A stretch of DNA of 52,609 nt from Candidatus Melainabacteria bacterium (GTDB lineage: Bacteria > Cyanobacteriota > Vampirovibrionia > LMEP-6097), in the NCBI GenBank assembly GCA_018695135.1, contig JABHOV010000052.1, positions 1-52,609 on the forward strand, read 5' to 3'. Made by a program: the position numbers and the translations under genes. Positions 1-52,609 of this stretch are shown in pieces (within the stretch, counting starts at the first letter, position 1; every line of letters begins with the position of its first letter). Below the pieces are notes generated by a model. That model had not been told where the DNA came from and ran no database searches. It saw only the letters and a list, made by a program, of their open reading frames with translations.

Positions 1-1
1 T

Positions 2-772
2 AGAGGCTTCAAATCTGGTCTCGGTGACCAAAGCGCACAAATCTTTGGCAAGAAAAATCATTTTAGTTTCATCAAACTAGAACCCAGTCTTGATATCAAC
101 TACCAAGCAATCCCAGAAGATCTTGGGATAATGACAGTCACAAGTTCAATCAAAGCAGATAAAAACCTCAAAGAGTTTCAAGCAGCAAATGAAAACATAG
201 CAGCATATAAATCTATCAACAAAATAGCCGAGAAACACCATTGCAATTTCCTTGGCGATTTACTTTATCACTATGACGAGCCAGTGATCTTTAAAATCCT
301 TGAAGAGATAGAAGATCGTAAATCAAGAGGACTGGCACTCTATGGTTTAGCGGAGGGAGCAAGGGTCAAAGAACTCAAACAAGAGCTTGATGCTGGCAAA
401 TTAGGCAATCATCTCAATCTCTCTCATAGTGCAGAATCCAACTTCAAACAAGAACACGGCAAATGGTGCCCAAGAAGTCAAGAAGACAAAGAAAGATATA
501 AATTCAACACAGAAGAATCACTTGCATCTCATTCAGGCATTTATCACGCCAGCACATTAATTAATGATCAGCTTCAAGACTTTAGTAATAGTTTAGATGG
601 TGTATTTGGAAGCTCAATAAGTGGTGCCGGATTAGGTGGTAGCAACAGTATCATCTGCAAGAAAGCTTACCAGCACCGAATAGAACAAGCTCTAGCAGAG
701 GGTTTTTACCCCCACCAAAAGATCTACATCCACGCCAGTTCTAGTTCATCTGCAGCAAATACCCTCACATAG
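2..772 (+). CDS. GHMP kinase, galactokinase-like (5' truncated by window edge)
   Basis: Frame is open from position 2 (RGFKSGLGDQSAQIFG..., like galactokinase CGIMDQ); C-terminal GSSISGAGLGGS matches GHMP motif III (GxRxxGAGxGG). Confidence 0.7.
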   Translation, partial: RGFKSGLGDQSAQIFGKKNHFSFIKLEPSLDINYQAIPEDLGIMTVTSSIKADKNLKEFQAANENIAAYKSINKIAEKHHCNFLGDLLYHYDEPVIFKILEEIEDRKSRGLALYGLAEGARVKELKQELDAGKLGNHLNLSHSAESNFKQEHGKWCPRSQEDKERYKFNTEESLASHSGIYHASTLINDQLQDFSNSLDGVFGSSISGAGLGGSNSIICKKAYQHRIEQALAEGFYPHQKIYIHASSSSSAANTLT

Positions 773-827
773 TGCTACCTATCTGTTAACAGATAGTTAA
801 TCAAAATCGGGTAAATAATAAATAGAG

Positions 828-1316
828 ATGCAAAGCACCAATTCTTATTTACTACCCACTCTAACCCTTGCTCTATTACTGGCTTTCAGCCCTGCCTTGG
901 CTAGCGACATTAAGAACTACGAAATTCTTGACACGATCAAAATTCCTAACGGAATCAACAAACCAGATTTTGACTTCAAACGAAACAATGAAGTCCCCAT
1001 GGATTCAACTTCATATAAAGTCCTTGAAAGATCCATAAAACGCAAAAGACCCAAAAACAAGAGCTGTAAAAAATTTGGACCTCTTAAATTCGACTTCAAA
1101 GTAAACCCATTTAATTTGAACAGAACAGGTATAGTTTTAGATATCGATATACTAGAATCATTTGATCTATTTGCTAACAAACAAAATATGCAAGAACTTA
1201 AAACCACTATGCAAGCATCAGCTAGTCATAACATCATCAATGATGATGTTAAAGCAAATTACAGTAAAATCAAAACATGGTTGAGTGCTCACAAGGAAAC
1301 TTCAGGACACACTTAA
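828..1316 (+). CDS. hypothetical secreted protein
   Basis: 162 aa ORF with hydrophobic signal peptide ending SPALA; no recognised family. Confidence 0.6.
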   Translation: MQSTNSYLLPTLTLALLLAFSPALASDIKNYEILDTIKIPNGINKPDFDFKRNNEVPMDSTSYKVLERSIKRKRPKNKSCKKFGPLKFDFKVNPFNLNRTGIVLDIDILESFDLFANKQNMQELKTTMQASASHNIINDDVKANYSKIKTWLSAHKETSGHT

Positions 1317-1327
1317 AGCTTAGCTTA

Positions 1328-2164
1328 CTAGTCTTCTAGCAAGCTAGTAACAAATTCAAGGTATCTTGCATCAGCTTTACTAAAGTGCACATCAATATCC
1401 AAGTCTTTGTCTTTTGTTTGGTAATTCAATAAACCATCGTCAAAAATAGAACTTGCAAATTGTTCAAGCACCAGTTTAGCTGGATCAATAAAATTGTAAT
1501 CATTAGTAGACTTAACGCGCAAGTCCCCTTGCTCTTTACTAACGGAACTAGTGCTTAGCACCGTTCCGACCTTTTTTGTGTCGACATCACTAGCAAAACT
1601 TTGTTTTGCAGGATGTCTAGCCTCAACTAAAAAAGAATAATGAGTACAACCGATTATCACATCAGTAATCGCCTCAGGCAAATTCTTTAAATGTGTTTGC
1701 CAATTTGCTTTTGCTTCTTCAAGCTTGCCAGCTTCAATCAATGGCACCAGATCAGTACAAGCAACTGGATGGATATCTACTGACCAGTTTTTATAACGCC
1801 CAGAATCAATAGTTGCTTGAGTTGCAATCAAGGCAACTGGTTTGTCAAATTGATTAGTGGCAAAATATTTAGTCAGCACATCATTCAAACTAATGACCTG
1901 AAAAAAATAATCCACAAAATCAATTTGATCAAGATACATCGAACTAGAATTGCAAGCAGAAACAAGAACATCAACTTGCTTCTCTTGCATAAAGTCCGCA
2001 ATCTCTAGAACATAGCTCTTAAGCTGTTCTGGGCTCTTAGTACCATAAGGAGCCCGTGCTGAATCACCAAAATACACATATGAATACTTTGACCCATACT
2101 TGGCTATGAACTCTTTTAGTACCGAGAGCCCACCTAAACCTGAATCATAAAAGCCAAGCTTCAT
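1328..2164 (-). CDS. murI: glutamate racemase with ~37 aa palindrome-derived insertion
   Basis: DSGLGGLSV, GDSARAPYGTKS, ACNSSS, IGCTHY motifs. Confidence 0.95.
   Translation of the reverse strand: MKLGFYDSGLGGLSVLKEFIAKYGSKYSYVYFGDSARAPYGTKSPEQLKSYVLEIADFMQEKQVDVLVSACNSSSMYLDQIDFVDYFFQVISLNDVLTKYFATNQFDKPVALIATQATIDSGRYKNWSVDIHPVACTDLVPLIEAGKLEEAKANWQTHLKNLPEAITDVIIGCTHYSFLVEARHPAKQSFASDVDTKKVGTVLSTSSVSKEQGDLRVKSTNDYNFIDPAKLVLEQFASSIFDDGLLNYQTKDKDLDIDVHFSKADARYLEFVTSLLED
1507..1619. repeat. RPE-like palindromic element inserted in frame in murI
   Basis: TAGAC...GTCTA ends, internal hairpin CGGAAC-TA-GTGC-TTA-GCAC-C-GTTCCG; encodes RHPAKQSFASDVDTKKVGTVLSTSSVSKEQGDLRVKS. Confidence 0.65.
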
Positions 2165-3789
2165 AAGCCTTCCAGGTATTTAATTATTCCTCGTGCTACT
2201 GATTTTGCTAAATCATTTTGATAGCTTTCTCTCACTAATTTCTTTCTCTCAGCAACATTGGTCATAAAACCAAGTTCTAATAAAACAGAAGGCGCTTTGG
2301 TATATTTTGTCACCCAAAAATTGGCATGTCTAATTCTTTGATCTGGCATTAGTACATCCGTTAAGAGTTGCTTGTGTATCACTGCACCCAACTGCTTTCC
2401 TGTTGAAGAGTAATAATAGGTTTGTAAGCCCTGCATCTCTGGATTAGTAATTAAAGCATTGACATGAATCGAAACAAAAATCTTAGGGTCTACAGCATTG
2501 GTTACTTCAACTCTTTCAGCTAGTGAAATGAATCTATCCTCGGATCTCACCATATAGACATTAATTCCAGCAGCAGCCAAGTATTCCTGAACCTTGCGGG
2601 TAATATCAAGGGTGATGTCCTTTTCGTTGTAACCACCATAAACAGCACCAGAATCATAACCACCATGCCCAGCGTCCAAGACCACTACCGTACCAGCACT
2701 TTTTTGGGCAGCTTCAATTTCAACACCACCCTTGACTTTATCAGGAGAAACTCCAATCATTCTAATCAAAAGAGTTTTAGAGCCATTCGATTCCTTGAAT
2801 TCCTCAATAACATTCTTGGTTTTCATATCAAAAACAATTCTTGTCACAGGCTTTCCTAGGGTAGCTAAACCAAAACGCAAGTCTTGAACAAATTCAGTCT
2901 CCGGTAGTTGTTCCGCACCAAGCGCATCGTCGTAATCTAAACCGATCAAATCTACTACTAAGCGTTCCGGATTATGCAATTTCAAGAATTTGTAATCAAG
3001 CTTCTTTGAAGACTCAACAGCATAAACTACTTCTTCTTTAGAGTTGCGGTGTAACTTAATTGACAAAACTTTGTTATCCGCTCTAAAACCTTCGCTGTTT
3101 TCTTTGCCTTCACCCAAAACCAAAACTTGTTTTTCATTATTGCTAATGCGAACTTCTCTATTATGAGTATCTCTACCAGTAAAAACAACTCTAACAATTG
3201 AAGAATCAAATTGTGTAACTCTCATTTCTTCAGTGCCATTTTGATATGTTTTTTCCTGACTTGTACTTTTCAGCCTCGCGCCAATCAGGTCTAGTACCAG
3301 CCTTTCAGGGTTGTCCAACATGATTGACCTTGGTACTAAGGAACCATCAGCGGTGATACGCATATTACCATCTTCAAAACCAAAATCTTGAATTACCACA
3401 TCTTTGATTGCATATCTGAAAAACAATGTCTTTCCAATGTTTTCAATATTTACTTTTTCAAGTGCCGTTAGTGTAGTTGCTTCTGTAACAACTCTCACGG
3501 TATCAGCATCAAACTGAGCAACCCTTGCCCTCGTAATATCCAAACCAGTTGGTAAGTTATAAACAAAGCTCTTATTACCTAAATGTGCATCAAGAATATC
3601 AAAAACCAATCTTGGTGGATTTTCATAAATTCTTTTTTTAAATTTTAAATCACTAGCAGAATCATGATTCACTTCAAGAACCGTATTTCTGAGTGTAATT
3701 TCTTTGATTTCAATTTGCTTAGCAGTTGCAGCTAAACTGGCAAAACAAAAAGCCAAACAGATAATCAGATATCTAAAAATACAAGACAT
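2161..3789 (-). CDS. N-acetylmuramoyl-L-alanine amidase (Amidase_3) with three AMIN domains
   Basis: Repeated NPPRLVFD/NPERLVLD/NPERLVVD AMIN motifs; LDAGHGG, FVSIHVNA, LLELGFMTN; signal peptide favours ATG at 3789 over 3852. Confidence 0.92.
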   Translation of the reverse strand: MSCIFRYLIICLAFCFASLAATAKQIEIKEITLRNTVLEVNHDSASDLKFKKRIYENPPRLVFDILDAHLGNKSFVYNLPTGLDITRARVAQFDADTVRVVTEATTLTALEKVNIENIGKTLFFRYAIKDVVIQDFGFEDGNMRITADGSLVPRSIMLDNPERLVLDLIGARLKSTSQEKTYQNGTEEMRVTQFDSSIVRVVFTGRDTHNREVRISNNEKQVLVLGEGKENSEGFRADNKVLSIKLHRNSKEEVVYAVESSKKLDYKFLKLHNPERLVVDLIGLDYDDALGAEQLPETEFVQDLRFGLATLGKPVTRIVFDMKTKNVIEEFKESNGSKTLLIRMIGVSPDKVKGGVEIEAAQKSAGTVVVLDAGHGGYDSGAVYGGYNEKDITLDITRKVQEYLAAAGINVYMVRSEDRFISLAERVEVTNAVDPKIFVSIHVNALITNPEMQGLQTYYYSSTGKQLGAVIHKQLLTDVLMPDQRIRHANFWVTKYTKAPSVLLELGFMTNVAERKKLVRESYQNDLAKSVARGIIKYLEGL

Positions 3790-3873
3790 TGCACTAATAT
3801 TAAAGCAAATACCCAGGCTTAGCAAATATGTATTTCGTGCTTCGGGCGTCATACATATGCTATAAAATTAGTA

Positions 3874-4941
3874 ATGGCTAAGATATATAAAGTAGGCATT
3901 TTAGGCAGCACCGGCTATACCGGGGCTACTTTAACCGGATTACTGGCTAAACACCCCAATATAGAGATTGTTTTCCTCGCTTCCCAGCAATATGCCGGAC
4001 AGAAATTCTCCACTATCTATAGTGAATATAGAGGCTTAGTCGATATCGAGTGCAGCAATATTGATGATGAAGCAATTCTTAATTTAAACAAAGACGAGAT
4101 TGACTTAGTCTTTTTTGCAACTCCCAATGGAATTGCCCACAAACATGTACCTGGTCTAATTGCAAAGTCAATCCATTGTATAGACCTTAGTGCTGACTAC
4201 AGGTTCAAGGATTTAGATTTATACACTAAGTGGTACGGCTTCAAGCGTCAAGACCAAGCGACTAATGCCCAAGCAATTTATGGTTTAGTTGAATATAATC
4301 GCGAGGCAATTAAAAAAGCAGCCAAATCACAAACTATGATCATCGGCAATCCCGGTTGCTACACCACTTCTTCAATACTAGCGCTCGCTCCGATACTTGA
4401 AGCAATGGCAGATTCCATAGACACTAAATCAATCATCGTTGACGGCAAATCTGCAATCAGCGGAGCTGGACGCAAAGCTGCAACCAACTTGCTATTTTCT
4501 GAGATCAATGAATCCTGCTCGCCATACAAGCTAGCCAATCAGCACAGACACGGTCCTGAGCTTGAAACTTTCTTTTCAGAGATTAGCGGCAAAGAAATTC
4601 AGCTTAGTTTTTCTCCGCATCTAGTGCCAATGTCAGTGGGGCTCTTGACCACTTGCTATATTCAATTTACTAAAGAAACAACTGAAGCCGACTTGCGCAA
4701 GCTCTATGAAACCAGATACGCAGCTGAACAATTCATCAAACTACTGGAACCTGAACTCTACCCACAAACCAAATGGGCAGTTGGCACTAATCAAGCATTT
4801 ATTCAAATCAACTACGATCCAAGACTCAAGCGCGCCACCATCACTTGTGCAATTGATAATCTAATGAAAGGTGCAGCCGGGCAGGCTCTGCAGAATATGA
4901 ACTTAGTTTTTGGTTTAAAAGAAAATATTGGCTTGAATTAA
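3874..4941 (+). CDS. argC: N-acetyl-gamma-glutamyl-phosphate reductase
   Basis: GSTGYTG, IDLSADYR, GNPGCY, SGAGR, HRHGPE, IDNLMKGAAGQA. Confidence 0.97.
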   Translation: MAKIYKVGILGSTGYTGATLTGLLAKHPNIEIVFLASQQYAGQKFSTIYSEYRGLVDIECSNIDDEAILNLNKDEIDLVFFATPNGIAHKHVPGLIAKSIHCIDLSADYRFKDLDLYTKWYGFKRQDQATNAQAIYGLVEYNREAIKKAAKSQTMIIGNPGCYTTSSILALAPILEAMADSIDTKSIIVDGKSAISGAGRKAATNLLFSEINESCSPYKLANQHRHGPELETFFSEISGKEIQLSFSPHLVPMSVGLLTTCYIQFTKETTEADLRKLYETRYAAEQFIKLLEPELYPQTKWAVGTNQAFIQINYDPRLKRATITCAIDNLMKGAAGQALQNMNLVFGLKENIGLN

Positions 4942-5756
4942 CTTAATAAAAACAATTCAGCCAAAACTAATTGCGGTCTTACCGAACTCTTCAAACTACT
5001 AATTGCTTTTTCATATTGCAAAACTAAATCAGCTTGTGCTAAATCAGCACTATTACTAAAATCATTTTGCAATATTTGCAAGGCACCAACAAGATCTTTA
5101 TTCTCGCGACTAGAAATTTCTTCTGCTTTCATTAGTTGTGCCAAACGTGAGCTCGCATTATTTGACCCGAAGAATTCACGAAGCTCGTCACTAAGCTCGC
5201 GAGCAGCTTCAGTAAATTCTTTATCAGAGTTGTTATTCAAGGCAAGCACTTGAGACCTACTTACTATAGTAGAAAGCACAGATGAGCGTGATTCAGCAAA
5301 AAGCATAAACAAAGTACCCTCTCTTGCTTCTTCTATTGTTTTTAATAATGCAGCTGATGAATTTGGATTCAAAACTGCCGATGAGGCATCTTCTATAATT
5401 ACAATTCTAAAAAACTCAGAGCTTTGTGACAACTCCCCCTGAAGTTCTCTAATTTGATCTACTTTGATTACATGTGTCTTGCTTTCAGCATCCGGTCTTA
5501 AATAAATTGGTGTCCGAGGATGTGTAGCTAGCTCTATCCACCTACAACTTTGGCAAGTTCCACAAGCCGCTCGTAAAACTAGGTCTTTATTAGCAGAACA
5601 ATTCAAAACCATATTCATCTGTTTGACTAACTGATGCTTGGAGCCAAGATCACGCCCAGTAAGCAAGTAAGACCTAGCTAAATGATCTTTAGTTAAGCTC
5701 TGGTTAAAAAATTCCGTGACGAATTTGTGTTCTTTTATATCTATTAATTCTGCCAT
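4938..5756 (-). CDS. holB: DNA polymerase III delta-prime subunit
   Basis: Zn module C...CGTCQSC, IKVDQIREL, AALLKTIEE, TIVSRS; likely start MAELID at 5756. Confidence 0.85.
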   Translation of the reverse strand: MAELIDIKEHKFVTEFFNQSLTKDHLARSYLLTGRDLGSKHQLVKQMNMVLNCSANKDLVLRAACGTCQSCRWIELATHPRTPIYLRPDAESKTHVIKVDQIRELQGELSQSSEFFRIVIIEDASSAVLNPNSSAALLKTIEEAREGTLFMLFAESRSSVLSTIVSRSQVLALNNNSDKEFTEAARELSDELREFFGSNNASSRLAQLMKAEEISSRENKDLVGALQILQNDFSNSADLAQADLVLQYEKAISSLKSSVRPQLVLAELFLLS

Positions 5757-5907
5757 TATGAGTAATGAAACAACGCTTAATGCATATCCAATTAAAACGT
5801 AGCTCTTAATGACAATAATAGCAAGTTCCACCAGATGGGCTAATATTAAAAGAATTTCATCTCCCTTAACAAATCCATAACCCTGTTATGCATTTATTCA
5901 TTTGTAC

Positions 5908-5934
5908 TAATCAATTAGCAAATAAAGCCGATAG
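5908..5934 (+). promoter_or_regulatory. putative sigma28 (FliA/SigD-type) promoter
   Basis: TAAT-N15-GCCGATAG versus consensus TAAA-N15-GCCGATAA, upstream of the 6052 ORF. Confidence 0.6.
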
Positions 5935-6051
5935 ATAAGTACAGAGAATAGTTTGCTTAGGAGACAGTCGATGTTTCTAGCAGTAGTTAAAATCTCAAAG
6001 ACCCATCTAGGGCCCAAGAGCCAATAACACCAAAACAAAGGAGAACAGATT

Positions 6052-6828
6052 ATGTCATTAACAGGACGCAATCCAACTATAAGATTATCGATCATTAGAT
6101 CGCAAATCGACAAACAACAACAAGTAATAGCTTTACTTGAAAACAGATTACAAGAGGCAATCCTCGGTGGTACTGATGTAGGTGATATCTACGGAGATCA
6201 GGATCTCGACGGAGGTTTAGGCGAAATCGCACAAATCTACGGAGATAATGGAACCATCGATTCTAAATATGGCTATGTGCCAGATCCAGCAACAGGTGCC
6301 GCAACAACAGAAATAAAGCAATTGAATACAGCTACTGGACTAACAGAATCAGTTAACGAAGACGTTAACTTAACAAACGTTCGTATAGACAGAGCAGCAG
6401 CAACTGGAGATCCGGTTCAAGGTATATATCAGTTCTTTGATCCTGATGGTGAAGTCAATGTTGAAGAATATGCAAGATACCAACAAGATTATGCAATAGC
6501 TTATGGTGGAGCATTACTGGATCCAAGTGATGATACTTCATTCAGAGACGCTCCAGCAGGCAGAGCGGACTCGCAAGGTCTTAACGCTGCAGAGTTATTA
6601 CCAACATATACTGGACTCACTGGTGCAATGCACAAGGGTGTTCTTGACTTCCAGCAAGTTGATGGTGCCGGCACTCCACTTCCATTGGAGCAAGATGGTA
6701 TTAGACAACTACTTTATCAAGCGAGAGCATTGATGGGTGAACTTAGAGTTGAAGAGCAACATTGGAATGCTGAAGTAAACGAAGAGAAATCTAGACGTAA
6801 AGAATTAATTGACTTTACCAAAGGATAG
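6052..6828 (+). CDS. hypothetical protein with coiled-coil termini and acidic Gly/Asp/Thr-rich core
   Basis: Strong SD (AAAGGAGA), own promoter and terminator, 258 aa. Confidence 0.8.
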   Translation: MSLTGRNPTIRLSIIRSQIDKQQQVIALLENRLQEAILGGTDVGDIYGDQDLDGGLGEIAQIYGDNGTIDSKYGYVPDPATGAATTEIKQLNTATGLTESVNEDVNLTNVRIDRAAATGDPVQGIYQFFDPDGEVNVEEYARYQQDYAIAYGGALLDPSDDTSFRDAPAGRADSQGLNAAELLPTYTGLTGAMHKGVLDFQQVDGAGTPLPLEQDGIRQLLYQARALMGELRVEEQHWNAEVNEEKSRRKELIDFTKG

Positions 6829-6845
6829 AAATTAATACAAAAAAA

Positions 6846-6884
6846 TATCGAGGCCAAGTTTTGTACTAGCCTCGATTTTTTTTT
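6846..6884 (+). terminator. intrinsic terminator (possibly bidirectional)
   Basis: ATCGAGGC/GCCTCGAT stem followed by a T tract and preceded by an A tract. Confidence 0.8.
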
Positions 6885-6901
6885 GTACTCGATAAAACAA
6901 A

Positions 6902-6987
6902 CGTCATTGCGAGGGAATGAAATGACCGAAGCAATCTAGTGGATAGTTTTTAGATTGCCGCGCTGCATTCTGCAGCTCGCAATGACG
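6902..6987. repeat. CGTC-type REP-like inverted dimer, intergenic
   Basis: CGTCATTGCGAG...GAAGCAATCTA / TAGATTGCCGCG...CTCGCAATGACG. Confidence 0.92.
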
Positions 6988-7031
6988 ATTTTGTAAGGCT
7001 TCACCATACTTCAAAAAACTTATCTGCTTTA

Positions 7032-8330
7032 CTAAACCATTCCAGCATCACCTATATTAGGTTCAAAGTACTTAGACGGCAAAGTGATTTTACCAGCTAA
7101 TTTATAAGCAAGAATTTGTGCGTCTAGTAGGTTATCAGCGACTGCAGTCGCTCCAAAGATCTCAGATTCTTTATCGTGAGCTTCTTTAGAGCCAGTGAGA
7201 CCGTAGAAGACTAGTGGTAGACCAGAAAAACTCTCACTGATTTCACCAAGTTGCTTATTAATAGAATCCAAAGCACCGAGGTTCTGCCTATAACCCGCTA
7301 CACTGTCAGCGGTAACAACATTGACCGATAAAGCAGAGCCCAAGAACTTGTGAAGTCCTTCTTTATAAAAGCTAAGATCAAGGTTTGCTGATGCCATAAA
7401 CAATTCAAACAGATCTTCATCGAGTAGCGGCAAAATCACCTGCGCGTCAGAGTCAGCAAAACAAGTTCGGTATTGAAGTAGTTTGGGTTTATTTTTGTCT
7501 CTTGAATCTAAGACAATGTCAAAAGCCAGTAAACCAGAATAAGTTCTTCCTTCTTTAGCCATTGCAGCCAAAGTCGGATCTATAATTTCATTGCGAATTT
7601 GCATCATTAGATCAGGAGTCAAAACAGGTGTAGGTGCGTAAGCCCCCATATCTTGATATGAATCTAATTCATTTTCTTCTCTATAAGCTTGCACCGGCAA
7701 CAAAGACAGAGCCCTAGTACCGTCACAGACAGTGTTGATACTCAGCTTGGGACCTTCCAGAACCTCCTCAAAAATAACTTTGGAACTAGTTCTTGATAGA
7801 AAACGATTCTTGAACATACTCTTAATGACTTTATTTGCTTCAACAATGTCGCAAGCAACCCTTGCTGGTTTAGTTGTTTCAAATTCTTTATCAGCACAAA
7901 TTCTCAGTGGGTAACTTGCTCTTTCCAAAAAGGCTTCAGCTACAGCTTGATTATCAAAACAGACAAAACGTGGACCAGGTATCTCATTACGATAAATAAA
8001 ATCTCTTGCAAAAGCGTTTGAAGACTCAATTTCAGCAGCAGCCTGGGTCGGACCCATAATTAACTTATTGTTGGCTCTAAAGAGATCGACAATTCCCATT
8101 GTAAATAATCGAGAGTCACCTATTATTGTCAGATTAATATTGCGCGCAATAGCAATCTCTAATAATCTATCTATGTCATTAGTATCAACATCAACACATT
8201 CAGCAAGCTTGGCAAGCGCCTGATTACCGGGCGCAGCAACTATTTCTATATCACTAAATTTCTCAGAAGCTAATAGCTTCCAGATCATCGCATGTTCTTT
8301 TGAGCCGGAGCCTATGATGAGGAGTTTCAC
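7032..8330 (-). CDS. phosphoribosylamine-glycine ligase (PurD)-like protein with degenerate active-site motifs
   Basis: IGSGSKEHA, APGN, GPTQAAAEIESS, MGAYAP give the PurD fold, but KADGLAAGKG, QDHKR and EFNxRFGDPE are replaced. Confidence 0.8.
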   Translation of the reverse strand: MKLLIIGSGSKEHAMIWKLLASEKFSDIEIVAAPGNQALAKLAECVDVDTNDIDRLLEIAIARNINLTIIGDSRLFTMGIVDLFRANNKLIMGPTQAAAEIESSNAFARDFIYRNEIPGPRFVCFDNQAVAEAFLERASYPLRICADKEFETTKPARVACDIVEANKVIKSMFKNRFLSRTSSKVIFEEVLEGPKLSINTVCDGTRALSLLPVQAYREENELDSYQDMGAYAPTPVLTPDLMMQIRNEIIDPTLAAMAKEGRTYSGLLAFDIVLDSRDKNKPKLLQYRTCFADSDAQVILPLLDEDLFELFMASANLDLSFYKEGLHKFLGSALSVNVVTADSVAGYRQNLGALDSINKQLGEISESFSGLPLVFYGLTGSKEAHDKESEIFGATAVADNLLDAQILAYKLAGKITLPSKYFEPNIGDAGMV

Positions 8331-8350
8331 TTAGCTATTATCTCATGATA

Positions 8351-8574
8351 GTAGAAAAGCAGCAAGCTGCTGTTCTACGGTGGCGCTCACTTTGTTCGCT
8401 GGTTGCGCTTGCCTTTCAGGCTCGCTGGTTGCGGCACTTCGTGCCTGCCTCTTGTGTCAAAAGTCTTAGATTGTTCTCTTTTATGTTAGAAGCAGGACGT
8501 GAAACGTCCGCAACCAGGGAGCAAAGCGACCACAGCCAGCGAACAAAGTGAGCGCAACCGTCCTCGAAGAGGAC
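8351..8574. repeat. nested modular palindromic element between divergent genes
   Basis: Long imperfect inverted repeat 8377-8561 built from CAACCAG-NGA-hairpin modules; flanking hairpins 8351-8378 and GTCCTC-GAA-GAGGAC. Confidence 0.85.
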
Positions 8575-8595
8575 ACTAGCTATATAATAAAACTA

Positions 8596-11500
8596 ATGCA
8601 ATTCATCGTCCCCATCTCTTTTATATGTTTTTTTCTTAGTGGAGCAGTAGCACTAGTCTATGAATTAACTTGGCTTAGATTGTTAAGACAAATATTTGGT
8701 ACCGACAGCCTGGCTCTTAGTACCATGCTTACAGTTTTCATTGGTGGCATTGCCGTTGGTACTTGGCTTTCTGGAGTCATCATCAATAAATATTTTAGAC
8801 AACATGATTATCAAAGCGAAGAAAAAAACCACATCGTAAGGATGGCGCATAGTTACATCCTTATATATGCTTATGCTTTCATTGAGCTATTACTAGGTGT
8901 CTATGCACTGATGGTGCCATTTTTACTTGGCAGTAATTTCCTTGGCAAGATATGGCTACCATTTGCACAAATCGCAGTTGATAACTTAATGGTCGGCTCT
9001 TTAGTCAAGTTTGTACTTTCAGCAATCCTCTTGATCATTCCAACTCTATTAATTGGGCTTAGTTTTCCATTACTTACAGAACTAATAAATATAGACAAGG
9101 CAGAACACAGGGATTCGCAGTTTGCTGCAAGTAATTTATATGCAGTCAACACTTTTGGTGCCATTATTGGTGCAGCAATTTGCGGATTTTATTTACTACC
9201 TGTATTTGGCTTAGATTTCAGTACCAAGATCGCCGTTCTTGGCAATCTCGCAATTGCAATACTCTGTTATTTTTGTGTATTTTCCAACCGAACAAACTTC
9301 ACAAACGCAAGCCTAATCGGTGTTTGTGACTTTGTCTGCAAATTAGCTAAAGACAATCACGATCCAGACGAGAAGCATGAACATAGTAAAGAATACAAAA
9401 GAGTTAACTACTTACTGCTTTTGATTGCATTTACAATTGGCTTTATCAACCTTGGACTCGAAGTCATTTGGACCAAAGTTTTGACTTTGATTATCGGCTC
9501 ATCTACTTATTCACTAACTATAATCCTAATAGCAGTGCTTGGCGGCATCAGCCTTGGCGCATTCATGCTCAATTACCTAATTAAAATCATCGACAAGTTC
9601 AATCTAAGCTACAAAAGCTTTCTTAATTACTCACTCTTGAGCTTCGCTTGTTTAATAACAATCTCATCATCATTTTTCAATAAAGCGCCTTGGTATTTTT
9701 TAAACCTCAACCAAACAATAGAAAACATCTTAGGTTACTCACCATGGCTACTCTCAAACATAATCAAGTTCATGAGCATTGCTGCAATCATAATTCCAGT
9801 CACTGCCTTTGAAGGCTTGATATTTGCCTTTGTACTTTATCTAGTTTCTGGCAAAACCAACATGATAGAGAACCGCAAGCTAGAACCCGTTGGCACAAGG
9901 GTTTCCAAGGCATCATACATCAATACCTTTGGTGCTATTACCGGCTCATTCCTGACTGGCTTTGTACTCATTCCCCTGTTTAGCAAATTTGGCAGCGGCA
10001 CTTATGGCTGCTTGATCACATTAATCTGCATTGCATTTGCTCTTGCTCTTTTTACCAATTTATATGATTCCAAGTTTAATCCACTGGCTATCGCAACGAT
10101 AATCGCTTGCTTGCTGAGTATTAACTTTCTGCCGAAACTAGACGCCAATGAAATCTCTAGTGGAATTGCTGTCTACAAAGGCATGAAATATAAATCAATC
10201 ACCAAGAAGGATTACAAGCGCGCCATCTCAGAGCAGATATTAATGCACGAGGAAGGCATCAATAGTATCGTCACAGTAGTAGAAAACAAAGCAGCTAATG
10301 CAATCTTCTTAAAGACAAACGGCAAAATAGAAGCAGGAATGCCAATCAATCCTGAAGATCCATCCAAAGCCGACATGACGACTCAAGTGCTGCTTGGTCA
10401 ATTGCCAATCTTCGTCAAACCCAATATAGAAAAAGCTTTGCTCATAGGCATGGGCTCAGGCATTAGCCACAAGTCCCTACTCAAAATCGGTGCCAAAGCT
10501 CAGCTCAAACAAGTAGAGGTTTGTGAAATTGAAGAACTAGTTTACAAAGCAGCAGGTAAATATTTCAATGCAGTAATGACAAAGGACTATGGTCCAATTA
10601 AGCTTAATCATCATATGGCCGACGCCCGAAATTTCTTGATAGCCAATAAAACGAAACAAGGAGCAGGTACACTTTATGACCTAATAATCTCCCAACCTTC
10701 TGATCCATGGATTTCAGCAAATCTATTTACTGAAGAATTTTGGCAACTAGCATCTTCTAACCTCAATGAAGATGGGATCTTTGAACAATGGATTCAACTA
10801 TATTCAATTGACCCCAAACATCTAGAAATCGCCTTACGTACTTTTAGTCAGGTCTTCCCAAATAGCATGGCATTCAAGCCTGGAGACGCCGCTGAGCTGC
10901 TACTAATTGGCTCAAAGCAAGAGCTGGAGCTTGATAGCAAGAAGATCAATGAGCTCATGAAATACAAAGAAGTCAAACAAGAACTTTCTTATATTGGCAT
11001 TAATGATGATGCTGATTTACTATCCAACCTAGTCTTAAGCCCAGCAGCAATCAATAAATTATTAAACCGCAAAGCCGGTAACCAAGCACATCACAACATC
11101 AAGATCTTAAAATACATCACCAAGATTGATGCTGGTACTCATGAATACAAACCTAAGCTAGCTAATCAACACAATGAAGAAGAGAATGATAAAAAACCTA
11201 GCAAACAAAAATTAAATACCGATGACAATATGTTGCTTGAATTTCACACTCCAAAGCAGCTTAGTCAGTTTTATCAAACCATCAAGACCAATCTTAGTTA
11301 TATAGAAAAACATAGTAACCCTGCAGATATTATTGAGTACCTTGCCTTACAAAAAGACAGTAGTCTCCTTACTAGAATCGCCATGGCACACAGTCAAAGC
11401 AGTTCAAAACCACACCCCAAGCTAGCTCTCGGGATCGCTGAGCAAATGCATGAGATCAATAAGACACCAGCCAGCTATCTAGCGCTCTACCACATCCACA

Positions 11501-12348
11501 AAAACAATATGAACGACGAAGAAGCTGACTCATTAATTTATCAAGCCGAATCACGCTTTGCTGACATGGTGATGAGTGGCAAAAAATCACAAGTGATAAT
11601 CTTTGAAGGCTTAATGGGAGAGACCAAATTAGATAGTTATCAACTTGCAAGCCTGGCACAAATCTATATGCATGATCAATCTTGGGACAAAGCTCAGGCA
11701 TTAATTGATAGAGCAATAGAAATCGATCCAGCTAACAATCAACTCAAAATTGTCAAAGCTCAAATCACTTTCCAAAAAGTAAAACAATTTCAGTATCCAG
11801 ACAATAGGCTCAAAACTAGAGACCTGGCACTAAGCCTTGATTTATATGAAGACGCTCTCAATGCTGATGAATTCAGTATCGACGCCTATCGCGGGCTAGC
11901 GAGATTCCATCTCTTTAAAGCCGCTCAGAGCAAGGGTGCTGAAGCTGAAAGACTAAAACGAATCGCCATCAAAAAATGCACCAACGCACTTGAGCTCAAC
12001 CCCAAATCTTGGTCTTTACAACTTGAACTAGCCAAGATTTATTTATCCAGTTTGCCTGATTCACAATTAGAACTAATGAAAAACCCAGGTGACAAATTAG
12101 AAAGCGCTATCAAATTCTTAAGCAATAGTTTAGTGCTCAAGCCTGACTCCATCGAAGCTAATTACGAGATGTCTCAATTACAATATCTCATCGGTAATAT
12201 TGACTTAGCCTACAAACACTCAATGCTACTAGAAGAACTCTGCGCAGAAGGTTCTAGCTGCGTTGATATACTCGGCACCCAAAGACTCGACAAAGCTAAG
12301 AGCCTCAATGAAAAGCTCGATAAAATCGCTAACGGGAATTTAAGCTAA
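8596..12348 (+). CDS. fused membrane (MFS-like)/spermidine-synthase-like protein with C-terminal TPR region
   Basis: FFLSGAVALVYELTW, YAVNTFGA, many TM helices, LLIGMGSG...EIE...DAR...DLIISQPSDPW; TPR-like tail; ATG 8596 preferred because GTG 8548 lies inside the repeat. Confidence 0.85.
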   Translation: MQFIVPISFICFFLSGAVALVYELTWLRLLRQIFGTDSLALSTMLTVFIGGIAVGTWLSGVIINKYFRQHDYQSEEKNHIVRMAHSYILIYAYAFIELLLGVYALMVPFLLGSNFLGKIWLPFAQIAVDNLMVGSLVKFVLSAILLIIPTLLIGLSFPLLTELINIDKAEHRDSQFAASNLYAVNTFGAIIGAAICGFYLLPVFGLDFSTKIAVLGNLAIAILCYFCVFSNRTNFTNASLIGVCDFVCKLAKDNHDPDEKHEHSKEYKRVNYLLLLIAFTIGFINLGLEVIWTKVLTLIIGSSTYSLTIILIAVLGGISLGAFMLNYLIKIIDKFNLSYKSFLNYSLLSFACLITISSSFFNKAPWYFLNLNQTIENILGYSPWLLSNIIKFMSIAAIIIPVTAFEGLIFAFVLYLVSGKTNMIENRKLEPVGTRVSKASYINTFGAITGSFLTGFVLIPLFSKFGSGTYGCLITLICIAFALALFTNLYDSKFNPLAIATIIACLLSINFLPKLDANEISSGIAVYKGMKYKSITKKDYKRAISEQILMHEEGINSIVTVVENKAANAIFLKTNGKIEAGMPINPEDPSKADMTTQVLLGQLPIFVKPNIEKALLIGMGSGISHKSLLKIGAKAQLKQVEVCEIEELVYKAAGKYFNAVMTKDYGPIKLNHHMADARNFLIANKTKQGAGTLYDLIISQPSDPWISANLFTEEFWQLASSNLNEDGIFEQWIQLYSIDPKHLEIALRTFSQVFPNSMAFKPGDAAELLLIGSKQELELDSKKINELMKYKEVKQELSYIGINDDADLLSNLVLSPAAINKLLNRKAGNQAHHNIKILKYITKIDAGTHEYKPKLANQHNEEENDKKPSKQKLNTDDNMLLEFHTPKQLSQFYQTIKTNLSYIEKHSNPADIIEYLALQKDSSLLTRIAMAHSQSSSKPHPKLALGIAEQMHEINKTPASYLALYHIHKNNMNDEEADSLIYQAESRFADMVMSGKKSQVIIFEGLMGETKLDSYQLASLAQIYMHDQSWDKAQALIDRAIEIDPANNQLKIVKAQITFQKVKQFQYPDNRLKTRDLALSLDLYEDALNADEFSIDAYRGLARFHLFKAAQSKGAEAERLKRIAIKKCTNALELNPKSWSLQLELAKIYLSSLPDSQLELMKNPGDKLESAIKFLSNSLVLKPDSIEANYEMSQLQYLIGNIDLAYKHSMLLEELCAEGSSCVDILGTQRLDKAKSLNEKLDKIANGNLS

Positions 12349-12357
12349 TGCACCAAA

Positions 12358-12418
12358 TTCATCTATTTCTAATAGAATCATACACAAATGTGGTATAATT
12401 CTATTAGAAATAGATGAA
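12358..12418. promoter_or_regulatory. 21-bp perfect inverted repeat over TA promoter and start codon (putative operator)
   Basis: TTCATCTATTTCTAATAGAAT / ATTCTATTAGAAATAGATGAA flanking TGGTATAAT. Confidence 0.7.
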
Positions 12419-12734
12419 AAACGACGATAAAATCCAAATTCCATTAAATAGTCAACTCAAGGATGACTTTAAAGATAAATGTGAGAACATTGGATTTTCC
12501 TCTGTGAATGAAGCATTGAGAGTATTGATTCACAATTTTACCTACAACAACAATATCACTCTTCAGTTAATGAATCTAAATACAAAACCTATTCCACAAA
12601 ATCTGGACCATGAACTATTAGACAAAGAGACAGATCGACGCTTAGATGAAGCCTATCAAGCAATCAAGGATGGTGAGTATACAGCAGTAGATAGTTCAAA
12701 AAGTAACTGGCTCAAAAGACACCTTGAAAGCTAA
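12414..12734 (+). CDS. putative antitoxin (RelB/DinJ-like ribbon-helix-helix)
   Basis: KIQIPLNSQLKDDF...GFSSVNEALRVL; acidic C-terminus; TAATG overlap with the toxin gene. Confidence 0.7.
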   Translation: MKNDDKIQIPLNSQLKDDFKDKCENIGFSSVNEALRVLIHNFTYNNNITLQLMNLNTKPIPQNLDHELLDKETDRRLDEAYQAIKDGEYTAVDSSKSNWLKRHLES

Positions 12735-13021
12735 TGTACAAATTAATATTCACCAAACCTTTTGACAGAGACTTACGTAAGTTTTGCAAAAATAGAGAGC
12801 AGCTAATCAATAGAATTGAAAAAGTATTAGACATACTACAGGCTGATCCTTTTCACGAAATTCTCAGAACCCACAAAGTCAATAGTAAAAACCATGGCAC
12901 AGCTTTTAGCTCAAGAATTAATGGTGATCTCAGAATAATATGGAATTTTTCTCAGGACAAGATACAAATATTCTTACTTGATATTGGTGGGCATTCAGGT
13001 AAGGATAAAGTTTATAGTTAA
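12734..13021 (+). CDS. RelE/YafQ-superfamily toxin
   Basis: YKLIFTKPFDRDL, DPFHEILRTHK, SRINGDLRII, LDIGGH. Confidence 0.85.
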   Translation: MYKLIFTKPFDRDLRKFCKNREQLINRIEKVLDILQADPFHEILRTHKVNSKNHGTAFSSRINGDLRIIWNFSQDKIQIFLLDIGGHSGKDKVYS

Positions 13022-13102
13022 ACTAGATTAGAGCCTGTTCGAAAGTATCTCAACAAGGTGCAAATTTATTCAGAGATTGTCAAGCTCATTGGTATAGTAA
13101 AC

Positions 13103-13227
13103 AAAAGCTATCTCGAAAGTTCGAGAACGAGGCTTTTTTCGAGTAGCGGAACGGAGTTGGCTGAGCCGCCAATGTAGTGAGCAACACAGGAAAGTAACGA
13201 AGTTATCGGGCTTTCCAGGTAGCTTTT
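13103..13227. mobile_element. MITE/RPE-like palindromic element abutting clpC stop
   Basis: TIR AAAAGCTATCTCGAAAGTTCGAGAAC vs GTTATCGGGCTTTCCAGGTAGCTTTT; 21-bp core GAGTTGGCTGAGCCGCCAATG also present in acs. Confidence 0.8.
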
Positions 13228-15949
13228 AAGCTGTTTTGTTGCCTGCGGGTTCTTTAGATGCTCCCCCTACGCTCGCACCAGTACTAGACAGCGTCAAGAC
13301 CTTATTCTTAGTCTTAATAGTAGATTTCTTCAAAGCTTCTTGTTCTTCTTCTGTGTATTGTCCAATCACTTCAAATTTAACTTTGGCTTTAATAAGAGCT
13401 TGTCTAATATCAGCTTCTTTTGTATCGTCAGTAGGTTGTTTTTCTTCCTTACTATAATCTTTTTCCTTAGGAAACTCTGCATCAAACACTAATGACGCTT
13501 TTACTTTGTTACCAGCACCAAGTCTCTCATTAATAAGTTCATCAGAGATCTCATCTTCCAAAAGCTTTTGTATAGAGCGTTTCATTGGTCTTGCACCAAA
13601 AGCACGTTTGTAACCTTCTGTAGCGACTTTGTCTTTAACATCATCGGTAAGCTCAATAGTCATTCCGTGTTCTTTTAATCTAAGTTCAAGTTCTTTAATT
13701 AAGATGTTAACGATCAAGCGCATATCATCTCTATTAAGGTGTCTAAAGACAACAACATCATCAAGTCTGTTAATAAACTCAGGCTTGAATGCTCGTTTCA
13801 CTTCTTCCATTACGGCTTCTTTCATACGTTGGTATTCATTTTCTTCTGCCTTCTCTTTATTACCAGAGAAGAATCCAATTCCACCAGTATTAGACATTCT
13901 GTTGGCACCAACATTGGAAGTCATAATAATGATTGTATTTTTGAAACTAACTTTACGTCCTCGACTATCAGTCAAATGACCATCATCAAGCATTTGTAAC
14001 ATGACATTGAATACATCAGGATGACCTTTTTCAATCTCATCAAAAAGTACAACACTATAAGGCTTACGTCTAACAGCTTCAGTCAACTGACCACCATCTC
14101 CGTAACCAACATAGCCAGGAGGTGAACCAATTAATTTACTAACTGTATGTTTCTCCATATACTCTGACATATCAACTCTAATCAAGTTCTCTGCACTACC
14201 AAAGAAGTAGTCAGCAAGTACTTTTGCAAGTTCTGTTTTACCAACACCAGTTGGTCCACAAAAAATAAACGAACCAATTGGACGTTCTGGGTTTTTCAAG
14301 CCTGAACGAGCTCTTCTAATTGCTTTAGAAACAGCAGTAACTGCAGGGTCTTGTCCAATCACTCTGCAATGAATAATATCTTCCATATTCTTGAGCTTTT
14401 CATTCTCGCCTTTTTTCAGGTCACCGATCGGGATACCTGTCCAACATGAAACAATATGAGCAATCTCTTCTTCTTCAACTTTGGGTTTATTTTTCTCCTG
14501 CTCTTTTTTCCATTCTTCTTGGATTTCTCTAATCTTGTCTCTTAAATCATTTTCTTCATCACGCAATTGTGAAGCTTTTTCAAATTCTTGATTACGAATT
14601 GCTTCTTCTTTATTACGAGAGATTTTAGTTAAATCATTTTCTAGTTCTTTACCTTCTGGCGGCAATGAGCTAGCACGAAGCCTAACTCTCGATGAAGCTT
14701 CATCGACTAAATCGATTGCTTTATCAGGAAGGAATCTGTCAAAGATATATCTATCAGATAAAGTAGCAGCAGCTTCAATTGCTTTATCAGTAATGATCAG
14801 CTTGTGGTGATCTTCATATTTTTGTCTAAGTCCTCTAAGAATATCGATTGTTTCTTCCACGGATGGGGAGTTGATTACAACCGGCTGAAATCTACGTTCA
14901 AGTGCAGCATCACGCTCGATATGTTTACGATACTCATCAAGAGTAGTAGTACCAATACATTGCAGCTCACCACGTGCTAGAGCAGGTTTGAGAATATTGG
15001 CAGCATCAATAGCTCCCTCTGCAGCACCTGCACCAATTAAAGTATGCAACTCGTCAATTACTAACATGATATTGCCAGCACTACGAATCTCATCCATGAT
15101 TTTTTTCAGTCTTTCTTCAAACTCACCACGGTATTTAGTACCAGCGACTAATAAACCAAGGTCTAGCATAACTAACTTCTTGCCATCTAATAATTCAGGT
15201 ATATCATCTGAAACTATACGCGAAGCGAGTCCTTCACTAACTGCTGTTTTACCAACACCAGGTTCACCAATTAAAACTGGATTGTTTTTAGTTCTTCTTC
15301 CAAGTATTTGAATAACTCTTTCAATTTCTTCTGCTCTTCCAATAACAGGATCAAGACGTCCTTCTTGAGCAGCGAGCGTAAGGTCAGTACCAAACTCATC
15401 AAGAGTTGGAGTTCTAGTTCTACCACCTTGCTGAGCGCTACCGGCTTTACCAGCACCACTAGAACCTACTCCTAGTAAGGATCCGCCTGTAGCACCACTT
15501 GTGTCAGCGCTAGAAGATTCACCAAGTAATCTAATAATATGTTGTCTAACTTTGGCAAGATCTACTCCCAAGTTATCAAGTACTCTTGCAGCAACTCCTT
15601 CGCCTTCACGAATCAAACCTAATAAAAGATGCTCAGTACCAATATAGTTGTGACCAAATTGTCTCGCTTCATCCCAACTCAATTCAAGAACTCTTTTGGC
15701 TCTTGGTGTGAAGGGGATCTCAACAGCGACAAATCCAGAACCTCGTCCAATAATTTTTTCTACTTCAACTCTAGCGTCTTTGAGATTAACTCCCATTGAC
15801 TTGAGTGTCTTAGCAGCAACTCCAGTGCCTTCACCAATCAATCCCAGTAGTACTTGCTCAGTACCAACAAAATTGTGTCCCAAACGTCTAGCTTCTTCTT
15901 GAGCTAACATTATTACTTTTATGGCTTTCTCTGTAAATCTTTCAAACAT
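13226..15949 (-). CDS. clpC: ATP-dependent Clp protease ATP-binding subunit
   Basis: [33 protein letters not shown]-domain, two Walker A motifs ([16 protein letters not shown]), UVR coiled coil. Confidence 0.98.
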
Positions 15950-16065
15950 TGTATTTTAGTTCCTTTCTATATTATTCACTTATTTAGCTCTACTGTATCA
16001 ATTCATTAGGTCGAATTAATAAATATAAAGTACGCTGAAAACCCCTATTGATGAGTAATACACAT

Positions 16066-16156
16066 TAGTGCGCTTTGTGCACTAGCCCATAGCGTCTTCG
16101 ACGCCTGCATTGCATACGCCACTTCGTGAACTTATGCAACGAGTAAAGCGAGCACA
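16066..16156. repeat. cluster of short hairpins
   Basis: TAGTGCGC-TTT-GTGCACTA, GCGTC-TTC-GACGC, TTGCATA...CAC-TTC-GTG...TATGCAA. Confidence 0.6.
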
Positions 16157-16159
16157 AAC

Positions 16160-16191
16160 AAAAAGGATTCAACTTTCATTGAATCCTTTTT
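16160..16191 (-). terminator. intrinsic terminator downstream of LuxR-type gene
   Basis: AAAAAGGATTCAA-CTTTCA-TTGAATCCTTTTT. Confidence 0.75.
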
Positions 16192-16226
16192 AAGATATTA
16201 GGAAAATTCCACTCAAAATTTCGCTA

Positions 16227-16952
16227 TTATTTAGATACGGCTGTTTTTGAGTTGTTCATTGTAACTCTCATTAATGACTCTAAGTCATGTTTTAGAGCAT
16301 AAAGAACAGCTTGAGTTCTATCATTAACTTTCAGTTTAGTAAATACGTTATTGATATGGGTTTTAACTGTTGATTCAGAGATAAACAATTTTTGTGCAAC
16401 GCTCTTATAGTTAAGACCTTCAGACAAGTACTTAAGTACTTCCGCTTCTCTTTCAGTAAGCAATTCAAGATTACCGAAATTAGCATTAGCATTTGTAAGT
16501 ACTGATTGTTTCTCATTAACCAGATTTCTGATTGACTTGTTTATTGCAAAGTCAAGGAACAATTGAGCTGCTTCAGCAGATTCAATTGCAAAAGATAAGG
16601 TTCTGTCAGCTCTTTCGCTTAGTAGCCAAGCGCAAAGGTTAGCTGCTAGATACAAGTTCAAGATTATATCTTCTGGTATAGATTTTGAGATAAAAATGAC
16701 TTTAGTATTAGGTGAAGCTTCAGCAATTTCGCTAAACATCTCATTCATTGTTTTACGACCAGGCAATTCGCTAGTAACAATAATAATTTGAGGTTTTCTA
16801 GCTTGTACTGCTTGTATTAAAGCTTCTTGATAGTCGACTCTATCAATTCTGTTGTATCCAGCCATATTCAATTCTTTAGTAATTTGAACGGTCGACTGAA
16901 CTGGACTCAAGGCAATAACTGCCTCTCGGGTTTGGTTTTGTTGTGTTGTCAT
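16227..16952 (-). CDS. NarL/LuxR-family regulator with atypical receiver domain
   Basis: LTEREAEVL...ISESTVKTHINNVFTKL..DRTQAV HTH; AGGAG 8 nt before ATG 16952. Confidence 0.9.
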   Translation of the reverse strand: MTTQQNQTREAVIALSPVQSTVQITKELNMAGYNRIDRVDYQEALIQAVQARKPQIIIVTSELPGRKTMNEMFSEIAEASPNTKVIFISKSIPEDIILNLYLAANLCAWLLSERADRTLSFAIESAEAAQLFLDFAINKSIRNLVNEKQSVLTNANANFGNLELLTEREAEVLKYLSEGLNYKSVAQKLFISESTVKTHINNVFTKLKVNDRTQAVLYALKHDLESLMRVTMNNSKTAVSK

Positions 16953-17092
16953 GAGTGGGGCTCCTGTTGGGGTTATGTGGAACTCTGGAAGATTTGTATT
17001 ACCAAAGCTCACCCTACTGATATAGGCCCAAAAAGGGAAAGTCCCCTAGGGATAACCCCATAGATAGATGTAAAATTTCTTACTATCGGTAT

Positions 17093-17119
17093 ATATCGGC
17101 AAAAGTCAAGTAAACTTGA
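17093..17119 (-). promoter_or_regulatory. putative sigma28 promoter
   Basis: minus strand TCAA-N15-GCCGATAT. Confidence 0.65.
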
Positions 17120-17215
17120 ATTAAAATTTGTTAATATTTCATTTTTTCAAAGAAAATTGGAACAATTTAACTATGGCATAACAAACTTGTAATTTCCACG
17201 ATGAAAATAAAATAT

Positions 17216-17370
17216 AAAGTTTTGCTATGAATTTAACTTACTCGGCTGCAAGCAACCGAGTTTTTCAAGTTAAATTCATCATTTTCTTCGAAAATGACCG
17301 GCAAAACTTTGATCGTCATTCCGTTCAATCCTTCGTGAGCAAGCTCTCAAGTTTTCACTCCATTCGGAAT
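17216..17370. repeat. branched palindrome plus degenerate CGTC element
   Basis: AAAGTTTTGC/GCAAAACTTT, ATGAATTTAACTT/AAGTTAAATTCAT, ACTCGG/CCGAGT, TCATTTTC-TTC-GAAAATGA; then CGTCATTCCG...CGGAAT. Confidence 0.7.
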
Positions 17371-17524
17371 AAATTAAAGCCATAGAGCAGGACTAAAGAT
17401 ATATCCGAGCCAAACGATGTAGTATCGACGATCTGCATTAAGCAGGGGAGCTTTTTTGTATTACGGATAGAGGATTCAGTACTGAAAATCTCATTGAAGC
17501 ATATAAGTGATAGAATCACATAAA

Positions 17525-19531
17525 ATGAAGAAACTCCCAACCACTCTACCATTTATCATCTTGATTCTATTTCTGTCATTATTTGCAATTAGCTTAATGG
17601 GACAAGAAAAACAACGCAATATTCTAAGCTATAGCGATTTCATTAAACGAGTATTACCATCAGACGGTAGTGCATCAACAGCATATAAGGTAGAACTAAC
17701 CAATGGTGAGGATGTTGCCAAAATAGAGGACAAGAGCGGAGACGTTTACTACGCAAGAGTTCCAGCCAATCTTTTAGGTGCAAACCCAGAACTGGCAGAT
17801 AAATTAGTTAAACAAGGTATACAAGTAGATGTAAAAGCTCAACAAGGAGATAGTATCTGGGCTGGGATTATTTCCAATCTCTTAGTACCACTTATACTTT
17901 TTGGTCTTTTGATGTTCATGTTACGCAATGCTGGCGGCGCTGGTGGACCGATGTCATTCGGCAAAAGTCGTGCCAAACTCATGACTCGCAACACCAATAT
18001 CAGTTTTGATGATGTTGCTGGTATCGAAGAAAGTAAACAAGAACTTGAAGAGATCGTTGACTTTCTCAAAAATTCAGTGAAATATACATCACTGGGAGCC
18101 AAAATCCCCAAAGGAGTAATCCTAGTTGGACCTCCAGGTTGTGGTAAAACCCTCTTAGCCAAGGCTGTTGCCGGTGAAGCAGGTGTACCATTCTTTACAA
18201 TCTCCGGTTCAGACTTTGTAGAAATGTTTGTTGGTGTTGGAGCAAGTAGAGTTAGAGATCTTTTTGAACAAGCCAAGAAAAATGCTCCTTGCATAATTTT
18301 CATTGACGAAATTGATGCAGTTGGAAGACAGCGTAGTGGTATGTCCGGTGGTGGTAATGATGAGCGTGAACAAACTCTAAACCAATTATTAGTTGAGATG
18401 GATGGCTTCCAGCCTAATAGTGGGATCATTGTTTTGGCTGCAACCAATAGACCAGACGTACTCGATAAAGCATTATTAAGACCAGGTCGCTTTGACCGCA
18501 AGGTCAGCATTGACACTCCTGATCTTAATGGACGTACAGATATTCTTAATGTGCACGTGCGCGGTAAGCCTCTCTCCCAGGACGTTGACACAGATACACT
18601 TGCCAAACGTACACCAGGATTTTCGGGTGCCGATTTAGCTAATCTCATTAACGAGGCGGCAATTCTTGCAGCAAGAGAGGAAGCGAAAGATATTTCAATG
18701 AGACATCTTGAAGAAGCTATCGACAAAGTTGCGATTGGACCAGAGAAAAAAAGTAAAATCATCAAACCCAAGGATCAGGTTTGCACTGCGATACATGAAA
18801 CAGGTCACACCTTAACTAGCATCTACTATGAATCTAGTAATGAGTTTCACAAGGTGACTATCATCCCAAGAGGAATGGCACTTGGTTTAACTTGGTCAAC
18901 TGAAGAAGAGTACAAAGTATCTCAGTCAGAAGATCAGCTCAAAACTGAAATGCGTGTACTACTCGCTGGCAGAGCAGCAGAAGAAATCATATTTGGCAAA
19001 GGTAATGTCACTAGCGGCGCATCCAATGACATGGAACGTTGTACTGCGATTGCTCGTGCCATGATTACCAGATTTGGCATGAACCAAAGTCTTGGTATTG
19101 TTGCTTACGGTGAAAAACATGGTAATCCATATCTTGAAGGAGAATACACCTCAAAGAACTACAGTGAAGCCTATGCCAATAAAATAGATCAAGAAGTACA
19201 AGTCTTAATCCAAGCACTCTACGAAGAGGTTAAAGCCAAGCTGATAGGACATAGAGAACAGTTACTTGCCGTCTCACAAATCCTCTTGCAAAAAGAAACT
19301 CTAAACAAAGAAGAAGTATTTGCTGTTCTTGAAGAAATCAAAAATGGCAAATTTGTCAAAATCCCTTTTGAGAATTTCATTGATCTAGCAAGCACCAGAA
19401 CTCCAGAGAGAGTCAAGACCCTTATCAAAGAAGAATCTGACAAACGTAAATCAGAAAGAGAAAGACTTAGAGCGATTGACAAACAAAGAGAACAAAACTC
19501 TGAAGAAGGCGACCAACGCAAAGTTGGCTAG
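17525..19531 (+). CDS. ftsH: ATP-dependent zinc metalloprotease FtsH
   Basis: Two TMs, [31 protein letters not shown]; ATG 17525 preferred. Confidence 0.98.
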
Positions 19532-19540
19532 AATAAAGTC

Positions 19541-22225
19541 GTGAAGAATCTCAGTTGCCAAGAAATAAGAGAAACATGGATTAATTTCTTTACTAAGAAA
19601 TGTGACCGTATACATCAGCATATCGCTTCAGGATCTTTAGTACCGGATAATCCAACCCTACTACTTAACGCTGCTGGCATGGTTCAGTTTGTACCGATCT
19701 TCGTGGGTACCAAACCTGCCCCCGAGCCGCCAAGAGCTGTCACAGTACAGAAATGTGCGCGTGTCGGCGGCAAAGACAGTGACCTAGAAAATATCGGGCG
19801 CACAACTAGACATCATAGTTTTTTTGAGATGCTTGGTAATTTCTCATTTGGGGATTATTTCAAAAACGAAGCAATCAAATGGGCTTGGCAATTCGTCAGA
19901 GAAGAACTTGAACTAGACGCTGATAAATTATATGTTTCTATCTTTGAAGGCGACGAGCAAAACCCAATGGACACTGAAGCCCAAGCAATTTGGCTAGAGA
20001 TACTTGCACGAGACTTCCCTGATTTAGAGCAGCGTCAAAAACGTATTTGGAAGATGGGTCGCAAAGACAACTTTTGGGGGCCTCCAGGTACTACCGGTCC
20101 TTGCGGACCTTGTAGCGAAATATACTATGATCTTGGTGATCACATCAGTGACCCAGAAGACAGGTATCTTGAGATCTGGAACTTGGTTTTCATGGAATTT
20201 CTTAAAGACGAAGAAGGCAAATTCACTCCACTTGAAAATAAAAATATAGATACTGGCGCAGGACTAGAAAGAATCGCAACGATATTACAAGGAGTTAACA
20301 ACTCTTTTGAAACCAATGAACTATTCAATGTAATGCAAAGCCTTGCCAAAGACCTTGGTCTAGAATATGGCAAAAATCCAGATCATGATCTTTATCTCAA
20401 GATCATCACTGATCACTTACGTTGTCTTTGTTTCTTGATAGCTGATGGTGTTAGACCAAGTAATATGGGACGCGGTTATGTCCTTAGAATGATCACAAGA
20501 CGCGCTGCTAGGTTTGTTTATTTAATCCGTAACCAAACAGATGCTTTTCTTTATAAGCATTGTACTAGCGTAATTCAAAACTACTCACTAGCCTACCCTG
20601 AGCTGCAAGCAAACTCAGAAGCGATTGTTTCAGTTTGCCGCAAAGAAGAGGAGGCTTTTGCCAAGACTATTGTCAATGGACTTGCTTTGCTTGAGGAGAA
20701 ACTCAAAGCGAGTGGCAAAATGGTAGACGGAGAATTTATTTTTGATCTTTATTCAACTTATGGCTTACCACTTGAATTAAGCAAAGACATTGTTGAAGAA
20801 CAGGGACTCACTATTGACCTAGAAGCATACCAAAAATCCAAAGACGCTCACTCCAAAGCCTCTGGCACAGGCAATTTCAAGACATCCGTTGAATCGAATT
20901 CTTATGTCGCTGACTTAATCAAAAAACATGGTCCAACTAAATTCCTTGGTTACGACCAGCTTGAAGCCAAAGCCAAAGTGCTTGCAATCCATGGCAATGA
21001 CATCGTGCTTGATCAAACTCCATTTTATGCTGAGTCTGGCGGGCAGGTGGCAGACTCTGGCACCATCCGTCATTGCGAGGCGAAGCCGAAGCAATCCAAT
21101 GGACAAGTTAAAGCCACAGACGTCATTGCGAGCGTAGCGAAGCAATCCAGAGTAACCAAAGTAAAAAAAATCGAGGGCATATTCATTCATACTCTTGAAA
21201 GCACTGAAGACTTTAATATCGGCGATGAAGTCACAGCTCAAGTCAACAGTAAAAGCAGAAACCTTACTGGCTATCACCACACAACTTGTCATCTCTTGCA
21301 AGCCGCCCTGCGCCAAGTACTAGGAAACGACATTCAACAAATGGGCTCGCAAGTCGGACCAGAATATACTCGCTTTGACTTTAACCTTGATAGAGCCATG
21401 ACTAAAGAAGAAATATTCAAGACAGAAAAGATAGTCAATGACTGGATTCAAGCCAAGCTACCAGTAGAAACTAAGGTCATGGATTTTGATGATGCAATTG
21501 CAGCAGGCGCCCTTAGTTTCTTTGAAGAGAAGTATGACGACCAGGTTAGGGTTTTGTTTATCAGAGACGATCAACAAACAGCATCTATTGAGTTATGCGG
21601 TGGCACTCACGTCTCTAACATCGGCGATATTAGAGAAGTAGTACTGGCTCAAGAGGGTTCAGTGGCTGCAGGCATTCGCCGTATTCGCATGCTCGCTCAT
21701 GACTTAGCTGCCAAGCACCGAGAAGAAGAAAAACTCAAAGAAGCTGCGTTAGCCCAAGAGCAAGCTGCTCAAGAAAAAGCAAAAGCAGAGGCTAAGGCGC
21801 AGAAACTAGAACAAAACAACTTAGTACTTACAAAAACTGATGAGATTCTCAGCAAATCAAACAAAACGACAGAAGCTCAAATCATCATTGCCAATCTTGC
21901 AGATTATTTTCCTGGCGAAGAACTTGAAACCGATGCTGTCAAAACTCTAATAGAAGCCTTGCTCAGCAAGATAGAATCATCTGGTTCTCAAGCCTTTATT
22001 TTAGTAGCTGCAGCAAGCACTAGCAAAGTCACTTTTATGGCAGCAGCCTCTCAAGAACTAGTTAAAGACAAAAACTCTAGATATAATGCCTCTAATGCAG
22101 TCAAAACGGCAGCCCAAATCTGCGGTGGTGGTGGCGGTGGTAGACCCAATTTTGCCCAAGCAGGGGGGAAAGACCCTAGCAAAGTCCCTGAAGCCCTACA
22201 ACTAATTCAAGAAGATACAAAATAA
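19541..22225 (+). CDS. alaS: alanine--tRNA ligase with repeat-derived insertion
   Basis: NAAGMVQF, RHHSFFEMLGNFSFGDYFK, EIWNLVF, DTGAGLER, HHTTCHLL, ELCGGTH, GGGGGRPNFAQAG. Confidence 0.98.
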   Translation: MKNLSCQEIRETWINFFTKKCDRIHQHIASGSLVPDNPTLLLNAAGMVQFVPIFVGTKPAPEPPRAVTVQKCARVGGKDSDLENIGRTTRHHSFFEMLGNFSFGDYFKNEAIKWAWQFVREELELDADKLYVSIFEGDEQNPMDTEAQAIWLEILARDFPDLEQRQKRIWKMGRKDNFWGPPGTTGPCGPCSEIYYDLGDHISDPEDRYLEIWNLVFMEFLKDEEGKFTPLENKNIDTGAGLERIATILQGVNNSFETNELFNVMQSLAKDLGLEYGKNPDHDLYLKIITDHLRCLCFLIADGVRPSNMGRGYVLRMITRRAARFVYLIRNQTDAFLYKHCTSVIQNYSLAYPELQANSEAIVSVCRKEEEAFAKTIVNGLALLEEKLKASGKMVDGEFIFDLYSTYGLPLELSKDIVEEQGLTIDLEAYQKSKDAHSKASGTGNFKTSVESNSYVADLIKKHGPTKFLGYDQLEAKAKVLAIHGNDIVLDQTPFYAESGGQVADSGTIRHCEAKPKQSNGQVKATDVIASVAKQSRVTKVKKIEGIFIHTLESTEDFNIGDEVTAQVNSKSRNLTGYHHTTCHLLQAALRQVLGNDIQQMGSQVGPEYTRFDFNLDRAMTKEEIFKTEKIVNDWIQAKLPVETKVMDFDDAIAAGALSFFEEKYDDQVRVLFIRDDQQTASIELCGGTHVSNIGDIREVVLAQEGSVAAGIRRIRMLAHDLAAKHREEEKLKEAALAQEQAAQEKAKAEAKAQKLEQNNLVLTKTDEILSKSNKTTEAQIIIANLADYFPGEELETDAVKTLIEALLSKIESSGSQAFILVAAASTSKVTFMAAASQELVKDKNSRYNASNAVKTAAQICGGGGGGRPNFAQAGGKDPSKVPEALQLIQEDTK
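21068..21148 (+). repeat. two direct CGTC-type units in frame in alaS
   Basis: CGTCATTGCGAGGCGAAGCCGAAGCAATCC (21068-21097) and CGTCATTGCGAGCGTAGCGAAGCAATCC (21121-21148). Confidence 0.92.
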
Positions 22226-22369
22226 AAATTGCATAAATAGTAGAGGAATTGTATAATAAGTACAGATGAAGAACATATATCTTCAGCAGCACTTACAAAG
22301 AGGTAACCAGTAATACAAGTTACAAATAACAGCAACCACATAGGCGATAAATATGAGTCAGCATTTAAA

Positions 22370-22753
22370 ATGAGTCGAACGCAGAACTCACTTTATGAAA
22401 ATATACTACAGCAATTAGCAGTATATGTAGTTGAACCTTCCATGAGAGAAGGTATTAAGGATGGATTAAAAGAGGCTGTAAAAGAACTAAGAGACTTTCC
22501 ATATAGATCATTCGCAGGACCTCACTCTTACGATGGTTTTTTTAATTCGTTGCAGGACAGCATAAATTATCTACTCAAACCAGAGACTGATATAGAGACT
22601 TCACTCACTGTTGCAAGATACTTATTGAATCAATTAGAAAATAAAGTAGTAGTACTTCCTGAATCGTCAATTCCTTGCAATTCAAGGGTAAAACCGCATC
22701 AAAACAAGAATCGCAGACCCAGCGATACTCACTTATTCGCTAAAAATAATTAG
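22370..22753 (+). CDS. hypothetical protein
   Basis: 127 aa ORF downstream of a TTGCAT-N17-TATAAT promoter; start uncertain. Confidence 0.45.
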
Positions 22754-24904
22754 ACCTTCCAATACCTGCATATTCTCAAGCGTACTAATATCACCAGTAA
22801 CTTCTTTACCTTGAGCAATCTCTTTAAGTAATCTACGCATGATTTTACCTGAACGAGTTTTAGGAAGTGCTGAACAAATAACTATTCGTTCTGGTCTTGC
22901 TATTGCACCGATCTCTTTGACGACTTGATTTTTAAGTTCTTCTTCCAGATCGTCATTGCGAGTCGCCGAAGGCGGCGTGGCAATCTTGACATTAGAAGCT
23001 CTGGATTGCTTCGTTTCACTCGCAATGACGACAAAAGCAACAATAGCTTCACCCTTAATCTCATGAGGTATCGAAACTACAGCAGCTTCACTTACTAGCT
23101 CATGAGCAACAAGTGCTGACTCAATTTCGGCAGTTCCAAGACGATGACCAGATACATTGATCACATCATCTACTCTACCGCCAATTTTGATATAACCGTC
23201 CGCGTCTTTAGTTGCAGCATCACCAGCGAGATAAACGTCATTGCGAGGAGCGTCAGCGACGTGGCAATCCAGGCTAGATTGCTTTGCTTCGCTCGCAATG
23301 ACGTGACTCCAGTAAGTATCTATATACCTTTGATCATCACCCCAAATAGTCCTTGCCATAGAAGGAATAGGACTTTTCAAATATAGAAGTCCTTCATTGC
23401 TGACATCAGCATCCACACCAGGCAAAGGCAAGCCTGCCACACCTGGTTTCATCTCATGAACTCCAGGTAGAGTTGTAATTGCAATGCCACCAGTCTCTGT
23501 CTGCCACCAAGTATCCACTATAGGGGAATATTGTTCGACGACTCGCCCTGGACAACGCGAGCCACCTATATTCTTATAAAACCACTCCCAAGCAGCAGGG
23601 TTAATTGGTTCTCCGACAGAGCCAAGTAAACGAAGTGAACTTAGGTCGTGCTTCTCGACATGCTCCAAACCCCATTGCATAAACGCCCTCACCGCAGTCG
23701 GTGCCGTATAAAAAATACTAATCTTGTATTTCTCTATCATTGACCAAAAACGAGATTTATCTGGGTAGTCTGGAGCGCCTTCGTAGATGAAGACGGAGGC
23801 GCCGTTAGAAAGCGGCCCATATGCTACATAGCTATGTCCCGTCACCCACCCCACGTCCGCTGTGCACCAGTATAAATCCCCAACTGCTGCGTTACGCTCA
23901 TGATTTACAGTCATCATTGGCGGCTCAGCCAACTCAGCCTGTAAATCATTCGCAAGCCTTGCATTTGGAGAATTTCTACTGGCGCACAGAGTATCCACAG
24001 TTGAATCACAGTCTTGAGTTTTCAAATCGAATACCCAGTTACTGGTTAAATGCGTCCAAAGAATATATCCCGCCGTCGTATGCACTATCCCCTTAGGCTT
24101 GCCTGTAGAGCCGCTTGTATACAAAACAAAGCTCATGTCTTCAGCCTCCAATTGTTCTGGCTCACAATTCGCTTCAAAACTACTTAGATCCCAAGTAACC
24201 AAATTCGCAATTGATTTCTGCAATTCCAAATCGTCATAGCTAGAATCAACTTGTTTAATCCGATCAAAACAAACTACTCTTGAAACAAAACTCAAGCCAT
24301 CGACAGCTTCTTTAACTGTCTCTAACAGCGGCACCACTTTGCCTCGACGAAACGATCCATCCGCAGTGATCACATACTTAGATTTAAGATCCTCAATTCT
24401 ATCGCGCAATGCTTGTGCAGAGAAACCTCCAAACACTACACTATGAACAGCACCAATTCTCAAACAAGCATGCATCGCAATTATTGCTTCTGGGCACATT
24501 GGCATATAGAGAGTGACTGTATCGCCCTTCTTAACACCAATACTCTTAAGCAAATTAGCTGCCTTGCAAACTTGATCATGCAGCTCTTGATAAGTCAGGG
24601 TCTTAGTATCACCAGGCTCACCTTCAAAAACAATTGCAGCTTTGTTGGCTTGAGTTTTTAGATGCCTGTCGATACAGTTGTATGAGATATTGATCTTGCC
24701 ATCTTCAAACCAAGTAAAGAAGGGCTCTTCTTTCTTCAACATTGCCACCGTCGGTTCTTTAAACCAATCCAAATTCTCTTTAGCTAAATCCAACCAAAAA
24801 GCATCAGGATCAGTTTTGAATTTAGACATCAAAGCCTGATAATCAGCATCCTTGATATTAGCTTGTGCTTTAAATTCTTCACTGGGGCTGTAGGATTGCT
24901 GCAT
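22733..24904 (-). CDS. acs: acetate--CoA ligase with four in-frame insertions
   Basis: [73 protein letters not shown]; ATG 24904 preferred. Confidence 0.97.
22951..23030. repeat. CGTC-type inverted dimer in frame in acs
   Basis: CGTCATTGCGAG...CTCGCAATGACG; encodes [26 protein letters not shown]. Confidence 0.93.
23236..23303. repeat. CGTC-type inverted dimer in frame in acs
   Basis: CGTCATTGCGAG...CTCGCAATGACG; encodes [22 protein letters not shown]. Confidence 0.93.
23522..23549. repeat. short imperfect hairpin giving a 9 aa insertion in acs
   Basis: RCP[GRVVEQYSP]IVDTWW versus usual RCPIVDTWW; AGGG...CCCT stem. Confidence 0.55.
23860..23989. mobile_element. MITE/RPE-like palindrome in frame in acs
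   Basis: CTGTGCACCAGTATAAATCCCCAACTGC vs GCATTTGGAGAATTTCTACTGGCGCACAG; inner ATGATTTACAG/CTGTAAATCAT; 21-bp core shared with 13154-13174. Confidence 0.85.
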
Positions 24905-24969
24905 GCAACAATGATAGCATCGCTTCAAATAATTCATAGATATCTTGAGTCGCCAACACTAGATTTTCG

Positions 24970-25169
24970 TAAAAGCTCAATAATTTAAGGACAAGGTACT
25001 TCTCTGTGAATGAACATAGACGGAGCATGAACAAAACGAATTTTCCAAAAAGCAGCCTCGCAAAGTCAGCAGCTTCTTCGAAGCTGAACTGTACTCACTT
25101 TGCTACAGAACCTTTTTGGAGAAATTGTTTTGTCCACGTTCCTTAATTCATCTAGTAATGGAGCTTTTA
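24970..25169. mobile_element. MITE-like nested palindrome, intergenic
   Basis: TAAAAGCTC/GAGCTTTTA ends; ACAAAAC..AATTTTCCAAAAAG / CTTTTTGGAGAAATTGTTTTGT; CAGCTTC-TTC-GAAGCTG. Confidence 0.7.
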
Positions 25170-25191
25170 GAGATTTACTTAGTAATATCAA

Positions 25192-25335
25192 AAGCAAAAA
25201 GTCTAAAAGGATTTTGAGCTAAGATTTGCGAAAGAGGTTTGAGTTCAAGTAATGAGCAGCGATAGTCTGCGAAGAACTTGACACGTGATAGCGAGCTGAG
25301 CAAATTCTTAGTCAAAATTCGTAGACTTTTTGCTT
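25192..25335. mobile_element. MITE-like palindrome, intergenic
   Basis: Perfect 14-bp AAGCAAAAAGTCTA/TAGACTTTTTGCTT ends plus ~25 bp more imperfect pairing. Confidence 0.75.
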
Positions 25336-25407
25336 GGAGCTAAATACGCATAATTCGCTTACAAATCAAAGGATTCAAAATATCTATGAATTATATAGAG
25401 TCAATGA

Positions 25408-27015
25408 TTAAAGCTCAAGTAAGGCTTTTGGAATATAGTTCAACAAATCAGATGCCATCACTGAATACTCAGTAAGTTCTTTAGATGCCTTCTCACCAGC
25501 CTTGGCATGAACATAGCTAGCCAAAATAGCAGCCTGTGTCAAAGGACTAATTTCAAAAACAGTAAAAAAGAATCTAATCTCTGGATATTTTTTATACAAA
25601 GTATAAAGCTGGGCAGCGAAGCCCAAAGTAAGTCCAGTCAAAACGTCACCAGTACCAGCACTAGCAAGTCCAGAATTACCAAAAGGAACCAAGAACACTT
25701 TGCCTCCTGGGTCAGCGATGATAGTCGGCGCCCCTTTGTGCAAAATACTAATTTGATATTCCTGAGCCTTGGCTCTCAAATCTTCAATCAAGTCAATTGG
25801 AGTCAATGCTTTATCAAACTTGCCAAAGAGACGAGTGTACTCTCCAGCATGAGGCGTAATCAATAAATCAGACTTATGTTTTTTGAGTAGTTTAGTATCC
25901 AAGCTATTAATCGCATCAGCATCTAATATCATCGGCGCATCATAGGACTCAATCAAACTAGCTATTTGATCTTTATAAGCCAAAGATAGTCCAGGACCAA
26001 GTCCCAAAACCGCCGGCTCTTTAATGCACGCTTGTTTCAGCAGATCATCAACGATGTCTTCGCTGATAGCTTCAAGTAAATTACTGGCAACTATTTTTCG
26101 CGATTGAGTATCTGTTAATAGTTTCAATAAACCAAGCCCTGATTTATAAGCTGCAGTTCCAGCAAGACTGGCTGCTCCTTCCATTCCAGGCGAGCCAGCA
26201 ATCAAAGTAGCAAAACCATGATCGTATTTTGAGCCCGTGGCAATGCGAGGCGGCAAGAGTTGTTTGACTGCATTTGCAAAATATATTTTTGATTTAAATT
26301 CCTGTTCAAAGATCTCTATTGGATATGAAAGATTTTGTACAATAGTAAGTCCATAATTCGCTCTTGCCGGAAAGAAGAAACTACCTAGCTTGGGATAGCC
26401 CATAGTGAGCGTAGTATGAGCCCTTACTCCACTGCCATTGATTTCACCAGTATCAGGATCAGAGCCAGACGGCAAGTCTACAGCGATAGTAACGACACTC
26501 GCATAATATTCATTAATAATACGGATCAGGCTAGCAGCAGGCTCCATGGGCTTGCCATTAGCGCCAATACCAAGAAGTGCATCAACAAAAAAATGCTTAT
26601 TGTATTTAGATGATATTTTGCCAAAATGTTTTTGTACTAATTCAATATCTTCAATACCTTCAATAAAATCTAGATATTGATTTTTTTTATTGCTTCTTTC
26701 AAGCTCAAGGTAAGCATGTCTTGCTTCATTCTTTAGTTCACTAACAGAGCCTAGGATAAAACATTTAACCGGATAACCTTCTTCAGCAAGGTAAGCAGCA
26801 AGCAAGATTCCATCACCACCATTATTACCCTTACCAGCAAAAACTGTAACAAATGCTTCTTGTCCCTTTTTTTGACATTCCATGTAACGATTAATCACAA
26901 GATCAAAAAGTCCACGAGCAGCTCTTTGCATATATTCAAAACCAAGTCCATCATGTGAGCTGGCAACCGCTTTGTCTATATTTGCCATTTCGGCTCTAGT
27001 GAGGACAGGGATCAT
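25408..27015 (-). CDS. nnr: bifunctional NAD(P)H-hydrate epimerase/dehydratase
   Basis: GKGNNGGDG, DALLGIG, AVDLPSG; KYDHG, GLGPGL, LDADA, TPHAGE, LASAGTGDVL. Confidence 0.95.
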   Translation of the reverse strand: MIPVLTRAEMANIDKAVASSHDGLGFEYMQRAARGLFDLVINRYMECQKKGQEAFVTVFAGKGNNGGDGILLAAYLAEEGYPVKCFILGSVSELKNEARHAYLELERSNKKNQYLDFIEGIEDIELVQKHFGKISSKYNKHFFVDALLGIGANGKPMEPAASLIRIINEYYASVVTIAVDLPSGSDPDTGEINGSGVRAHTTLTMGYPKLGSFFFPARANYGLTIVQNLSYPIEIFEQEFKSKIYFANAVKQLLPPRIATGSKYDHGFATLIAGSPGMEGAASLAGTAAYKSGLGLLKLLTDTQSRKIVASNLLEAISEDIVDDLLKQACIKEPAVLGLGPGLSLAYKDQIASLIESYDAPMILDADAINSLDTKLLKKHKSDLLITPHAGEYTRLFGKFDKALTPIDLIEDLRAKAQEYQISILHKGAPTIIADPGGKVFLVPFGNSGLASAGTGDVLTGLTLGFAAQLYTLYKKYPEIRFFFTVFEISPLTQAAILASYVHAKAGEKASKELTEYSVMASDLLNYIPKALLEL

Positions 27016-27112
27016 AGTTCAATTGTAACTGGTTTTTAGCTAGTCTTCACCGTAAGGCGGAGCTAGTTTACTATTAAAGCTTAGGAATAATGACCTAAGA
27101 CCAACTAAACTC

Positions 27113-27961
27113 TTATACTGCATAATCAGACAAAATTGGCTTAAGACTTGGTCCCTGTAATTTAGTCAATGCCTGGCATTCAGTTTGCCTGACCGTTTCC
27201 TTACTCATTTTAAGTAATTTACTAATAGCATCCAAAGTCCACTTGTCATCAGTTTCAATACCAAATCTCAATTTAATTACAGCCTGTTCTCGATTAGTTA
27301 AATATGAAATTGCTTTCTCTAAATCACCAGCCAACATGTGATCTTCACAATTGGGTTCTGGCATAGAATTTAGATTAGGATCTGCAATCAACTCATCAAG
27401 CTTCATATCATCATCAGATCCATAATTCATACTAGTTTCAAGCGACAAAGTTTTATCAGCAAGTACCATCATTAGTTTTACTTTTTCGATAGGTAATGAA
27501 ACAGCTTCAGCAAGCTCATCATCAGTTGGTTTGCGTCTGAGTTTAGTTTGCAACTGCATATTAGTTTTTCTGATCTTTCGCATCAAATCTAATTTATGCA
27601 CAGGGATTCTAATTGATCTAGCTTTATTGGAAATAGCTCTGGTAATCGCTTGTCTAATCCACCAAGTAGCATATGTAGAAAATCTATAACCACGACTTGC
27701 ATCAAATCTATCGACTGCTTTAATCAAGCCAATATTGCCTTCTTGGATCAGATCCAAAATAGACATTCCATGGTTTTGGTATTTCTTGGCAATAGAGATA
27801 ACTAATCTCAAATTATGCCGTACCATCTTATCTTTAGACCGCTGGCATCCTTGTTTAATCAAAGTTCCAAGTTCTTGTTCTTGACATGCTGTAAGCAAGG
27901 ACCAATGTGCAATTGAATGTAAATACGGGCTAATCTCTGTTTCAAATTTCGTTGTTGTCAT
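27113..27961 (-). CDS. RpoD-like (group 2-type) sigma-70 factor
   Basis: NLRLVISIAKKY, DLIQEGNIGLIKAVDRFD, RFSTYATWWIRQAI, region 4 HTH; lacks region 1.1. Confidence 0.93.
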   Translation of the reverse strand: MTTTKFETEISPYLHSIAHWSLLTACQEQELGTLIKQGCQRSKDKMVRHNLRLVISIAKKYQNHGMSILDLIQEGNIGLIKAVDRFDASRGYRFSTYATWWIRQAITRAISNKARSIRIPVHKLDLMRKIRKTNMQLQTKLRRKPTDDELAEAVSLPIEKVKLMMVLADKTLSLETSMNYGSDDDMKLDELIADPNLNSMPEPNCEDHMLAGDLEKAISYLTNREQAVIKLRFGIETDDKWTLDAISKLLKMSKETVRQTECQALTKLQGPSLKPILSDYAV

Positions 27962-28157
27962 TATATTTTCTATGCCCAGATAAAGCCCCCCAGATTACAA
28001 AGACAAAATTAATTTAGATTTAGTCGGGAACCCGCAACTCGCCAAATATTGTGGAAACTTTAGAATAACTGAATTTATTAACACCTGAGCGAACAGTCGT
28101 TTTATAATGTTTTGGTACTTAGTAGATTTATCATAAAATACAAAAGTACAAACCAGC

Positions 28158-28234
28158 GCTCCTGTAGCTCAGTTGGTTAGAGCAGTCGACTCATAATCGA
28201 TTGGTCAAGTGTTCAAGTCACTTCGGGAGCACCA
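28158..28234 (+). tRNA. tRNA with CAT anticodon, most likely tRNA-Ile2 (lysidine); elongator Met is the alternative
   Basis: Cloverleaf GCTCCTG/CGGGAGC, anticodon arm GTCGA-CTCATAA-TCGAT, T-arm with TTCAAGT, encoded CCA; G1-C72 pair excludes initiator; C4-G69 and C5-G68 fit Ile2. Confidence 0.9.
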
Positions 28235-28236
28235 TT

Positions 28237-28276
28237 AAAAAATAGGTACCTGCTGAAGTAGGTACCTATTTTTTTT
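28237..28276 (+). terminator. intrinsic terminator after tRNA
   Basis: AAAAATAGGTACCT/AGGTACCTATTTTT plus T tract. Confidence 0.85.
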
Positions 28277-28321
28277 GTTTCATGAGTGACTTGAACACTT
28301 GCTATAATCCTTTAAAACAAG

Positions 28322-29089
28322 ATGCTAAACCAAGCCCTCAACTCAAGAAGCAAAAAAGATCAAGATCTTTTTGATAGCATAAGCAAACAGTATTTCAAGA
28401 AAGATTTAAACAAAGCATCAAGAATAGCTCGCAAACATAGACTCATTCAAACCCTAGGCAAGAACAATAAAAAACTAAGAGTATTAGAGCTCGGCTGCGG
28501 AGCTGGTTTTGGAGCCGAGTATCTTCAAGGCTACTATAGTCACTATACAGGAGTGGACTATTCTACTCAATTCATTAATCTTGCCAAACAAAGAAGCCAA
28601 GATCCCCAAGTCACTTGGATCTGTTCAGATTTTCTAGAACTCGATACTGATAATCAATATGATCTCATTTTTATGATTGGAGTTTTGCATCATATGGAAG
28701 ATATCAACGCTGCACTTAGAAAATGCTTTAAACTTTTAGCGCCAGGTGGCATTTTAATAGTTAATGAACCACAGCCAAATAATTTCTTGATTCACAACAT
28801 GAGGAAATTGAGAAAAAAACTCGATAGTCACTACTCTTCAGACCAAGAAGAACTTGAATCCCAGTTTATAACAGATAAATTCAAAGAAGTTGGTCTATGT
28901 GAAATCACAACTAGCCCGCAAGGCATCTTCTCAACTCCTTTTGCAGAGATTAGTTTCAAGCCCGAGTCTTTCTTTGCAGCCTTGGTTCAACAGTTCTGCA
29001 ACTGGGATAAATATTTGGAAAAACATTACCCTAAGATACTAAGTAATTGGACTTGGAATTGTATAGTATCTGGACAAAAAGCTAATTAG
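28322..29089 (+). CDS. class I SAM-dependent methyltransferase
   Basis: VLELGCGAG, GVDYS, YDLIFMIGVLHH, LAPGG. Confidence 0.9.
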   Translation: MLNQALNSRSKKDQDLFDSISKQYFKKDLNKASRIARKHRLIQTLGKNNKKLRVLELGCGAGFGAEYLQGYYSHYTGVDYSTQFINLAKQRSQDPQVTWICSDFLELDTDNQYDLIFMIGVLHHMEDINAALRKCFKLLAPGGILIVNEPQPNNFLIHNMRKLRKKLDSHYSSDQEELESQFITDKFKEVGLCEITTSPQGIFSTPFAEISFKPESFFAALVQQFCNWDKYLEKHYPKILSNWTWNCIVSGQKAN

Positions 29090-30525
29090 TGCTTCAGGCT
29101 GCCCTTAAGCCAAATACACTGAAGTGAACCAGGTCCAACTGATTGATAATGCTTTTGCAGGTAAGATTTTTTCTTATTGTTTAGTGGATCATAAACTTTA
29201 TCCAGAAAAACGATTATGGCTGGCTCAGTTCCTTCCTTTACGACAAAAGGGTCTCTGCCTGTAACTCTACTAATATCAGAATTTTCAAACCAAAAATAAT
29301 CTATGTCTTTATTAAAAACATATGCAGGGCAAGCTCTATGATATGTTGCTATTTTTGCTTCCCTACTAAAATTTTGCAATGCAAAATCAAGAGTATTTTT
29401 CTGACTCAAATACTTAAGATCTGGAGCAGACTTGACTTTTTTAATATTATTAGTAAATATCGCTAGTCCAAGAAGCAACAAAATCACTAGCTTTTTCTGA
29501 CTCATTTTCCTCTTAATTAAATAGTTATTCACACCATTAGCAGTAAAGATAGACATGAAGGGTAAAAATATAATACAGTAATAAGGGAAAAAGCCCTTGA
29601 AGCAACCATAGATTGGCAATAACGTGCAAAGCAGCAATAGTCTAGTTTGGCTTGACTTCAACTGCATCGAAAATACTCCCAAGAGAGTGAAAGAACATAG
29701 TAAAAAATCTTTCAGGAAATTCAAGCTCGTTAATTGCATCCCAATATAGGCATAAGACCGGTTACCAGCAAGAGAGAAGTTAAAGATAGTAGTGTAATAA
29801 AGGAAGTCATTCAATGCTCCTTGAGAATAAAAATAAATACCAAATACTAGATAAACTAATGATACACCAATCGCAATAAATAGACCGATTTGCAATGACC
29901 TAGCTTCTCTCTTTTGATAGTATTCGGAGAGAAGAAAAAGAAATATAGCAAGCAACAATATTATAGATTTAAAGTTACAACAAAGCATTAAACCAAAAAG
30001 ACATCCACTAAGTACAAAAACCCACACTTTTGTAGTTTTTTGGTTTATCACAAAAAGATAGAACCCCAACAAAGCAAATACTGACTGTAAAAGATCAGGT
30101 CTAATCTCAATAGAAGTCGCCTGAATTATATGCCACATCGTAAAGACCATAGTAGTTAGTAAAGCCGAGCTGATTGTCTTCAATAAAAATTTTGCAATCA
30201 AAAAAACTAAAATAAATATCAAGAGACTTGTAAAAAAAGAAGAGTGTCTAAAAATAATTAAAGTATCAAAACTAGCTGGCTCATTAATCTTAGTCAAGAT
30301 GAAGCTATTTAACAGTGTATAAATTGGTCCATGATGATCAAAGAAATCTCTATAAATCATGAGTCCATTAAATTGATTCCATGCATTATGAACATGTTGA
30401 AACTCATCTTCACTAAAAGGCTTTAGGTATATGTTTTGATATATAGCAAAAATATTATTTAGAAGAATTAATATTGGTGAAATAATCCAAAGATTCTTGC
30501 TATCTTTTACCACCAAGCCTCCCAA
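29086..30525 (-). CDS. polytopic GT-C/ArnT-like glycosyltransferase (paralog 1)
   Basis: EDEFQH, YRDFFDHHGP, EIRPD, multiple TM helices. Confidence 0.75.
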   Translation of the reverse strand: MGGLVVKDSKNLWIISPILILLNNIFAIYQNIYLKPFSEDEFQHVHNAWNQFNGLMIYRDFFDHHGPIYTLLNSFILTKINEPASFDTLIIFRHSSFFTSLLIFILVFLIAKFLLKTISSALLTTMVFTMWHIIQATSIEIRPDLLQSVFALLGFYLFVINQKTTKVWVFVLSGCLFGLMLCCNFKSIILLLAIFLFLLSEYYQKREARSLQIGLFIAIGVSLVYLVFGIYFYSQGALNDFLYYTTIFNFSLAGNRSYAYIGMQLTSLNFLKDFLLCSFTLLGVFSMQLKSSQTRLLLLCTLLPIYGCFKGFFPYYCIIFLPFMSIFTANGVNNYLIKRKMSQKKLVILLLLGLAIFTNNIKKVKSAPDLKYLSQKNTLDFALQNFSREAKIATYHRACPAYVFNKDIDYFWFENSDISRVTGRDPFVVKEGTEPAIIVFLDKVYDPLNNKKKSYLQKHYQSVGPGSLQCIWLKGSLKH

Positions 30526-31255
30526 GCATCATCAATAGAATTTGATAGCAAACTATAAATGGATATGCAAGATTGATAAACGAGTCACCATGTCTTCTCT
30601 TTCTAAAGGTAATAGGGGTTTGAAGAAATCTCATCTTCTTATGACTAGCATCCAATAAAAGTTGTTGAGTGTAATTATAATCACCGTTAAAGTTGAAGCA
30701 TGATAAATATTGTCTATTAAGTCCAAACAAACCTGGCTGACCATCTTTTACATTCCAACCAGTAATAATGCTCATTAATTTATTGAATACTTTATTGCCA
30801 ATCAATCTAATCAAAGGCATTTTGTATTCTATTCCTTGAAACCTATTGCCATAAACCAAATCTGCTTGATCAGTTTCTAGTAACTTCATTAGCTTAAGCA
30901 TGTCTTTTGCTTCATGTTGAAGATCTGCATCTATTTTAATCACAAAATCAGCGCCTTTTATTTTTGCATAATTCAATCCAGCTCTAACAGCAGCTCCTAG
31001 CCCTTTATTGCTAGTATGTGTAATTATTTTATCAACCTCTATATTTTCTAATGTTAGTCCAGTTCTGTCAGTCGATCCATCATTAATAATTATGATTCTT
31101 GTCTTGTATTCATTTTCTAAACTACTAAGCGTTTCTATAATTTCCGAGATAGCTATAGCGATACTAGCTTCTTCATTAAACACAGGTATGAGAACAAATA
31201 GGCTAGGGGCCAAGCCTCCGCAATTCTGTTTCTTTAATACTTCATTTGCTGACAT
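30500..31255 (-). CDS. GT2 glycosyltransferase (polyprenol-phosphate sugar synthase-like)
   Basis: IPVFNEE, NDGSTDRT, NKGLGAA, IDADLQH, GNRF. Confidence 0.9.
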   Translation of the reverse strand: MSANEVLKKQNCGGLAPSLFVLIPVFNEEASIAIAISEIIETLSSLENEYKTRIIIINDGSTDRTGLTLENIEVDKIITHTSNKGLGAAVRAGLNYAKIKGADFVIKIDADLQHEAKDMLKLMKLLETDQADLVYGNRFQGIEYKMPLIRLIGNKVFNKLMSIITGWNVKDGQPGLFGLNRQYLSCFNFNGDYNYTQQLLLDASHKKMRFLQTPITFRKRRHGDSFINLAYPFIVCYQILLMMLGRLGGKR

Positions 31256-31366
31256 TGTCTAATATACCTATTTGATAAGTATTAAGATCTTAGCAAGTTA
31301 TAATTTTTGCATCTATACTGAGCAGAAGTGTCAGAATATGGCTTATCCTGAGTCATATTATCTGTA

Positions 31367-32209
31367 ATGCATAGGATTATAGTTATTTGTAATTTCAAAA
31401 ATGGTTGCAATCAGTCTCATAGTACAATCAATAAAGTTTTCAAGATGCATAAAGATATAAAACTAATAAAAGAATATATATCACGTAAATCAACCTACGC
31501 AATAATACCCATCACTTGGAATGAAGGCGAAAAAATAGCAAAGCAAATTGATAGAATGCAATCAATAATTGATTATGCAGATATCATCATTGCCGACAAC
31601 GCTAGTGATGATGGGTCACTAGCAGATGAGTTTCTACAATCCAAAAATATAAGAGCCAAAGTCATCAGCTCAGCAAGGGGCTATGGCAACGCCCTTAGAC
31701 CGGCAATCTCTTACGCCTTAGACCAGGGCTATGAGGGCATTATTACTATAGATGGTAATAACAAAGATGGACCAGAAGCTCTTATCGAAATGACCGAATA
31801 TTTAAAACAAGGCTATGGATTTATCCAAGCCTCACGTTTCATGAAAGATGGGACCCAAAAAAATATGCCACTTGATCGTTTGCTAGCAGTAAAGCTGTTC
31901 ATGATTCCTCTATTTACAATTGCCAGTGGTTTTGCTTACACCGATCCATCCAATGGTTTCAAGGCCTATAGTCGTGAGTTTTTATTAGATACTCGAGTTT
32001 CACCACTGCGAGAGATTTTTCATGATTATCGGTTTCAATATTTTGCCAGCACGCAAGCTCCGCGCCTGGGCTATAAAGTCATCGAAGTCCCAGCTTCTAG
32101 AGTCTATCCAGACCAAGGTAAAACACCAACCAAAATCAGGGGTATTTGGGCACGCTTAACAATAATGTGGCAAATGCTAGAGGCTGCGCTAGGGCGCTAT
32201 AATGTATAA
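31367..32209 (+). CDS. GT2 glycosyltransferase
   Basis: IPITWNEG, DNASDDGS, IDGNNKD, ASRF, TDPSNGFKAYS; true start may be a downstream Met. Confidence 0.88.
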   Translation: MHRIIVICNFKNGCNQSHSTINKVFKMHKDIKLIKEYISRKSTYAIIPITWNEGEKIAKQIDRMQSIIDYADIIIADNASDDGSLADEFLQSKNIRAKVISSARGYGNALRPAISYALDQGYEGIITIDGNNKDGPEALIEMTEYLKQGYGFIQASRFMKDGTQKNMPLDRLLAVKLFMIPLFTIASGFAYTDPSNGFKAYSREFLLDTRVSPLREIFHDYRFQYFASTQAPRLGYKVIEVPASRVYPDQGKTPTKIRGIWARLTIMWQMLEAALGRYNV

Positions 32210-32911
32210 GTGCCTGGTAAACAAAAAATATTTCTGGTAAGTGGCGTAAGTTCAGGCATGGGTAAGGCATTTGCGAAGTTCATCCAAGCCAAAGGACATA
32301 ATCTAATAGCACTAGTTCGCAACAAAACCTCTCTAGTAAATTTCAATTGCGAGCAGATAATTGAATTGGATTATGCTTATCCTGATAGAGTTGAAGCTGC
32401 ATTCCATAACTTCAAAACCAAGATCGATTGCTTTGTCAATTTTGCTGCAATTCTACCTGGTAAGTCATACGATGAATACGATGACAAAAGCCTTGCAGAG
32501 TTAATGAATATAAATGTCATTAGTCCAAGCTTGATAATCAAATCCATCGTTCCTCATATCAAAGAGAATGGTTCTATAATACTCTTAGGTTCTGTCTCTG
32601 CCCAGAAAGGTAGTTATGATGATGCTTACGCCGCAAGCAAAGGAGCTATTCATAGCTTAGTCAAATCATTGGCTTTAAAACTCGCGCCTCAAATTCGCGT
32701 AGTGGGGCTTGCACCAGCTTTATGCAACAATACGAGAATGACACAAGAGCTAGTTCCAGGTCGTTACCAGCGTAATCTAGAGACAATTCCACTAAAGCAA
32801 GCTGCAGAAGTCGAAGATATAGCCCAGATTGCATATTTCCTAAGCTCTGACAGTTCCAAATTCATAACTGGTTCTATGCTTGATGTCAATGGAGGGCAAT
32901 ATTTGAGATGA
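32210..32911 (+). CDS. short-chain dehydrogenase/reductase
   Basis: SGVSSGMG, YAASK, ITGSMLDVNGG. Confidence 0.92.
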   Translation: MPGKQKIFLVSGVSSGMGKAFAKFIQAKGHNLIALVRNKTSLVNFNCEQIIELDYAYPDRVEAAFHNFKTKIDCFVNFAAILPGKSYDEYDDKSLAELMNINVISPSLIIKSIVPHIKENGSIILLGSVSAQKGSYDDAYAASKGAIHSLVKSLALKLAPQIRVVGLAPALCNNTRMTQELVPGRYQRNLETIPLKQAAEVEDIAQIAYFLSSDSSKFITGSMLDVNGGQYLR

Positions 32912-33993
32912 TCTATGATGTTGCAATTATTGGCGCCGGTATTTTTGGAATAGAGCTAGGACTTCTACTTGCTAGAAAAAACCTTAAAGTAATTATTCTA
33001 GAAAAAGAAAATAATATTTGCATGAGAGCATCTGCAAATAATCAAGCAAGAGTGCACAATGGCTACCACTATCCACGTTCTCGCGAGACATTAGTTGCTT
33101 CACACCGTCACTACAACAGGTTCCTAAGGGAATTTCATGATTGCATCAATTCAGATTTCACCAACTTGTACGTTTTAGCAAAAGACTCTCAAGTAAGCTC
33201 TGAAAATTTCAAGGCTCTCTGTGATCATCACGGACTTTATTGTAAAGAAGTTAATAGCCTCTATAAAGAATATTTCAATTTTGATTTAATTGACGATGTT
33301 TACTTAAGCCAGGAACTTGTTTTTGACATCAATAAAATCAGAAACAAACTTTTAGAGCAGCTAATGGAAGCGGGTATTGAGCTACGCTTAAACACCAGGA
33401 TAGAAGACCTAGACATTGCTCCAATTATCAAATTATCTTCTGCAAATGAAAGCTTTACATGTAAACAGGTTTTCAATGTGACCTATGCCAGCATAAATAA
33501 CTTACTCAAGAAACAGGACTTCGAAATTTTCCGTTTGAAATATGAGCTTGCTGAGATTTGCTTAGTTGATGTGCCAAAAGAACTGCAACAACTGGGAGTC
33601 ACAATTATGGATGGACCATTCTCTTCGATTCTTCCTTTCCCTACAACAAAGCAGCACTCGCTAAGTCATGTCAAATACAGTTCTCACATAAAATGCTACG
33701 CCAAAGATGGTCTACCTCCATCTTATGAAATGATTCCCGAAAAACTCAGCAGCAATTTTGATTTAATGAAAAATGATATTGCTCGTTTCATTCCAGCCTT
33801 AAGCAAAATGCAATACCAAGAATCATTCTATGAAACCAAAGCTCTTCTTGAAGCGCACGAAATTGATGATGGCAGACCGATATTAATAAAACAACATTGC
33901 GATAATTTCAGCTCCATCCTAGGATCCAAAATGGATAATATTTACGATCTCGAGCTTCAATTAGACAATGTTTTAGATTGCCAAATGCACTGA
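32908..33993 (+). CDS. FAD-dependent oxidoreductase (DAO-like)
   Basis: IIGAGIFG, RASANNQARVHNGYHYPRS, TIMDGPF. Confidence 0.88.
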   Translation: MIYDVAIIGAGIFGIELGLLLARKNLKVIILEKENNICMRASANNQARVHNGYHYPRSRETLVASHRHYNRFLREFHDCINSDFTNLYVLAKDSQVSSENFKALCDHHGLYCKEVNSLYKEYFNFDLIDDVYLSQELVFDINKIRNKLLEQLMEAGIELRLNTRIEDLDIAPIIKLSSANESFTCKQVFNVTYASINNLLKKQDFEIFRLKYELAEICLVDVPKELQQLGVTIMDGPFSSILPFPTTKQHSLSHVKYSSHIKCYAKDGLPPSYEMIPEKLSSNFDLMKNDIARFIPALSKMQYQESFYETKALLEAHEIDDGRPILIKQHCDNFSSILGSKMDNIYDLELQLDNVLDCQMH

Positions 33994-35411
33994 AAGGGTT
34001 CAGGTCCTATTCGTTGATAGTGCTTTTGGAAATAAGCATGCCTGTCTCGAGTCCGCTCATCATCAAAGACCGGCATAAAAGCAACTATTGGTCGTTCAGT
34101 GAGTTCTAACTTATCAAACTCTTGAAGATCAAAAGGGTCTTTCCCTGATACTCTAGCAATGTCATAGCTTTCAAACCAAAAATAATCAATATCATTATTA
34201 AAAATATAGGCGGGGCAAACCCGGCGATATGCAGCAATTGCCTGATCTCTACTGAAATGCTCTACGGCAAACTCAAGTGTCTTTTTCTGACCCAGATATC
34301 TCCGGCTCTCAACAAGTCTCGTTTTCCTTATATTGTTAGTCACCAAAGCCAATCCAATCAAAAATAGAATCACTAAGCGTTTTCCATTAAACTCTTTTTC
34401 AATCAGATAGTGATTAAGTCCTTGAGCTGCGTAGATAGAAATAAATGGCAAGAAAATAATGCAGTAATGAGGAAAAAGCCCATTGAAACAGCCGTAAAGT
34501 GACAATAAGCTACAAACTATCATTAGCCTTTGAGACTTCAACTTCAATCCAAGTGAAAACATCCCCAAGATAGCAGAGAGACAAAGCATAAAATCTTTTG
34601 CAAAATGGATGGCCGTATAGCGTAGTCCCAAATTCCCATAAGACCAATGGTTTGAAAAAAGAAAATTGAATATAGTATTGTAATATAGAAAATCTTTCAA
34701 AGCCCCTTGAGAATAGAAATACATGGCAAATAATCCATAAACAAACAATACTCCAAGTCCAAGGTATAGCCCGCTCTTTAATATCCGAGCTTCACGCTGC
34801 ATGTAATATTCATATAGAAAAAAGAGAGCGAGTGCTACTAGCAATATTATAGATTTAAAATTGCAAGAAATCATCAGACCAAAGCAGCAGCCACTAAGCA
34901 TCAAACGTAGAACTTGCTTAGAATTCAAATTCCGAATGAGAATATAGAAGCCTAGTAAAGCAAACACCGTCTGTAGAAGATCGGGTCTAATCTCAACTGC
35001 AACAGATTGGCTAATATGCCACATAGTAAACACCGTTGTGCTCAAGAGGGCTAAACTTCGCTTCTTTAAAAAAACTTTCGCAATTAAAAAAATCAAACAG
35101 AGAATTAACAAAGTAGAAAAAAAAGAGTAATGCCTAAAAATAATCAAAGTCTCAAAGCTTGCTGGGCTATCAAATTTGCTCAATAAGAAGCTATTGAATA
35201 AAGTGTAGAGAGGTCCATGATGTTCAAAGAAATCTCGATAAACCAACAAGCCATTGAAGTGATTCCATGCGTTATGCACATGCTGCAAACTATCTTGGTG
35301 AAAAGCCTTAGTGTATATGCTTAAATATATAGCAATAATATTATTGAGAAGAATTAATCCAGGCACAATAGTCCAAAGCTTCTTGTTGTTTTTCATCAGA
35401 AGGTCTCCCAT
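33957..35411 (-). CDS. polytopic GT-C/ArnT-like glycosyltransferase (paralog 2)
   Basis: Collinear with 29086-30525: QHVHNAWN, YRDFFEHHGP, EIRPDLLQ, CNFKSIILL, CPAY, DIDYFWFE, QCIW. Confidence 0.75.
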   Translation of the reverse strand: MGDLLMKNNKKLWTIVPGLILLNNIIAIYLSIYTKAFHQDSLQHVHNAWNHFNGLLVYRDFFEHHGPLYTLFNSFLLSKFDSPASFETLIIFRHYSFFSTLLILCLIFLIAKVFLKKRSLALLSTTVFTMWHISQSVAVEIRPDLLQTVFALLGFYILIRNLNSKQVLRLMLSGCCFGLMISCNFKSIILLVALALFFLYEYYMQREARILKSGLYLGLGVLFVYGLFAMYFYSQGALKDFLYYNTIFNFLFSNHWSYGNLGLRYTAIHFAKDFMLCLSAILGMFSLGLKLKSQRLMIVCSLLSLYGCFNGLFPHYCIIFLPFISIYAAQGLNHYLIEKEFNGKRLVILFLIGLALVTNNIRKTRLVESRRYLGQKKTLEFAVEHFSRDQAIAAYRRVCPAYIFNNDIDYFWFESYDIARVSGKDPFDLQEFDKLELTERPIVAFMPVFDDERTRDRHAYFQKHYQRIGPEPFQCIWQSKTLSN

Positions 35412-35579
35412 GCGGCATCTGCTATTTTCATAATATTGATTGAGTTTTGCATGAATATCATATTGTCAAAAGTCTTCTTTGACAATAATACTACTTAATT
35501 TACAGATTCATAGACTTGCTATCTATGTTAAAATCACTTTTGGTTATCAAAGAAAAGAGCTTTATAACAAACAAAAACG

Positions 35580-36893
35580 ATGTTTAAGAAAATTGAATTA
35601 TGGATAGTTGCTCTTCTACTTGTTCTTTTTTCAATGATCTTAATTAGCTATGCTGCTTTTTTACAACTGACGCTAACAAAAGCCCCAAGCCAATATTCGA
35701 AGCTAGAGCAAGCTGCTCTATTTATTGCAGATATCCCAAGCAACTTCAGGAAAATAATTGGCGCAAGTGCAGGCAATCCTTTGATACTTAGGACCCAAGT
35801 AAACCAGCTCAATAACTACAAGAAGGGCTACTTGCTGGTATCTGCTTTTAGTAAAAAGCACGGGACCAATATTGTCTATCTCTATGACCTGAAACGTGAA
35901 GCAAGAATTCATCAATGGCTGCCACCTATCAAACAAATCCAAGCCCAAATCAAAAACAATAAATCTGCAAGGATGGAAGCCGTCAATTTCAGAACCCTGC
36001 ATCCACTCGTGAGCAAGGATGGAACGATTGTCTTTAGCAATGGCAGAGGTCCATTGGTCAAGCTTGATGTTTGCAGTAATCTAGAATGGGTAAGTGATAG
36101 ATATTTTCATCATTCAATCGAACTCAACTCTAGAGGCAACCTTATTGTGCCGATTGTCACAGAATCTAAACAAAACTATTTTACAGAACTTGCAGGACCG
36201 GACGCCAATCCCGGTAATTTTCAAGATGATGCTTTTGCGGAAGTTTCAATGGAGAATGGCAAGGTCCTAAGTGAAACATCAATAACGAAGATTTTAATAG
36301 AAAATAAATATCACAACTTAGTTCTTCAATCACTGTCTGTGACTGATGATTTAATTCATTTAAATGATGCTGAGCCTATCAATTTCACTGATGGTTTTGT
36401 TCGGGAAGGAGACATAATGCTAAGCATGAGAAATACTTCTTCAGTGGCCTTATATCGTCCAAGCATGAGCAAGATAGTCTGGCTAAAACAGGGTCCTTGG
36501 AGACAGCAACATGATATTGATTACCAGGGGAATGGAGTCTTTACTATTTTTGGCAATGACAGTTACCAAAACCGTTCGCTAAGAGGCTACTCTATAATTT
36601 ATTCTTATGACATGAAGGCTGCTAGTGCAACTGAATTCTTAGCTTTAAAAGAACCTGCAATTTTTGCAGGAACTGAGGGTTTGCATCAAATCATCTCGGC
36701 AAATAGAATCTTCATAGAGGAAACTAACAAAGGCATAATCCATATCATGGACAGAGAAGGGCAAGACCAGTTAAGATATATAAGTAAGTTCAATAATTCA
36801 TATCATAGTGGACTACATTGGTCTAGATTTATCAATGACGAAGATTTGATTTCAAGTGTCAAAGAAGCGAAGGCAAATTCATGTCCAAATTAA
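35580..36893 (+). CDS. arylsulfotransferase (ASST)-family protein
   Basis: N-terminal TM; FHHS, IHLND, LSMRNTS, QQHD motifs. Confidence 0.75.
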   Translation: MFKKIELWIVALLLVLFSMILISYAAFLQLTLTKAPSQYSKLEQAALFIADIPSNFRKIIGASAGNPLILRTQVNQLNNYKKGYLLVSAFSKKHGTNIVYLYDLKREARIHQWLPPIKQIQAQIKNNKSARMEAVNFRTLHPLVSKDGTIVFSNGRGPLVKLDVCSNLEWVSDRYFHHSIELNSRGNLIVPIVTESKQNYFTELAGPDANPGNFQDDAFAEVSMENGKVLSETSITKILIENKYHNLVLQSLSVTDDLIHLNDAEPINFTDGFVREGDIMLSMRNTSSVALYRPSMSKIVWLKQGPWRQQHDIDYQGNGVFTIFGNDSYQNRSLRGYSIIYSYDMKAASATEFLALKEPAIFAGTEGLHQIISANRIFIEETNKGIIHIMDREGQDQLRYISKFNNSYHSGLHWSRFINDEDLISSVKEAKANSCPN

Positions 36894-37105
36894 AAATCCT
36901 AACAGTAATCATTTGCAGCATAGCGGCCCTCCCGGTTCAGGCTTATATCGGTCCTGGTATGGGCGGAGGGCTTATTACAGCAACAATAGGCGTCGTTGTC
37001 GCAATCTTGTCTTCTTTGTTAGGAATTATATACTTCCCCATCAAAAGGTTTTTTGAAAACAGAAAACGCAAGAACCAAACCAACAAAGCTAATGCAAAAC
37101 TATAG
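36881..37105 (+). CDS. small membrane protein with AYIGPG motif
   Basis: Signal-like segment, AYIGPGMGGG, TM helix, basic tail; overlaps both neighbours. Confidence 0.65.
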   Translation: MSKLKILTVIICSIAALPVQAYIGPGMGGGLITATIGVVVAILSSLLGIIYFPIKRFFENRKRKNQTNKANAKL

Positions 37106-38090
37106 CTCTATACAAAAATTCTTGCATCAAATAGTCTTAGGCAATTCTTTCTTGGCTAGATCTTTATTTGAGATGGAGAAATCTTTATTTCATAAAAAAG
37201 ATGAGATCATAAGCAATGCTGAACATGTTTTCATCACAGGTTTACCAAGATCAGGAACTACTATACTGCTCAAAGCTCTTTATGAGACAGGAGATTTTGC
37301 TTCATCAACTTATGCAGATATGCCATTTGTCTTAGCGCCAAATTTATTCAAGCAATTTTCAAGCAAATCAAACTTACAAACTAAAGAGAGAGCTCAACAA
37401 GATGGCATAGAGCTTGATTTAACTTCCCCAGAAGCTTTTGATGAGGTTTTCTTCAAGGCTTTCACACAAGATGAGTCTCACGAGGAGCTACAAGCTTTTG
37501 TCTCACTCATCTTGAAGAAATATCAAAAAAAAAGATATTTAAGCAAAAACAATCTAAATTATCAACGTATTGAATTAATCAGCTCAGTTTTCCCTAATGC
37601 AAGATTCTTAATTCCATTTAGAGAGCCATTGCAACATGCTTATTCATTACTAAAGCAACATCAGCATTTTTACAAATTACAAAAGCAAGATAGTTTTGTT
37701 TTGGAATATATGAATTTACTCGGACATCATGAGTTTGGATTAAACCATATAGCTTGGAACCCAGCCCAGCAATACACAGATCCTTTTAGTCTTAGTTACT
37801 GGCTAGAACAATGGTGTATGTTCTATCAAAACATTCTCAAAGACAAGTCAAAACAATCAAGCCTCGTTTCTTATTCAAGGCTATGTGAAAGCCAAGAATA
37901 TAGACAAGCCTTGGTCACAGAACTAAAACTAACAGAGTTGACAACCGTCTTCAAGCTTGCACAAGCAGATATTCAAGAAGACTATGACAGAGATCTGTAT
38001 GATAAGTCTAACGAGATTTATCAAATCCTCAATTTGAGTAGTACGTGTAAAAGTTTAGGTGACCTAAGTCCCTACAAAGTACAATCATGA
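37092..38090 (+). CDS. PAPS-dependent sulfotransferase family protein
   Basis: FITGLPRSGTT 5'-PSB loop, FREPLQHAYS 3'-PB motif; likely start MQNYS. Confidence 0.85.
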   Translation: MQNYSSIQKFLHQIVLGNSFLARSLFEMEKSLFHKKDEIISNAEHVFITGLPRSGTTILLKALYETGDFASSTYADMPFVLAPNLFKQFSSKSNLQTKERAQQDGIELDLTSPEAFDEVFFKAFTQDESHEELQAFVSLILKKYQKKRYLSKNNLNYQRIELISSVFPNARFLIPFREPLQHAYSLLKQHQHFYKLQKQDSFVLEYMNLLGHHEFGLNHIAWNPAQQYTDPFSLSYWLEQWCMFYQNILKDKSKQSSLVSYSRLCESQEYRQALVTELKLTELTTVFKLAQADIQEDYDRDLYDKSNEIYQILNLSSTCKSLGDLSPYKVQS

Positions 38091-38241
38091 AAATATCGCT
38101 CACCCACTCTCTGTTACTGCATCAGTTTTTTCGAGTAATCACAGTCTGAAGCGCTATGTGAGGATCGATGACTGTAAACAGTCCTCACAAATATTTTCAG
38201 ATTGCACTTTGTAGGGACTTAGGTCACCTAAACTTTTACAC
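38045..38241. mobile_element. 197-bp MITE-like element with ~50-bp terminal inverted repeats
   Basis: 36-bp perfect IR GTGTAAAAGTTTAGGTGACCTAAGTCCCTACAAAGT extended by ~15 imperfect bp; inner TGTGAGGA/TCCTCACA. Confidence 0.88.
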
Positions 38242-38277
38242 ACAACTTACAACACGCCAATGTAATATACTAATACT

Positions 38278-40116
38278 ATGTCCCAATGGTCAATCCATTC
38301 CAAAAACAAAATCGGTCCAGAGCTACTAGAATTAGCGAAGGGAGATAGTTTAATTGCACGTATTTTACTCAATCGTGGAGTCAATACTATTGAAGCTGCT
38401 CGTTACTACCTTGACACCAAAAACATCCAAGCTTCTAGCCCACTTGAAATACCAGAAATGGATGTCGCTTATACCAGAATCAACAAAGCAATAGAACAGA
38501 AAGAAAGAATCTTGATCTACGGAGACTATGATGTTGATGGCACCAGCTCAGTGGCGCTACTTTATAGAGCATTTGCAATGATTGGAGTTCATGTCGATTA
38601 CTATATTCCTGACCGTCACTCCGAGGGTTACGGCATCAACAAAGAAGCTATCAAAAAAATCAAAGAAGAACATCAAGCGGCGCTAATGATCTCCTGTGAT
38701 TGTGGCATTAGTAATTATGATGAAGTAGAATATGGACAAAGTATTGGTTTGGATATTATAGTCACTGACCATCATTCAATACCAGACAACCCACCTCCAG
38801 GGATTGCCAACTGCAACCCAAAGACCTTGCCTGAAGAGCATCCCTTGCATTTTTTGCCAGGAGTAGGAGTTGCCTACAAACTAGCCGAACTCATCTTAAG
38901 TCATCATTTAAATAAAGAGATGGCAGTAACTTACACCCAATCACTTCTTGACCTTGTAGCACTCGGCATGATTGCTGATCTGGCACCATTACGCGCAGAA
39001 AATAGATACCTGACAGTGCTTGGCTTAGAGGTATTAGCCAAAACCAAAAAACCAGGTTTGCAAGAGCTACTCAAAATCAGTAGCAGAGGAGCTGACACAG
39101 AATCAATTGGTTTTGGGCTGGCACCAAGAATTAATGCAGCAGGTAGATTAGCTGACGCCACTAGAGCGGTCAGACTCATGATTACAGAAGACAGAGATGA
39201 AGCGATTGAGCTTTGCCGTGACCTTGATGATGAAAATAAAAACAGACAAGAACTTTGTAATGAGATTCAAGAAGATGCCCTCAGTATCATTGATCAAGAT
39301 AGAGCGATGCTTGAGGATAATGTAATCGTACTAGCCAAAGAGGGTTGGCATCACGGAGTAATTGGCATTGTAGCTAGTCGCATGCTCGACAAGTTCCACT
39401 TGCCAGTTTTTATTATGGCGCTTGATGGTGACAAAGCCAGAGGTTCAGTACGTTGCATAGCTATTGATGATTTAGATATTTATCAAGAGATGAAAGCTAT
39501 TCAAAAAAAGCATAATTTATTCCTTGGCTATGGCGGGCACAAAATGGCAGCTGGATTTAGTGTCAAAGCTCAAGACACTAATGAACTTTGCCTTGCCATT
39601 AGAGATCACTTCAGACTCAAGCTCGATGGACGCAACCTTGAAAAACAAATCAAGATTGATACAGCCCTCAGGCTCAAAGAACTCAGCAGCTCACTAATCA
39701 CTCGCCTTGAGAAGCTAGCACCTTATGGTATGGAGCATAGGCAGGCATTGTTTATCTCTGGTCCACTCAAAATTGAAGCGACAAGAATGCTCGGCAAAGA
39801 TGGCAAGCATATCAAGTTGTTTTTGTCTGAAGGAGATAGTCGCAAAAAATATGAAGCAGTACTCTGGAATAGAGCAGAAGAACTAAGCCAAGAATTTCAA
39901 GCTGGCTCAGCGATCACCATTGCATATACACCGCGCATAAATGAATTCATGGGCGACAAAATAATGCAACTAGATATCAAAGACTGGAAACATCCAAGTG
40001 ATGTTGCTGATGAATTTTTTGAGAGATTTAAGGACACGCTGAAAAACGAAGTTTTTCTAGTCGGGTCCATGAAAAAAGGTTCTAACATGGCGGAGCATGG
40101 CCCAGATAAGGGTTGA
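38278..40116 (+). CDS. recJ: single-stranded-DNA exonuclease RecJ
   Basis: GDYDVDG, DCG, TDHH, LAPRINAAGR, HGVIGIVASR, GGHKMAAG. Confidence 0.97.
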   Translation: MSQWSIHSKNKIGPELLELAKGDSLIARILLNRGVNTIEAARYYLDTKNIQASSPLEIPEMDVAYTRINKAIEQKERILIYGDYDVDGTSSVALLYRAFAMIGVHVDYYIPDRHSEGYGINKEAIKKIKEEHQAALMISCDCGISNYDEVEYGQSIGLDIIVTDHHSIPDNPPPGIANCNPKTLPEEHPLHFLPGVGVAYKLAELILSHHLNKEMAVTYTQSLLDLVALGMIADLAPLRAENRYLTVLGLEVLAKTKKPGLQELLKISSRGADTESIGFGLAPRINAAGRLADATRAVRLMITEDRDEAIELCRDLDDENKNRQELCNEIQEDALSIIDQDRAMLEDNVIVLAKEGWHHGVIGIVASRMLDKFHLPVFIMALDGDKARGSVRCIAIDDLDIYQEMKAIQKKHNLFLGYGGHKMAAGFSVKAQDTNELCLAIRDHFRLKLDGRNLEKQIKIDTALRLKELSSSLITRLEKLAPYGMEHRQALFISGPLKIEATRMLGKDGKHIKLFLSEGDSRKKYEAVLWNRAEELSQEFQAGSAITIAYTPRINEFMGDKIMQLDIKDWKHPSDVADEFFERFKDTLKNEVFLVGSMKKGSNMAEHGPDKG

Positions 40117-40143
40117 GACTTTGCATTTTCCAGTGCATCCTTA
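40029..40143. mobile_element. MITE/RPE-like palindrome supplying recJ C-terminus
   Basis: TAAGGACACGCTGAAAAACG vs CATTTTCCAGTGCATCCTTA (differences are transitions); recJ stop lies inside. Confidence 0.7.
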
Positions 40144-40165
40144 GCATGCTACAATCTTCTGCGTT

Positions 40166-41116
40166 ATGACTAAATATTCAATCGTATTTCCAGGACAAGG
40201 CGCTCAATCAATAGGCATGGGGCAAGAAAGCTACCAAGCCAATGCACAAATCCAAGAGATCTACTCTAAGGCAGATGAATTATTTGGCTCAAGTCCTTCA
40301 ATCTCTCAAGTGAGTTTTAATGGACCAGAAGAAACACTCGCTAAAACACTTTATACTCAACCAGCAATCTTGACACTTAGTATCGCACTTGCCGCTCAAG
40401 TCAAAGCAGCAATTCAAGCTGGCAAAATAGCCAAACCAGAATTTGTAGCTGGTCATAGCCTTGGAGAATTCTCTGCGCTGTATATGGCAGATGTTTTGAG
40501 CCTGGATGATGTACTCAAATTAGTTATCAAAAGAGCAGAATTAATGGAAGCTGCTCCAGCCGGTGCAATGTCAGCAATCATTGGTATGGACGAAAATACT
40601 TTAAATCAAATCATAGACAATATCGAAGGAGCTTCAGTTGCCAATTACAACTCTGCTGAGCAAATAGTTGCAACCGGTACTAAGGAAGCAATGATAGAAC
40701 TTGGCAAACAAGTTGAGGACTATGCTGCAACAAACTCAATCAAAGCAAGGGTTATAGCATTAAACGTTGGCGGCGCCTTTCATTCACCACTAATGCAAGC
40801 AGCTTCTGCTGAGTTCTCAAACTTGATTGACGCCTGTAATTTTAAAGATGCATCAATTCCAGTAATTCAAAACATAAACGCCCAAGCTACAATAAATGCT
40901 AATGACATCAAAACCAATCTCAAACAACAAATGACTGGTTCAGTACAATGGACTAAGACCTGTGCTGATTTAATTAGTAAGAATGATGAGATTTGGGAAA
41001 TTGGACCAGGCAAAGTCTTAGCTGGTTTAGTCAAAAAACAAGAGCGCAGATTTCCTGTTAAGAATATCTCTTCAATCACTGATTTAGATTCAGTTTTGAA
41101 CCCTGTCGTTAACTAA
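40166..41116 (+). CDS. fabD: malonyl-CoA:ACP transacylase
   Basis: FPGQGAQ, TQPA, GHSLGE, AFHS, EIGPGKVL. Confidence 0.97.
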   Translation: MTKYSIVFPGQGAQSIGMGQESYQANAQIQEIYSKADELFGSSPSISQVSFNGPEETLAKTLYTQPAILTLSIALAAQVKAAIQAGKIAKPEFVAGHSLGEFSALYMADVLSLDDVLKLVIKRAELMEAAPAGAMSAIIGMDENTLNQIIDNIEGASVANYNSAEQIVATGTKEAMIELGKQVEDYAATNSIKARVIALNVGGAFHSPLMQAASAEFSNLIDACNFKDASIPVIQNINAQATINANDIKTNLKQQMTGSVQWTKTCADLISKNDEIWEIGPGKVLAGLVKKQERRFPVKNISSITDLDSVLNPVVN

Positions 41117-41192
41117 ATTTAATCATGGCAAGACATAGTGGATGCACTGTATAGAGCAATTCTGCGAACAAAGATTTGTCATAATTGCACTA

Positions 41193-41444
41193 ATGACTCC
41201 AAAGTGGCACAACTTTGATAAACATAGAGCCGAAGTTTGTAAACAAACAGGCTATATCTTATGCACACCCTTTTGTATTATGTCATTGCAGTTGATCCTA
41301 AACAATTTTCTAATCGACAAAGATCTAAGATTTGGTTTCACTATTGCTTCAATACTTGGGCTCTTGGGATTTTTGCTAGTTGTGAAATCGATAAAAATAA
41401 TGTACTATCTAGACAGGAGTATTGCTTATGACACTATTAACTGA
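41193..41444 (+). CDS. small hypothetical two-TM protein
   Basis: Two hydrophobic segments; TGTCATAAT 7 nt before ATG 41193. Confidence 0.55.
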   Translation: MTPKWHNFDKHRAEVCKQTGYILCTPFCIMSLQLILNNFLIDKDLRFGFTIASILGLLGFLLVVKSIKIMYYLDRSIAYDTIN

Positions 41445-41592
41445 CGGTCAATGGCTTGGCTTATTGATTCTTGCAATTTTCACAGCAGTGGCTTTCTATT
41501 TATCTTATTATATCGGAGCAGAGCTTGATCCTGATTGTGAGATAATGAGAAAAAGATTTGGAAGAAGAAGAACCACAAAAGAAACTCAATAA
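41428..41592 (+). CDS. 54 aa single-TM protein missing from the ORF track
   Basis: AGGAG SD; MTLLTDGQWLGLLILAIFTAVAFYLSYYIGAELDPDCEIMRKRFGRRRTTKETQ. Confidence 0.55.
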   Translation: MTLLTDGQWLGLLILAIFTAVAFYLSYYIGAELDPDCEIMRKRFGRRRTTKETQ

Positions 41593-42367
41593 ATTCAATT
41601 GGTACCCCGGGCATATCGCCAAAGCGGAACGTCAATTAAAAGAGAAACTCAAAGTTATAGATCTAGTAATTGAGCTACTAGATGCTCGCATCCCTGAAGC
41701 TAGTAGACACAAAGATCTCAAAGAATGGGCAAACAACAAGCCAGTCATAACAGTAATCAACAAAGCTGATCTCGCTCCTCCCAATGATAATTACATTTCA
41801 ATTAATTCAAAAGACAAAGCCACACTCAAACAACTAATCCACGAAATCGAAAAAGCATCCAAGCCAATTCTTGACAAATATCTCAAACATGGGGTTATAG
41901 GCAGAGCAACCAAAGTAATGGTGGTCGGTTACCCCAATGTCGGTAAGTCATCATTAATCAACGCCCTTACCAAAAACAAAAAGAAAGCCAAAGTAGCAGA
42001 CAAAGCTGGAGTCACCAGGCAGCAACAATGGATAGACACCAAGTCCAAACTCAATATCAAACTCTTAGATACTCCAGGGATAATTCCAGCCAAGTTTTAT
42101 TCTGAAGACCAAGCGCTCAAATTAGCACTCTGCAATTGTCTTGGCGATAAGGCTTTTGATCATGTACTAGTAGCCAAAGAGGGTATGTATTTGCTAGAAG
42201 AGCACGTCACTAAGTTCTACAAAATAGAGCTTGGAGATGATCCTCTTAGTGCACTGGCTGTTTGCAAGAGTATGATTCGTAATGGTCAACCAGACGCTGA
42301 AAGAGCTGCTGGTTTATTCCTTCAGGATTTCAGAGAGGGTAAGCTGGGCAAAATCAGTCTAGACTAA
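41558..42367 (+). CDS. rbgA: ribosome biogenesis GTPase RbgA/YlqF
   Basis: NWYPGH, DARIP, NKAD, GYPNVGKSS, DTPG (circularly permuted GTPase). Confidence 0.95.
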   Translation: MEEEEPQKKLNKFNWYPGHIAKAERQLKEKLKVIDLVIELLDARIPEASRHKDLKEWANNKPVITVINKADLAPPNDNYISINSKDKATLKQLIHEIEKASKPILDKYLKHGVIGRATKVMVVGYPNVGKSSLINALTKNKKKAKVADKAGVTRQQQWIDTKSKLNIKLLDTPGIIPAKFYSEDQALKLALCNCLGDKAFDHVLVAKEGMYLLEEHVTKFYKIELGDDPLSALAVCKSMIRNGQPDAERAAGLFLQDFREGKLGKISLD

Positions 42368-42404
42368 AGCTTAAAATAGCCAAATATGCTATATTGAACT
42401 TGTT

Positions 42405-42629
42405 ATGTCAACAATCATTTTTGCAATACAAATTCTTTCAGGTCTATTTACAGTATTTTTTGTACTCATCAAGGACCCTAAATCTGAAGGTCTTGGAGCA
42501 ATTGGATCATCAGCTAGTAGCTTCAAAGGAGTTAAAACTAGTGCTGATGAGCAGCTTGACAATATGACTTGGATATTTGTTGCAGTATTTTTATTTAGTT
42601 CAGCTCTATTAGGTTTTAAGCTAGTATAA
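42405..42629 (+). CDS. secG: preprotein translocase subunit SecG
   Basis: Two TMs flanking PKSEGLGAIG...KTSADEQLDNMTW. Confidence 0.85.
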   Translation: MSTIIFAIQILSGLFTVFFVLIKDPKSEGLGAIGSSASSFKGVKTSADEQLDNMTWIFVAVFLFSSALLGFKLV

Positions 42630-43772
42630 ATAGTCCAGATCCTCAGCAAAGCCGAGATCTGGACGGATGCGTTCGCTATGCTCACTGGTTGTGCCTGCTT
42701 TGCAGGCTTCCACTAAACGTATAGATCCTGTGATGATGACAAGATCATTAGAAGTTTTTAAACCTTTTGCAGTAGCAATAGCTTCTTGAGGATTTAGAAT
42801 CATCATCTTATTAGCATCAATAATTTCATCAAGTACAAAAGCAGGAGTAGCTCTTGAAGAATCAATCTCTGTAAGTATTACAAGATCTCTATCAGCATCA
42901 AAAATTTCTTGTGTTAACAACTCATCAAGGCAGGCTTGATAGTCCTTATCTAAAAAAGCCAAAACGAAAATCTTGCGCTCAAAGCTTGGCAAATCCTTTT
43001 GAATAAAGTGGTTAAGCTTTTTCATTGCAGCAGGATTATGAGCGACGTCAATTAAAACTCCGTCATTATATTCAAAACGAGCTCTATGACGCTGAGGGAA
43101 TTGTTTTAAGACTTCTTGTTTTGTTTCATCACTAACTATAAGCTTATTTATTGATTCAAAGATTTCTAGAGCAAGAAGAAAATTGCTTCCCCTTACATCA
43201 TTGGGATTAGCCCCTGAGCCATGAGCCCCCAGCCCTGAGCCTTCGAAGTGGCAAATGCCGCTTCGACAGATCCCTTCTTTCTCACGACGAATTTCTTCAA
43301 TACTGTTGCCCAAATAATCCATATGGTCCATTGCCACATTAGTAATAGCTGAAGCAATTCGATTCTCTACTGGAATGACATTAGTAGCATCAAAGCGTCC
43401 ACCCAGACCAGTTTCCAAAATAACTATATCAACTTGCTCTTGTTTAAAATATTCAAATCCAATCAAAGTGAGTTTTTCAAATTCAGTTAGCCCTGAGCCC
43501 TCAAGCTCCAACCCTGAACCAAATTTTTCAAACTCCTCTTGAGAAATATCTTTGCCATTAACACTAAATCTCTCCGTTACCGACCAAATATGTGGGCTGG
43601 TATATTTACCGACTTTAAGATCAGGCACAACATTCAAATACAAAAGCTCTAAGAACGTGCAAACTGATCCCTTGCCATTGGTTCCAGCAATATGAATAGT
43701 TCTAAAATCATAAGGACCAAGCTTGCTATAAGCTGTTTGCACATTGTTCAAAGAATAGTTAATCACTGACAC
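42621..43772 (-). CDS. folC: folylpolyglutamate/dihydrofolate synthase, compact, with repeat-derived segments
   Basis: IHIAGTNGKGS, YTSPH, ETGLGGRFDATN, DVAHNP, TGS. Confidence 0.93.
   Translation of the reverse strand: MSVINYSLNNVQTAYSKLGPYDFRTIHIAGTNGKGSVCTFLELLYLNVVPDLKVGKYTSPHIWSVTERFSVNGKDISQEEFEKFGSGLELEGSGLTEFEKLTLIGFEYFKQEQVDIVILETGLGGRFDATNVIPVENRIASAITNVAMDHMDYLGNSIEEIRREKEGICRSGICHFEGSGLGAHGSGANPNDVRGSNFLLALEIFESINKLIVSDETKQEVLKQFPQRHRARFEYNDGVLIDVAHNPAAMKKLNHFIQKDLPSFERKIFVLAFLDKDYQACLDELLTQEIFDADRDLVILTEIDSSRATPAFVLDEIIDANKMMILNPQEAIATAKGLKTSNDLVIITGSIRLVEACKAGTTSEHSERIRPDLGFAEDLDYLY
42633..42707. repeat. modular hairpin element forming folC 3' extension
   Basis: GTCCAGATC...GATCTGGAC, GCCTGC-TTT-GCAGGC; minus-strand CAACCAGTGAGCATAGCGAACGCATCC resembles the 8351 element modules. 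Confidence 0.7.
43209..43520. repeat. two degenerate AGCCCTG heptamer arrays in folC (43209-43244, 43489-43520)
   Basis: AGCCCCTG AGCCATG AGCCCCC AGCCCTG AGCCTTC; encode EGSGLGAHGSG and GSGLELEGSGL. Confidence 0.7.
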
Positions 43773-43813
43773 AAATCAATTATAGCGAAACTCAGACCTC
43801 GACTGCCAGAAGC

Positions 43814-43911
43814 AGATTGCGAAGCAATCTCATATGCACTAGCCGCAGGCTAGCTAAGCAGGTCGTGAAACGACCATATGCAGCTTAGTTCCTATGCTTA
43901 GGAACTAAGCT
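43814..43911. repeat. array of four perfect hairpins between rne and folC
   Basis: AGATTGC-GAA-GCAATCT, CTAGCC-GCA-GGCTAG, GGTCGT-GAA-ACGACC, AGCTTAGTTCCTA-TGCT-TAGGAACTAAGCT. Confidence 0.85.
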
Positions 43912-45710
43912 TTTGCTTCATCACCACTAGGCTTGGGCATAGCACTAGTCGTATTCTCAACAATATGCGTTGCACCAAAGCTTTTAGTCTTGCTGCGATC
44001 ATTACTAGAACTAATGACAGCTGGGTTTTTAGTTTCCTTCGCTTCTTTAGGAGCTTCTTTCACTGCTGCTGATTTTCCTTTGTCATCAACGGGTTCTGAC
44101 TTTGTAGTCCCAGTACTTGTGTCTTTATTATCAGCACTTGGTCTTGGTCCACGATTTCGAGGTCCACCTCTTGAGTCGCGGTTATTATAGCGGCCTGATT
44201 TCTGATTATTATTACGTCCACCACTGCGTCTATCACCACCAGTACTGCTATCAGCTTGGTCACCTCGATCACTCTGTTCACTACGGTCGACAATACGATC
44301 ATTACGGTCAGGACGATCATTACGATCAGGACGGTCACTACGTTCAGGACGGTCATTACGGTCATTACGTTCAGGACGATCATTACGTTCAGGACGATCA
44401 TTACGTTCAGGACGATCGTTACGGTCAGGGCGGTCATTGCGATCATTACGGTTATTATAACTACGTTGATTGGTATTTCTTGGACGTCTATTGCCGTGAC
44501 TATGCGGAGCCTCATCAGTTTTCAAATTAAATAAAACACCAGTACCACTACAATGCTGGCAAGCAGTGCCAAAAGTTTCGGCAAGCGCTTGTCCAGATCT
44601 CTTACGAGTAATCTCAACCAAACATAAATCAGAAAGTTGTCCGACTTGTGGCTTAGCTTTATCAGGTCGAAGAGCCGTTTCAAGTACTTCCATCACAGTG
44701 ATACGATCTGCTCTTTCTGACATATCAATAAAGTCAATAATAATCATGCCACCAATATTGCGCAGTCTCATTTGTCTTGCAATTTCGACAGCAGCTTCCA
44801 TATTAGTTCTTCTAACCGTCTCACGCAAAGTGTTTGAGCTAGTAAATTTGCCCGAATTGATATCAATTGCAGTAAGCGCTTCCATACCTTGAATAACAAG
44901 GTAGCCGCCACTTGGAAGATTGACTCTATTAGAAAGGCAATTACGTAGTTCTTTAACTACATCTGTTTTAATCAAAACTTGATCAACATCATGATGAGTT
45001 AGATTAACTTCTCTACCAGTCCAGCTCTTAAGATGTTCTTGACACTTGTACTTCGCTTGCATGCCACCAACAACGATCTCATCGACACTAGTATTATAGT
45101 GGTCACGTAAAGTAGTGTATAAGAAATCAGATTCTTTATAGATCGCCCCATAGCCATCGAGCCTATCGTATTTATCAACTATATTTTTCCATTTCTCCCA
45201 GATAGTCAGAAAATCCTCTTCAAGTTCTTCTTGACTATGTCCTGCAGCCTCAGTTCTAATTACAACCCCAAGCTCTTCTGGCTTCATCAAATTGGTAATA
45301 GACCTCAATCTATCTCTTTCAGAATTCTCGCTAATTCTTCTACTGATTGCAATACCTTTGTTTTCACTAGTAAGAACATAGTATCTACCAGGAATCGAAA
45401 TCGCCAAATTGACTCTAGGACCCTTATTACCAGTGGGTTCTTTAACGATTTGAACCAAAAGTCTTTGTCCAGGACTCAACCTATCGTAAAGTAAACCTCT
45501 ACCGGGAATATCATTTGCATGAAGGAATCCCATTTGTCCATCTTGCAGCTTAACGAATACTGCATTGATTGATTGCATAATATTTTCTACTGTTACAGCA
45601 TAAACATCACCAACACTAAAATCATTTTTCTGAATAATAAAGTCTATTGCCTTGCCATTATCTAGCAATGCAGCAATATTATCCTGTTCGGAAATTACTA
45701 ATTGTCTCAT
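43905..45710 (-). CDS. rne: ribonuclease E/G family
   Basis: S1 domain, VQIVKEPTGNKGPR, IDINSG, RLRNIGGMIIIDFIDM, CQHCSGTG Zn link, disordered tail. Confidence 0.96.
   Translation of the reverse strand: MRQLVISEQDNIAALLDNGKAIDFIIQKNDFSVGDVYAVTVENIMQSINAVFVKLQDGQMGFLHANDIPGRGLLYDRLSPGQRLLVQIVKEPTGNKGPRVNLAISIPGRYYVLTSENKGIAISRRISENSERDRLRSITNLMKPEELGVVIRTEAAGHSQEELEEDFLTIWEKWKNIVDKYDRLDGYGAIYKESDFLYTTLRDHYNTSVDEIVVGGMQAKYKCQEHLKSWTGREVNLTHHDVDQVLIKTDVVKELRNCLSNRVNLPSGGYLVIQGMEALTAIDINSGKFTSSNTLRETVRRTNMEAAVEIARQMRLRNIGGMIIIDFIDMSERADRITVMEVLETALRPDKAKPQVGQLSDLCLVEITRKRSGQALAETFGTACQHCSGTGVLFNLKTDEAPHSHGNRRPRNTNQRSYNNRNDRNDRPDRNDRPERNDRPERNDRPERNDRNDRPERSDRPDRNDRPDRNDRIVDRSEQSDRGDQADSSTGGDRRSGGRNNNQKSGRYNNRDSRGGPRNRGPRPSADNKDTSTGTTKSEPVDDKGKSAAVKEAPKEAKETKNPAVISSSNDRSKTKSFGATHIVENTTSAMPKPSGDEAKA
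44295..44455 (-). repeat. 9/18-bp coding tandem repeat (NDR/PER/PDR) in RNase E tail
   Basis: Repeated CGTAATGATCGTCCTGAA-like units. Confidence 0.9.
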
Positions 45711-45782
45711 TTTGAACCTATCCTTTTATGTTTCAGGCTTGAAATCGCCTTTAGGAAATTTTTGCTGGTACTAACTGTGAAG

Positions 45783-48614
45783 CTAGACTAGCTCAGGAGT
45801 TTTTGTTGTCTTAAACACTTGTTCTTGTTTACAAATACTCCATTTAGAATTTGTTAGAAAGGCATTAAGAACTTCGTCAGGTCTTTGAGTTGACGTTAAC
45901 CTAAGTTCTAATTGTTCTGAATCTAAAAATTGCATACCGATTATATTGTCTCTAATATTCTTAGATTGCCCCTTGCCTCTCGGGTCTTTCTTGACCCCAA
46001 TCACTACGATCTCCCCTTGATCGAGAAAAGTTGTTAGACTTTGATCTAATTTCTGCTGAAATTCATCCTTATCTGTATTACCTAGATCATTATTCTGGCT
46101 GGAAAGCTCGTCATTCTGTATTAACTTTGCTGTATAAACCGTCTCTAGGACATCTTCAAGGGATAATCTTTCTTTAGAAGAGATCTCCGTCACCTCTACT
46201 ATTCTAGCTTGTTCTGGAAGTTCTTGGTTTAAAATTTCTTTTAATTTATCAAGATCTTCAAAAACCTCAGCCAGTTCTATAATCAAGTATTCCCCCATAC
46301 TCTCAACAAATAACGATAATGCATTCATCCAACTAATTTTGATACGCTGATTAAAGCCCTTGCTATGGACCAACGGCAAGCCAGAACGCCTGAAAGCACG
46401 CTCTAAAAGCCTCTGGAAATCCAAATGTGAAGCAAATCTATAGTCTCCAAGCTTAGTAATTTTTAATTTAATTCGTTGTTTACAAACCGTATTTCTGACA
46501 ATTATTTTAGGTTGCTTACTTGAAACTAGCTGCTCAGGCTCAATCACAGCCATACCTGTATTGACTAAAGCGTCCAAAAATAACAGGAGGTCGTGATATT
46601 TTTGTGCACGAATTAACCACTCTTGCTTCATAACATCTTGATCAGCCAATCTTGAGTCTTGATCAAGCGTTTCTACAAAAGGATTTGAATCAGAAAGATC
46701 TACTCCAACGATATTTTTCACATCGAGATTAAAACATACACCGCAAGCGTGACATTTATTTTCGGTACAAGGCGCAGTCTCAATTTCATCAACAGCTTGC
46801 TGCCATTCATGCACTAGAAACTTATCAGTAAAACCAATAGTCAAAACATCCCATGGCTGCTTTGAGCCAGGTTCCCTATGCTTAGTAACTTCCTTTTCGA
46901 TATCCAAACCACACTCAGCAGCAACCGTTTGCCAGCGATCAATATTGAAATGCTCAGACCAAGAGTCCATGCGAGAACCGGTCTCCCAAAGCTTTTGAAT
47001 AACTTGTCCCCATCTTCTATCACCACGTGATAAGACAGACTCTATCATTGCAAGTTCTGGCTCGGTGCAATTGAGCTTAATGTGTTTAGCTACTCTTCTT
47101 TGTCTTAATCCATCACGGATATATTTTTGTTTACGGTAAAATTCTGCAACACTGCATTGCGGGAACCACTGAAAGGCAGTAAATGTTTTTGGTACAAAAG
47201 TAGAAATAGTACAAGTGATCTTAAGAGGTGCTTTTCTTCCTTTGCCATTAAGTCCAGTAGCTCTGTGCAAATTTGCTGCCCACTCTAAAATATCTATGAT
47301 CCCATCAAGATCAGCATCTTCTTCAAAGGGTAAGCCAATCATAAAGTAGAGCTTGATTTGCTTCCAACCCTTGTCGTAAGTACCTTGTATGGCACGTTTA
47401 ATTTCTGCCTCACTAAGTCCCTTGTTAATAATGCGGCGCATTCTTTCGGTACCAGCTTCAGGTGCAAAAGTCATTCCAGATTTGCGCGCGCCTGAAACCT
47501 CATCTGCAAGCTGCACATTAAATCTATCAGCACGTTGTGATGGCATTGATAAACCAACTCCATTTTCTGCATGCTCTTCATTAATTGCATGAGCCGCTTC
47601 TGTCAGGCAAGTATAATCACTAGCCGACAATGACAACAGTGTAATGTCTTCATAACCAGACTGCTTGACTGACTCACCGCTCAATCTCAAAAGATCCTCT
47701 GCAGAGCGTTCACGCACTGGCAAGTAAGTATAACCAACTTGGCAAAAACGACAACCACGATCACAGCCACGGCGTATCTCAAGCACTTGTTTGTCTTGTA
47801 CTGTTTTGATATGCGGCACTGGACCAGAGATAGGGTTGTTAGAGTCGGTTAGGTATTGAGTGATTCTTTTTTCAACGGGGTAAGGAGGCTGCAAAGCTGT
47901 AGGGTTAGAAGGCTGTAGGGCTGTAAGGCTAGAAGGCTCTATGGGGCGTGGGATATAATTCTCGTCTAATTCATATAATGAAGGGACATATACTCCCTGT
48001 AATTGAGACAGTTGTAAAAGCAAATCTTCCCTTCCAGCCTTAGAACCCTCCAGCCTTAGAGCCTCAAGAAAATTAAGACACAAGTCTTGAATTTCTAGAA
48101 TCAACTCCTCTCCATCCCCAATAATAAAAAAGTCAAAATACTCAGCCATTGGCTCAGGATTAAAACACGCAGGCCCGCCAGCAAATACAAGTGGGTGACT
48201 TAGATCACGGTCTTTGGTTTTAAGTGGTAAGCCGGCAAGATCAAGTACATTGAGTACATTGGTGTAGCAAAGCTCGTAAGCTAGTGAGATCCCAATAAAA
48301 TCAAACTCAGCAAGTGGTTTGTTAGCCTCCCAAGACCAAAGCGGCATTTCATTGGCGCGCATCATCTCTTCCATATCAGGCATCACCGCAAAGGCTCTGT
48401 CACAAAGATAGTCAGGATGATTATTTACGATTTGATAAAGTAGTTTGAGCCCAAAGTTGGACATGCCAAGTTCATAAAGATCCGGGTAGACCAAAACCAT
48501 TCTTGACTTTGCTGAGTCCCAATCCTTGTGAGCCGCTCCCCATTCATTACCAAGATACTGTCCAGGTTTTTGAACTTGGGGGAGTATTTGGTTTCTTAGT
48601 TTGGTAGAAATCAT
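45783..48614 (-). CDS. B12-binding radical SAM protein (TIGR03960-type) fused to TIGR03936/DUF2344-like domain
   Basis: KPGQYLGNE, PDLYELGMSN, RGCDRGCRFC, TFAPEAG, KLYFMIGLP; C-terminal RFASHLD..ERAFRRSGLP..SKGFN; ATG 48632 comes from the repeat, so 48614 preferred. Confidence 0.9.
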   Translation of the reverse strand: MISTKLRNQILPQVQKPGQYLGNEWGAAHKDWDSAKSRMVLVYPDLYELGMSNFGLKLLYQIVNNHPDYLCDRAFAVMPDMEEMMRANEMPLWSWEANKPLAEFDFIGISLAYELCYTNVLNVLDLAGLPLKTKDRDLSHPLVFAGGPACFNPEPMAEYFDFFIIGDGEELILEIQDLCLNFLEALRLEGSKAGREDLLLQLSQLQGVYVPSLYELDENYIPRPIEPSSLTALQPSNPTALQPPYPVEKRITQYLTDSNNPISGPVPHIKTVQDKQVLEIRRGCDRGCRFCQVGYTYLPVRERSAEDLLRLSGESVKQSGYEDITLLSLSASDYTCLTEAAHAINEEHAENGVGLSMPSQRADRFNVQLADEVSGARKSGMTFAPEAGTERMRRIINKGLSEAEIKRAIQGTYDKGWKQIKLYFMIGLPFEEDADLDGIIDILEWAANLHRATGLNGKGRKAPLKITCTISTFVPKTFTAFQWFPQCSVAEFYRKQKYIRDGLRQRRVAKHIKLNCTEPELAMIESVLSRGDRRWGQVIQKLWETGSRMDSWSEHFNIDRWQTVAAECGLDIEKEVTKHREPGSKQPWDVLTIGFTDKFLVHEWQQAVDEIETAPCTENKCHACGVCFNLDVKNIVGVDLSDSNPFVETLDQDSRLADQDVMKQEWLIRAQKYHDLLLFLDALVNTGMAVIEPEQLVSSKQPKIIVRNTVCKQRIKLKITKLGDYRFASHLDFQRLLERAFRRSGLPLVHSKGFNQRIKISWMNALSLFVESMGEYLIIELAEVFEDLDKLKEILNQELPEQARIVEVTEISSKERLSLEDVLETVYTAKLIQNDELSSQNNDLGNTDKDEFQQKLDQSLTTFLDQGEIVVIGVKKDPRGKGQSKNIRDNIIGMQFLDSEQLELRLTSTQRPDEVLNAFLTNSKWSICKQEQVFKTTKTPELV
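47887..48063. repeat. two inverted octamer arrays (GGCTGTAG-like) in frame in radical SAM gene
   Basis: 47887-47940 GGCTGCAA AGCTGTAG GGTTAGAA GGCTGTAG GGCTGTAA GGCTAGAA; 48032-48063 TTCCAGCC TTAGAACC CTCCAGCC TTAGAGCC. Confidence 0.8.
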
Positions 48615-48626
48615 TTTTATTAAATC

Positions 48627-48731
48627 CGTCATTGCGAGGAACGAAGTGACGTGGCAATCCAGTGGATTAATTTCAAAAGTTTATTCAATAGTCAATGCAT
48701 TAGGTTGCTTCGCCTACGGCTCGCAATGACG
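48627..48731. repeat. CGTC-type inverted dimer filling the rpsJ-radical SAM spacer
   Basis: CGTCATTGCGAGGAACGAAGTGACGTGGCAATCC ... GGTTGCTTCGCCTACGGCTCGCAATGACG. Confidence 0.92.
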
Positions 48732-48733
48732 CT

Positions 48734-49063
48734 CTAAACTCGGACTGCTATATCCACACCAGCAGGCAGATCAAGATCTTTCAAAGCAACTGTAGTCTCA
48801 TGCGTAGGATCAACAAGATCAATTAAACGCGAATGAGTTTTAATTTGAAAATGCTCTCTTGATTTTTTATCAACGTGAGGCGATCTCAAAACACAATATC
48901 TTCTGATATTACTTGGCAAAGGGATAGGACCAGAAACTCTAGCGCCTGTTCTTGTCGCGGCCTCAACTATTTGTTTAGCTGATGCATCAAGGTTTACCGC
49001 ATCATAACTCTTAAGTCTGATTCTTATACGGTTTTGCTGTTTTTTCTTTGTTGTAGTTGCCAT
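48734..49063 (-). CDS. rpsJ: 30S ribosomal protein S10 (uS10)
   Basis: [39 protein letters not shown]; ATG 49063 preferred. Confidence 0.97.
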
Positions 49064-49134
49064 ATCAGCTGTCAATTATAGCGAATGGCTTCAAAGCAAA
49101 TCATAGAAATATTATTAATGTGTATTACGCCAAC

Positions 49135-51993
49135 CTAGTCCCTAATCAACCAATAAAGCTCAGCATGGGTATTATTGCCCAAGTCCGGATCTTCCACTTC
49201 CAGCCGATCTATATTATTCAGTGTTTCAAGCTTAGAACCAGCTCCAAAGCTATAAACAGAGACTCCAACAAAAGACTTAGGCTTAAAGATCAGCGTCTCG
49301 TGCTTCTTCGTTTCGGCAGGAATATAATCCCAATTACAGCTAATCAGACTAGCTCCTTGATCTAAATTACAAGCATCACTATATGGATTTTGCACATATT
49401 CAAGATCTGAAGCGAATGGAGAGCTAAAACTTACCCCATAGGCAGTTTTGCCTTCTCTCAAGCTCGATTTATTTTCTGCTATCACAGAGACGACTATATT
49501 CTCACCATGTTTTATATAGCTAGCTTCAGCTTGAGCATCAATGGCGATCACTGGGACTAAGCTCAGAGACATGTTAGCAAAGTTGCCATTCAATATTGGT
49601 GGTTCTGGTGGAGGTGTTGGTGGTTCAACTGGTGGTGGCAGTACATCATCATCACCATTGAAACTTATATTATACCCAAAAGATACATTGTCTGATGTTC
49701 TAGGATCAAGAATAAATTTAGACACAGGTTGAACTCTTGCACGTTGAACCTGAATTGCTTTACGCTCTCCTGGTTCAAGATCACCATTAAATTCAAAACT
49801 CAAATCAAAATGAATACTTTCATCAATCGCTAATTCTTTAATATCACATTGCAGTTCAGAGCTATTTCGCTGACAATAATTAGGCAACACACCAACAAGG
49901 TTCAAATCTTCTTGTATTGGCATAGTTAAAAACGCAGAACTTGCTACAAAATTACCTCCTAGAGCCCAGCGAGGTGAAGCTATATTTTGAACTGCAAATT
50001 CAATCTTAACTATTTCTGACTCTTGGTAAGTAAATTTATCAAGAAACGAAGATATTCCTAAGTCTGCATAGTCAGGCCTAATTGCTCCAGCAATTCTTCT
50101 ACCGGCAAAATACATTAAATCGGTTGAAACATGACCTGAATTATCATAGACAGTAAGTTTAATGGTTAAATCTTGACCAGGCAATTTATAGTTTGCCAAA
50201 TTATCAACCAAGATATCATCAACAGCTGCTGCACTAGACTCATAAAATTGCTCCCAGTCACTAGTCGAATCATTCCTAAAGTGAATTCCTCTTGCGTATT
50301 CTACAGTATATTTTTGAAAATCTTGTCTATCATCAGCAATTCCCGTAATTCTTTGAATATTTCTATCTGAGTCCATTTGAGCATGTATATAAGCAAGTGG
50401 ATATTCATTAGTCGCATTAACGGCTGCTGCTGCATCAACCACACCTCGATCAAACTCAGGAAATACAACTGAGTCACTAGTGTTTCTCAAAATAGACCTT
50501 ATCTCCTCAATAGTATATTCTGGATGTTGCTCCAATATCAAAGCAATAAGTCCTGCCACATGCGGTGATGCCATTGAGGTACCAGACTCAGAGCGATATT
50601 GCAAATCATTCCAGGTGCTTACAATATCTGTCCCTGGAGCAACCACATCAACCATGGTCCCATAACTTGAGCCATTTCTGAAACCAGCACGAGCCGTACC
50701 TCTATCTCTTTCGTCCTTAATAGTAGAATTACCAACGATTATCATTTTTGAATGATAATTAGGTCCCAGGAAAACTGCCCTTGCTGAATTATTTCCTGCA
50801 GCAAATACATTAATAACCCCAGCATCATAAGCAAAATCTAGAACATCCTTAAATGAACGGAAATATCCAGGTTGGTTATAGCCCCAAGAATTATTAATTA
50901 CAACTTTGTTTATAACACCTTCTTGATAAAGCTCGACTATATATTCAATTGCTTCCACTAAATCACTTGAACTACCACCTAAACTTTTAAGAGGTAAAAT
51001 TTTTGCTCCATATGCAACCCCCGCAACCCCTCGTGAGTTATTGCCGATAGCAGCAACAGTACCTGCAACATGAGTTCCATGTCCATCAGCATCTCTGGGG
51101 TCTGGATCATCCTTTGCAAAATCATAACCAAACATATATGGTACTAGTTCATTAGAATCAATATTCCTGTTACCGTTCAAATCAGCATCATCAAGATTAA
51201 CTTTGCCATCACCATTTCTATCATCCACAAGATTGGGATTGACCCAAATATTTTCCCATAAATCAGGGTGCTGATATGCAACTCCTGTATCATTAACAGC
51301 AATTACTACTCCCTCACCAGTTGCAGTCTCCCAAGCTCTTGGTGCCTTGATTCTAGAAATACCCCAAAGTTTTGTTTTATCAAGCACCTCACCCTCTTTA
51401 ATTAATTCAGGATCATTCAATTCTACTAAAGGCTCAACTATAGGTACTGACTCAGCATATTCAATACTTGGATCTGCATTAAGCTTGGCAACGAAGTTCA
51501 TAAAAGACTCACAGTCTTTTTCTTTTACATTGATGGTATAAATTCTTTCAATACCATAAGCCTTACGCAAAGCTCTAATCTTTTTACGTCTTGCAAGCTT
51601 GGTTTTATTTAAAGCTCTTGTTTTCAAACCATTTTGTTTCACTCTTGAAATGAATGACTTTCTAACTTTTGTTGTTTTTAACTTCTTATACTTCTTTTTA
51701 AGGTACTTATATAAATCCTTATCATAGTTAGCAGCTTCTAAGTTTTGATTTTGGGCAGCGATTACTTTCTTCTTCTTTTTAATGAATCCACTTTTCTTGC
51801 GCTTCTTTCTTCTTGCAAAAGCCTGCAGCATATCAGTGTTAGCTTTGAGAATAATTTTACCCTTTTCGTGGTCTCGACAGACAAAGCCTGGATTGCTTTT
51901 GGCTGATTTCTTCTTTGCCAATACAGGACTTGTACTTAAAACTACACTTATTAAAACTAAAACACTAAGAACCGATCTAATTATTTTTTTCAT
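49135..51993 (-). CDS. secreted S8 subtilase with C-terminal Ig/DUF11-like domains
   Basis: Signal peptide; VNDTG, GHGTHVAG, AAGN, GTSMASPHVAG; Pro-rich linker. Confidence 0.92.
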   Translation of the reverse strand: MKKIIRSVLSVLVLISVVLSTSPVLAKKKSAKSNPGFVCRDHEKGKIILKANTDMLQAFARRKKRKKSGFIKKKKKVIAAQNQNLEAANYDKDLYKYLKKKYKKLKTTKVRKSFISRVKQNGLKTRALNKTKLARRKKIRALRKAYGIERIYTINVKEKDCESFMNFVAKLNADPSIEYAESVPIVEPLVELNDPELIKEGEVLDKTKLWGISRIKAPRAWETATGEGVVIAVNDTGVAYQHPDLWENIWVNPNLVDDRNGDGKVNLDDADLNGNRNIDSNELVPYMFGYDFAKDDPDPRDADGHGTHVAGTVAAIGNNSRGVAGVAYGAKILPLKSLGGSSSDLVEAIEYIVELYQEGVINKVVINNSWGYNQPGYFRSFKDVLDFAYDAGVINVFAAGNNSARAVFLGPNYHSKMIIVGNSTIKDERDRGTARAGFRNGSSYGTMVDVVAPGTDIVSTWNDLQYRSESGTSMASPHVAGLIALILEQHPEYTIEEIRSILRNTSDSVVFPEFDRGVVDAAAAVNATNEYPLAYIHAQMDSDRNIQRITGIADDRQDFQKYTVEYARGIHFRNDSTSDWEQFYESSAAAVDDILVDNLANYKLPGQDLTIKLTVYDNSGHVSTDLMYFAGRRIAGAIRPDYADLGISSFLDKFTYQESEIVKIEFAVQNIASPRWALGGNFVASSAFLTMPIQEDLNLVGVLPNYCQRNSSELQCDIKELAIDESIHFDLSFEFNGDLEPGERKAIQVQRARVQPVSKFILDPRTSDNVSFGYNISFNGDDDVLPPPVEPPTPPPEPPILNGNFANMSLSLVPVIAIDAQAEASYIKHGENIVVSVIAENKSSLREGKTAYGVSFSSPFASDLEYVQNPYSDACNLDQGASLISCNWDYIPAETKKHETLIFKPKSFVGVSVYSFGAGSKLETLNNIDRLEVEDPDLGNNTHAELYWLIRD

Positions 51994-52165
51994 TCATATC
52001 CCCTTGAACAGATTCTTTTTACCAGTCCTAGCTTAAGAACAGATTAAGCAATAGATTAAAATAATTTCACTAAAATCCCTTCATTCTTAATCGTTGTATA
52101 ACTATAATTTGCAATTTTAAATTGTATCCAGCAGTCAATAGTTCACACACAGAAAGGGGAAATCA

Positions 52166-52609
52166 GTGAAAAACATAATTAGCATAACTTTAGTCGCAAC
52201 AATTTTATTATTAAATCCAATACCAGCAGAAGCTAGGTTTGTAGAGTCTGTAATCAACTCATACAGCGTTACAAATCTATTTGACTACAAGAAATACGAT
52301 AGCGTCATTAAAACCATACAAGAGTGTGCAGGATATTTAGGATCATCAAAATCAGTAGAAGACTTTATAAGTAACGGCAACAAACTCGCTGTATATCATT
52401 GTGTTCAAGACAAAACTAGTTTTGAAGCGATGGGTGGCGATGCTCGTCATGCAAACTCTATTGCAATGGGGGGGTTTAGTCTTGCAAATGCAAGTGATAC
52501 TATTGCTATTGGTACAAAATCTTATTCCAGAGATAAATACAGTGTGAGCTTAGGCAATTCTGCGTTTACATCGGGTGAAAATTCAATAGCAATCGGGAGC
52601 AAGGCTATA
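52166..52609 (+). CDS. YadA-like (trimeric autotransporter head repeat) adhesin, 3' truncated by window edge
   Basis: SD AAGGGG, GTG start, signal peptide ending AEA; 14-residue repeats NSIAMG, DTIAIG, YSVSLG, NSIAIG. Confidence 0.75.
   Translation, partial: MKNIISITLVATILLLNPIPAEARFVESVINSYSVTNLFDYKKYDSVIKTIQECAGYLGSSKSVEDFISNGNKLAVYHCVQDKTSFEAMGGDARHANSIAMGGFSLANASDTIAIGTKSYSRDKYSVSLGNSAFTSGENSIAIGSKAI

What the first reader, a model, noticed from the sequence alone, without database searches (positions are those of the whole stretch)
1507..48731. Multi-family palindromic element system that writes new peptide segments into core genes
Seen: about 18 palindromic or hairpin elements in 52 kb. 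They include CGTC units (6902, 21068, 21121, 22951, 23236, 48627), 110-200 bp MITE-like palindromes (1507, 13103, 23860, 24970, 25192, 38045, 40029) and CAACCAG modules (8351, 42633). At least nine alter proteins without breaking the frame: acs x4, alaS, murI, and the C-termini of recJ, folC and the sulfotransferase. Known: in-frame Rickettsia palindromic elements (RPEs) and CGTC-tagged REPs exist in other phyla. Inference: this apparent Melainabacteria lineage carries an independent, multi-family version, mobilised in trans because no transposase or nuclease is in the window.
Basis: partly seen in the sequence, partly recalled or inferred. Interest (0 to 1): 0.88.

Follow-up and report, generated by a model that had tools for sequence, protein, structure and literature searches.

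The report
In-frame mobile palindromes in core genes
This small marine bacterial genome is peppered with several families of tiny hairpin-forming mobile DNA repeats, and three of those families sit inside intact essential genes where they add short extra peptide loops, much as was first described in Rickettsia.

Summary
The core observation holds. The window (contig C111 of a 2.05 Mb, 124-contig draft) holds about 15 dispersed palindromic elements from at least seven repeat families.

- **In-frame inserts:** five are internal, in murI, alaS and acs (three in acs).
- **C-terminal tails:** three others supply the tails of recJ, a sulfotransferase and a FolC-like ligase.
- **Empty sites:** 8 of 9 genic insertions checked are absent from the same site in a same-genus genome (G001). 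More distant orthologues also lack them.
- **Genome-wide:** 60 ORFs carry an internal element. Of 20 sampled, 15 have a Pfam family, among them glyS, purL, mutS, aroA and dapA.
- **CGTC units:** they fit the published CGTC-tagged REP superfamily, to which Rickettsia RPE-4 and RPE-6 belong. They occur in 63 of 201 genomes sampled from the phylum, so they are not an independent invention.
- **F1 and F4:** F1 is a MITE with terminal inverted repeats (TIRs) and a target-site duplication (TSD), and adds exactly 114 nt at 4 of 4 empty sites. F4 is a long imperfect palindrome. In-ORF copies of both are read almost always in one hydrophilic frame.
- **F8:** it adds 113 nt and is never internal (0 of 68 loci).
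- **Details not upheld:** the fourth acs insert is an ordinary 9-aa indel, 25192 is single-copy, and one family at 17214 was missed.
- **Mobiliser:** six Y1 transposase genes lie elsewhere in the genome, but none is flanked by these repeats.

Verdict: real, a new member of a known kind.

The parts
1507..1619 (+). F1 MITE inside murI (gene on the - strand, 1328-2164). Adds 38 codons just after the GCTHY motif. Read as RHPAKQSFASDVDTKKVGTVLSTSSVSKEQGDLRVKS.
   Evidence: 74 loci genome-wide. TIR TAGACWTCCTGC. Absent from the G001 orthologue, net +114 nt. PDB alignment of MurI stops at the insert.
6902..6987 (.). CGTC-tagged REP inverted doublet (REPIN-like), intergenic, downstream of purD.
   Evidence: fold z -4.8
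8377..8561 (.). F2 'CAACCAG' 185-nt palindrome, intergenic between purD and the 8548-12348 ORF.
   Evidence: 35 loci, 1 internal; z -11.2
13103..13225 (.). Low-copy palindrome downstream of the Clp ATPase gene. Shares a 21-nt core with the F4 family.
   Evidence: (I2); z -4.3
17214..17373 (.). F11 repeat, intergenic.
   Evidence: 9 loci in G000; several copies in G001 and G002; z -6.2
21064..21154 (+). Two CGTC REP units in head-to-tail order inside alaS. They add 24 codons (RHCEAKPKQSNGQVKATDVIASVAKQSR region).
   Evidence: G001 has 15 nt where the window has 87, net +72. None of the other 9 rows aligned carries this insert; 8 have no comparable insert, and L019 has a different CGTC-type peptide in the same loop.
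22951..23030 (.). CGTC REP inverted doublet inside acs (site D, C-terminal domain loop). Read as [26 protein letters not shown].
   Evidence: Net +63 nt against G001. Protein alignment. Independent metagenome contig with 0 differences spans it (X2 record 10).
23236..23303 (.). CGTC REP inverted doublet inside acs (site C). Read as [22 protein letters not shown].
   Evidence: Net +57 nt against G001; spanned by independent contigs.
23860..24000 (+). F4 palindromic MITE-like element inside acs (site A). About 45 extra residues, including [33 protein letters not shown].
   Evidence: 50 loci. Present in G000 and G001, absent from 9 of 11 other orthologues. G012 has the same family in the opposite orientation at the same site. 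z -6.5.
24969..25169 (.). F5 palindromic repeat, intergenic upstream of acs.
   Evidence: 14 loci, 0 internal; z -6.1; not at this site in G001
25185..25345 (.). Long palindrome, single copy in this genome.
   Evidence: Only the self hit in G000; z -6.2; part matches G001:C73.
38045..38241 (.). F7 197-nt near-perfect palindrome. Its left arm supplies the last codons and the stop of the sulfotransferase gene (37053-38090).
   Evidence: 42-nt arms 98% complementary (I1); 6 loci; G001 has a different 111 nt here; z -14.2
40028..40143 (+). F8 MITE (TIR TTAAGGAYRCRCTGAAAAA, TTAA at both ends) replacing the recJ C-terminal tail.
   Evidence: 68 loci, 0 internal, 8 tails. Empty TTAA site in G001, net +113. 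Contigs of two runs join 40031 to 40147.
42664..42708 (.). 45-nt fragment of the F2 family inside the 3' tail of the FolC-like Mur-ligase gene (42621-43772, - strand).
   Evidence: G001 has 216 nt where the window has 54
48627..48731 (.). CGTC REP inverted doublet, intergenic, next to the start of the radical-SAM gene.
   Evidence: G001 carries an F4 element in this same slot
23527..23557 (-). 9-aa extra segment PGRVVEQYS in acs. Not part of the repeat system.
   Evidence: Single copy, no hairpin (z -0.2), absent from all 11 other orthologues aligned.

Best explanation
The genome carries several unrelated families of small non-autonomous mobile palindromes. They insert anywhere, and purifying selection then removes almost every genic copy. 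Genic copies survive only if they keep the reading frame, carry no stop codon, encode a hydrophilic peptide and land in a tolerant loop.

Three families can survive inside genes:
- **CGTC-tagged REP units.** They occur as inverted doublets or singlets of varied length and are read in several frames.
- **F1.** A 110-nt MITE with 11-12-nt terminal inverted repeats and a 4-nt target duplication, so each insertion adds exactly 114 nt (38 codons).
- **F4.** A long palindrome of about 135-145 nt.

Families whose net length is not a multiple of three, or whose frames hold stops, stay intergenic or only replace C-terminal tails. F8 (+113 nt), F5, F2, F7 and F11 are of this kind.

**Shown:** repeat families, hairpins, TIRs, empty sites, intact single-copy host genes, frame bias.

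**Inferred:** mobilisation in trans by transposases not linked to the elements (a DDE enzyme for F1 and F8; a Y1/HUH enzyme or none for CGTC units), translation of the inserts, and their neutrality.
For: **Repeat families and counts.**

**In-ORF share**:

| Family | Internal in-frame copies |
|---|---|
| F1 | 21 of 74 |
| F4 | 11 of 50 |
| CGTC doublets | 11 of 39 |
| CGTC singlets | 20 of 55 |
| F8 | 0 of 68 |
| F5 | 0 of 14 |
| F2 | 1 of 35 |
| Random 100-nt segments (control) | 552 of 1000 |

So the elements are depleted in genes, as expected under selection.

**Hosts.** 60 distinct ORFs carry an internal element. Of 20 sampled, 15 have a Pfam family at E <= 1e-5, including GDE, GlyS, MsrAB, PurL, NadC, PGI, AroA, MutS, DapA and GH31.

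**Empty sites in same-genus G001.**
- murI, GDE, glyS and purL: +114 nt each.
- alaS +72, acs C +57, acs D +63, recJ +113.
-.

**TSD.** ATTA or ATCA is seen on both sides in purL and GDE against a single copy in G001.

**Frame bias.** 17 of 21 in-ORF F1 copies share one orientation and frame, although four frames are open in most copies. The binomial against 1/4 gives 1e-7. That frame is the most hydrophilic (GRAVY -1.22 against 0.19 to 1.09). For F4, 9 of 11 copies share a frame with GRAVY -0.82.

**Hosts are single-copy and intact.** alaS, murI and acs have no second copy in the assembly.

**Not an assembly artefact.** A contig from a different study spans both acs CGTC inserts with 0 differences.
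Against: - No autonomous partner was found. DDE_3 and the TnpB family PF07282 gave 0 hits. The two DDE_Tnp_1 genes have unrelated ends. The six Y1 genes are flanked by other repeats. The genome is 93.9% complete in 124 contigs, so a partner may simply be unassembled.
- The TSD is unclear at 2 of 4 F1 empty sites, glyS and murI.
- There is no evidence that the inserts are transcribed or translated.
- The ORF census rests on stop-free spans, not on curated genes. 5 of 20 sampled hosts have no Pfam family.
- Repeated hits in the same protein loops could reflect target preference rather than selection alone.
Confidence: 0.85

Rival explanations
1. The CGTC units are no longer mobile in this lineage. 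They are old relics kept and shuffled by recombination, and the differences from G001 are deletions or gene conversions rather than new insertions.
For: Di Nocera et al. 2013 found no dedicated transposase for CGTC REPs and raised possible extinction (PMC3733652, section 16 and discussion passages read). None of the six Y1 genes is flanked by CGTC units. The apical parts are very diverse, with 102 distinct sequences among 118 units, which speaks for age. A 205-nt identical tract around the acs F4 element shows that recombination between the two species does move insertion alleles.
Against: All three genic CGTC insertion sites checked (alaS, acs C, acs D) are absent in G001 and in most other orthologues, which is more simply explained by gain in G000. 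Base and tag are nearly invariant in 133 copies. Copy numbers differ widely between genomes of one genus.
Confidence: 0.25
2. The inserted peptides or hairpins are functional and kept by positive selection, for example as new surface loops, regulatory mRNA hairpins or protein-level modules, rather than being tolerated passengers.
For: There is a strong bias to one hydrophilic frame. Independent hits fall in the same loops of Acs and AlaS in several genera. The acs F4 region is 100% conserved between two species.
Against: The same peptide appears in unrelated enzymes. 8 of 9 genic inserts are not shared with the closest relative. Hydrophilic bias and loop recurrence are what a purely negative filter predicts. 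No functional test was possible.
Confidence: 0.1
3. The apparent inserts are artefacts of metagenome assembly or binning, with repeats wrongly joined into genes.
For: The genome is a 124-contig draft. Contigs in public runs often break at these repeats (loose ends and joints).
Against: Contigs from other studies span the acs inserts with 0 and 6 differences (X2 record 10 and X1 record 3). Reading frames stay open through every insert. Relatives from other assemblies carry analogous inserts.
Confidence: 0.03
4. The extra segments are ancestral parts of the proteins that were lost in relatives, not insertions.
For: The acs site A segment is shared by G000 and G001.
Against: The segments are copies of dispersed repeats that also lie in intergenic DNA. 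They are absent from 9 of 11 (site A) or all 11 other Acs orthologues aligned, and from solved Acs structures.
Confidence: 0.02

Closest known systems
CGTC-tagged REPs (Di Nocera, De Gregorio, Rocco 2013, BMC Genomics 14:522; PMC3733652), which include Rickettsia conorii RPE-4 and RPE-6
   Same: An unpaired CGTC or TGTC tag at one end, a stem whose first two pairs are A-T, and a short tail. Units stand mostly as inverted dimers or singlets. Some lie inside genes and encode 20-30 residues, tRNA synthetase genes included. No transposase gene is flanked by them.
   Different: The paper reports them in five phyla and does not list Cyanobacteria among the phyla with CGTC repeats (results text read). 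Here the conserved base is only 5 bp (ATTGC/GCAAT). The apical stem-loop is hypervariable, whereas the four published families have 8-9 bp stems with 4-5 nt loops. The tail is CTA in 61 of 118 units and CCA in 48 of 118. The published consensus sequences are in figures and supplements that I could not see.
Rickettsia palindromic elements, RPE-1 type (Ogata et al. 2000, Science; cited from the review PMC10969869, passages read)
   Same: Palindromic repeats of 100-150 bp inserted in frame into unrelated housekeeping genes. Each family is read in one conserved frame that gives a hydrophilic peptide. Many genes are hit in a small genome.
   Different: A different phylum and, judging by related runs, a different habitat (estuary and sea water). 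F1 has clear TIRs and a 4-nt TSD, so it is a classical MITE. Sequence likeness to RPE-1 was not tested because no RPE sequence was at hand.
REPINs with RAYTs, and TIRYT/TIRtron elements (Bertels and Rainey 2011, PMC3116915; Di Nocera 2013)
   Same: REP doublets that form hairpins. The genome has six Y1/HUH genes of 301-318 aa, whose best NCBIfam match is REP_Tyr_transpos. Four of the six genes are flanked by repeats of four families that are also scattered as inverted pairs: GGGTCGTATCC x40, GGTCGTAACG x18, CCGGGTATCGTC x13 and CCCGCTGCGTGACAT x39.
   Different: The scores (54.6-61 bits) are under the curated cut-off of 80. None of these genes is flanked by CGTC units or by F1, F4 or F8 ends. 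None of their repeats lies in the window.
Intragenic bacterial MITEs (ERIC in enterobacteria, QMITE1 of Coxiella, MITEs of Anabaena PCC 7120; listed in review PMC10969869)
   Same: Small TIR-bearing elements that create in-frame fusions with host ORFs.
   Different: Here the share of in-ORF copies (about 28% for F1) and the number of host genes (60) are at the high, Rickettsia-like end.

Membership tests
CGTC-tagged REP superfamily | Unpaired CGTC (or TGTC/CCTC) tetranucleotide at one end | tested here: met
   Of 118 units with a closing stem, 84 have CG and 25 have TG before TCATTGCGAG.
CGTC-tagged REP superfamily | Short stem-loop whose first and second stem pairs are A-T | tested here: met
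   The stem ATTGC...GCAAT forms in the minimum-energy fold of 93 of 118 units.
CGTC-tagged REP superfamily | Short unpaired tail fitting CCA | tested here: inconclusive
   The tail after GCAAT is CCA in 48 of 118 units and CTA in 61 of 118.
CGTC-tagged REP superfamily | Units mostly in inverted dimers able to form a larger hairpin | tested here: met
   39 inverted doublets (78 units) and 55 singlets. Doublets fold with z -4.0 and -4.8.
CGTC-tagged REP families 1-4 | Stem of 8-9 bp with loop of 4-5 nt and the family consensus sequence | tested here: not met
   The conserved base is 5 bp. The inner part is 7-35 nt long with 102 distinct sequences. The published consensus sequences are in a figure I could not read, so this may be a fifth family.
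MITE (F1 family) | Terminal inverted repeats | tested here: met
   TAGACWTCCTGC at both ends in an alignment of 30 copies.
MITE (F1 family) | Target-site duplication against an empty site | tested here: met
   ATTA or ATCA on both sides against one copy in G001 at purL and GDE; unclear at glyS and murI. Net +114 nt at 4 of 4 sites.
MITE (F1, F4, F8) | A full-length element with the same ends that encodes the transposase | tested here: not met
   DDE_3 0 hits. DDE_Tnp_1 2 hits with unrelated ends. TnpB family PF07282 0 hits. The genome is 93.9% complete, so this is not proof of absence.
REPIN/RAYT system (for the CGTC units) | A RAYT gene flanked by the same REPs | tested here: not met
   Six Y1_Tnp genes. 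Four carry flanking inverted repeats of other families and none is flanked by CGTC cores.
Rickettsia palindromic elements | In-frame insertion into unrelated ORFs with one conserved, hydrophilic peptide per family | tested here: met
   F1: 17 of 21 in one frame, GRAVY -1.22. F4: 9 of 11, GRAVY -0.82.
Rickettsia palindromic elements | Sequence relatedness to RPE-1 to RPE-10 | not tested
The only link is the paper's statement that RPE-4 and RPE-6 are CGTC REPs.
Rickettsia palindromic elements | Inserts lie on the protein surface and are translated | not testable with these tools
No RNA run was listed.

The most novel reading that the evidence does not exclude
F1 and F4 are not merely tolerated. 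They are MITE lineages shaped at the element level for life inside genes, through a net length of exactly 3n, frames kept open and one strongly hydrophilic reading. In a compact 2 Mb genome with little intergenic space, genes then serve as their main safe harbour. About 3% of genes carry such loops. The same loops are hit again and again in different genera. Insertion alleles also cross species borders by homologous recombination, as the 205-nt identical tract in acs suggests. The CGTC units, with an invariant base and a free apical stem, would be substrates of a Y1/HUH enzyme acting in trans. That would make this a tractable system outside the obligate intracellular Rickettsia for the old question of how CGTC REPs and RPEs move.
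Probability: 0.25. Interest if true: 0.7.

Novelty: new member of a known kind. Interest (0 to 1): 0.5.

Why it matters
In-frame 'selfish' palindromes in housekeeping genes have been treated mainly as a Rickettsia curiosity. A 2024 review says it is conceivable that a similar mechanism has occurred in other prokaryotes (PMC10969869, passage read).

This genome shows the same phenomenon at similar or larger scale, with 60 host ORFs in 2 Mb, in a marine or estuarine lineage of apparently non-photosynthetic Cyanobacteriota.

It also offers a clean natural experiment. Families that add 3n bases and read as hydrophilic peptides persist in genes. A sister family that adds 113 bases never does.

Two practical points follow:
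- These peptides will contaminate protein families and orthologue alignments built from such MAGs.
- CGTC-tagged REPs extend to a further phylum.

Tried and rejected
- **Structure prediction of Acs with its inserts.** Surface exposure of the inserts is therefore untested.
- **Expression.** No RNA holder was listed among 23 runs, so this says nothing either way.
- **Laid contigs.** They gave no within-population presence/absence signal. The join 40031 to 40147 in X1 and X6 carries the G001-type letters and probably comes from the sister species, because I laid at 90% likeness.
- **Literature search for the motif itself.** The DNA 11- and 12-mers and three peptide readings found only unrelated primer hits (12 papers). 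'Melainabacteria' + 'palindromic' + 'repeat' found nothing relevant (13 papers, 10 listed).
- **Test of apical hairpins against shuffles.** Not significant for the family as a whole (mean -1.21 against -1.03 kcal/mol; 5 of 118 in their best 5%). Only some subfamilies have an apical stem.
- **First G000/G001 acs alignment.** It used the wrong strand and was redone.
- **Ends of the two DDE_Tnp_1 elements.** They do not match any MITE family.
- **Inteins, introns or programmed bypass.** Considered and dropped. The frames are open through the inserts and the inserts are copies of intergenic repeats.
- **Supplements and figures of Di Nocera 2013.** The consensus sequences and the list of intragenic REPs were not available. 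They may already list this unit.
Full report
**Setting**

The window is contig C111 of a 2,048,102-base draft in 124 contigs, with 39% G+C, 93.9% completeness and 2.6% contamination. The closest public records are MAGs titled 'uncultured Gammaproteobacteria bacterium' (59-68% AlaS identity) and one titled 'Cyanobacteriota bacterium' (58%). The genome has no match to the photosystem reaction-centre family PF00124. Near-identical sequence is held by runs labelled estuary, marine, aquatic or seawater metagenomes from 12 studies.

Yes, in the main.
- The 10-mer TCATTGCGAG occurs 133 times in the genome against 3.1 expected.
- A BLAST of the window against the whole genome marks dispersed repeats at 1487-1636, 6901-6992, 8377-8574, 13124-13206, 17210-17376, 21062-21154, 22949-23030, 23230-23302, 23873-23977, 24969-25169, 38045-38243, 40013-40156, 42664-42708 and 48618-48734.
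- The other repeated stretches in that map are paralogous genes, a tandem repeat and a tRNA-Met gene.
- All listed elements fold much better than shuffles, with z from -2.9 to -14.2.
- Pfam confirms the hosts: glutamate racemase, AlaS, Acs, a sulfotransferase, RecJ and a Mur-ligase/FolC-like protein.

Four details do not hold:
- The fourth 'acs insert' (PGRVVEQYS) is single-copy and unstructured.
- The palindrome at 25192 is real but single-copy here.
- 42633 is only a 45-nt fragment of the CAACCAG family.
- A family at 17214-17373 was missed.

**Are they insertions?**

*Acs.* I aligned Acs with 11 orthologues from relatives.
- Site A (about 45 extra residues) is present only in G000 and same-genus G001.
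- G012 has a 48-residue insert at the same place. It is the same repeat family in the opposite orientation.
- Sites C and D are unique to G000.
- Other genera carry their own CGTC-type peptides in the same two loops: G002, G008 and G017.
- The solved Salmonella Acs lacks all three inserts.

*DNA comparison with G001*:

| Site | Net gain in G000 |
|---|---|
| murI | +114 nt |
| alaS | +72 nt |
| acs C | +57 nt |
| acs D | +63 nt |
| recJ | +113 nt |

*RecJ.* The tail changes from ERFNVLQSSAL* in G001 to a 28-residue element-encoded tail in G000.

*AlaS.* None of the other 9 rows aligned carries the 24-residue insert. Eight have no comparable insert, and L019 has a different CGTC-type peptide in the same loop while its sister L020 has none.

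*More F1 hosts.* Three further F1 hosts taken from other contigs (GDE, glyS, purL) are also empty in G001, each by exactly 114 nt.

Altogether 8 of 9 genic insertions checked are absent from the congener.

*Hosts and assembly.* alaS, murI and acs are single-copy in the assembly. Contigs from other studies span the two acs CGTC inserts with 0 and 6 differences. So the inserts are not artefacts and the hosts are unlikely to be pseudogenes.

**Genome-wide census**

Loci come from BLAST and ORF context from stop-free spans with at least 50 codons on each side.

| Family | Loci | Internal in frame | 3' tails |
|---|---|---|---|
| F1 | 74 | 21 | 1 |
| F4 | 50 | 11 | 2 |
| F8 | 68 | 0 | 8 |
| F5 | 14 | 0 | 0 |
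| F2 | 35 | 1 | 0 |
| F7 | 6 | 0 | 2 |
| F11 | 9 | 0 | 2 |
| CGTC inverted doublets | 39 | 11 | 3 |
| CGTC singlets | 55 | 20 | 3 |
| Random 100-nt segments | 1000 | 552 | 72 |

- Sixty distinct ORFs carry at least one internal element.
- Of 20 sampled hosts, 15 have a Pfam family at E <= 1e-5. They are glycogen debranching enzyme, GlyS, MsrA/B, PurL, NadC, PGI, AroA, MutS, an aminotransferase, an IF-2B family protein, DapA, a phosphorylase, a helicase, GH31 and a decarboxylase.
- The other 5 sampled hosts have none.

**Anatomy of the families**

*F1*
- It has ends TAGACWTCCTGC.
- At purL and GDE the filled sites show ATTA or ATCA on both sides against one copy in G001. The core is therefore 110 nt with a 4-nt duplication, giving 114 nt in all. 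glyS and murI are unclear.

*F8*
- It has 19-nt TIRs and TTAA at both ends. A single TTAA stands at the empty recJ site. The net gain of 113 nt is not a multiple of three.

*F4*
- It is a long imperfect palindrome with a conserved core.

*Reading frames*
- In-ORF copies are read almost always the same way. For F1, 17 of 21 share one orientation and frame (RHPAKQSFASDVDTKKVGTVQSTSSVS...). For F4 the figure is 9 of 11.
- For F1 this is not forced by stop codons. Four of six frames are open in 24-30 of 34 full-length copies. The binomial against 1/4 is 1e-7.
- The frame used is the most hydrophilic: GRAVY -1.22 for F1 against 0.19, 0.26 and 1.09, and -0.82 for F4.

*CGTC units*
- Each consists of a CGTC or TGTC tag, a conserved 5-bp base ATTGC/GCAAT, a variable apical part and a CCA or CTA tail.
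- The apical part has 102 distinct sequences among 118 units, many with different complementary stems.
- In ORFs they are read in several frames, such as VIAS..., RHCE..., SLR... and ...ARND.

**Comparison with what is known**

*CGTC-tagged REPs.* The CGTC units match the description by Di Nocera et al. 2013 (PMC3733652; abstract, sections 6, 15 and 16 and passages read).
- Shared features are a terminal CGTC or TGTC, stems that begin with two A-T pairs, short tails, inverted dimers and intragenic copies encoding 20-30 residues (tRNA synthetases included). No transposase gene is flanked by them.
- That paper equates R. conorii RPE-6 and RPE-4 with CGTC-1 and CGTC-4.
- It lists CGTC repeats in five phyla, without Cyanobacteria.
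- The pattern GTCATTGCGAG-N6-30-GCAAYC is present in 63 of 201 sampled genomes of this phylum, with up to about 90 copies. It also occurs in 5-8 Mb genomes. The backwards control gives 0-1.
- So the CGTC family is neither new in kind nor private to this lineage. It may be a further family of the superfamily, because its stem and loop geometry differs from the four published families. I could not see their consensus sequences.

*F1 and F4.* These are confined to this family of genomes: 8 of 31 and 7 of 31 relatives including G000. They behave like RPE-1 (review PMC10969869, passages read).

*Y1 genes.* The six Y1 genes are 301-318 aa. Their best NCBIfam match is REP_Tyr_transpos at 54.6-61 bits, under the cut-off of 80, and they have a DnaA-C-like tail. 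Four of them are flanked by inverted repeats of four families that are themselves scattered as inverted pairs, 13 to 40 copies each. They resemble the paper's TIRYT/TIRtron class. None of those repeats is in the window.

**Mechanism**

*Shown*
- Several families of hairpin repeats.
- TIRs for F1 and F8, and a TSD for F1.
- Recent gains relative to a congener.
- Depletion of elements in genes.
- Survival in genes only of families with 3n net length, open frames and a hydrophilic reading.

*Inferred*
- Mobilisation in trans by enzymes not linked to the elements. No DDE_3 or TnpB family PF07282 gene was found, and the two DDE_Tnp_1 genes have unrelated ends. A partner may also sit in unassembled sequence.
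- The inserts are translated and sit in tolerant surface loops.
- They are passengers rather than adaptations.

**Open points**
- A 205-nt run of perfect identity between G000 and G001 (23859-24063) covers the acs F4 element and its flank, in a locus alignment that is 81.8% identical overall. It points to a recent exchange of the insertion allele between species, or to a chimeric contig.
- Repeated hits in the same loops may reflect target choice as well as selection.

**Verdict**

This is a real and rather rich case of an already described phenomenon, in a lineage where I found no report of it. I rate it a new member of a known kind, with interest 0.5.

Noticed in passing
window 23859-24063 against G001:C66: A 205-nt run of 100% identity with the same-genus genome covers the F4 element in acs and its flank, while the aligned locus is 81.8% identical overall (73-96% in 100-nt windows nearby). 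This suggests recent exchange of the insertion allele between species, or a chimeric contig.
   Followed up: partly
window 48616-48733 against L049 (G001:C56:5350-5713): The same intergenic slot holds a CGTC REP doublet in G000 but an F4-family element in G001, so different mobile repeats occupy one site in sister species.
   Followed up: partly
G000 contigs C69:6637-7563, C123:10163-11119, C57:9185-10132, C46:27980-28885, C124:34098-35054, C124:3450-4394 (L013-L018): Six Y1/HUH transposase-like genes of 301-318 aa with a DnaA-C-like tail. Four are flanked by inverted repeats of four families that are also scattered through the genome as inverted pairs (13-40 copies each). They are TIRYT/REPIN-like systems separate from the families in the window. 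The C57 copy looks truncated at its 5' end.
   Followed up: partly
L003 (G012 acs), L004, L006, L009 (acs of G002, G017, G008); L019 (alaS of a relative): Independent repeat-derived inserts lie in the same Acs and AlaS loops in other genera. One is an F4 element in the opposite orientation at acs site A in G012. Another is a CGTC-type peptide in the AlaS loop of L019 but not of its sister L020.
   Followed up: partly
genome-wide CGTC units (for example window 6902, 21068, 22951): The base of the hairpin and the tag are almost invariant, while the apical part differs in nearly every copy (102 distinct among 118), often with a different but complementary stem. This is unlike simple decay of copies from one master.
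   Followed up: partly
window 44268-44486: Tandem array with a 9-nt period (at least 16 registers) inside the 601-aa ORF 43905-45710 on the - strand. It would encode a tripeptide repeat.
   Followed up: no
window 29244-30533 and 34130-35419: Two stretches 71-75% identical at a constant offset of 4886 nt. They are paralogous genes (ORFs 29086-30525 and 33957-35411, both on the - strand).
   Followed up: no
window 12342-13195 and 41116-41531: These stretches hold small ORFs (12414-12734 and 41142-41444) and correspond to only 142 nt and 64 nt in G001. They are lineage-specific DNA next to repeat elements.
   Followed up: no
window 12358-12418: Near-perfect 26-nt inverted repeat with a 9-nt spacer between the 8548-12348 ORF and the next ORF. 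It has one other match in the genome and may be a terminator or a further small repeat.
   Followed up: no
window 28158-28234: A tRNA-Met gene. It explains the very high depth and the apparent 'repeat' at 28162-28301.
   Followed up: yes
L043 (G001:C102:5400-6000) and L048 (G001:C101:14050-14500): G001 carries a further repeat (with a core like GGTAGCAACCGCGCG...GCGTGTTGCC), twice in tandem upstream of murI and once in the folC tail region. G000 does not have it at those sites.
   Followed up: no

Follow-up and report, generated by a model that had tools for sequence, protein, structure and literature searches.

CGTC-tagged REP elements are a known family of hairpin repeats. As described in the text of Di Nocera, De Gregorio and Rocco (2013; PMC3733652), they have a CGTC or TGTC head, stems of 8-9 bp that start with AT, loops of 4-5 nt and a CCA tail, they form HH dimers, and some copies are intragenic. 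The same text equates them with dRS3 from Neisseria and with RPE-4 and RPE-6 from Rickettsia.

A nuclease partner has also been described for this family. Ssn proteins are single-domain GIY-YIG nucleases (cd10448 type) of about 95 aa. According to Chenal et al. (2025; PMC11893778), these enzymes need a CGTC-tagged hairpin to be single-stranded DNA, and accept the tagged strand alone, both for binding and for cutting; neither dsDNA nor RNA is a substrate, and the cut falls a few bases upstream of the hairpin. The consensus given there for the NTS is CGTCATTCCCGCGMAVGCGGGAATCYRG, and the bases described as critical for SsnA are the 3 nt that precede the palindrome and the C that follows it. Since activity was abolished in these assays when the palindrome was altered and the hairpin kept, recognition is not purely structural. 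The account shows Ssn to cut, not to transpose, and the "mobilising" role that the initial annotation suggested for a nuclease is unproven.

The third relevant system is the DNA mini-hairpin. According to a review (PMC13037366), of the 64 GCNNNGC sequences only those with a GNA loop fold, with an order of stability at N of A>G>C>T. The closing pair has to be C-G, and among the stems GC/GC and CC/GG work while CG/CG and GG/CC fail. The RNA version is far weaker, with r(GCGAAAGC) melting at 39 C and d(GCGAAAGC) at 76.5 C. Natural d(GCGNAGC) sites named in the review are the phage G4 origin, ssiA of RSF1010 and the promoters of the phage N4 virion RNA polymerase.

The window studied here, that is, the whole stretch of DNA analysed, comprises 52,609 nt from Candidatus Melainabacteria bacterium (GCA_018695135.1, contig JABHOV010000052.1), and the repeats described below lie within positions 6,902-48,731. 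With a joint probability of about 0.6, these repeats are best explained as CGTC-tagged REP elements, equivalent to the Ssn-related motifs (SRM), which form a subfamily with nested architecture and whose GNA-capped hairpins are under selection as ssDNA. The repeat family and its ssDNA-specific nuclease are already known from the two papers above. What appears to be new is an ATTGC/GAG...GAA subfamily that the published SRM search pattern fails to pick up, the agreement of its apex with the d(C-GNA-G) mini-hairpin rule, and the presence in the window of a second, GCAG-tagged family for which this rule also holds. The idea of the initial annotation was thus largely right, and mostly already in print.

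CGTC-tagged units in the window

Ten CGTC-tagged units in the window share the layout CGTC-ATTGC-GAG-(variable mini-hairpin)-GNR-GCAAT-C. All ten have the exact CGTC head and a stem that starts with AT, and nine have the outer stem ATTGC...GCAAT (GCAAC in the remaining one). The bases GTC 5' of the palindrome and C 3' of it are present in 10/10 units, and these invariant positions are exactly those critical for SsnA. The tail is CCA in five units, CTA in four and CTT in one, and in nine of the ten the CGTC strand bears a GNA loop.

Four of the five pairs are head-outward inverted dimers. The first lies between convergent ORFs, directly past a terminator-like hairpin, and consists of a left arm at 6902-6936 (+), with an inner AT-GAA-AT within GG..CC, and a right arm at 6953-6987 (-), with CTGCA-GAA-TGCAG; its ssDNA fold has a z of -5.2. 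The pair that is not inverted is a direct tandem in frame within the alanyl-tRNA synthetase ORF 19541-22225 (+), formed by units at 21068-21096 (+; GGC-GAA-GCC) and 21121-21147 (+; GC-GTA-GC). Together they make up a 27-aa insertion that is missing in a 75%-identical homologue (P0002). The acetyl-CoA synthetase ORF 22733-24937 (-) holds two dimers, which brings the units in frame inside these two genes to six. In one of them (z=-6.2), the unit at 22951-22985 (+; GTCGCC-GAA-GGCGGC, with one T.G pair) adds residues that 2p20_A lacks, near query aa 636-663, and its partner at 23004-23030 (-) has GT-GAA-AC. The other joins the only unit of the ten with a non-GNA apex, CGTC-AGC-GACG at 23236-23269 (+), to a GC-GAA-GC unit at 23277-23303 (-; query aa 545-567). 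In the last dimer, the unit at 48627-48659 (+; AC-GAA-GT) overlaps the predicted ATG of ORF 45783-48632 (-), and the one at 48703-48731 (-; GCC-GTA-GGC) ends 3 nt from the stop codon of the S10 ribosomal protein gene. The expectation that inverted dimers usually carry one GNA loop per strand holds for 7/8 units in the four dimers, the exception being the 23236 unit, and is automatic given their inverted symmetry. A sister element at 17314-17370 (+) is likewise CGTC-tagged, but its outer stem is ATTCCG...CGGAAT.

The likeness to the CGTC-tagged REPs as described in 2013 includes the unpaired CGTC or TGTC head, the A-T-started stem, the tail near CCA, the dominance of HH dimers, the copies within genes and the wide phyletic spread. 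Unlike the stems and loops described there, the window units have a 5-bp outer stem, a purine internal loop and a nested variable apex that is mostly a 3-nt GNA loop. This separation of the subfamily refers to the families as the 2013 text describes them; the figures or supplements of that paper may already list it. Literature searches with the sequence strings of the repeat, the heads of the sister families and the peptide readings gave no relevant match, and a dimer taken from the window had no match among plasmids.

Loop preference in the window

All 12 stem-loops quoted in the initial annotation are present, at or inside the span it covered, and its claim of a conserved GNA triloop can be compared with two controls. 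The count includes every perfect hairpin of the window with a 3-nt loop, scored as GNA or TNC, and the first control is a set of 100 dinucleotide shuffles of the window. For stems of at least 6 bp, 11 of 29 hairpins have GNA/TNC against 2.4 expected; the figures are 19/82 against 8.7 for stems of at least 5 bp and 44/279 against 32.6 for stems of at least 4 bp. The second control is the coding DNA of the same window. For stems of at least 5 bp, GNA occurs on one strand in 12/21 triloop hairpins of non-coding or repeat DNA and in 7/61 of coding DNA (Fisher p=7e-5); for stems of at least 4 bp, the figures are 17/45 and 27/234 (p=6e-5). Chance or base composition as the source of the excess is ruled out by the shuffles together with the coding control. 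A G..A excess is absent in longer loops of the non-coding DNA, with 2/25 for 4-nt loops and 1/34 for 5-nt loops.

The 17 non-coding GNA hairpins of the window are closed by C-G in nine cases, T-A in four, A-T in two and G-C in two, and lie on the plus strand in ten cases and on the minus strand in seven. The fit to the d(GC-GNA-GC) mini-hairpin proposed by the initial annotation agrees with these loop statistics, given that the review describes only GNA as folding and C-G as the closing pair needed.

GCAG-tagged and other GNA hairpins

A second group in the window consists of five hairpins with a GCAG tag. These are GGCAC-GAA-GTGCC at 8433-8448 (-), GGACGT-GAA-ACGTCC at 8492-8509 (+; stem-loop 8495-8509), GCGTC-GAA-GACGC at 16092-16108 (-; stem-loop 16092-16104), (A)GATTGC-GAA-GCAATC(T) at 43812-43830 (+), which equals the outer stem of the CGTC family capped directly by GAA, and GGTCGT-GAA-ACGACC at 43858-43875 (+; stem-loop 43861-43875). 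The compensatory change read by the initial annotation is real: the 43858 and 8492 copies, both tagged AAGCAG, differ by a double change from A-T to T-A and are otherwise identical.

Two further hairpins, CTAGCC-GCA-GGCTAG at 43839-43853 (+) and GCTTAG-GAA-CTAAGC at 43896-43910 (+), bring the number of GNA hairpins clustered at 43812-43910 to four; the second has a G-C closing pair, and its MFE fold prefers a 13-bp stem with a 4-nt loop. Other cases are GTCCTC-GAA-GAGGAC at 8560-8574 (+), with CC in front (reading ..ACCGTCCTC..), TCATTTTC-GAA-GAAAATGA at 17279-17297 (-), which forms an arm of a branched palindrome located upstream of ftsH, and CAGCTTC-GAA-GAAGCTG at 25070-25086 (-), the apex of a long imperfect palindrome.

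GCAG followed by a hairpin with a stem of at least 5 bp and a GNA loop occurs five times in the window against 0.085 expected from Markov simulations, and this is the only combination of tag and hairpin tested that stands clear of the simulations. When any hairpin is allowed (stem of at least 4 bp, loops of 3-6 nt), there is no enrichment for GCAG (11 against 15.1), GTAG (7 against 9.5) or TGTC (14 against 12.9), and CGTC, with 10 against 4.9, stays inside the simulated maximum of 11. The structural code claimed to be common to the repeat families holds for the CGTC and GCAG families of the window. The sister CGTC families of other genomes depart from it, with CTTG, TTTA, GTCA or GAAA as the loop.

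The unit in other genomes

A scan of contigs from other genomes, with a pattern that fixed the outer stem, found the unit at 130 or more loci in many phyla. The fetched loci showed no homology to the window beyond the repeat itself. Among the matches listed, 120 distinct hairpin segments account for 193 copies; these are related by descent, so that the cross-phylum counts are not independent events. The MFE parse of these segments gives 46 GNA against 2 TNC loops, among 62 triloops and 123 loops in total (binomial p=8e-12). GNA is the commonest loop and not an invariant one, which tempers the claim of conservation: the 51 distinct inner hairpins with a stem of at least 3 bp, among the matches listed, comprise 19 GNA, 2 TNC, 7 other triloops, 13 tetraloops and 10 longer loops. 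In 114 of the 120 listed segments, the complement folds less stably than the tag strand.

Of the 130 loci listed, 81 are head-outward dimers, 24 are single units and 4 are tail-outward. Target duplication is absent in 77 of the 99 dimers listed, and the base flanking these is Y upstream in 86/99 and R downstream in 84/99.

It is quite unlikely that the loop is unselected, a view in which GNA would be inherited from one ancestral GC-GAA-GC apex while stems vary through template switching in quasi-palindromes or through nested insertions that keep the centre of symmetry. Such a process is consistent with the common descent of the copies, with the minimal GC-GNA-GC being the commonest form among the matches listed (26 copies with A, 14 with C, 7 with T and 5 with G), and with the nested extra hairpins found inside the arms, for example at L017 and L021. 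It also suits the usage of N, in which all four bases occur (25 distinct units with A, 12 with C, 6 with T and 3 with G, among the matches listed) and the order A>C>T>G departs from the published order of stability. Against it, GNA caps 24 distinct stems of 2-8 bp among these matches and TNC only two, and the closing pair of the 46 GNA loops is C-G in 36 cases and G-C in three, a bias not expected if the mutational process were symmetric. The independent GCAG-tagged family has the same apex, and so do several enterobacterial RAYT-associated REPs, which carry GC-GNA-GC with a variable N on the tag strand (Nunvar 2010, Table 1; PMC2817692).

Candidate enzymes

The subfamily shares with the SRM and NTS of Chenal et al. 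the HGTCWY head and the C that follows the palindrome. The loop consensus of the NTS, GMAV, starts with G-M-A, like the GNA loops of the window units. The SRM-ssn-SRM layout is seen at locus L052 and at five plasmid loci. At locus L052, a GIY-YIG ORF ends 6 nt from a ATTGCGAG unit, and its protein is 44% identical to an ssnA-type ORF of Neisseria that is itself flanked by NTS repeats. Among the 120 relatives of this protein listed, ten have extended ORFs, three of which read into GCAAT-type units. All five plasmid ssn homologues inspected have head-outward CGTC- or TGTC-tagged hairpins on both sides, with the full YGTCAT head at four of the five and, in Novosphingobium, CGTC followed by a GC stem.

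Unlike the described SRM, the subfamily is missed by the published degenerate pattern, which finds 0 sites in the window, fails on the two test strings composed to stand for the ATTGCGAG unit, and matches loci L050, L132 and L134. No ssn-like ORF is found in the window, and of the 130 loci listed, 129 have none in their flanks; Ssn is a putative enzyme for the subfamily. The proposal of selection on folded ssDNA read by a nuclease agrees with the Ssn biochemistry reported for the family, but is weakened by the window's lack of an ssn gene and the failure of the SRM pattern, and shares the field with a role in RNA, discussed below.

A different enzyme would be required if the elements were REPINs mobilised by RAYT, an HUH tyrosine transposase of the IS200/IS605 type, or MITEs of a DDE transposase. 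Like the present elements, GTAG-tagged REPs and REPINs consist of a tag joined to an imperfect palindrome that is read as ssDNA, occur as inverted doublets and show compensatory changes (Nunvar 2010, PMC2817692; Bertels and Rainey 2011, PMC3116915). The head-outward doublets able to form hairpins resemble REPINs, the missing target duplication suits an HUH enzyme, and the GCAG tag of the five window hairpins fits the GTAG tag only in its degenerate form, GYAG. Nevertheless, this origin is very improbable. The head is CGTC and not GTAG (GT[A/G]G), Di Nocera et al. report finding no transposase tied to CGTC REPs, and the gene adjoining such units encodes a GIY-YIG protein. Both enzymes were rejected as candidates, RAYT/HUH because the Pfam scan of 38 window ORFs yields neither a Y1 nor a DDE transposase, and the DDE-type MITE because of the 77/99 listed dimers without target duplication. 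GNA is not general in GTAG REPs, since the E. coli REP has TTCAC on the tag strand (Nunvar 2010, Table 1).

Proposed mechanism and significance

In the favoured explanation, each unit has an unpaired CGTC head, a 5-bp outer stem (ATTGC/GCAAT) and a single C after the palindrome. The purine internal loop, with GAG opposite GAA, GTG or GCG, can form tandem sheared G.A pairs, and the apex is a mini-hairpin of variable sequence and length, mostly d(C-GNA-G). Since the outer stem has no more than 5 Watson-Crick pairs, the G.A pairs and the GNA triloop with its C-G closing pair would allow the unit to fold fast and stay folded whenever the DNA is transiently single-stranded, against SSB and the long hairpin of the dimer. 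Because these elements would hold a short-stem hairpin folded, selection may keep any GNA-capped stem rather than one sequence. Spreading of the units would leave no target-site duplication and would mostly involve inverted pairs with outward heads, and copies inside genes would persist where the reading frame stays open. The GCAG-tagged family has the same apex, so that the apex rule is not confined to one family.

The resemblance to the d(GCGNAGC) mini-hairpin lies in the any-N GNA triloop, the C-G closing pair (36/46 among the matches listed) and a probable ssDNA function read by a protein. Unlike the single functional sites in the review, the motif here caps a dispersed repeat family, with a predicted stability. 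For the commonest unit, a nearest-neighbour model gives -2.5 kcal/mol; as the model has no terms for sheared G.A pairs, the argument for stability rests on the oligonucleotide literature and not on this sequence.

A bolder proposal, possible and offered tentatively, is that the ATTGC/GAG...GAA/GCAAT elements are a distinct cross-phylum class of Ssn substrates built from two modules. A foot read by sequence (CGTC head, 5-bp A-T-started stem and C tail) would be combined with a freely evolving d(C-GNA-G) apex, braced by sheared G.A pairs, that nucleates folding of ssDNA; the same rule would extend to GYAG/GTAG repeats of unrelated nucleases and would then represent a convergent structural code. 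That the GCAG family follows this rule too is a hint that repeat families with different enzymes have converged.

A subfamily of at least 130 loci in many phyla that is invisible to the SRM pattern implies that surveys of Ssn substrates undercount. The mini-hairpin rule at the apex offers a testable design rule for substrates of Ssn nucleases, which are under development as ssDNA tools, and a physical explanation for how stems this short can function. The units also add 19-27 in-frame residues to essential enzymes of a Melainabacteria-like genome and are a source of odd peptides in proteins predicted from metagenomes.

Orientation relative to transcription

The hairpins might instead act in RNA, as cotranscribed stabilisers of mRNA 3' ends, processing sites or modulators of translation, with GNA as an RNA feature. 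Di Nocera et al. argue for an RNA function from the location of the repeats downstream of ORFs and from G-T pairing, and G.T pairs occur in 11 of 340 stem pairs among the matches listed here. Both alanyl-tRNA synthetase units are sense to their gene. Elsewhere, relative to a Pfam-confirmed neighbour gene, single units are sense in five firm cases (L020, L035, L036, L037 and L047) and two weak ones (L059 and L122) and antisense only at L105, a lean with p=0.07-0.22. An RNA role is nonetheless unlikely. The cluster of four at 43812-43910 lies antisense to the ORF on either side, and head-outward dimers (81/130 loci listed) place one unit on each strand. Loops of 4 nt, where the stable RNA loops GNRA and UNCG would fall, show no excess. 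In addition, the RNA mini-hairpin melts far below its DNA counterpart, SsnA is reported not to bind RNA of the same sequence, and Rfam searches of the window, at gathering and E-value thresholds, and of 20 loci returned only tRNA and chance microRNA-like matches. The view that selection acts on DNA rather than on RNA folding is partly supported, with the GNA hairpins not tied to transcription in the window and with the sense lean of single units elsewhere as a reservation.

Nearest-neighbour DNA energies compared strand against strand over 43806-43916 and 16040-16150 gave no useful difference; the 16092 hairpin in the latter region is sense to the flanking minus-strand ORFs. As a separate observation, GC skew is uniformly negative across the window.

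Excess of GNA triloops in the window

The window has a G+C content of about 39% and is densely coding, with about 4.8 kb of non-coding or repeat DNA; its alanyl-tRNA synthetase has its best named relatives in Candidatus Melainabacteria. The initial annotation had proposed that covarying stems capped by a GNA loop (TNC on the opposite strand) form an ssDNA structural code common to the repeat families, and all 12 stem-loops quoted there are located in the window. The loop tabulation it suggested was run on the window as a census of all perfect hairpins with a 3-nt loop, controlled by 100 dinucleotide-preserving shuffles, and places GNA above background at each stem threshold: one strand carries GNA in 11 of 29 hairpins with stems of at least 6 bp (2.4 expected), in 19 of 82 with at least 5 (8.7 expected), and in 44 of 279 with at least 4 (32.6 expected). 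The coding DNA of the window serves as an internal control. With stems of at least 5 bp, GNA caps 12 of 21 hairpins in non-coding or repeat DNA versus 7 of 61 in coding DNA (Fisher p=7e-5) and, with at least 4, 17 of 45 versus 27 of 234 (p=6e-5). Outside coding DNA, C-G closes 9 of the 17 GNA hairpins, T-A 4, A-T 2, and G-C 2; within it, T-A closes 17 of the 27, A-T 6, C-G 2, and G-C 2. Loops with G..A ends are not enriched among the 4-nt (2/25) or 5-nt loops (1/34) of the non-coding window DNA, and the excess is confined to 3-nt loops.

CGTC-tagged units in the window

Ten units fit the form CGTC-ATTGC-GAG-(inner hairpin)-G(A/T/C)(A/G)-GCAAT-C, and in nine of them the CGTC strand has a GNA triloop; the sole exception, at 23236 on the plus strand, has the apex CGTC-AGC-GACG. 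Eight form four head-outward inverted dimers and two a direct tandem, and six lie in frame within genes. The tandem pair corresponds to 27 extra residues in alanyl-tRNA synthetase, which are missing from a 75%-identical homologue, and homologues at about 60-70% identity hold apparent one-unit remnants at the same site. Measured against the Salmonella structure, acetyl-CoA synthetase gains about 19-27 residues from each of two dimers. Folded as ssDNA, three of the four dimers clearly outperform shuffled sequences (z -4.7 to -6.2), the fourth reaches z -2.8, and the tandem pair does not stand out.

A different repeat of about 49 nt, with a TTGGC...GCCAA hairpin and no GNA loop, occurs at 23882-24022 (core 23887-23935) and 13154-13202, in copies 76% alike and inverted in orientation. 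As it sits in a stretch of about 47 residues of acetyl-CoA synthetase (query amino acids 306-352) with no counterpart in the Salmonella structure, a third, unrelated element appears to lie in frame in this gene. At 48627-48632, the CAT within a unit's CGTC head doubles as the listed ATG of a radical-SAM/DUF2344 gene on the minus strand (45783-48632), whose true start is probably further in.

The unit across phyla

A scan of species-representative genomes for the head, a 2-32-nt gap, and GCAATC returned at least 130 loci, which span Alpha- and Gammaproteobacteria, Bacteroidota, Chloroflexota, Nitrospirota, Planctomycetota, Patescibacteria, Firmicutes, Melainabacteria, and others; none of the 130 listed has homology to the window outside the repeat. 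The evidence comes from one window and this one genome-collection scan. Listed loci and window together hold at least 120 distinct hairpin segments in at least 193 copies, which share descent and are not independent counts. By MFE parse of their 123 loops, 62 are triloops, 46 of them GNA and two TNC; counted by copies, GNA makes up 110 of 196. C-G closes 36 of the 46 GNA loops, GNA caps at least 24 different stems of 2-8 bp, and copies with the minimal apex GC-GNA-GC use A (26), C (14), T (7), and G (5) as N. The GNA loop is not invariant: distinct inner hairpins with stems of at least 3 comprise 19 GNA, two TNC, seven other triloops, 13 tetraloops, and 10 longer loops. The tag strand, which carries CGTC, beats its complement in stability in 114 of 120 segments under energy models without sheared G.A terms.

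Among the loci listed, head-outward dimers account for 81 of 130, single units for 24, and tail-outward pairs for four. Of 99 dimers, 77 lack a target-site duplication, 86 have a pyrimidine directly before the head, and 84 have a purine directly after the element. In sister families the YGTCAT head is retained while the outer stem varies with complementary partners (ATCGC/GCGAT, ATTCC/GGAAT, ATTCT/AGAAT, ATCCCGGC/GCCGGGAT), and their loops are often other than GNA; one such element lies at 17314-17370 in the window.

Relation to CGTC REPs and Ssn nucleases

A literature search with the repeat sequence strings gave no relevant paper. The accessible part of Di Nocera et al. 2013 (PMC3733652) divides REPs into GTAG- and CGTC-tagged superfamilies. 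Members of the latter have CGTC or TGTC as head, a stem that opens with A-T, and a tail close to CCA; they occur mainly as head-to-head dimers, include intragenic copies, and take in Neisseria dRS3 and Rickettsia RPE-4 and RPE-6. [quoted passage not shown] The window units match in head, tail, A-T-started stem, dimer type, and intragenic copies, but their stem and loop sizes fall outside the described families.

The link between a GIY-YIG gene and CGTC-type hairpins is already published. In the portion available of Chenal et al. 2025 (PMC11893778), the Neisseria substrate of Ssn, NTS, is CGTCATTCCCGCGMAVGCGGGAATCYRG, generalised to Ssn-related motifs (SRM). SsnA, a GIY-YIG protein of a single domain, is described there as binding and cutting the motif solely as ssDNA, on that strand, and not as dsDNA or RNA; binding depends most on the C after the palindrome and cleavage on the three bases before it, and the activity described is cutting, not transposing. 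Both critical positions are present in the window units. The published SRM pattern has no match in the window and none in two test strings composed to represent the ATTGCGAG unit, the supplementary tables of Chenal et al. contain neither the unit's core string nor a Melainabacteria entry, and no ssn-like ORF is found in the window or, among the matches listed, in the flanks of the other 129 loci. Since the core features agree, yet stem and loop sizes and the SRM pattern do not, the ATTGC/GCAAT units are, judged by sequence, a variant subfamily of the known CGTC REP/SRM kind.

At L052, a locus outside the window, a 97-aa GIY-YIG ORF ends 6 nt from a ATTGCGAG unit. Its protein is 44% identical to a Neisseria ssnA-type ORF, whose flanking NTS copies were confirmed; among its 120 relatives listed, 10 have extended ORFs, three of which read into GCAAT-type units. 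All five plasmid homologues inspected (Planktothrix, Rhizobium, Spirosoma, Azospirillum, Novosphingobium) have head-outward CGTC/TGTC hairpins on both sides, the YGTCAT head being complete in four, while in Novosphingobium a GC stem follows CGTC.

On the Azospirillum lipoferum plasmid (L134, 488-996), a 97-aa GIY-YIG gene flanked on either side by a CGTC-hairpin dimer separates sufB from sufC, resembling a small cassette inserted into an operon. Spirosoma (L133) has a comparable cassette between two genes for glycoside hydrolases, and Planktothrix (L131) has one between the defence genes MmeI and DrmA. The Planktothrix plasmid (294-1132) also contains TGTCATTCTGAG heads in arrays, in alternation with complete units that have GT-GAA-AC or GC-GAA-GC at the apex; many of these heads are cut short and recur at 23-nt intervals, which suggests tandem amplification of the head alone.

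GCAG-tagged hairpins

Five window hairpins with a GAA loop and a stem of at least 5 are directly preceded by GCAG: 8433-8448 and 16092-16108 (minus strand), and 8492-8509, 43812-43830, and 43858-43875 (plus strand). GCAG is the top 4-mer before such hairpins (5 observed, 0.085 expected, maximum 1 in 200 simulations), and agrees with the degenerate GYAG form of the GTAG tag in the accessible text of PMC3733652. Table 1 of Nunvar (PMC2817692), as far as available, holds enterobacterial RAYT-linked REPs with GC-GNA-GC of variable N on the tag strand, and an E. coli REP without it. Sharing of the GNA loop between repeat families therefore holds for two tagged families of the window, CGTC and GCAG, and not as a general law, given the E. 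coli REP and the sister-family loops.

Between divergent ORFs, 8370-8575 is a large composite palindrome. Each of its sub-repeats, CGCTGGTTGCG and CGCAACCAG, borders on a GCAG-tagged GAA hairpin, and a listed GTG start at 8548 falls within the palindrome and is probably not the real one.

Selection on DNA or RNA

According to the available part of a review (PMC13037366), GNA alone folds among the 64 GCNNNGC sequences, GC/GC and CC/GG stems work while CG/CG and GG/CC fail, and the mini-hairpin melts at 76.5 C as DNA versus 39 C as RNA. The units resemble d(GCGNAGC) in loop class, C-G closing pair, and use of all four N, a fit that speaks for DNA; the ssDNA specificity described for the Ssn enzyme (PMC11893778) and the dimers without target duplication also count towards it. 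Units acting at the RNA level would be compatible with such a role. Among single units of the listed loci with a Pfam-confirmed neighbour gene, five are firmly and two weakly sense and one is antisense, a non-significant bias (p=0.07-0.22); in alanyl-tRNA synthetase both units lie on the sense strand, and Di Nocera et al. (PMC3733652, in the part available) argue for an RNA function from unit position relative to genes. On the other hand, four GNA hairpins at 43812-43910 are antisense to both flanking ORFs, and 4-nt loops, the class of the stable RNA loops GNRA and UNCG, show no excess in the window. The proposal of the initial annotation that selection acts on DNA rather than RNA folding is partly supported; the two roles are not mutually exclusive.

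In a DNA-level mechanism, the part read by sequence would be the CGTC head, the outer stem, and the C tail, while the GNA-capped apex and its C-GA-G or C-GA-A context would give stability and fast folding to a hairpin with merely five Watson-Crick pairs in its outer stem. Such a context permits tandem sheared G.A pairs. The local hairpin would compete with a long dimer hairpin pairing two 12-nt heads.

Other features of the window

About 16-24 tandem 9-nt units (ACG(A/G/T)TCA(T/G)(T/G)-like) at 44268-44486 lie within the RNase E/G gene and encode a repetitive tail on the minus strand. Just downstream of a palindrome at 12358-12418 (26-nt arm, 96% complementary), 12414-13021 holds a 106-aa ORF and, after it, an unlisted 96-aa ORF bearing YafQ/YoeB toxin domains, likely a toxin-antitoxin pair with the palindrome as operator. 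A 42-nt inverted repeat (38045-38086 and 38200-38241; 98% complementary, arms 113 nt apart) reaches from the end of a sulfotransferase-like ORF to the region upstream of recJ and encloses a GTGAGGA...TCCTCAC hairpin. Two PMT_2-type glycosyltransferase paralogues (29086-30525 and 33957-35411) lie 4886 nt apart on the same strand, their DNA 71-75% identical over long stretches.
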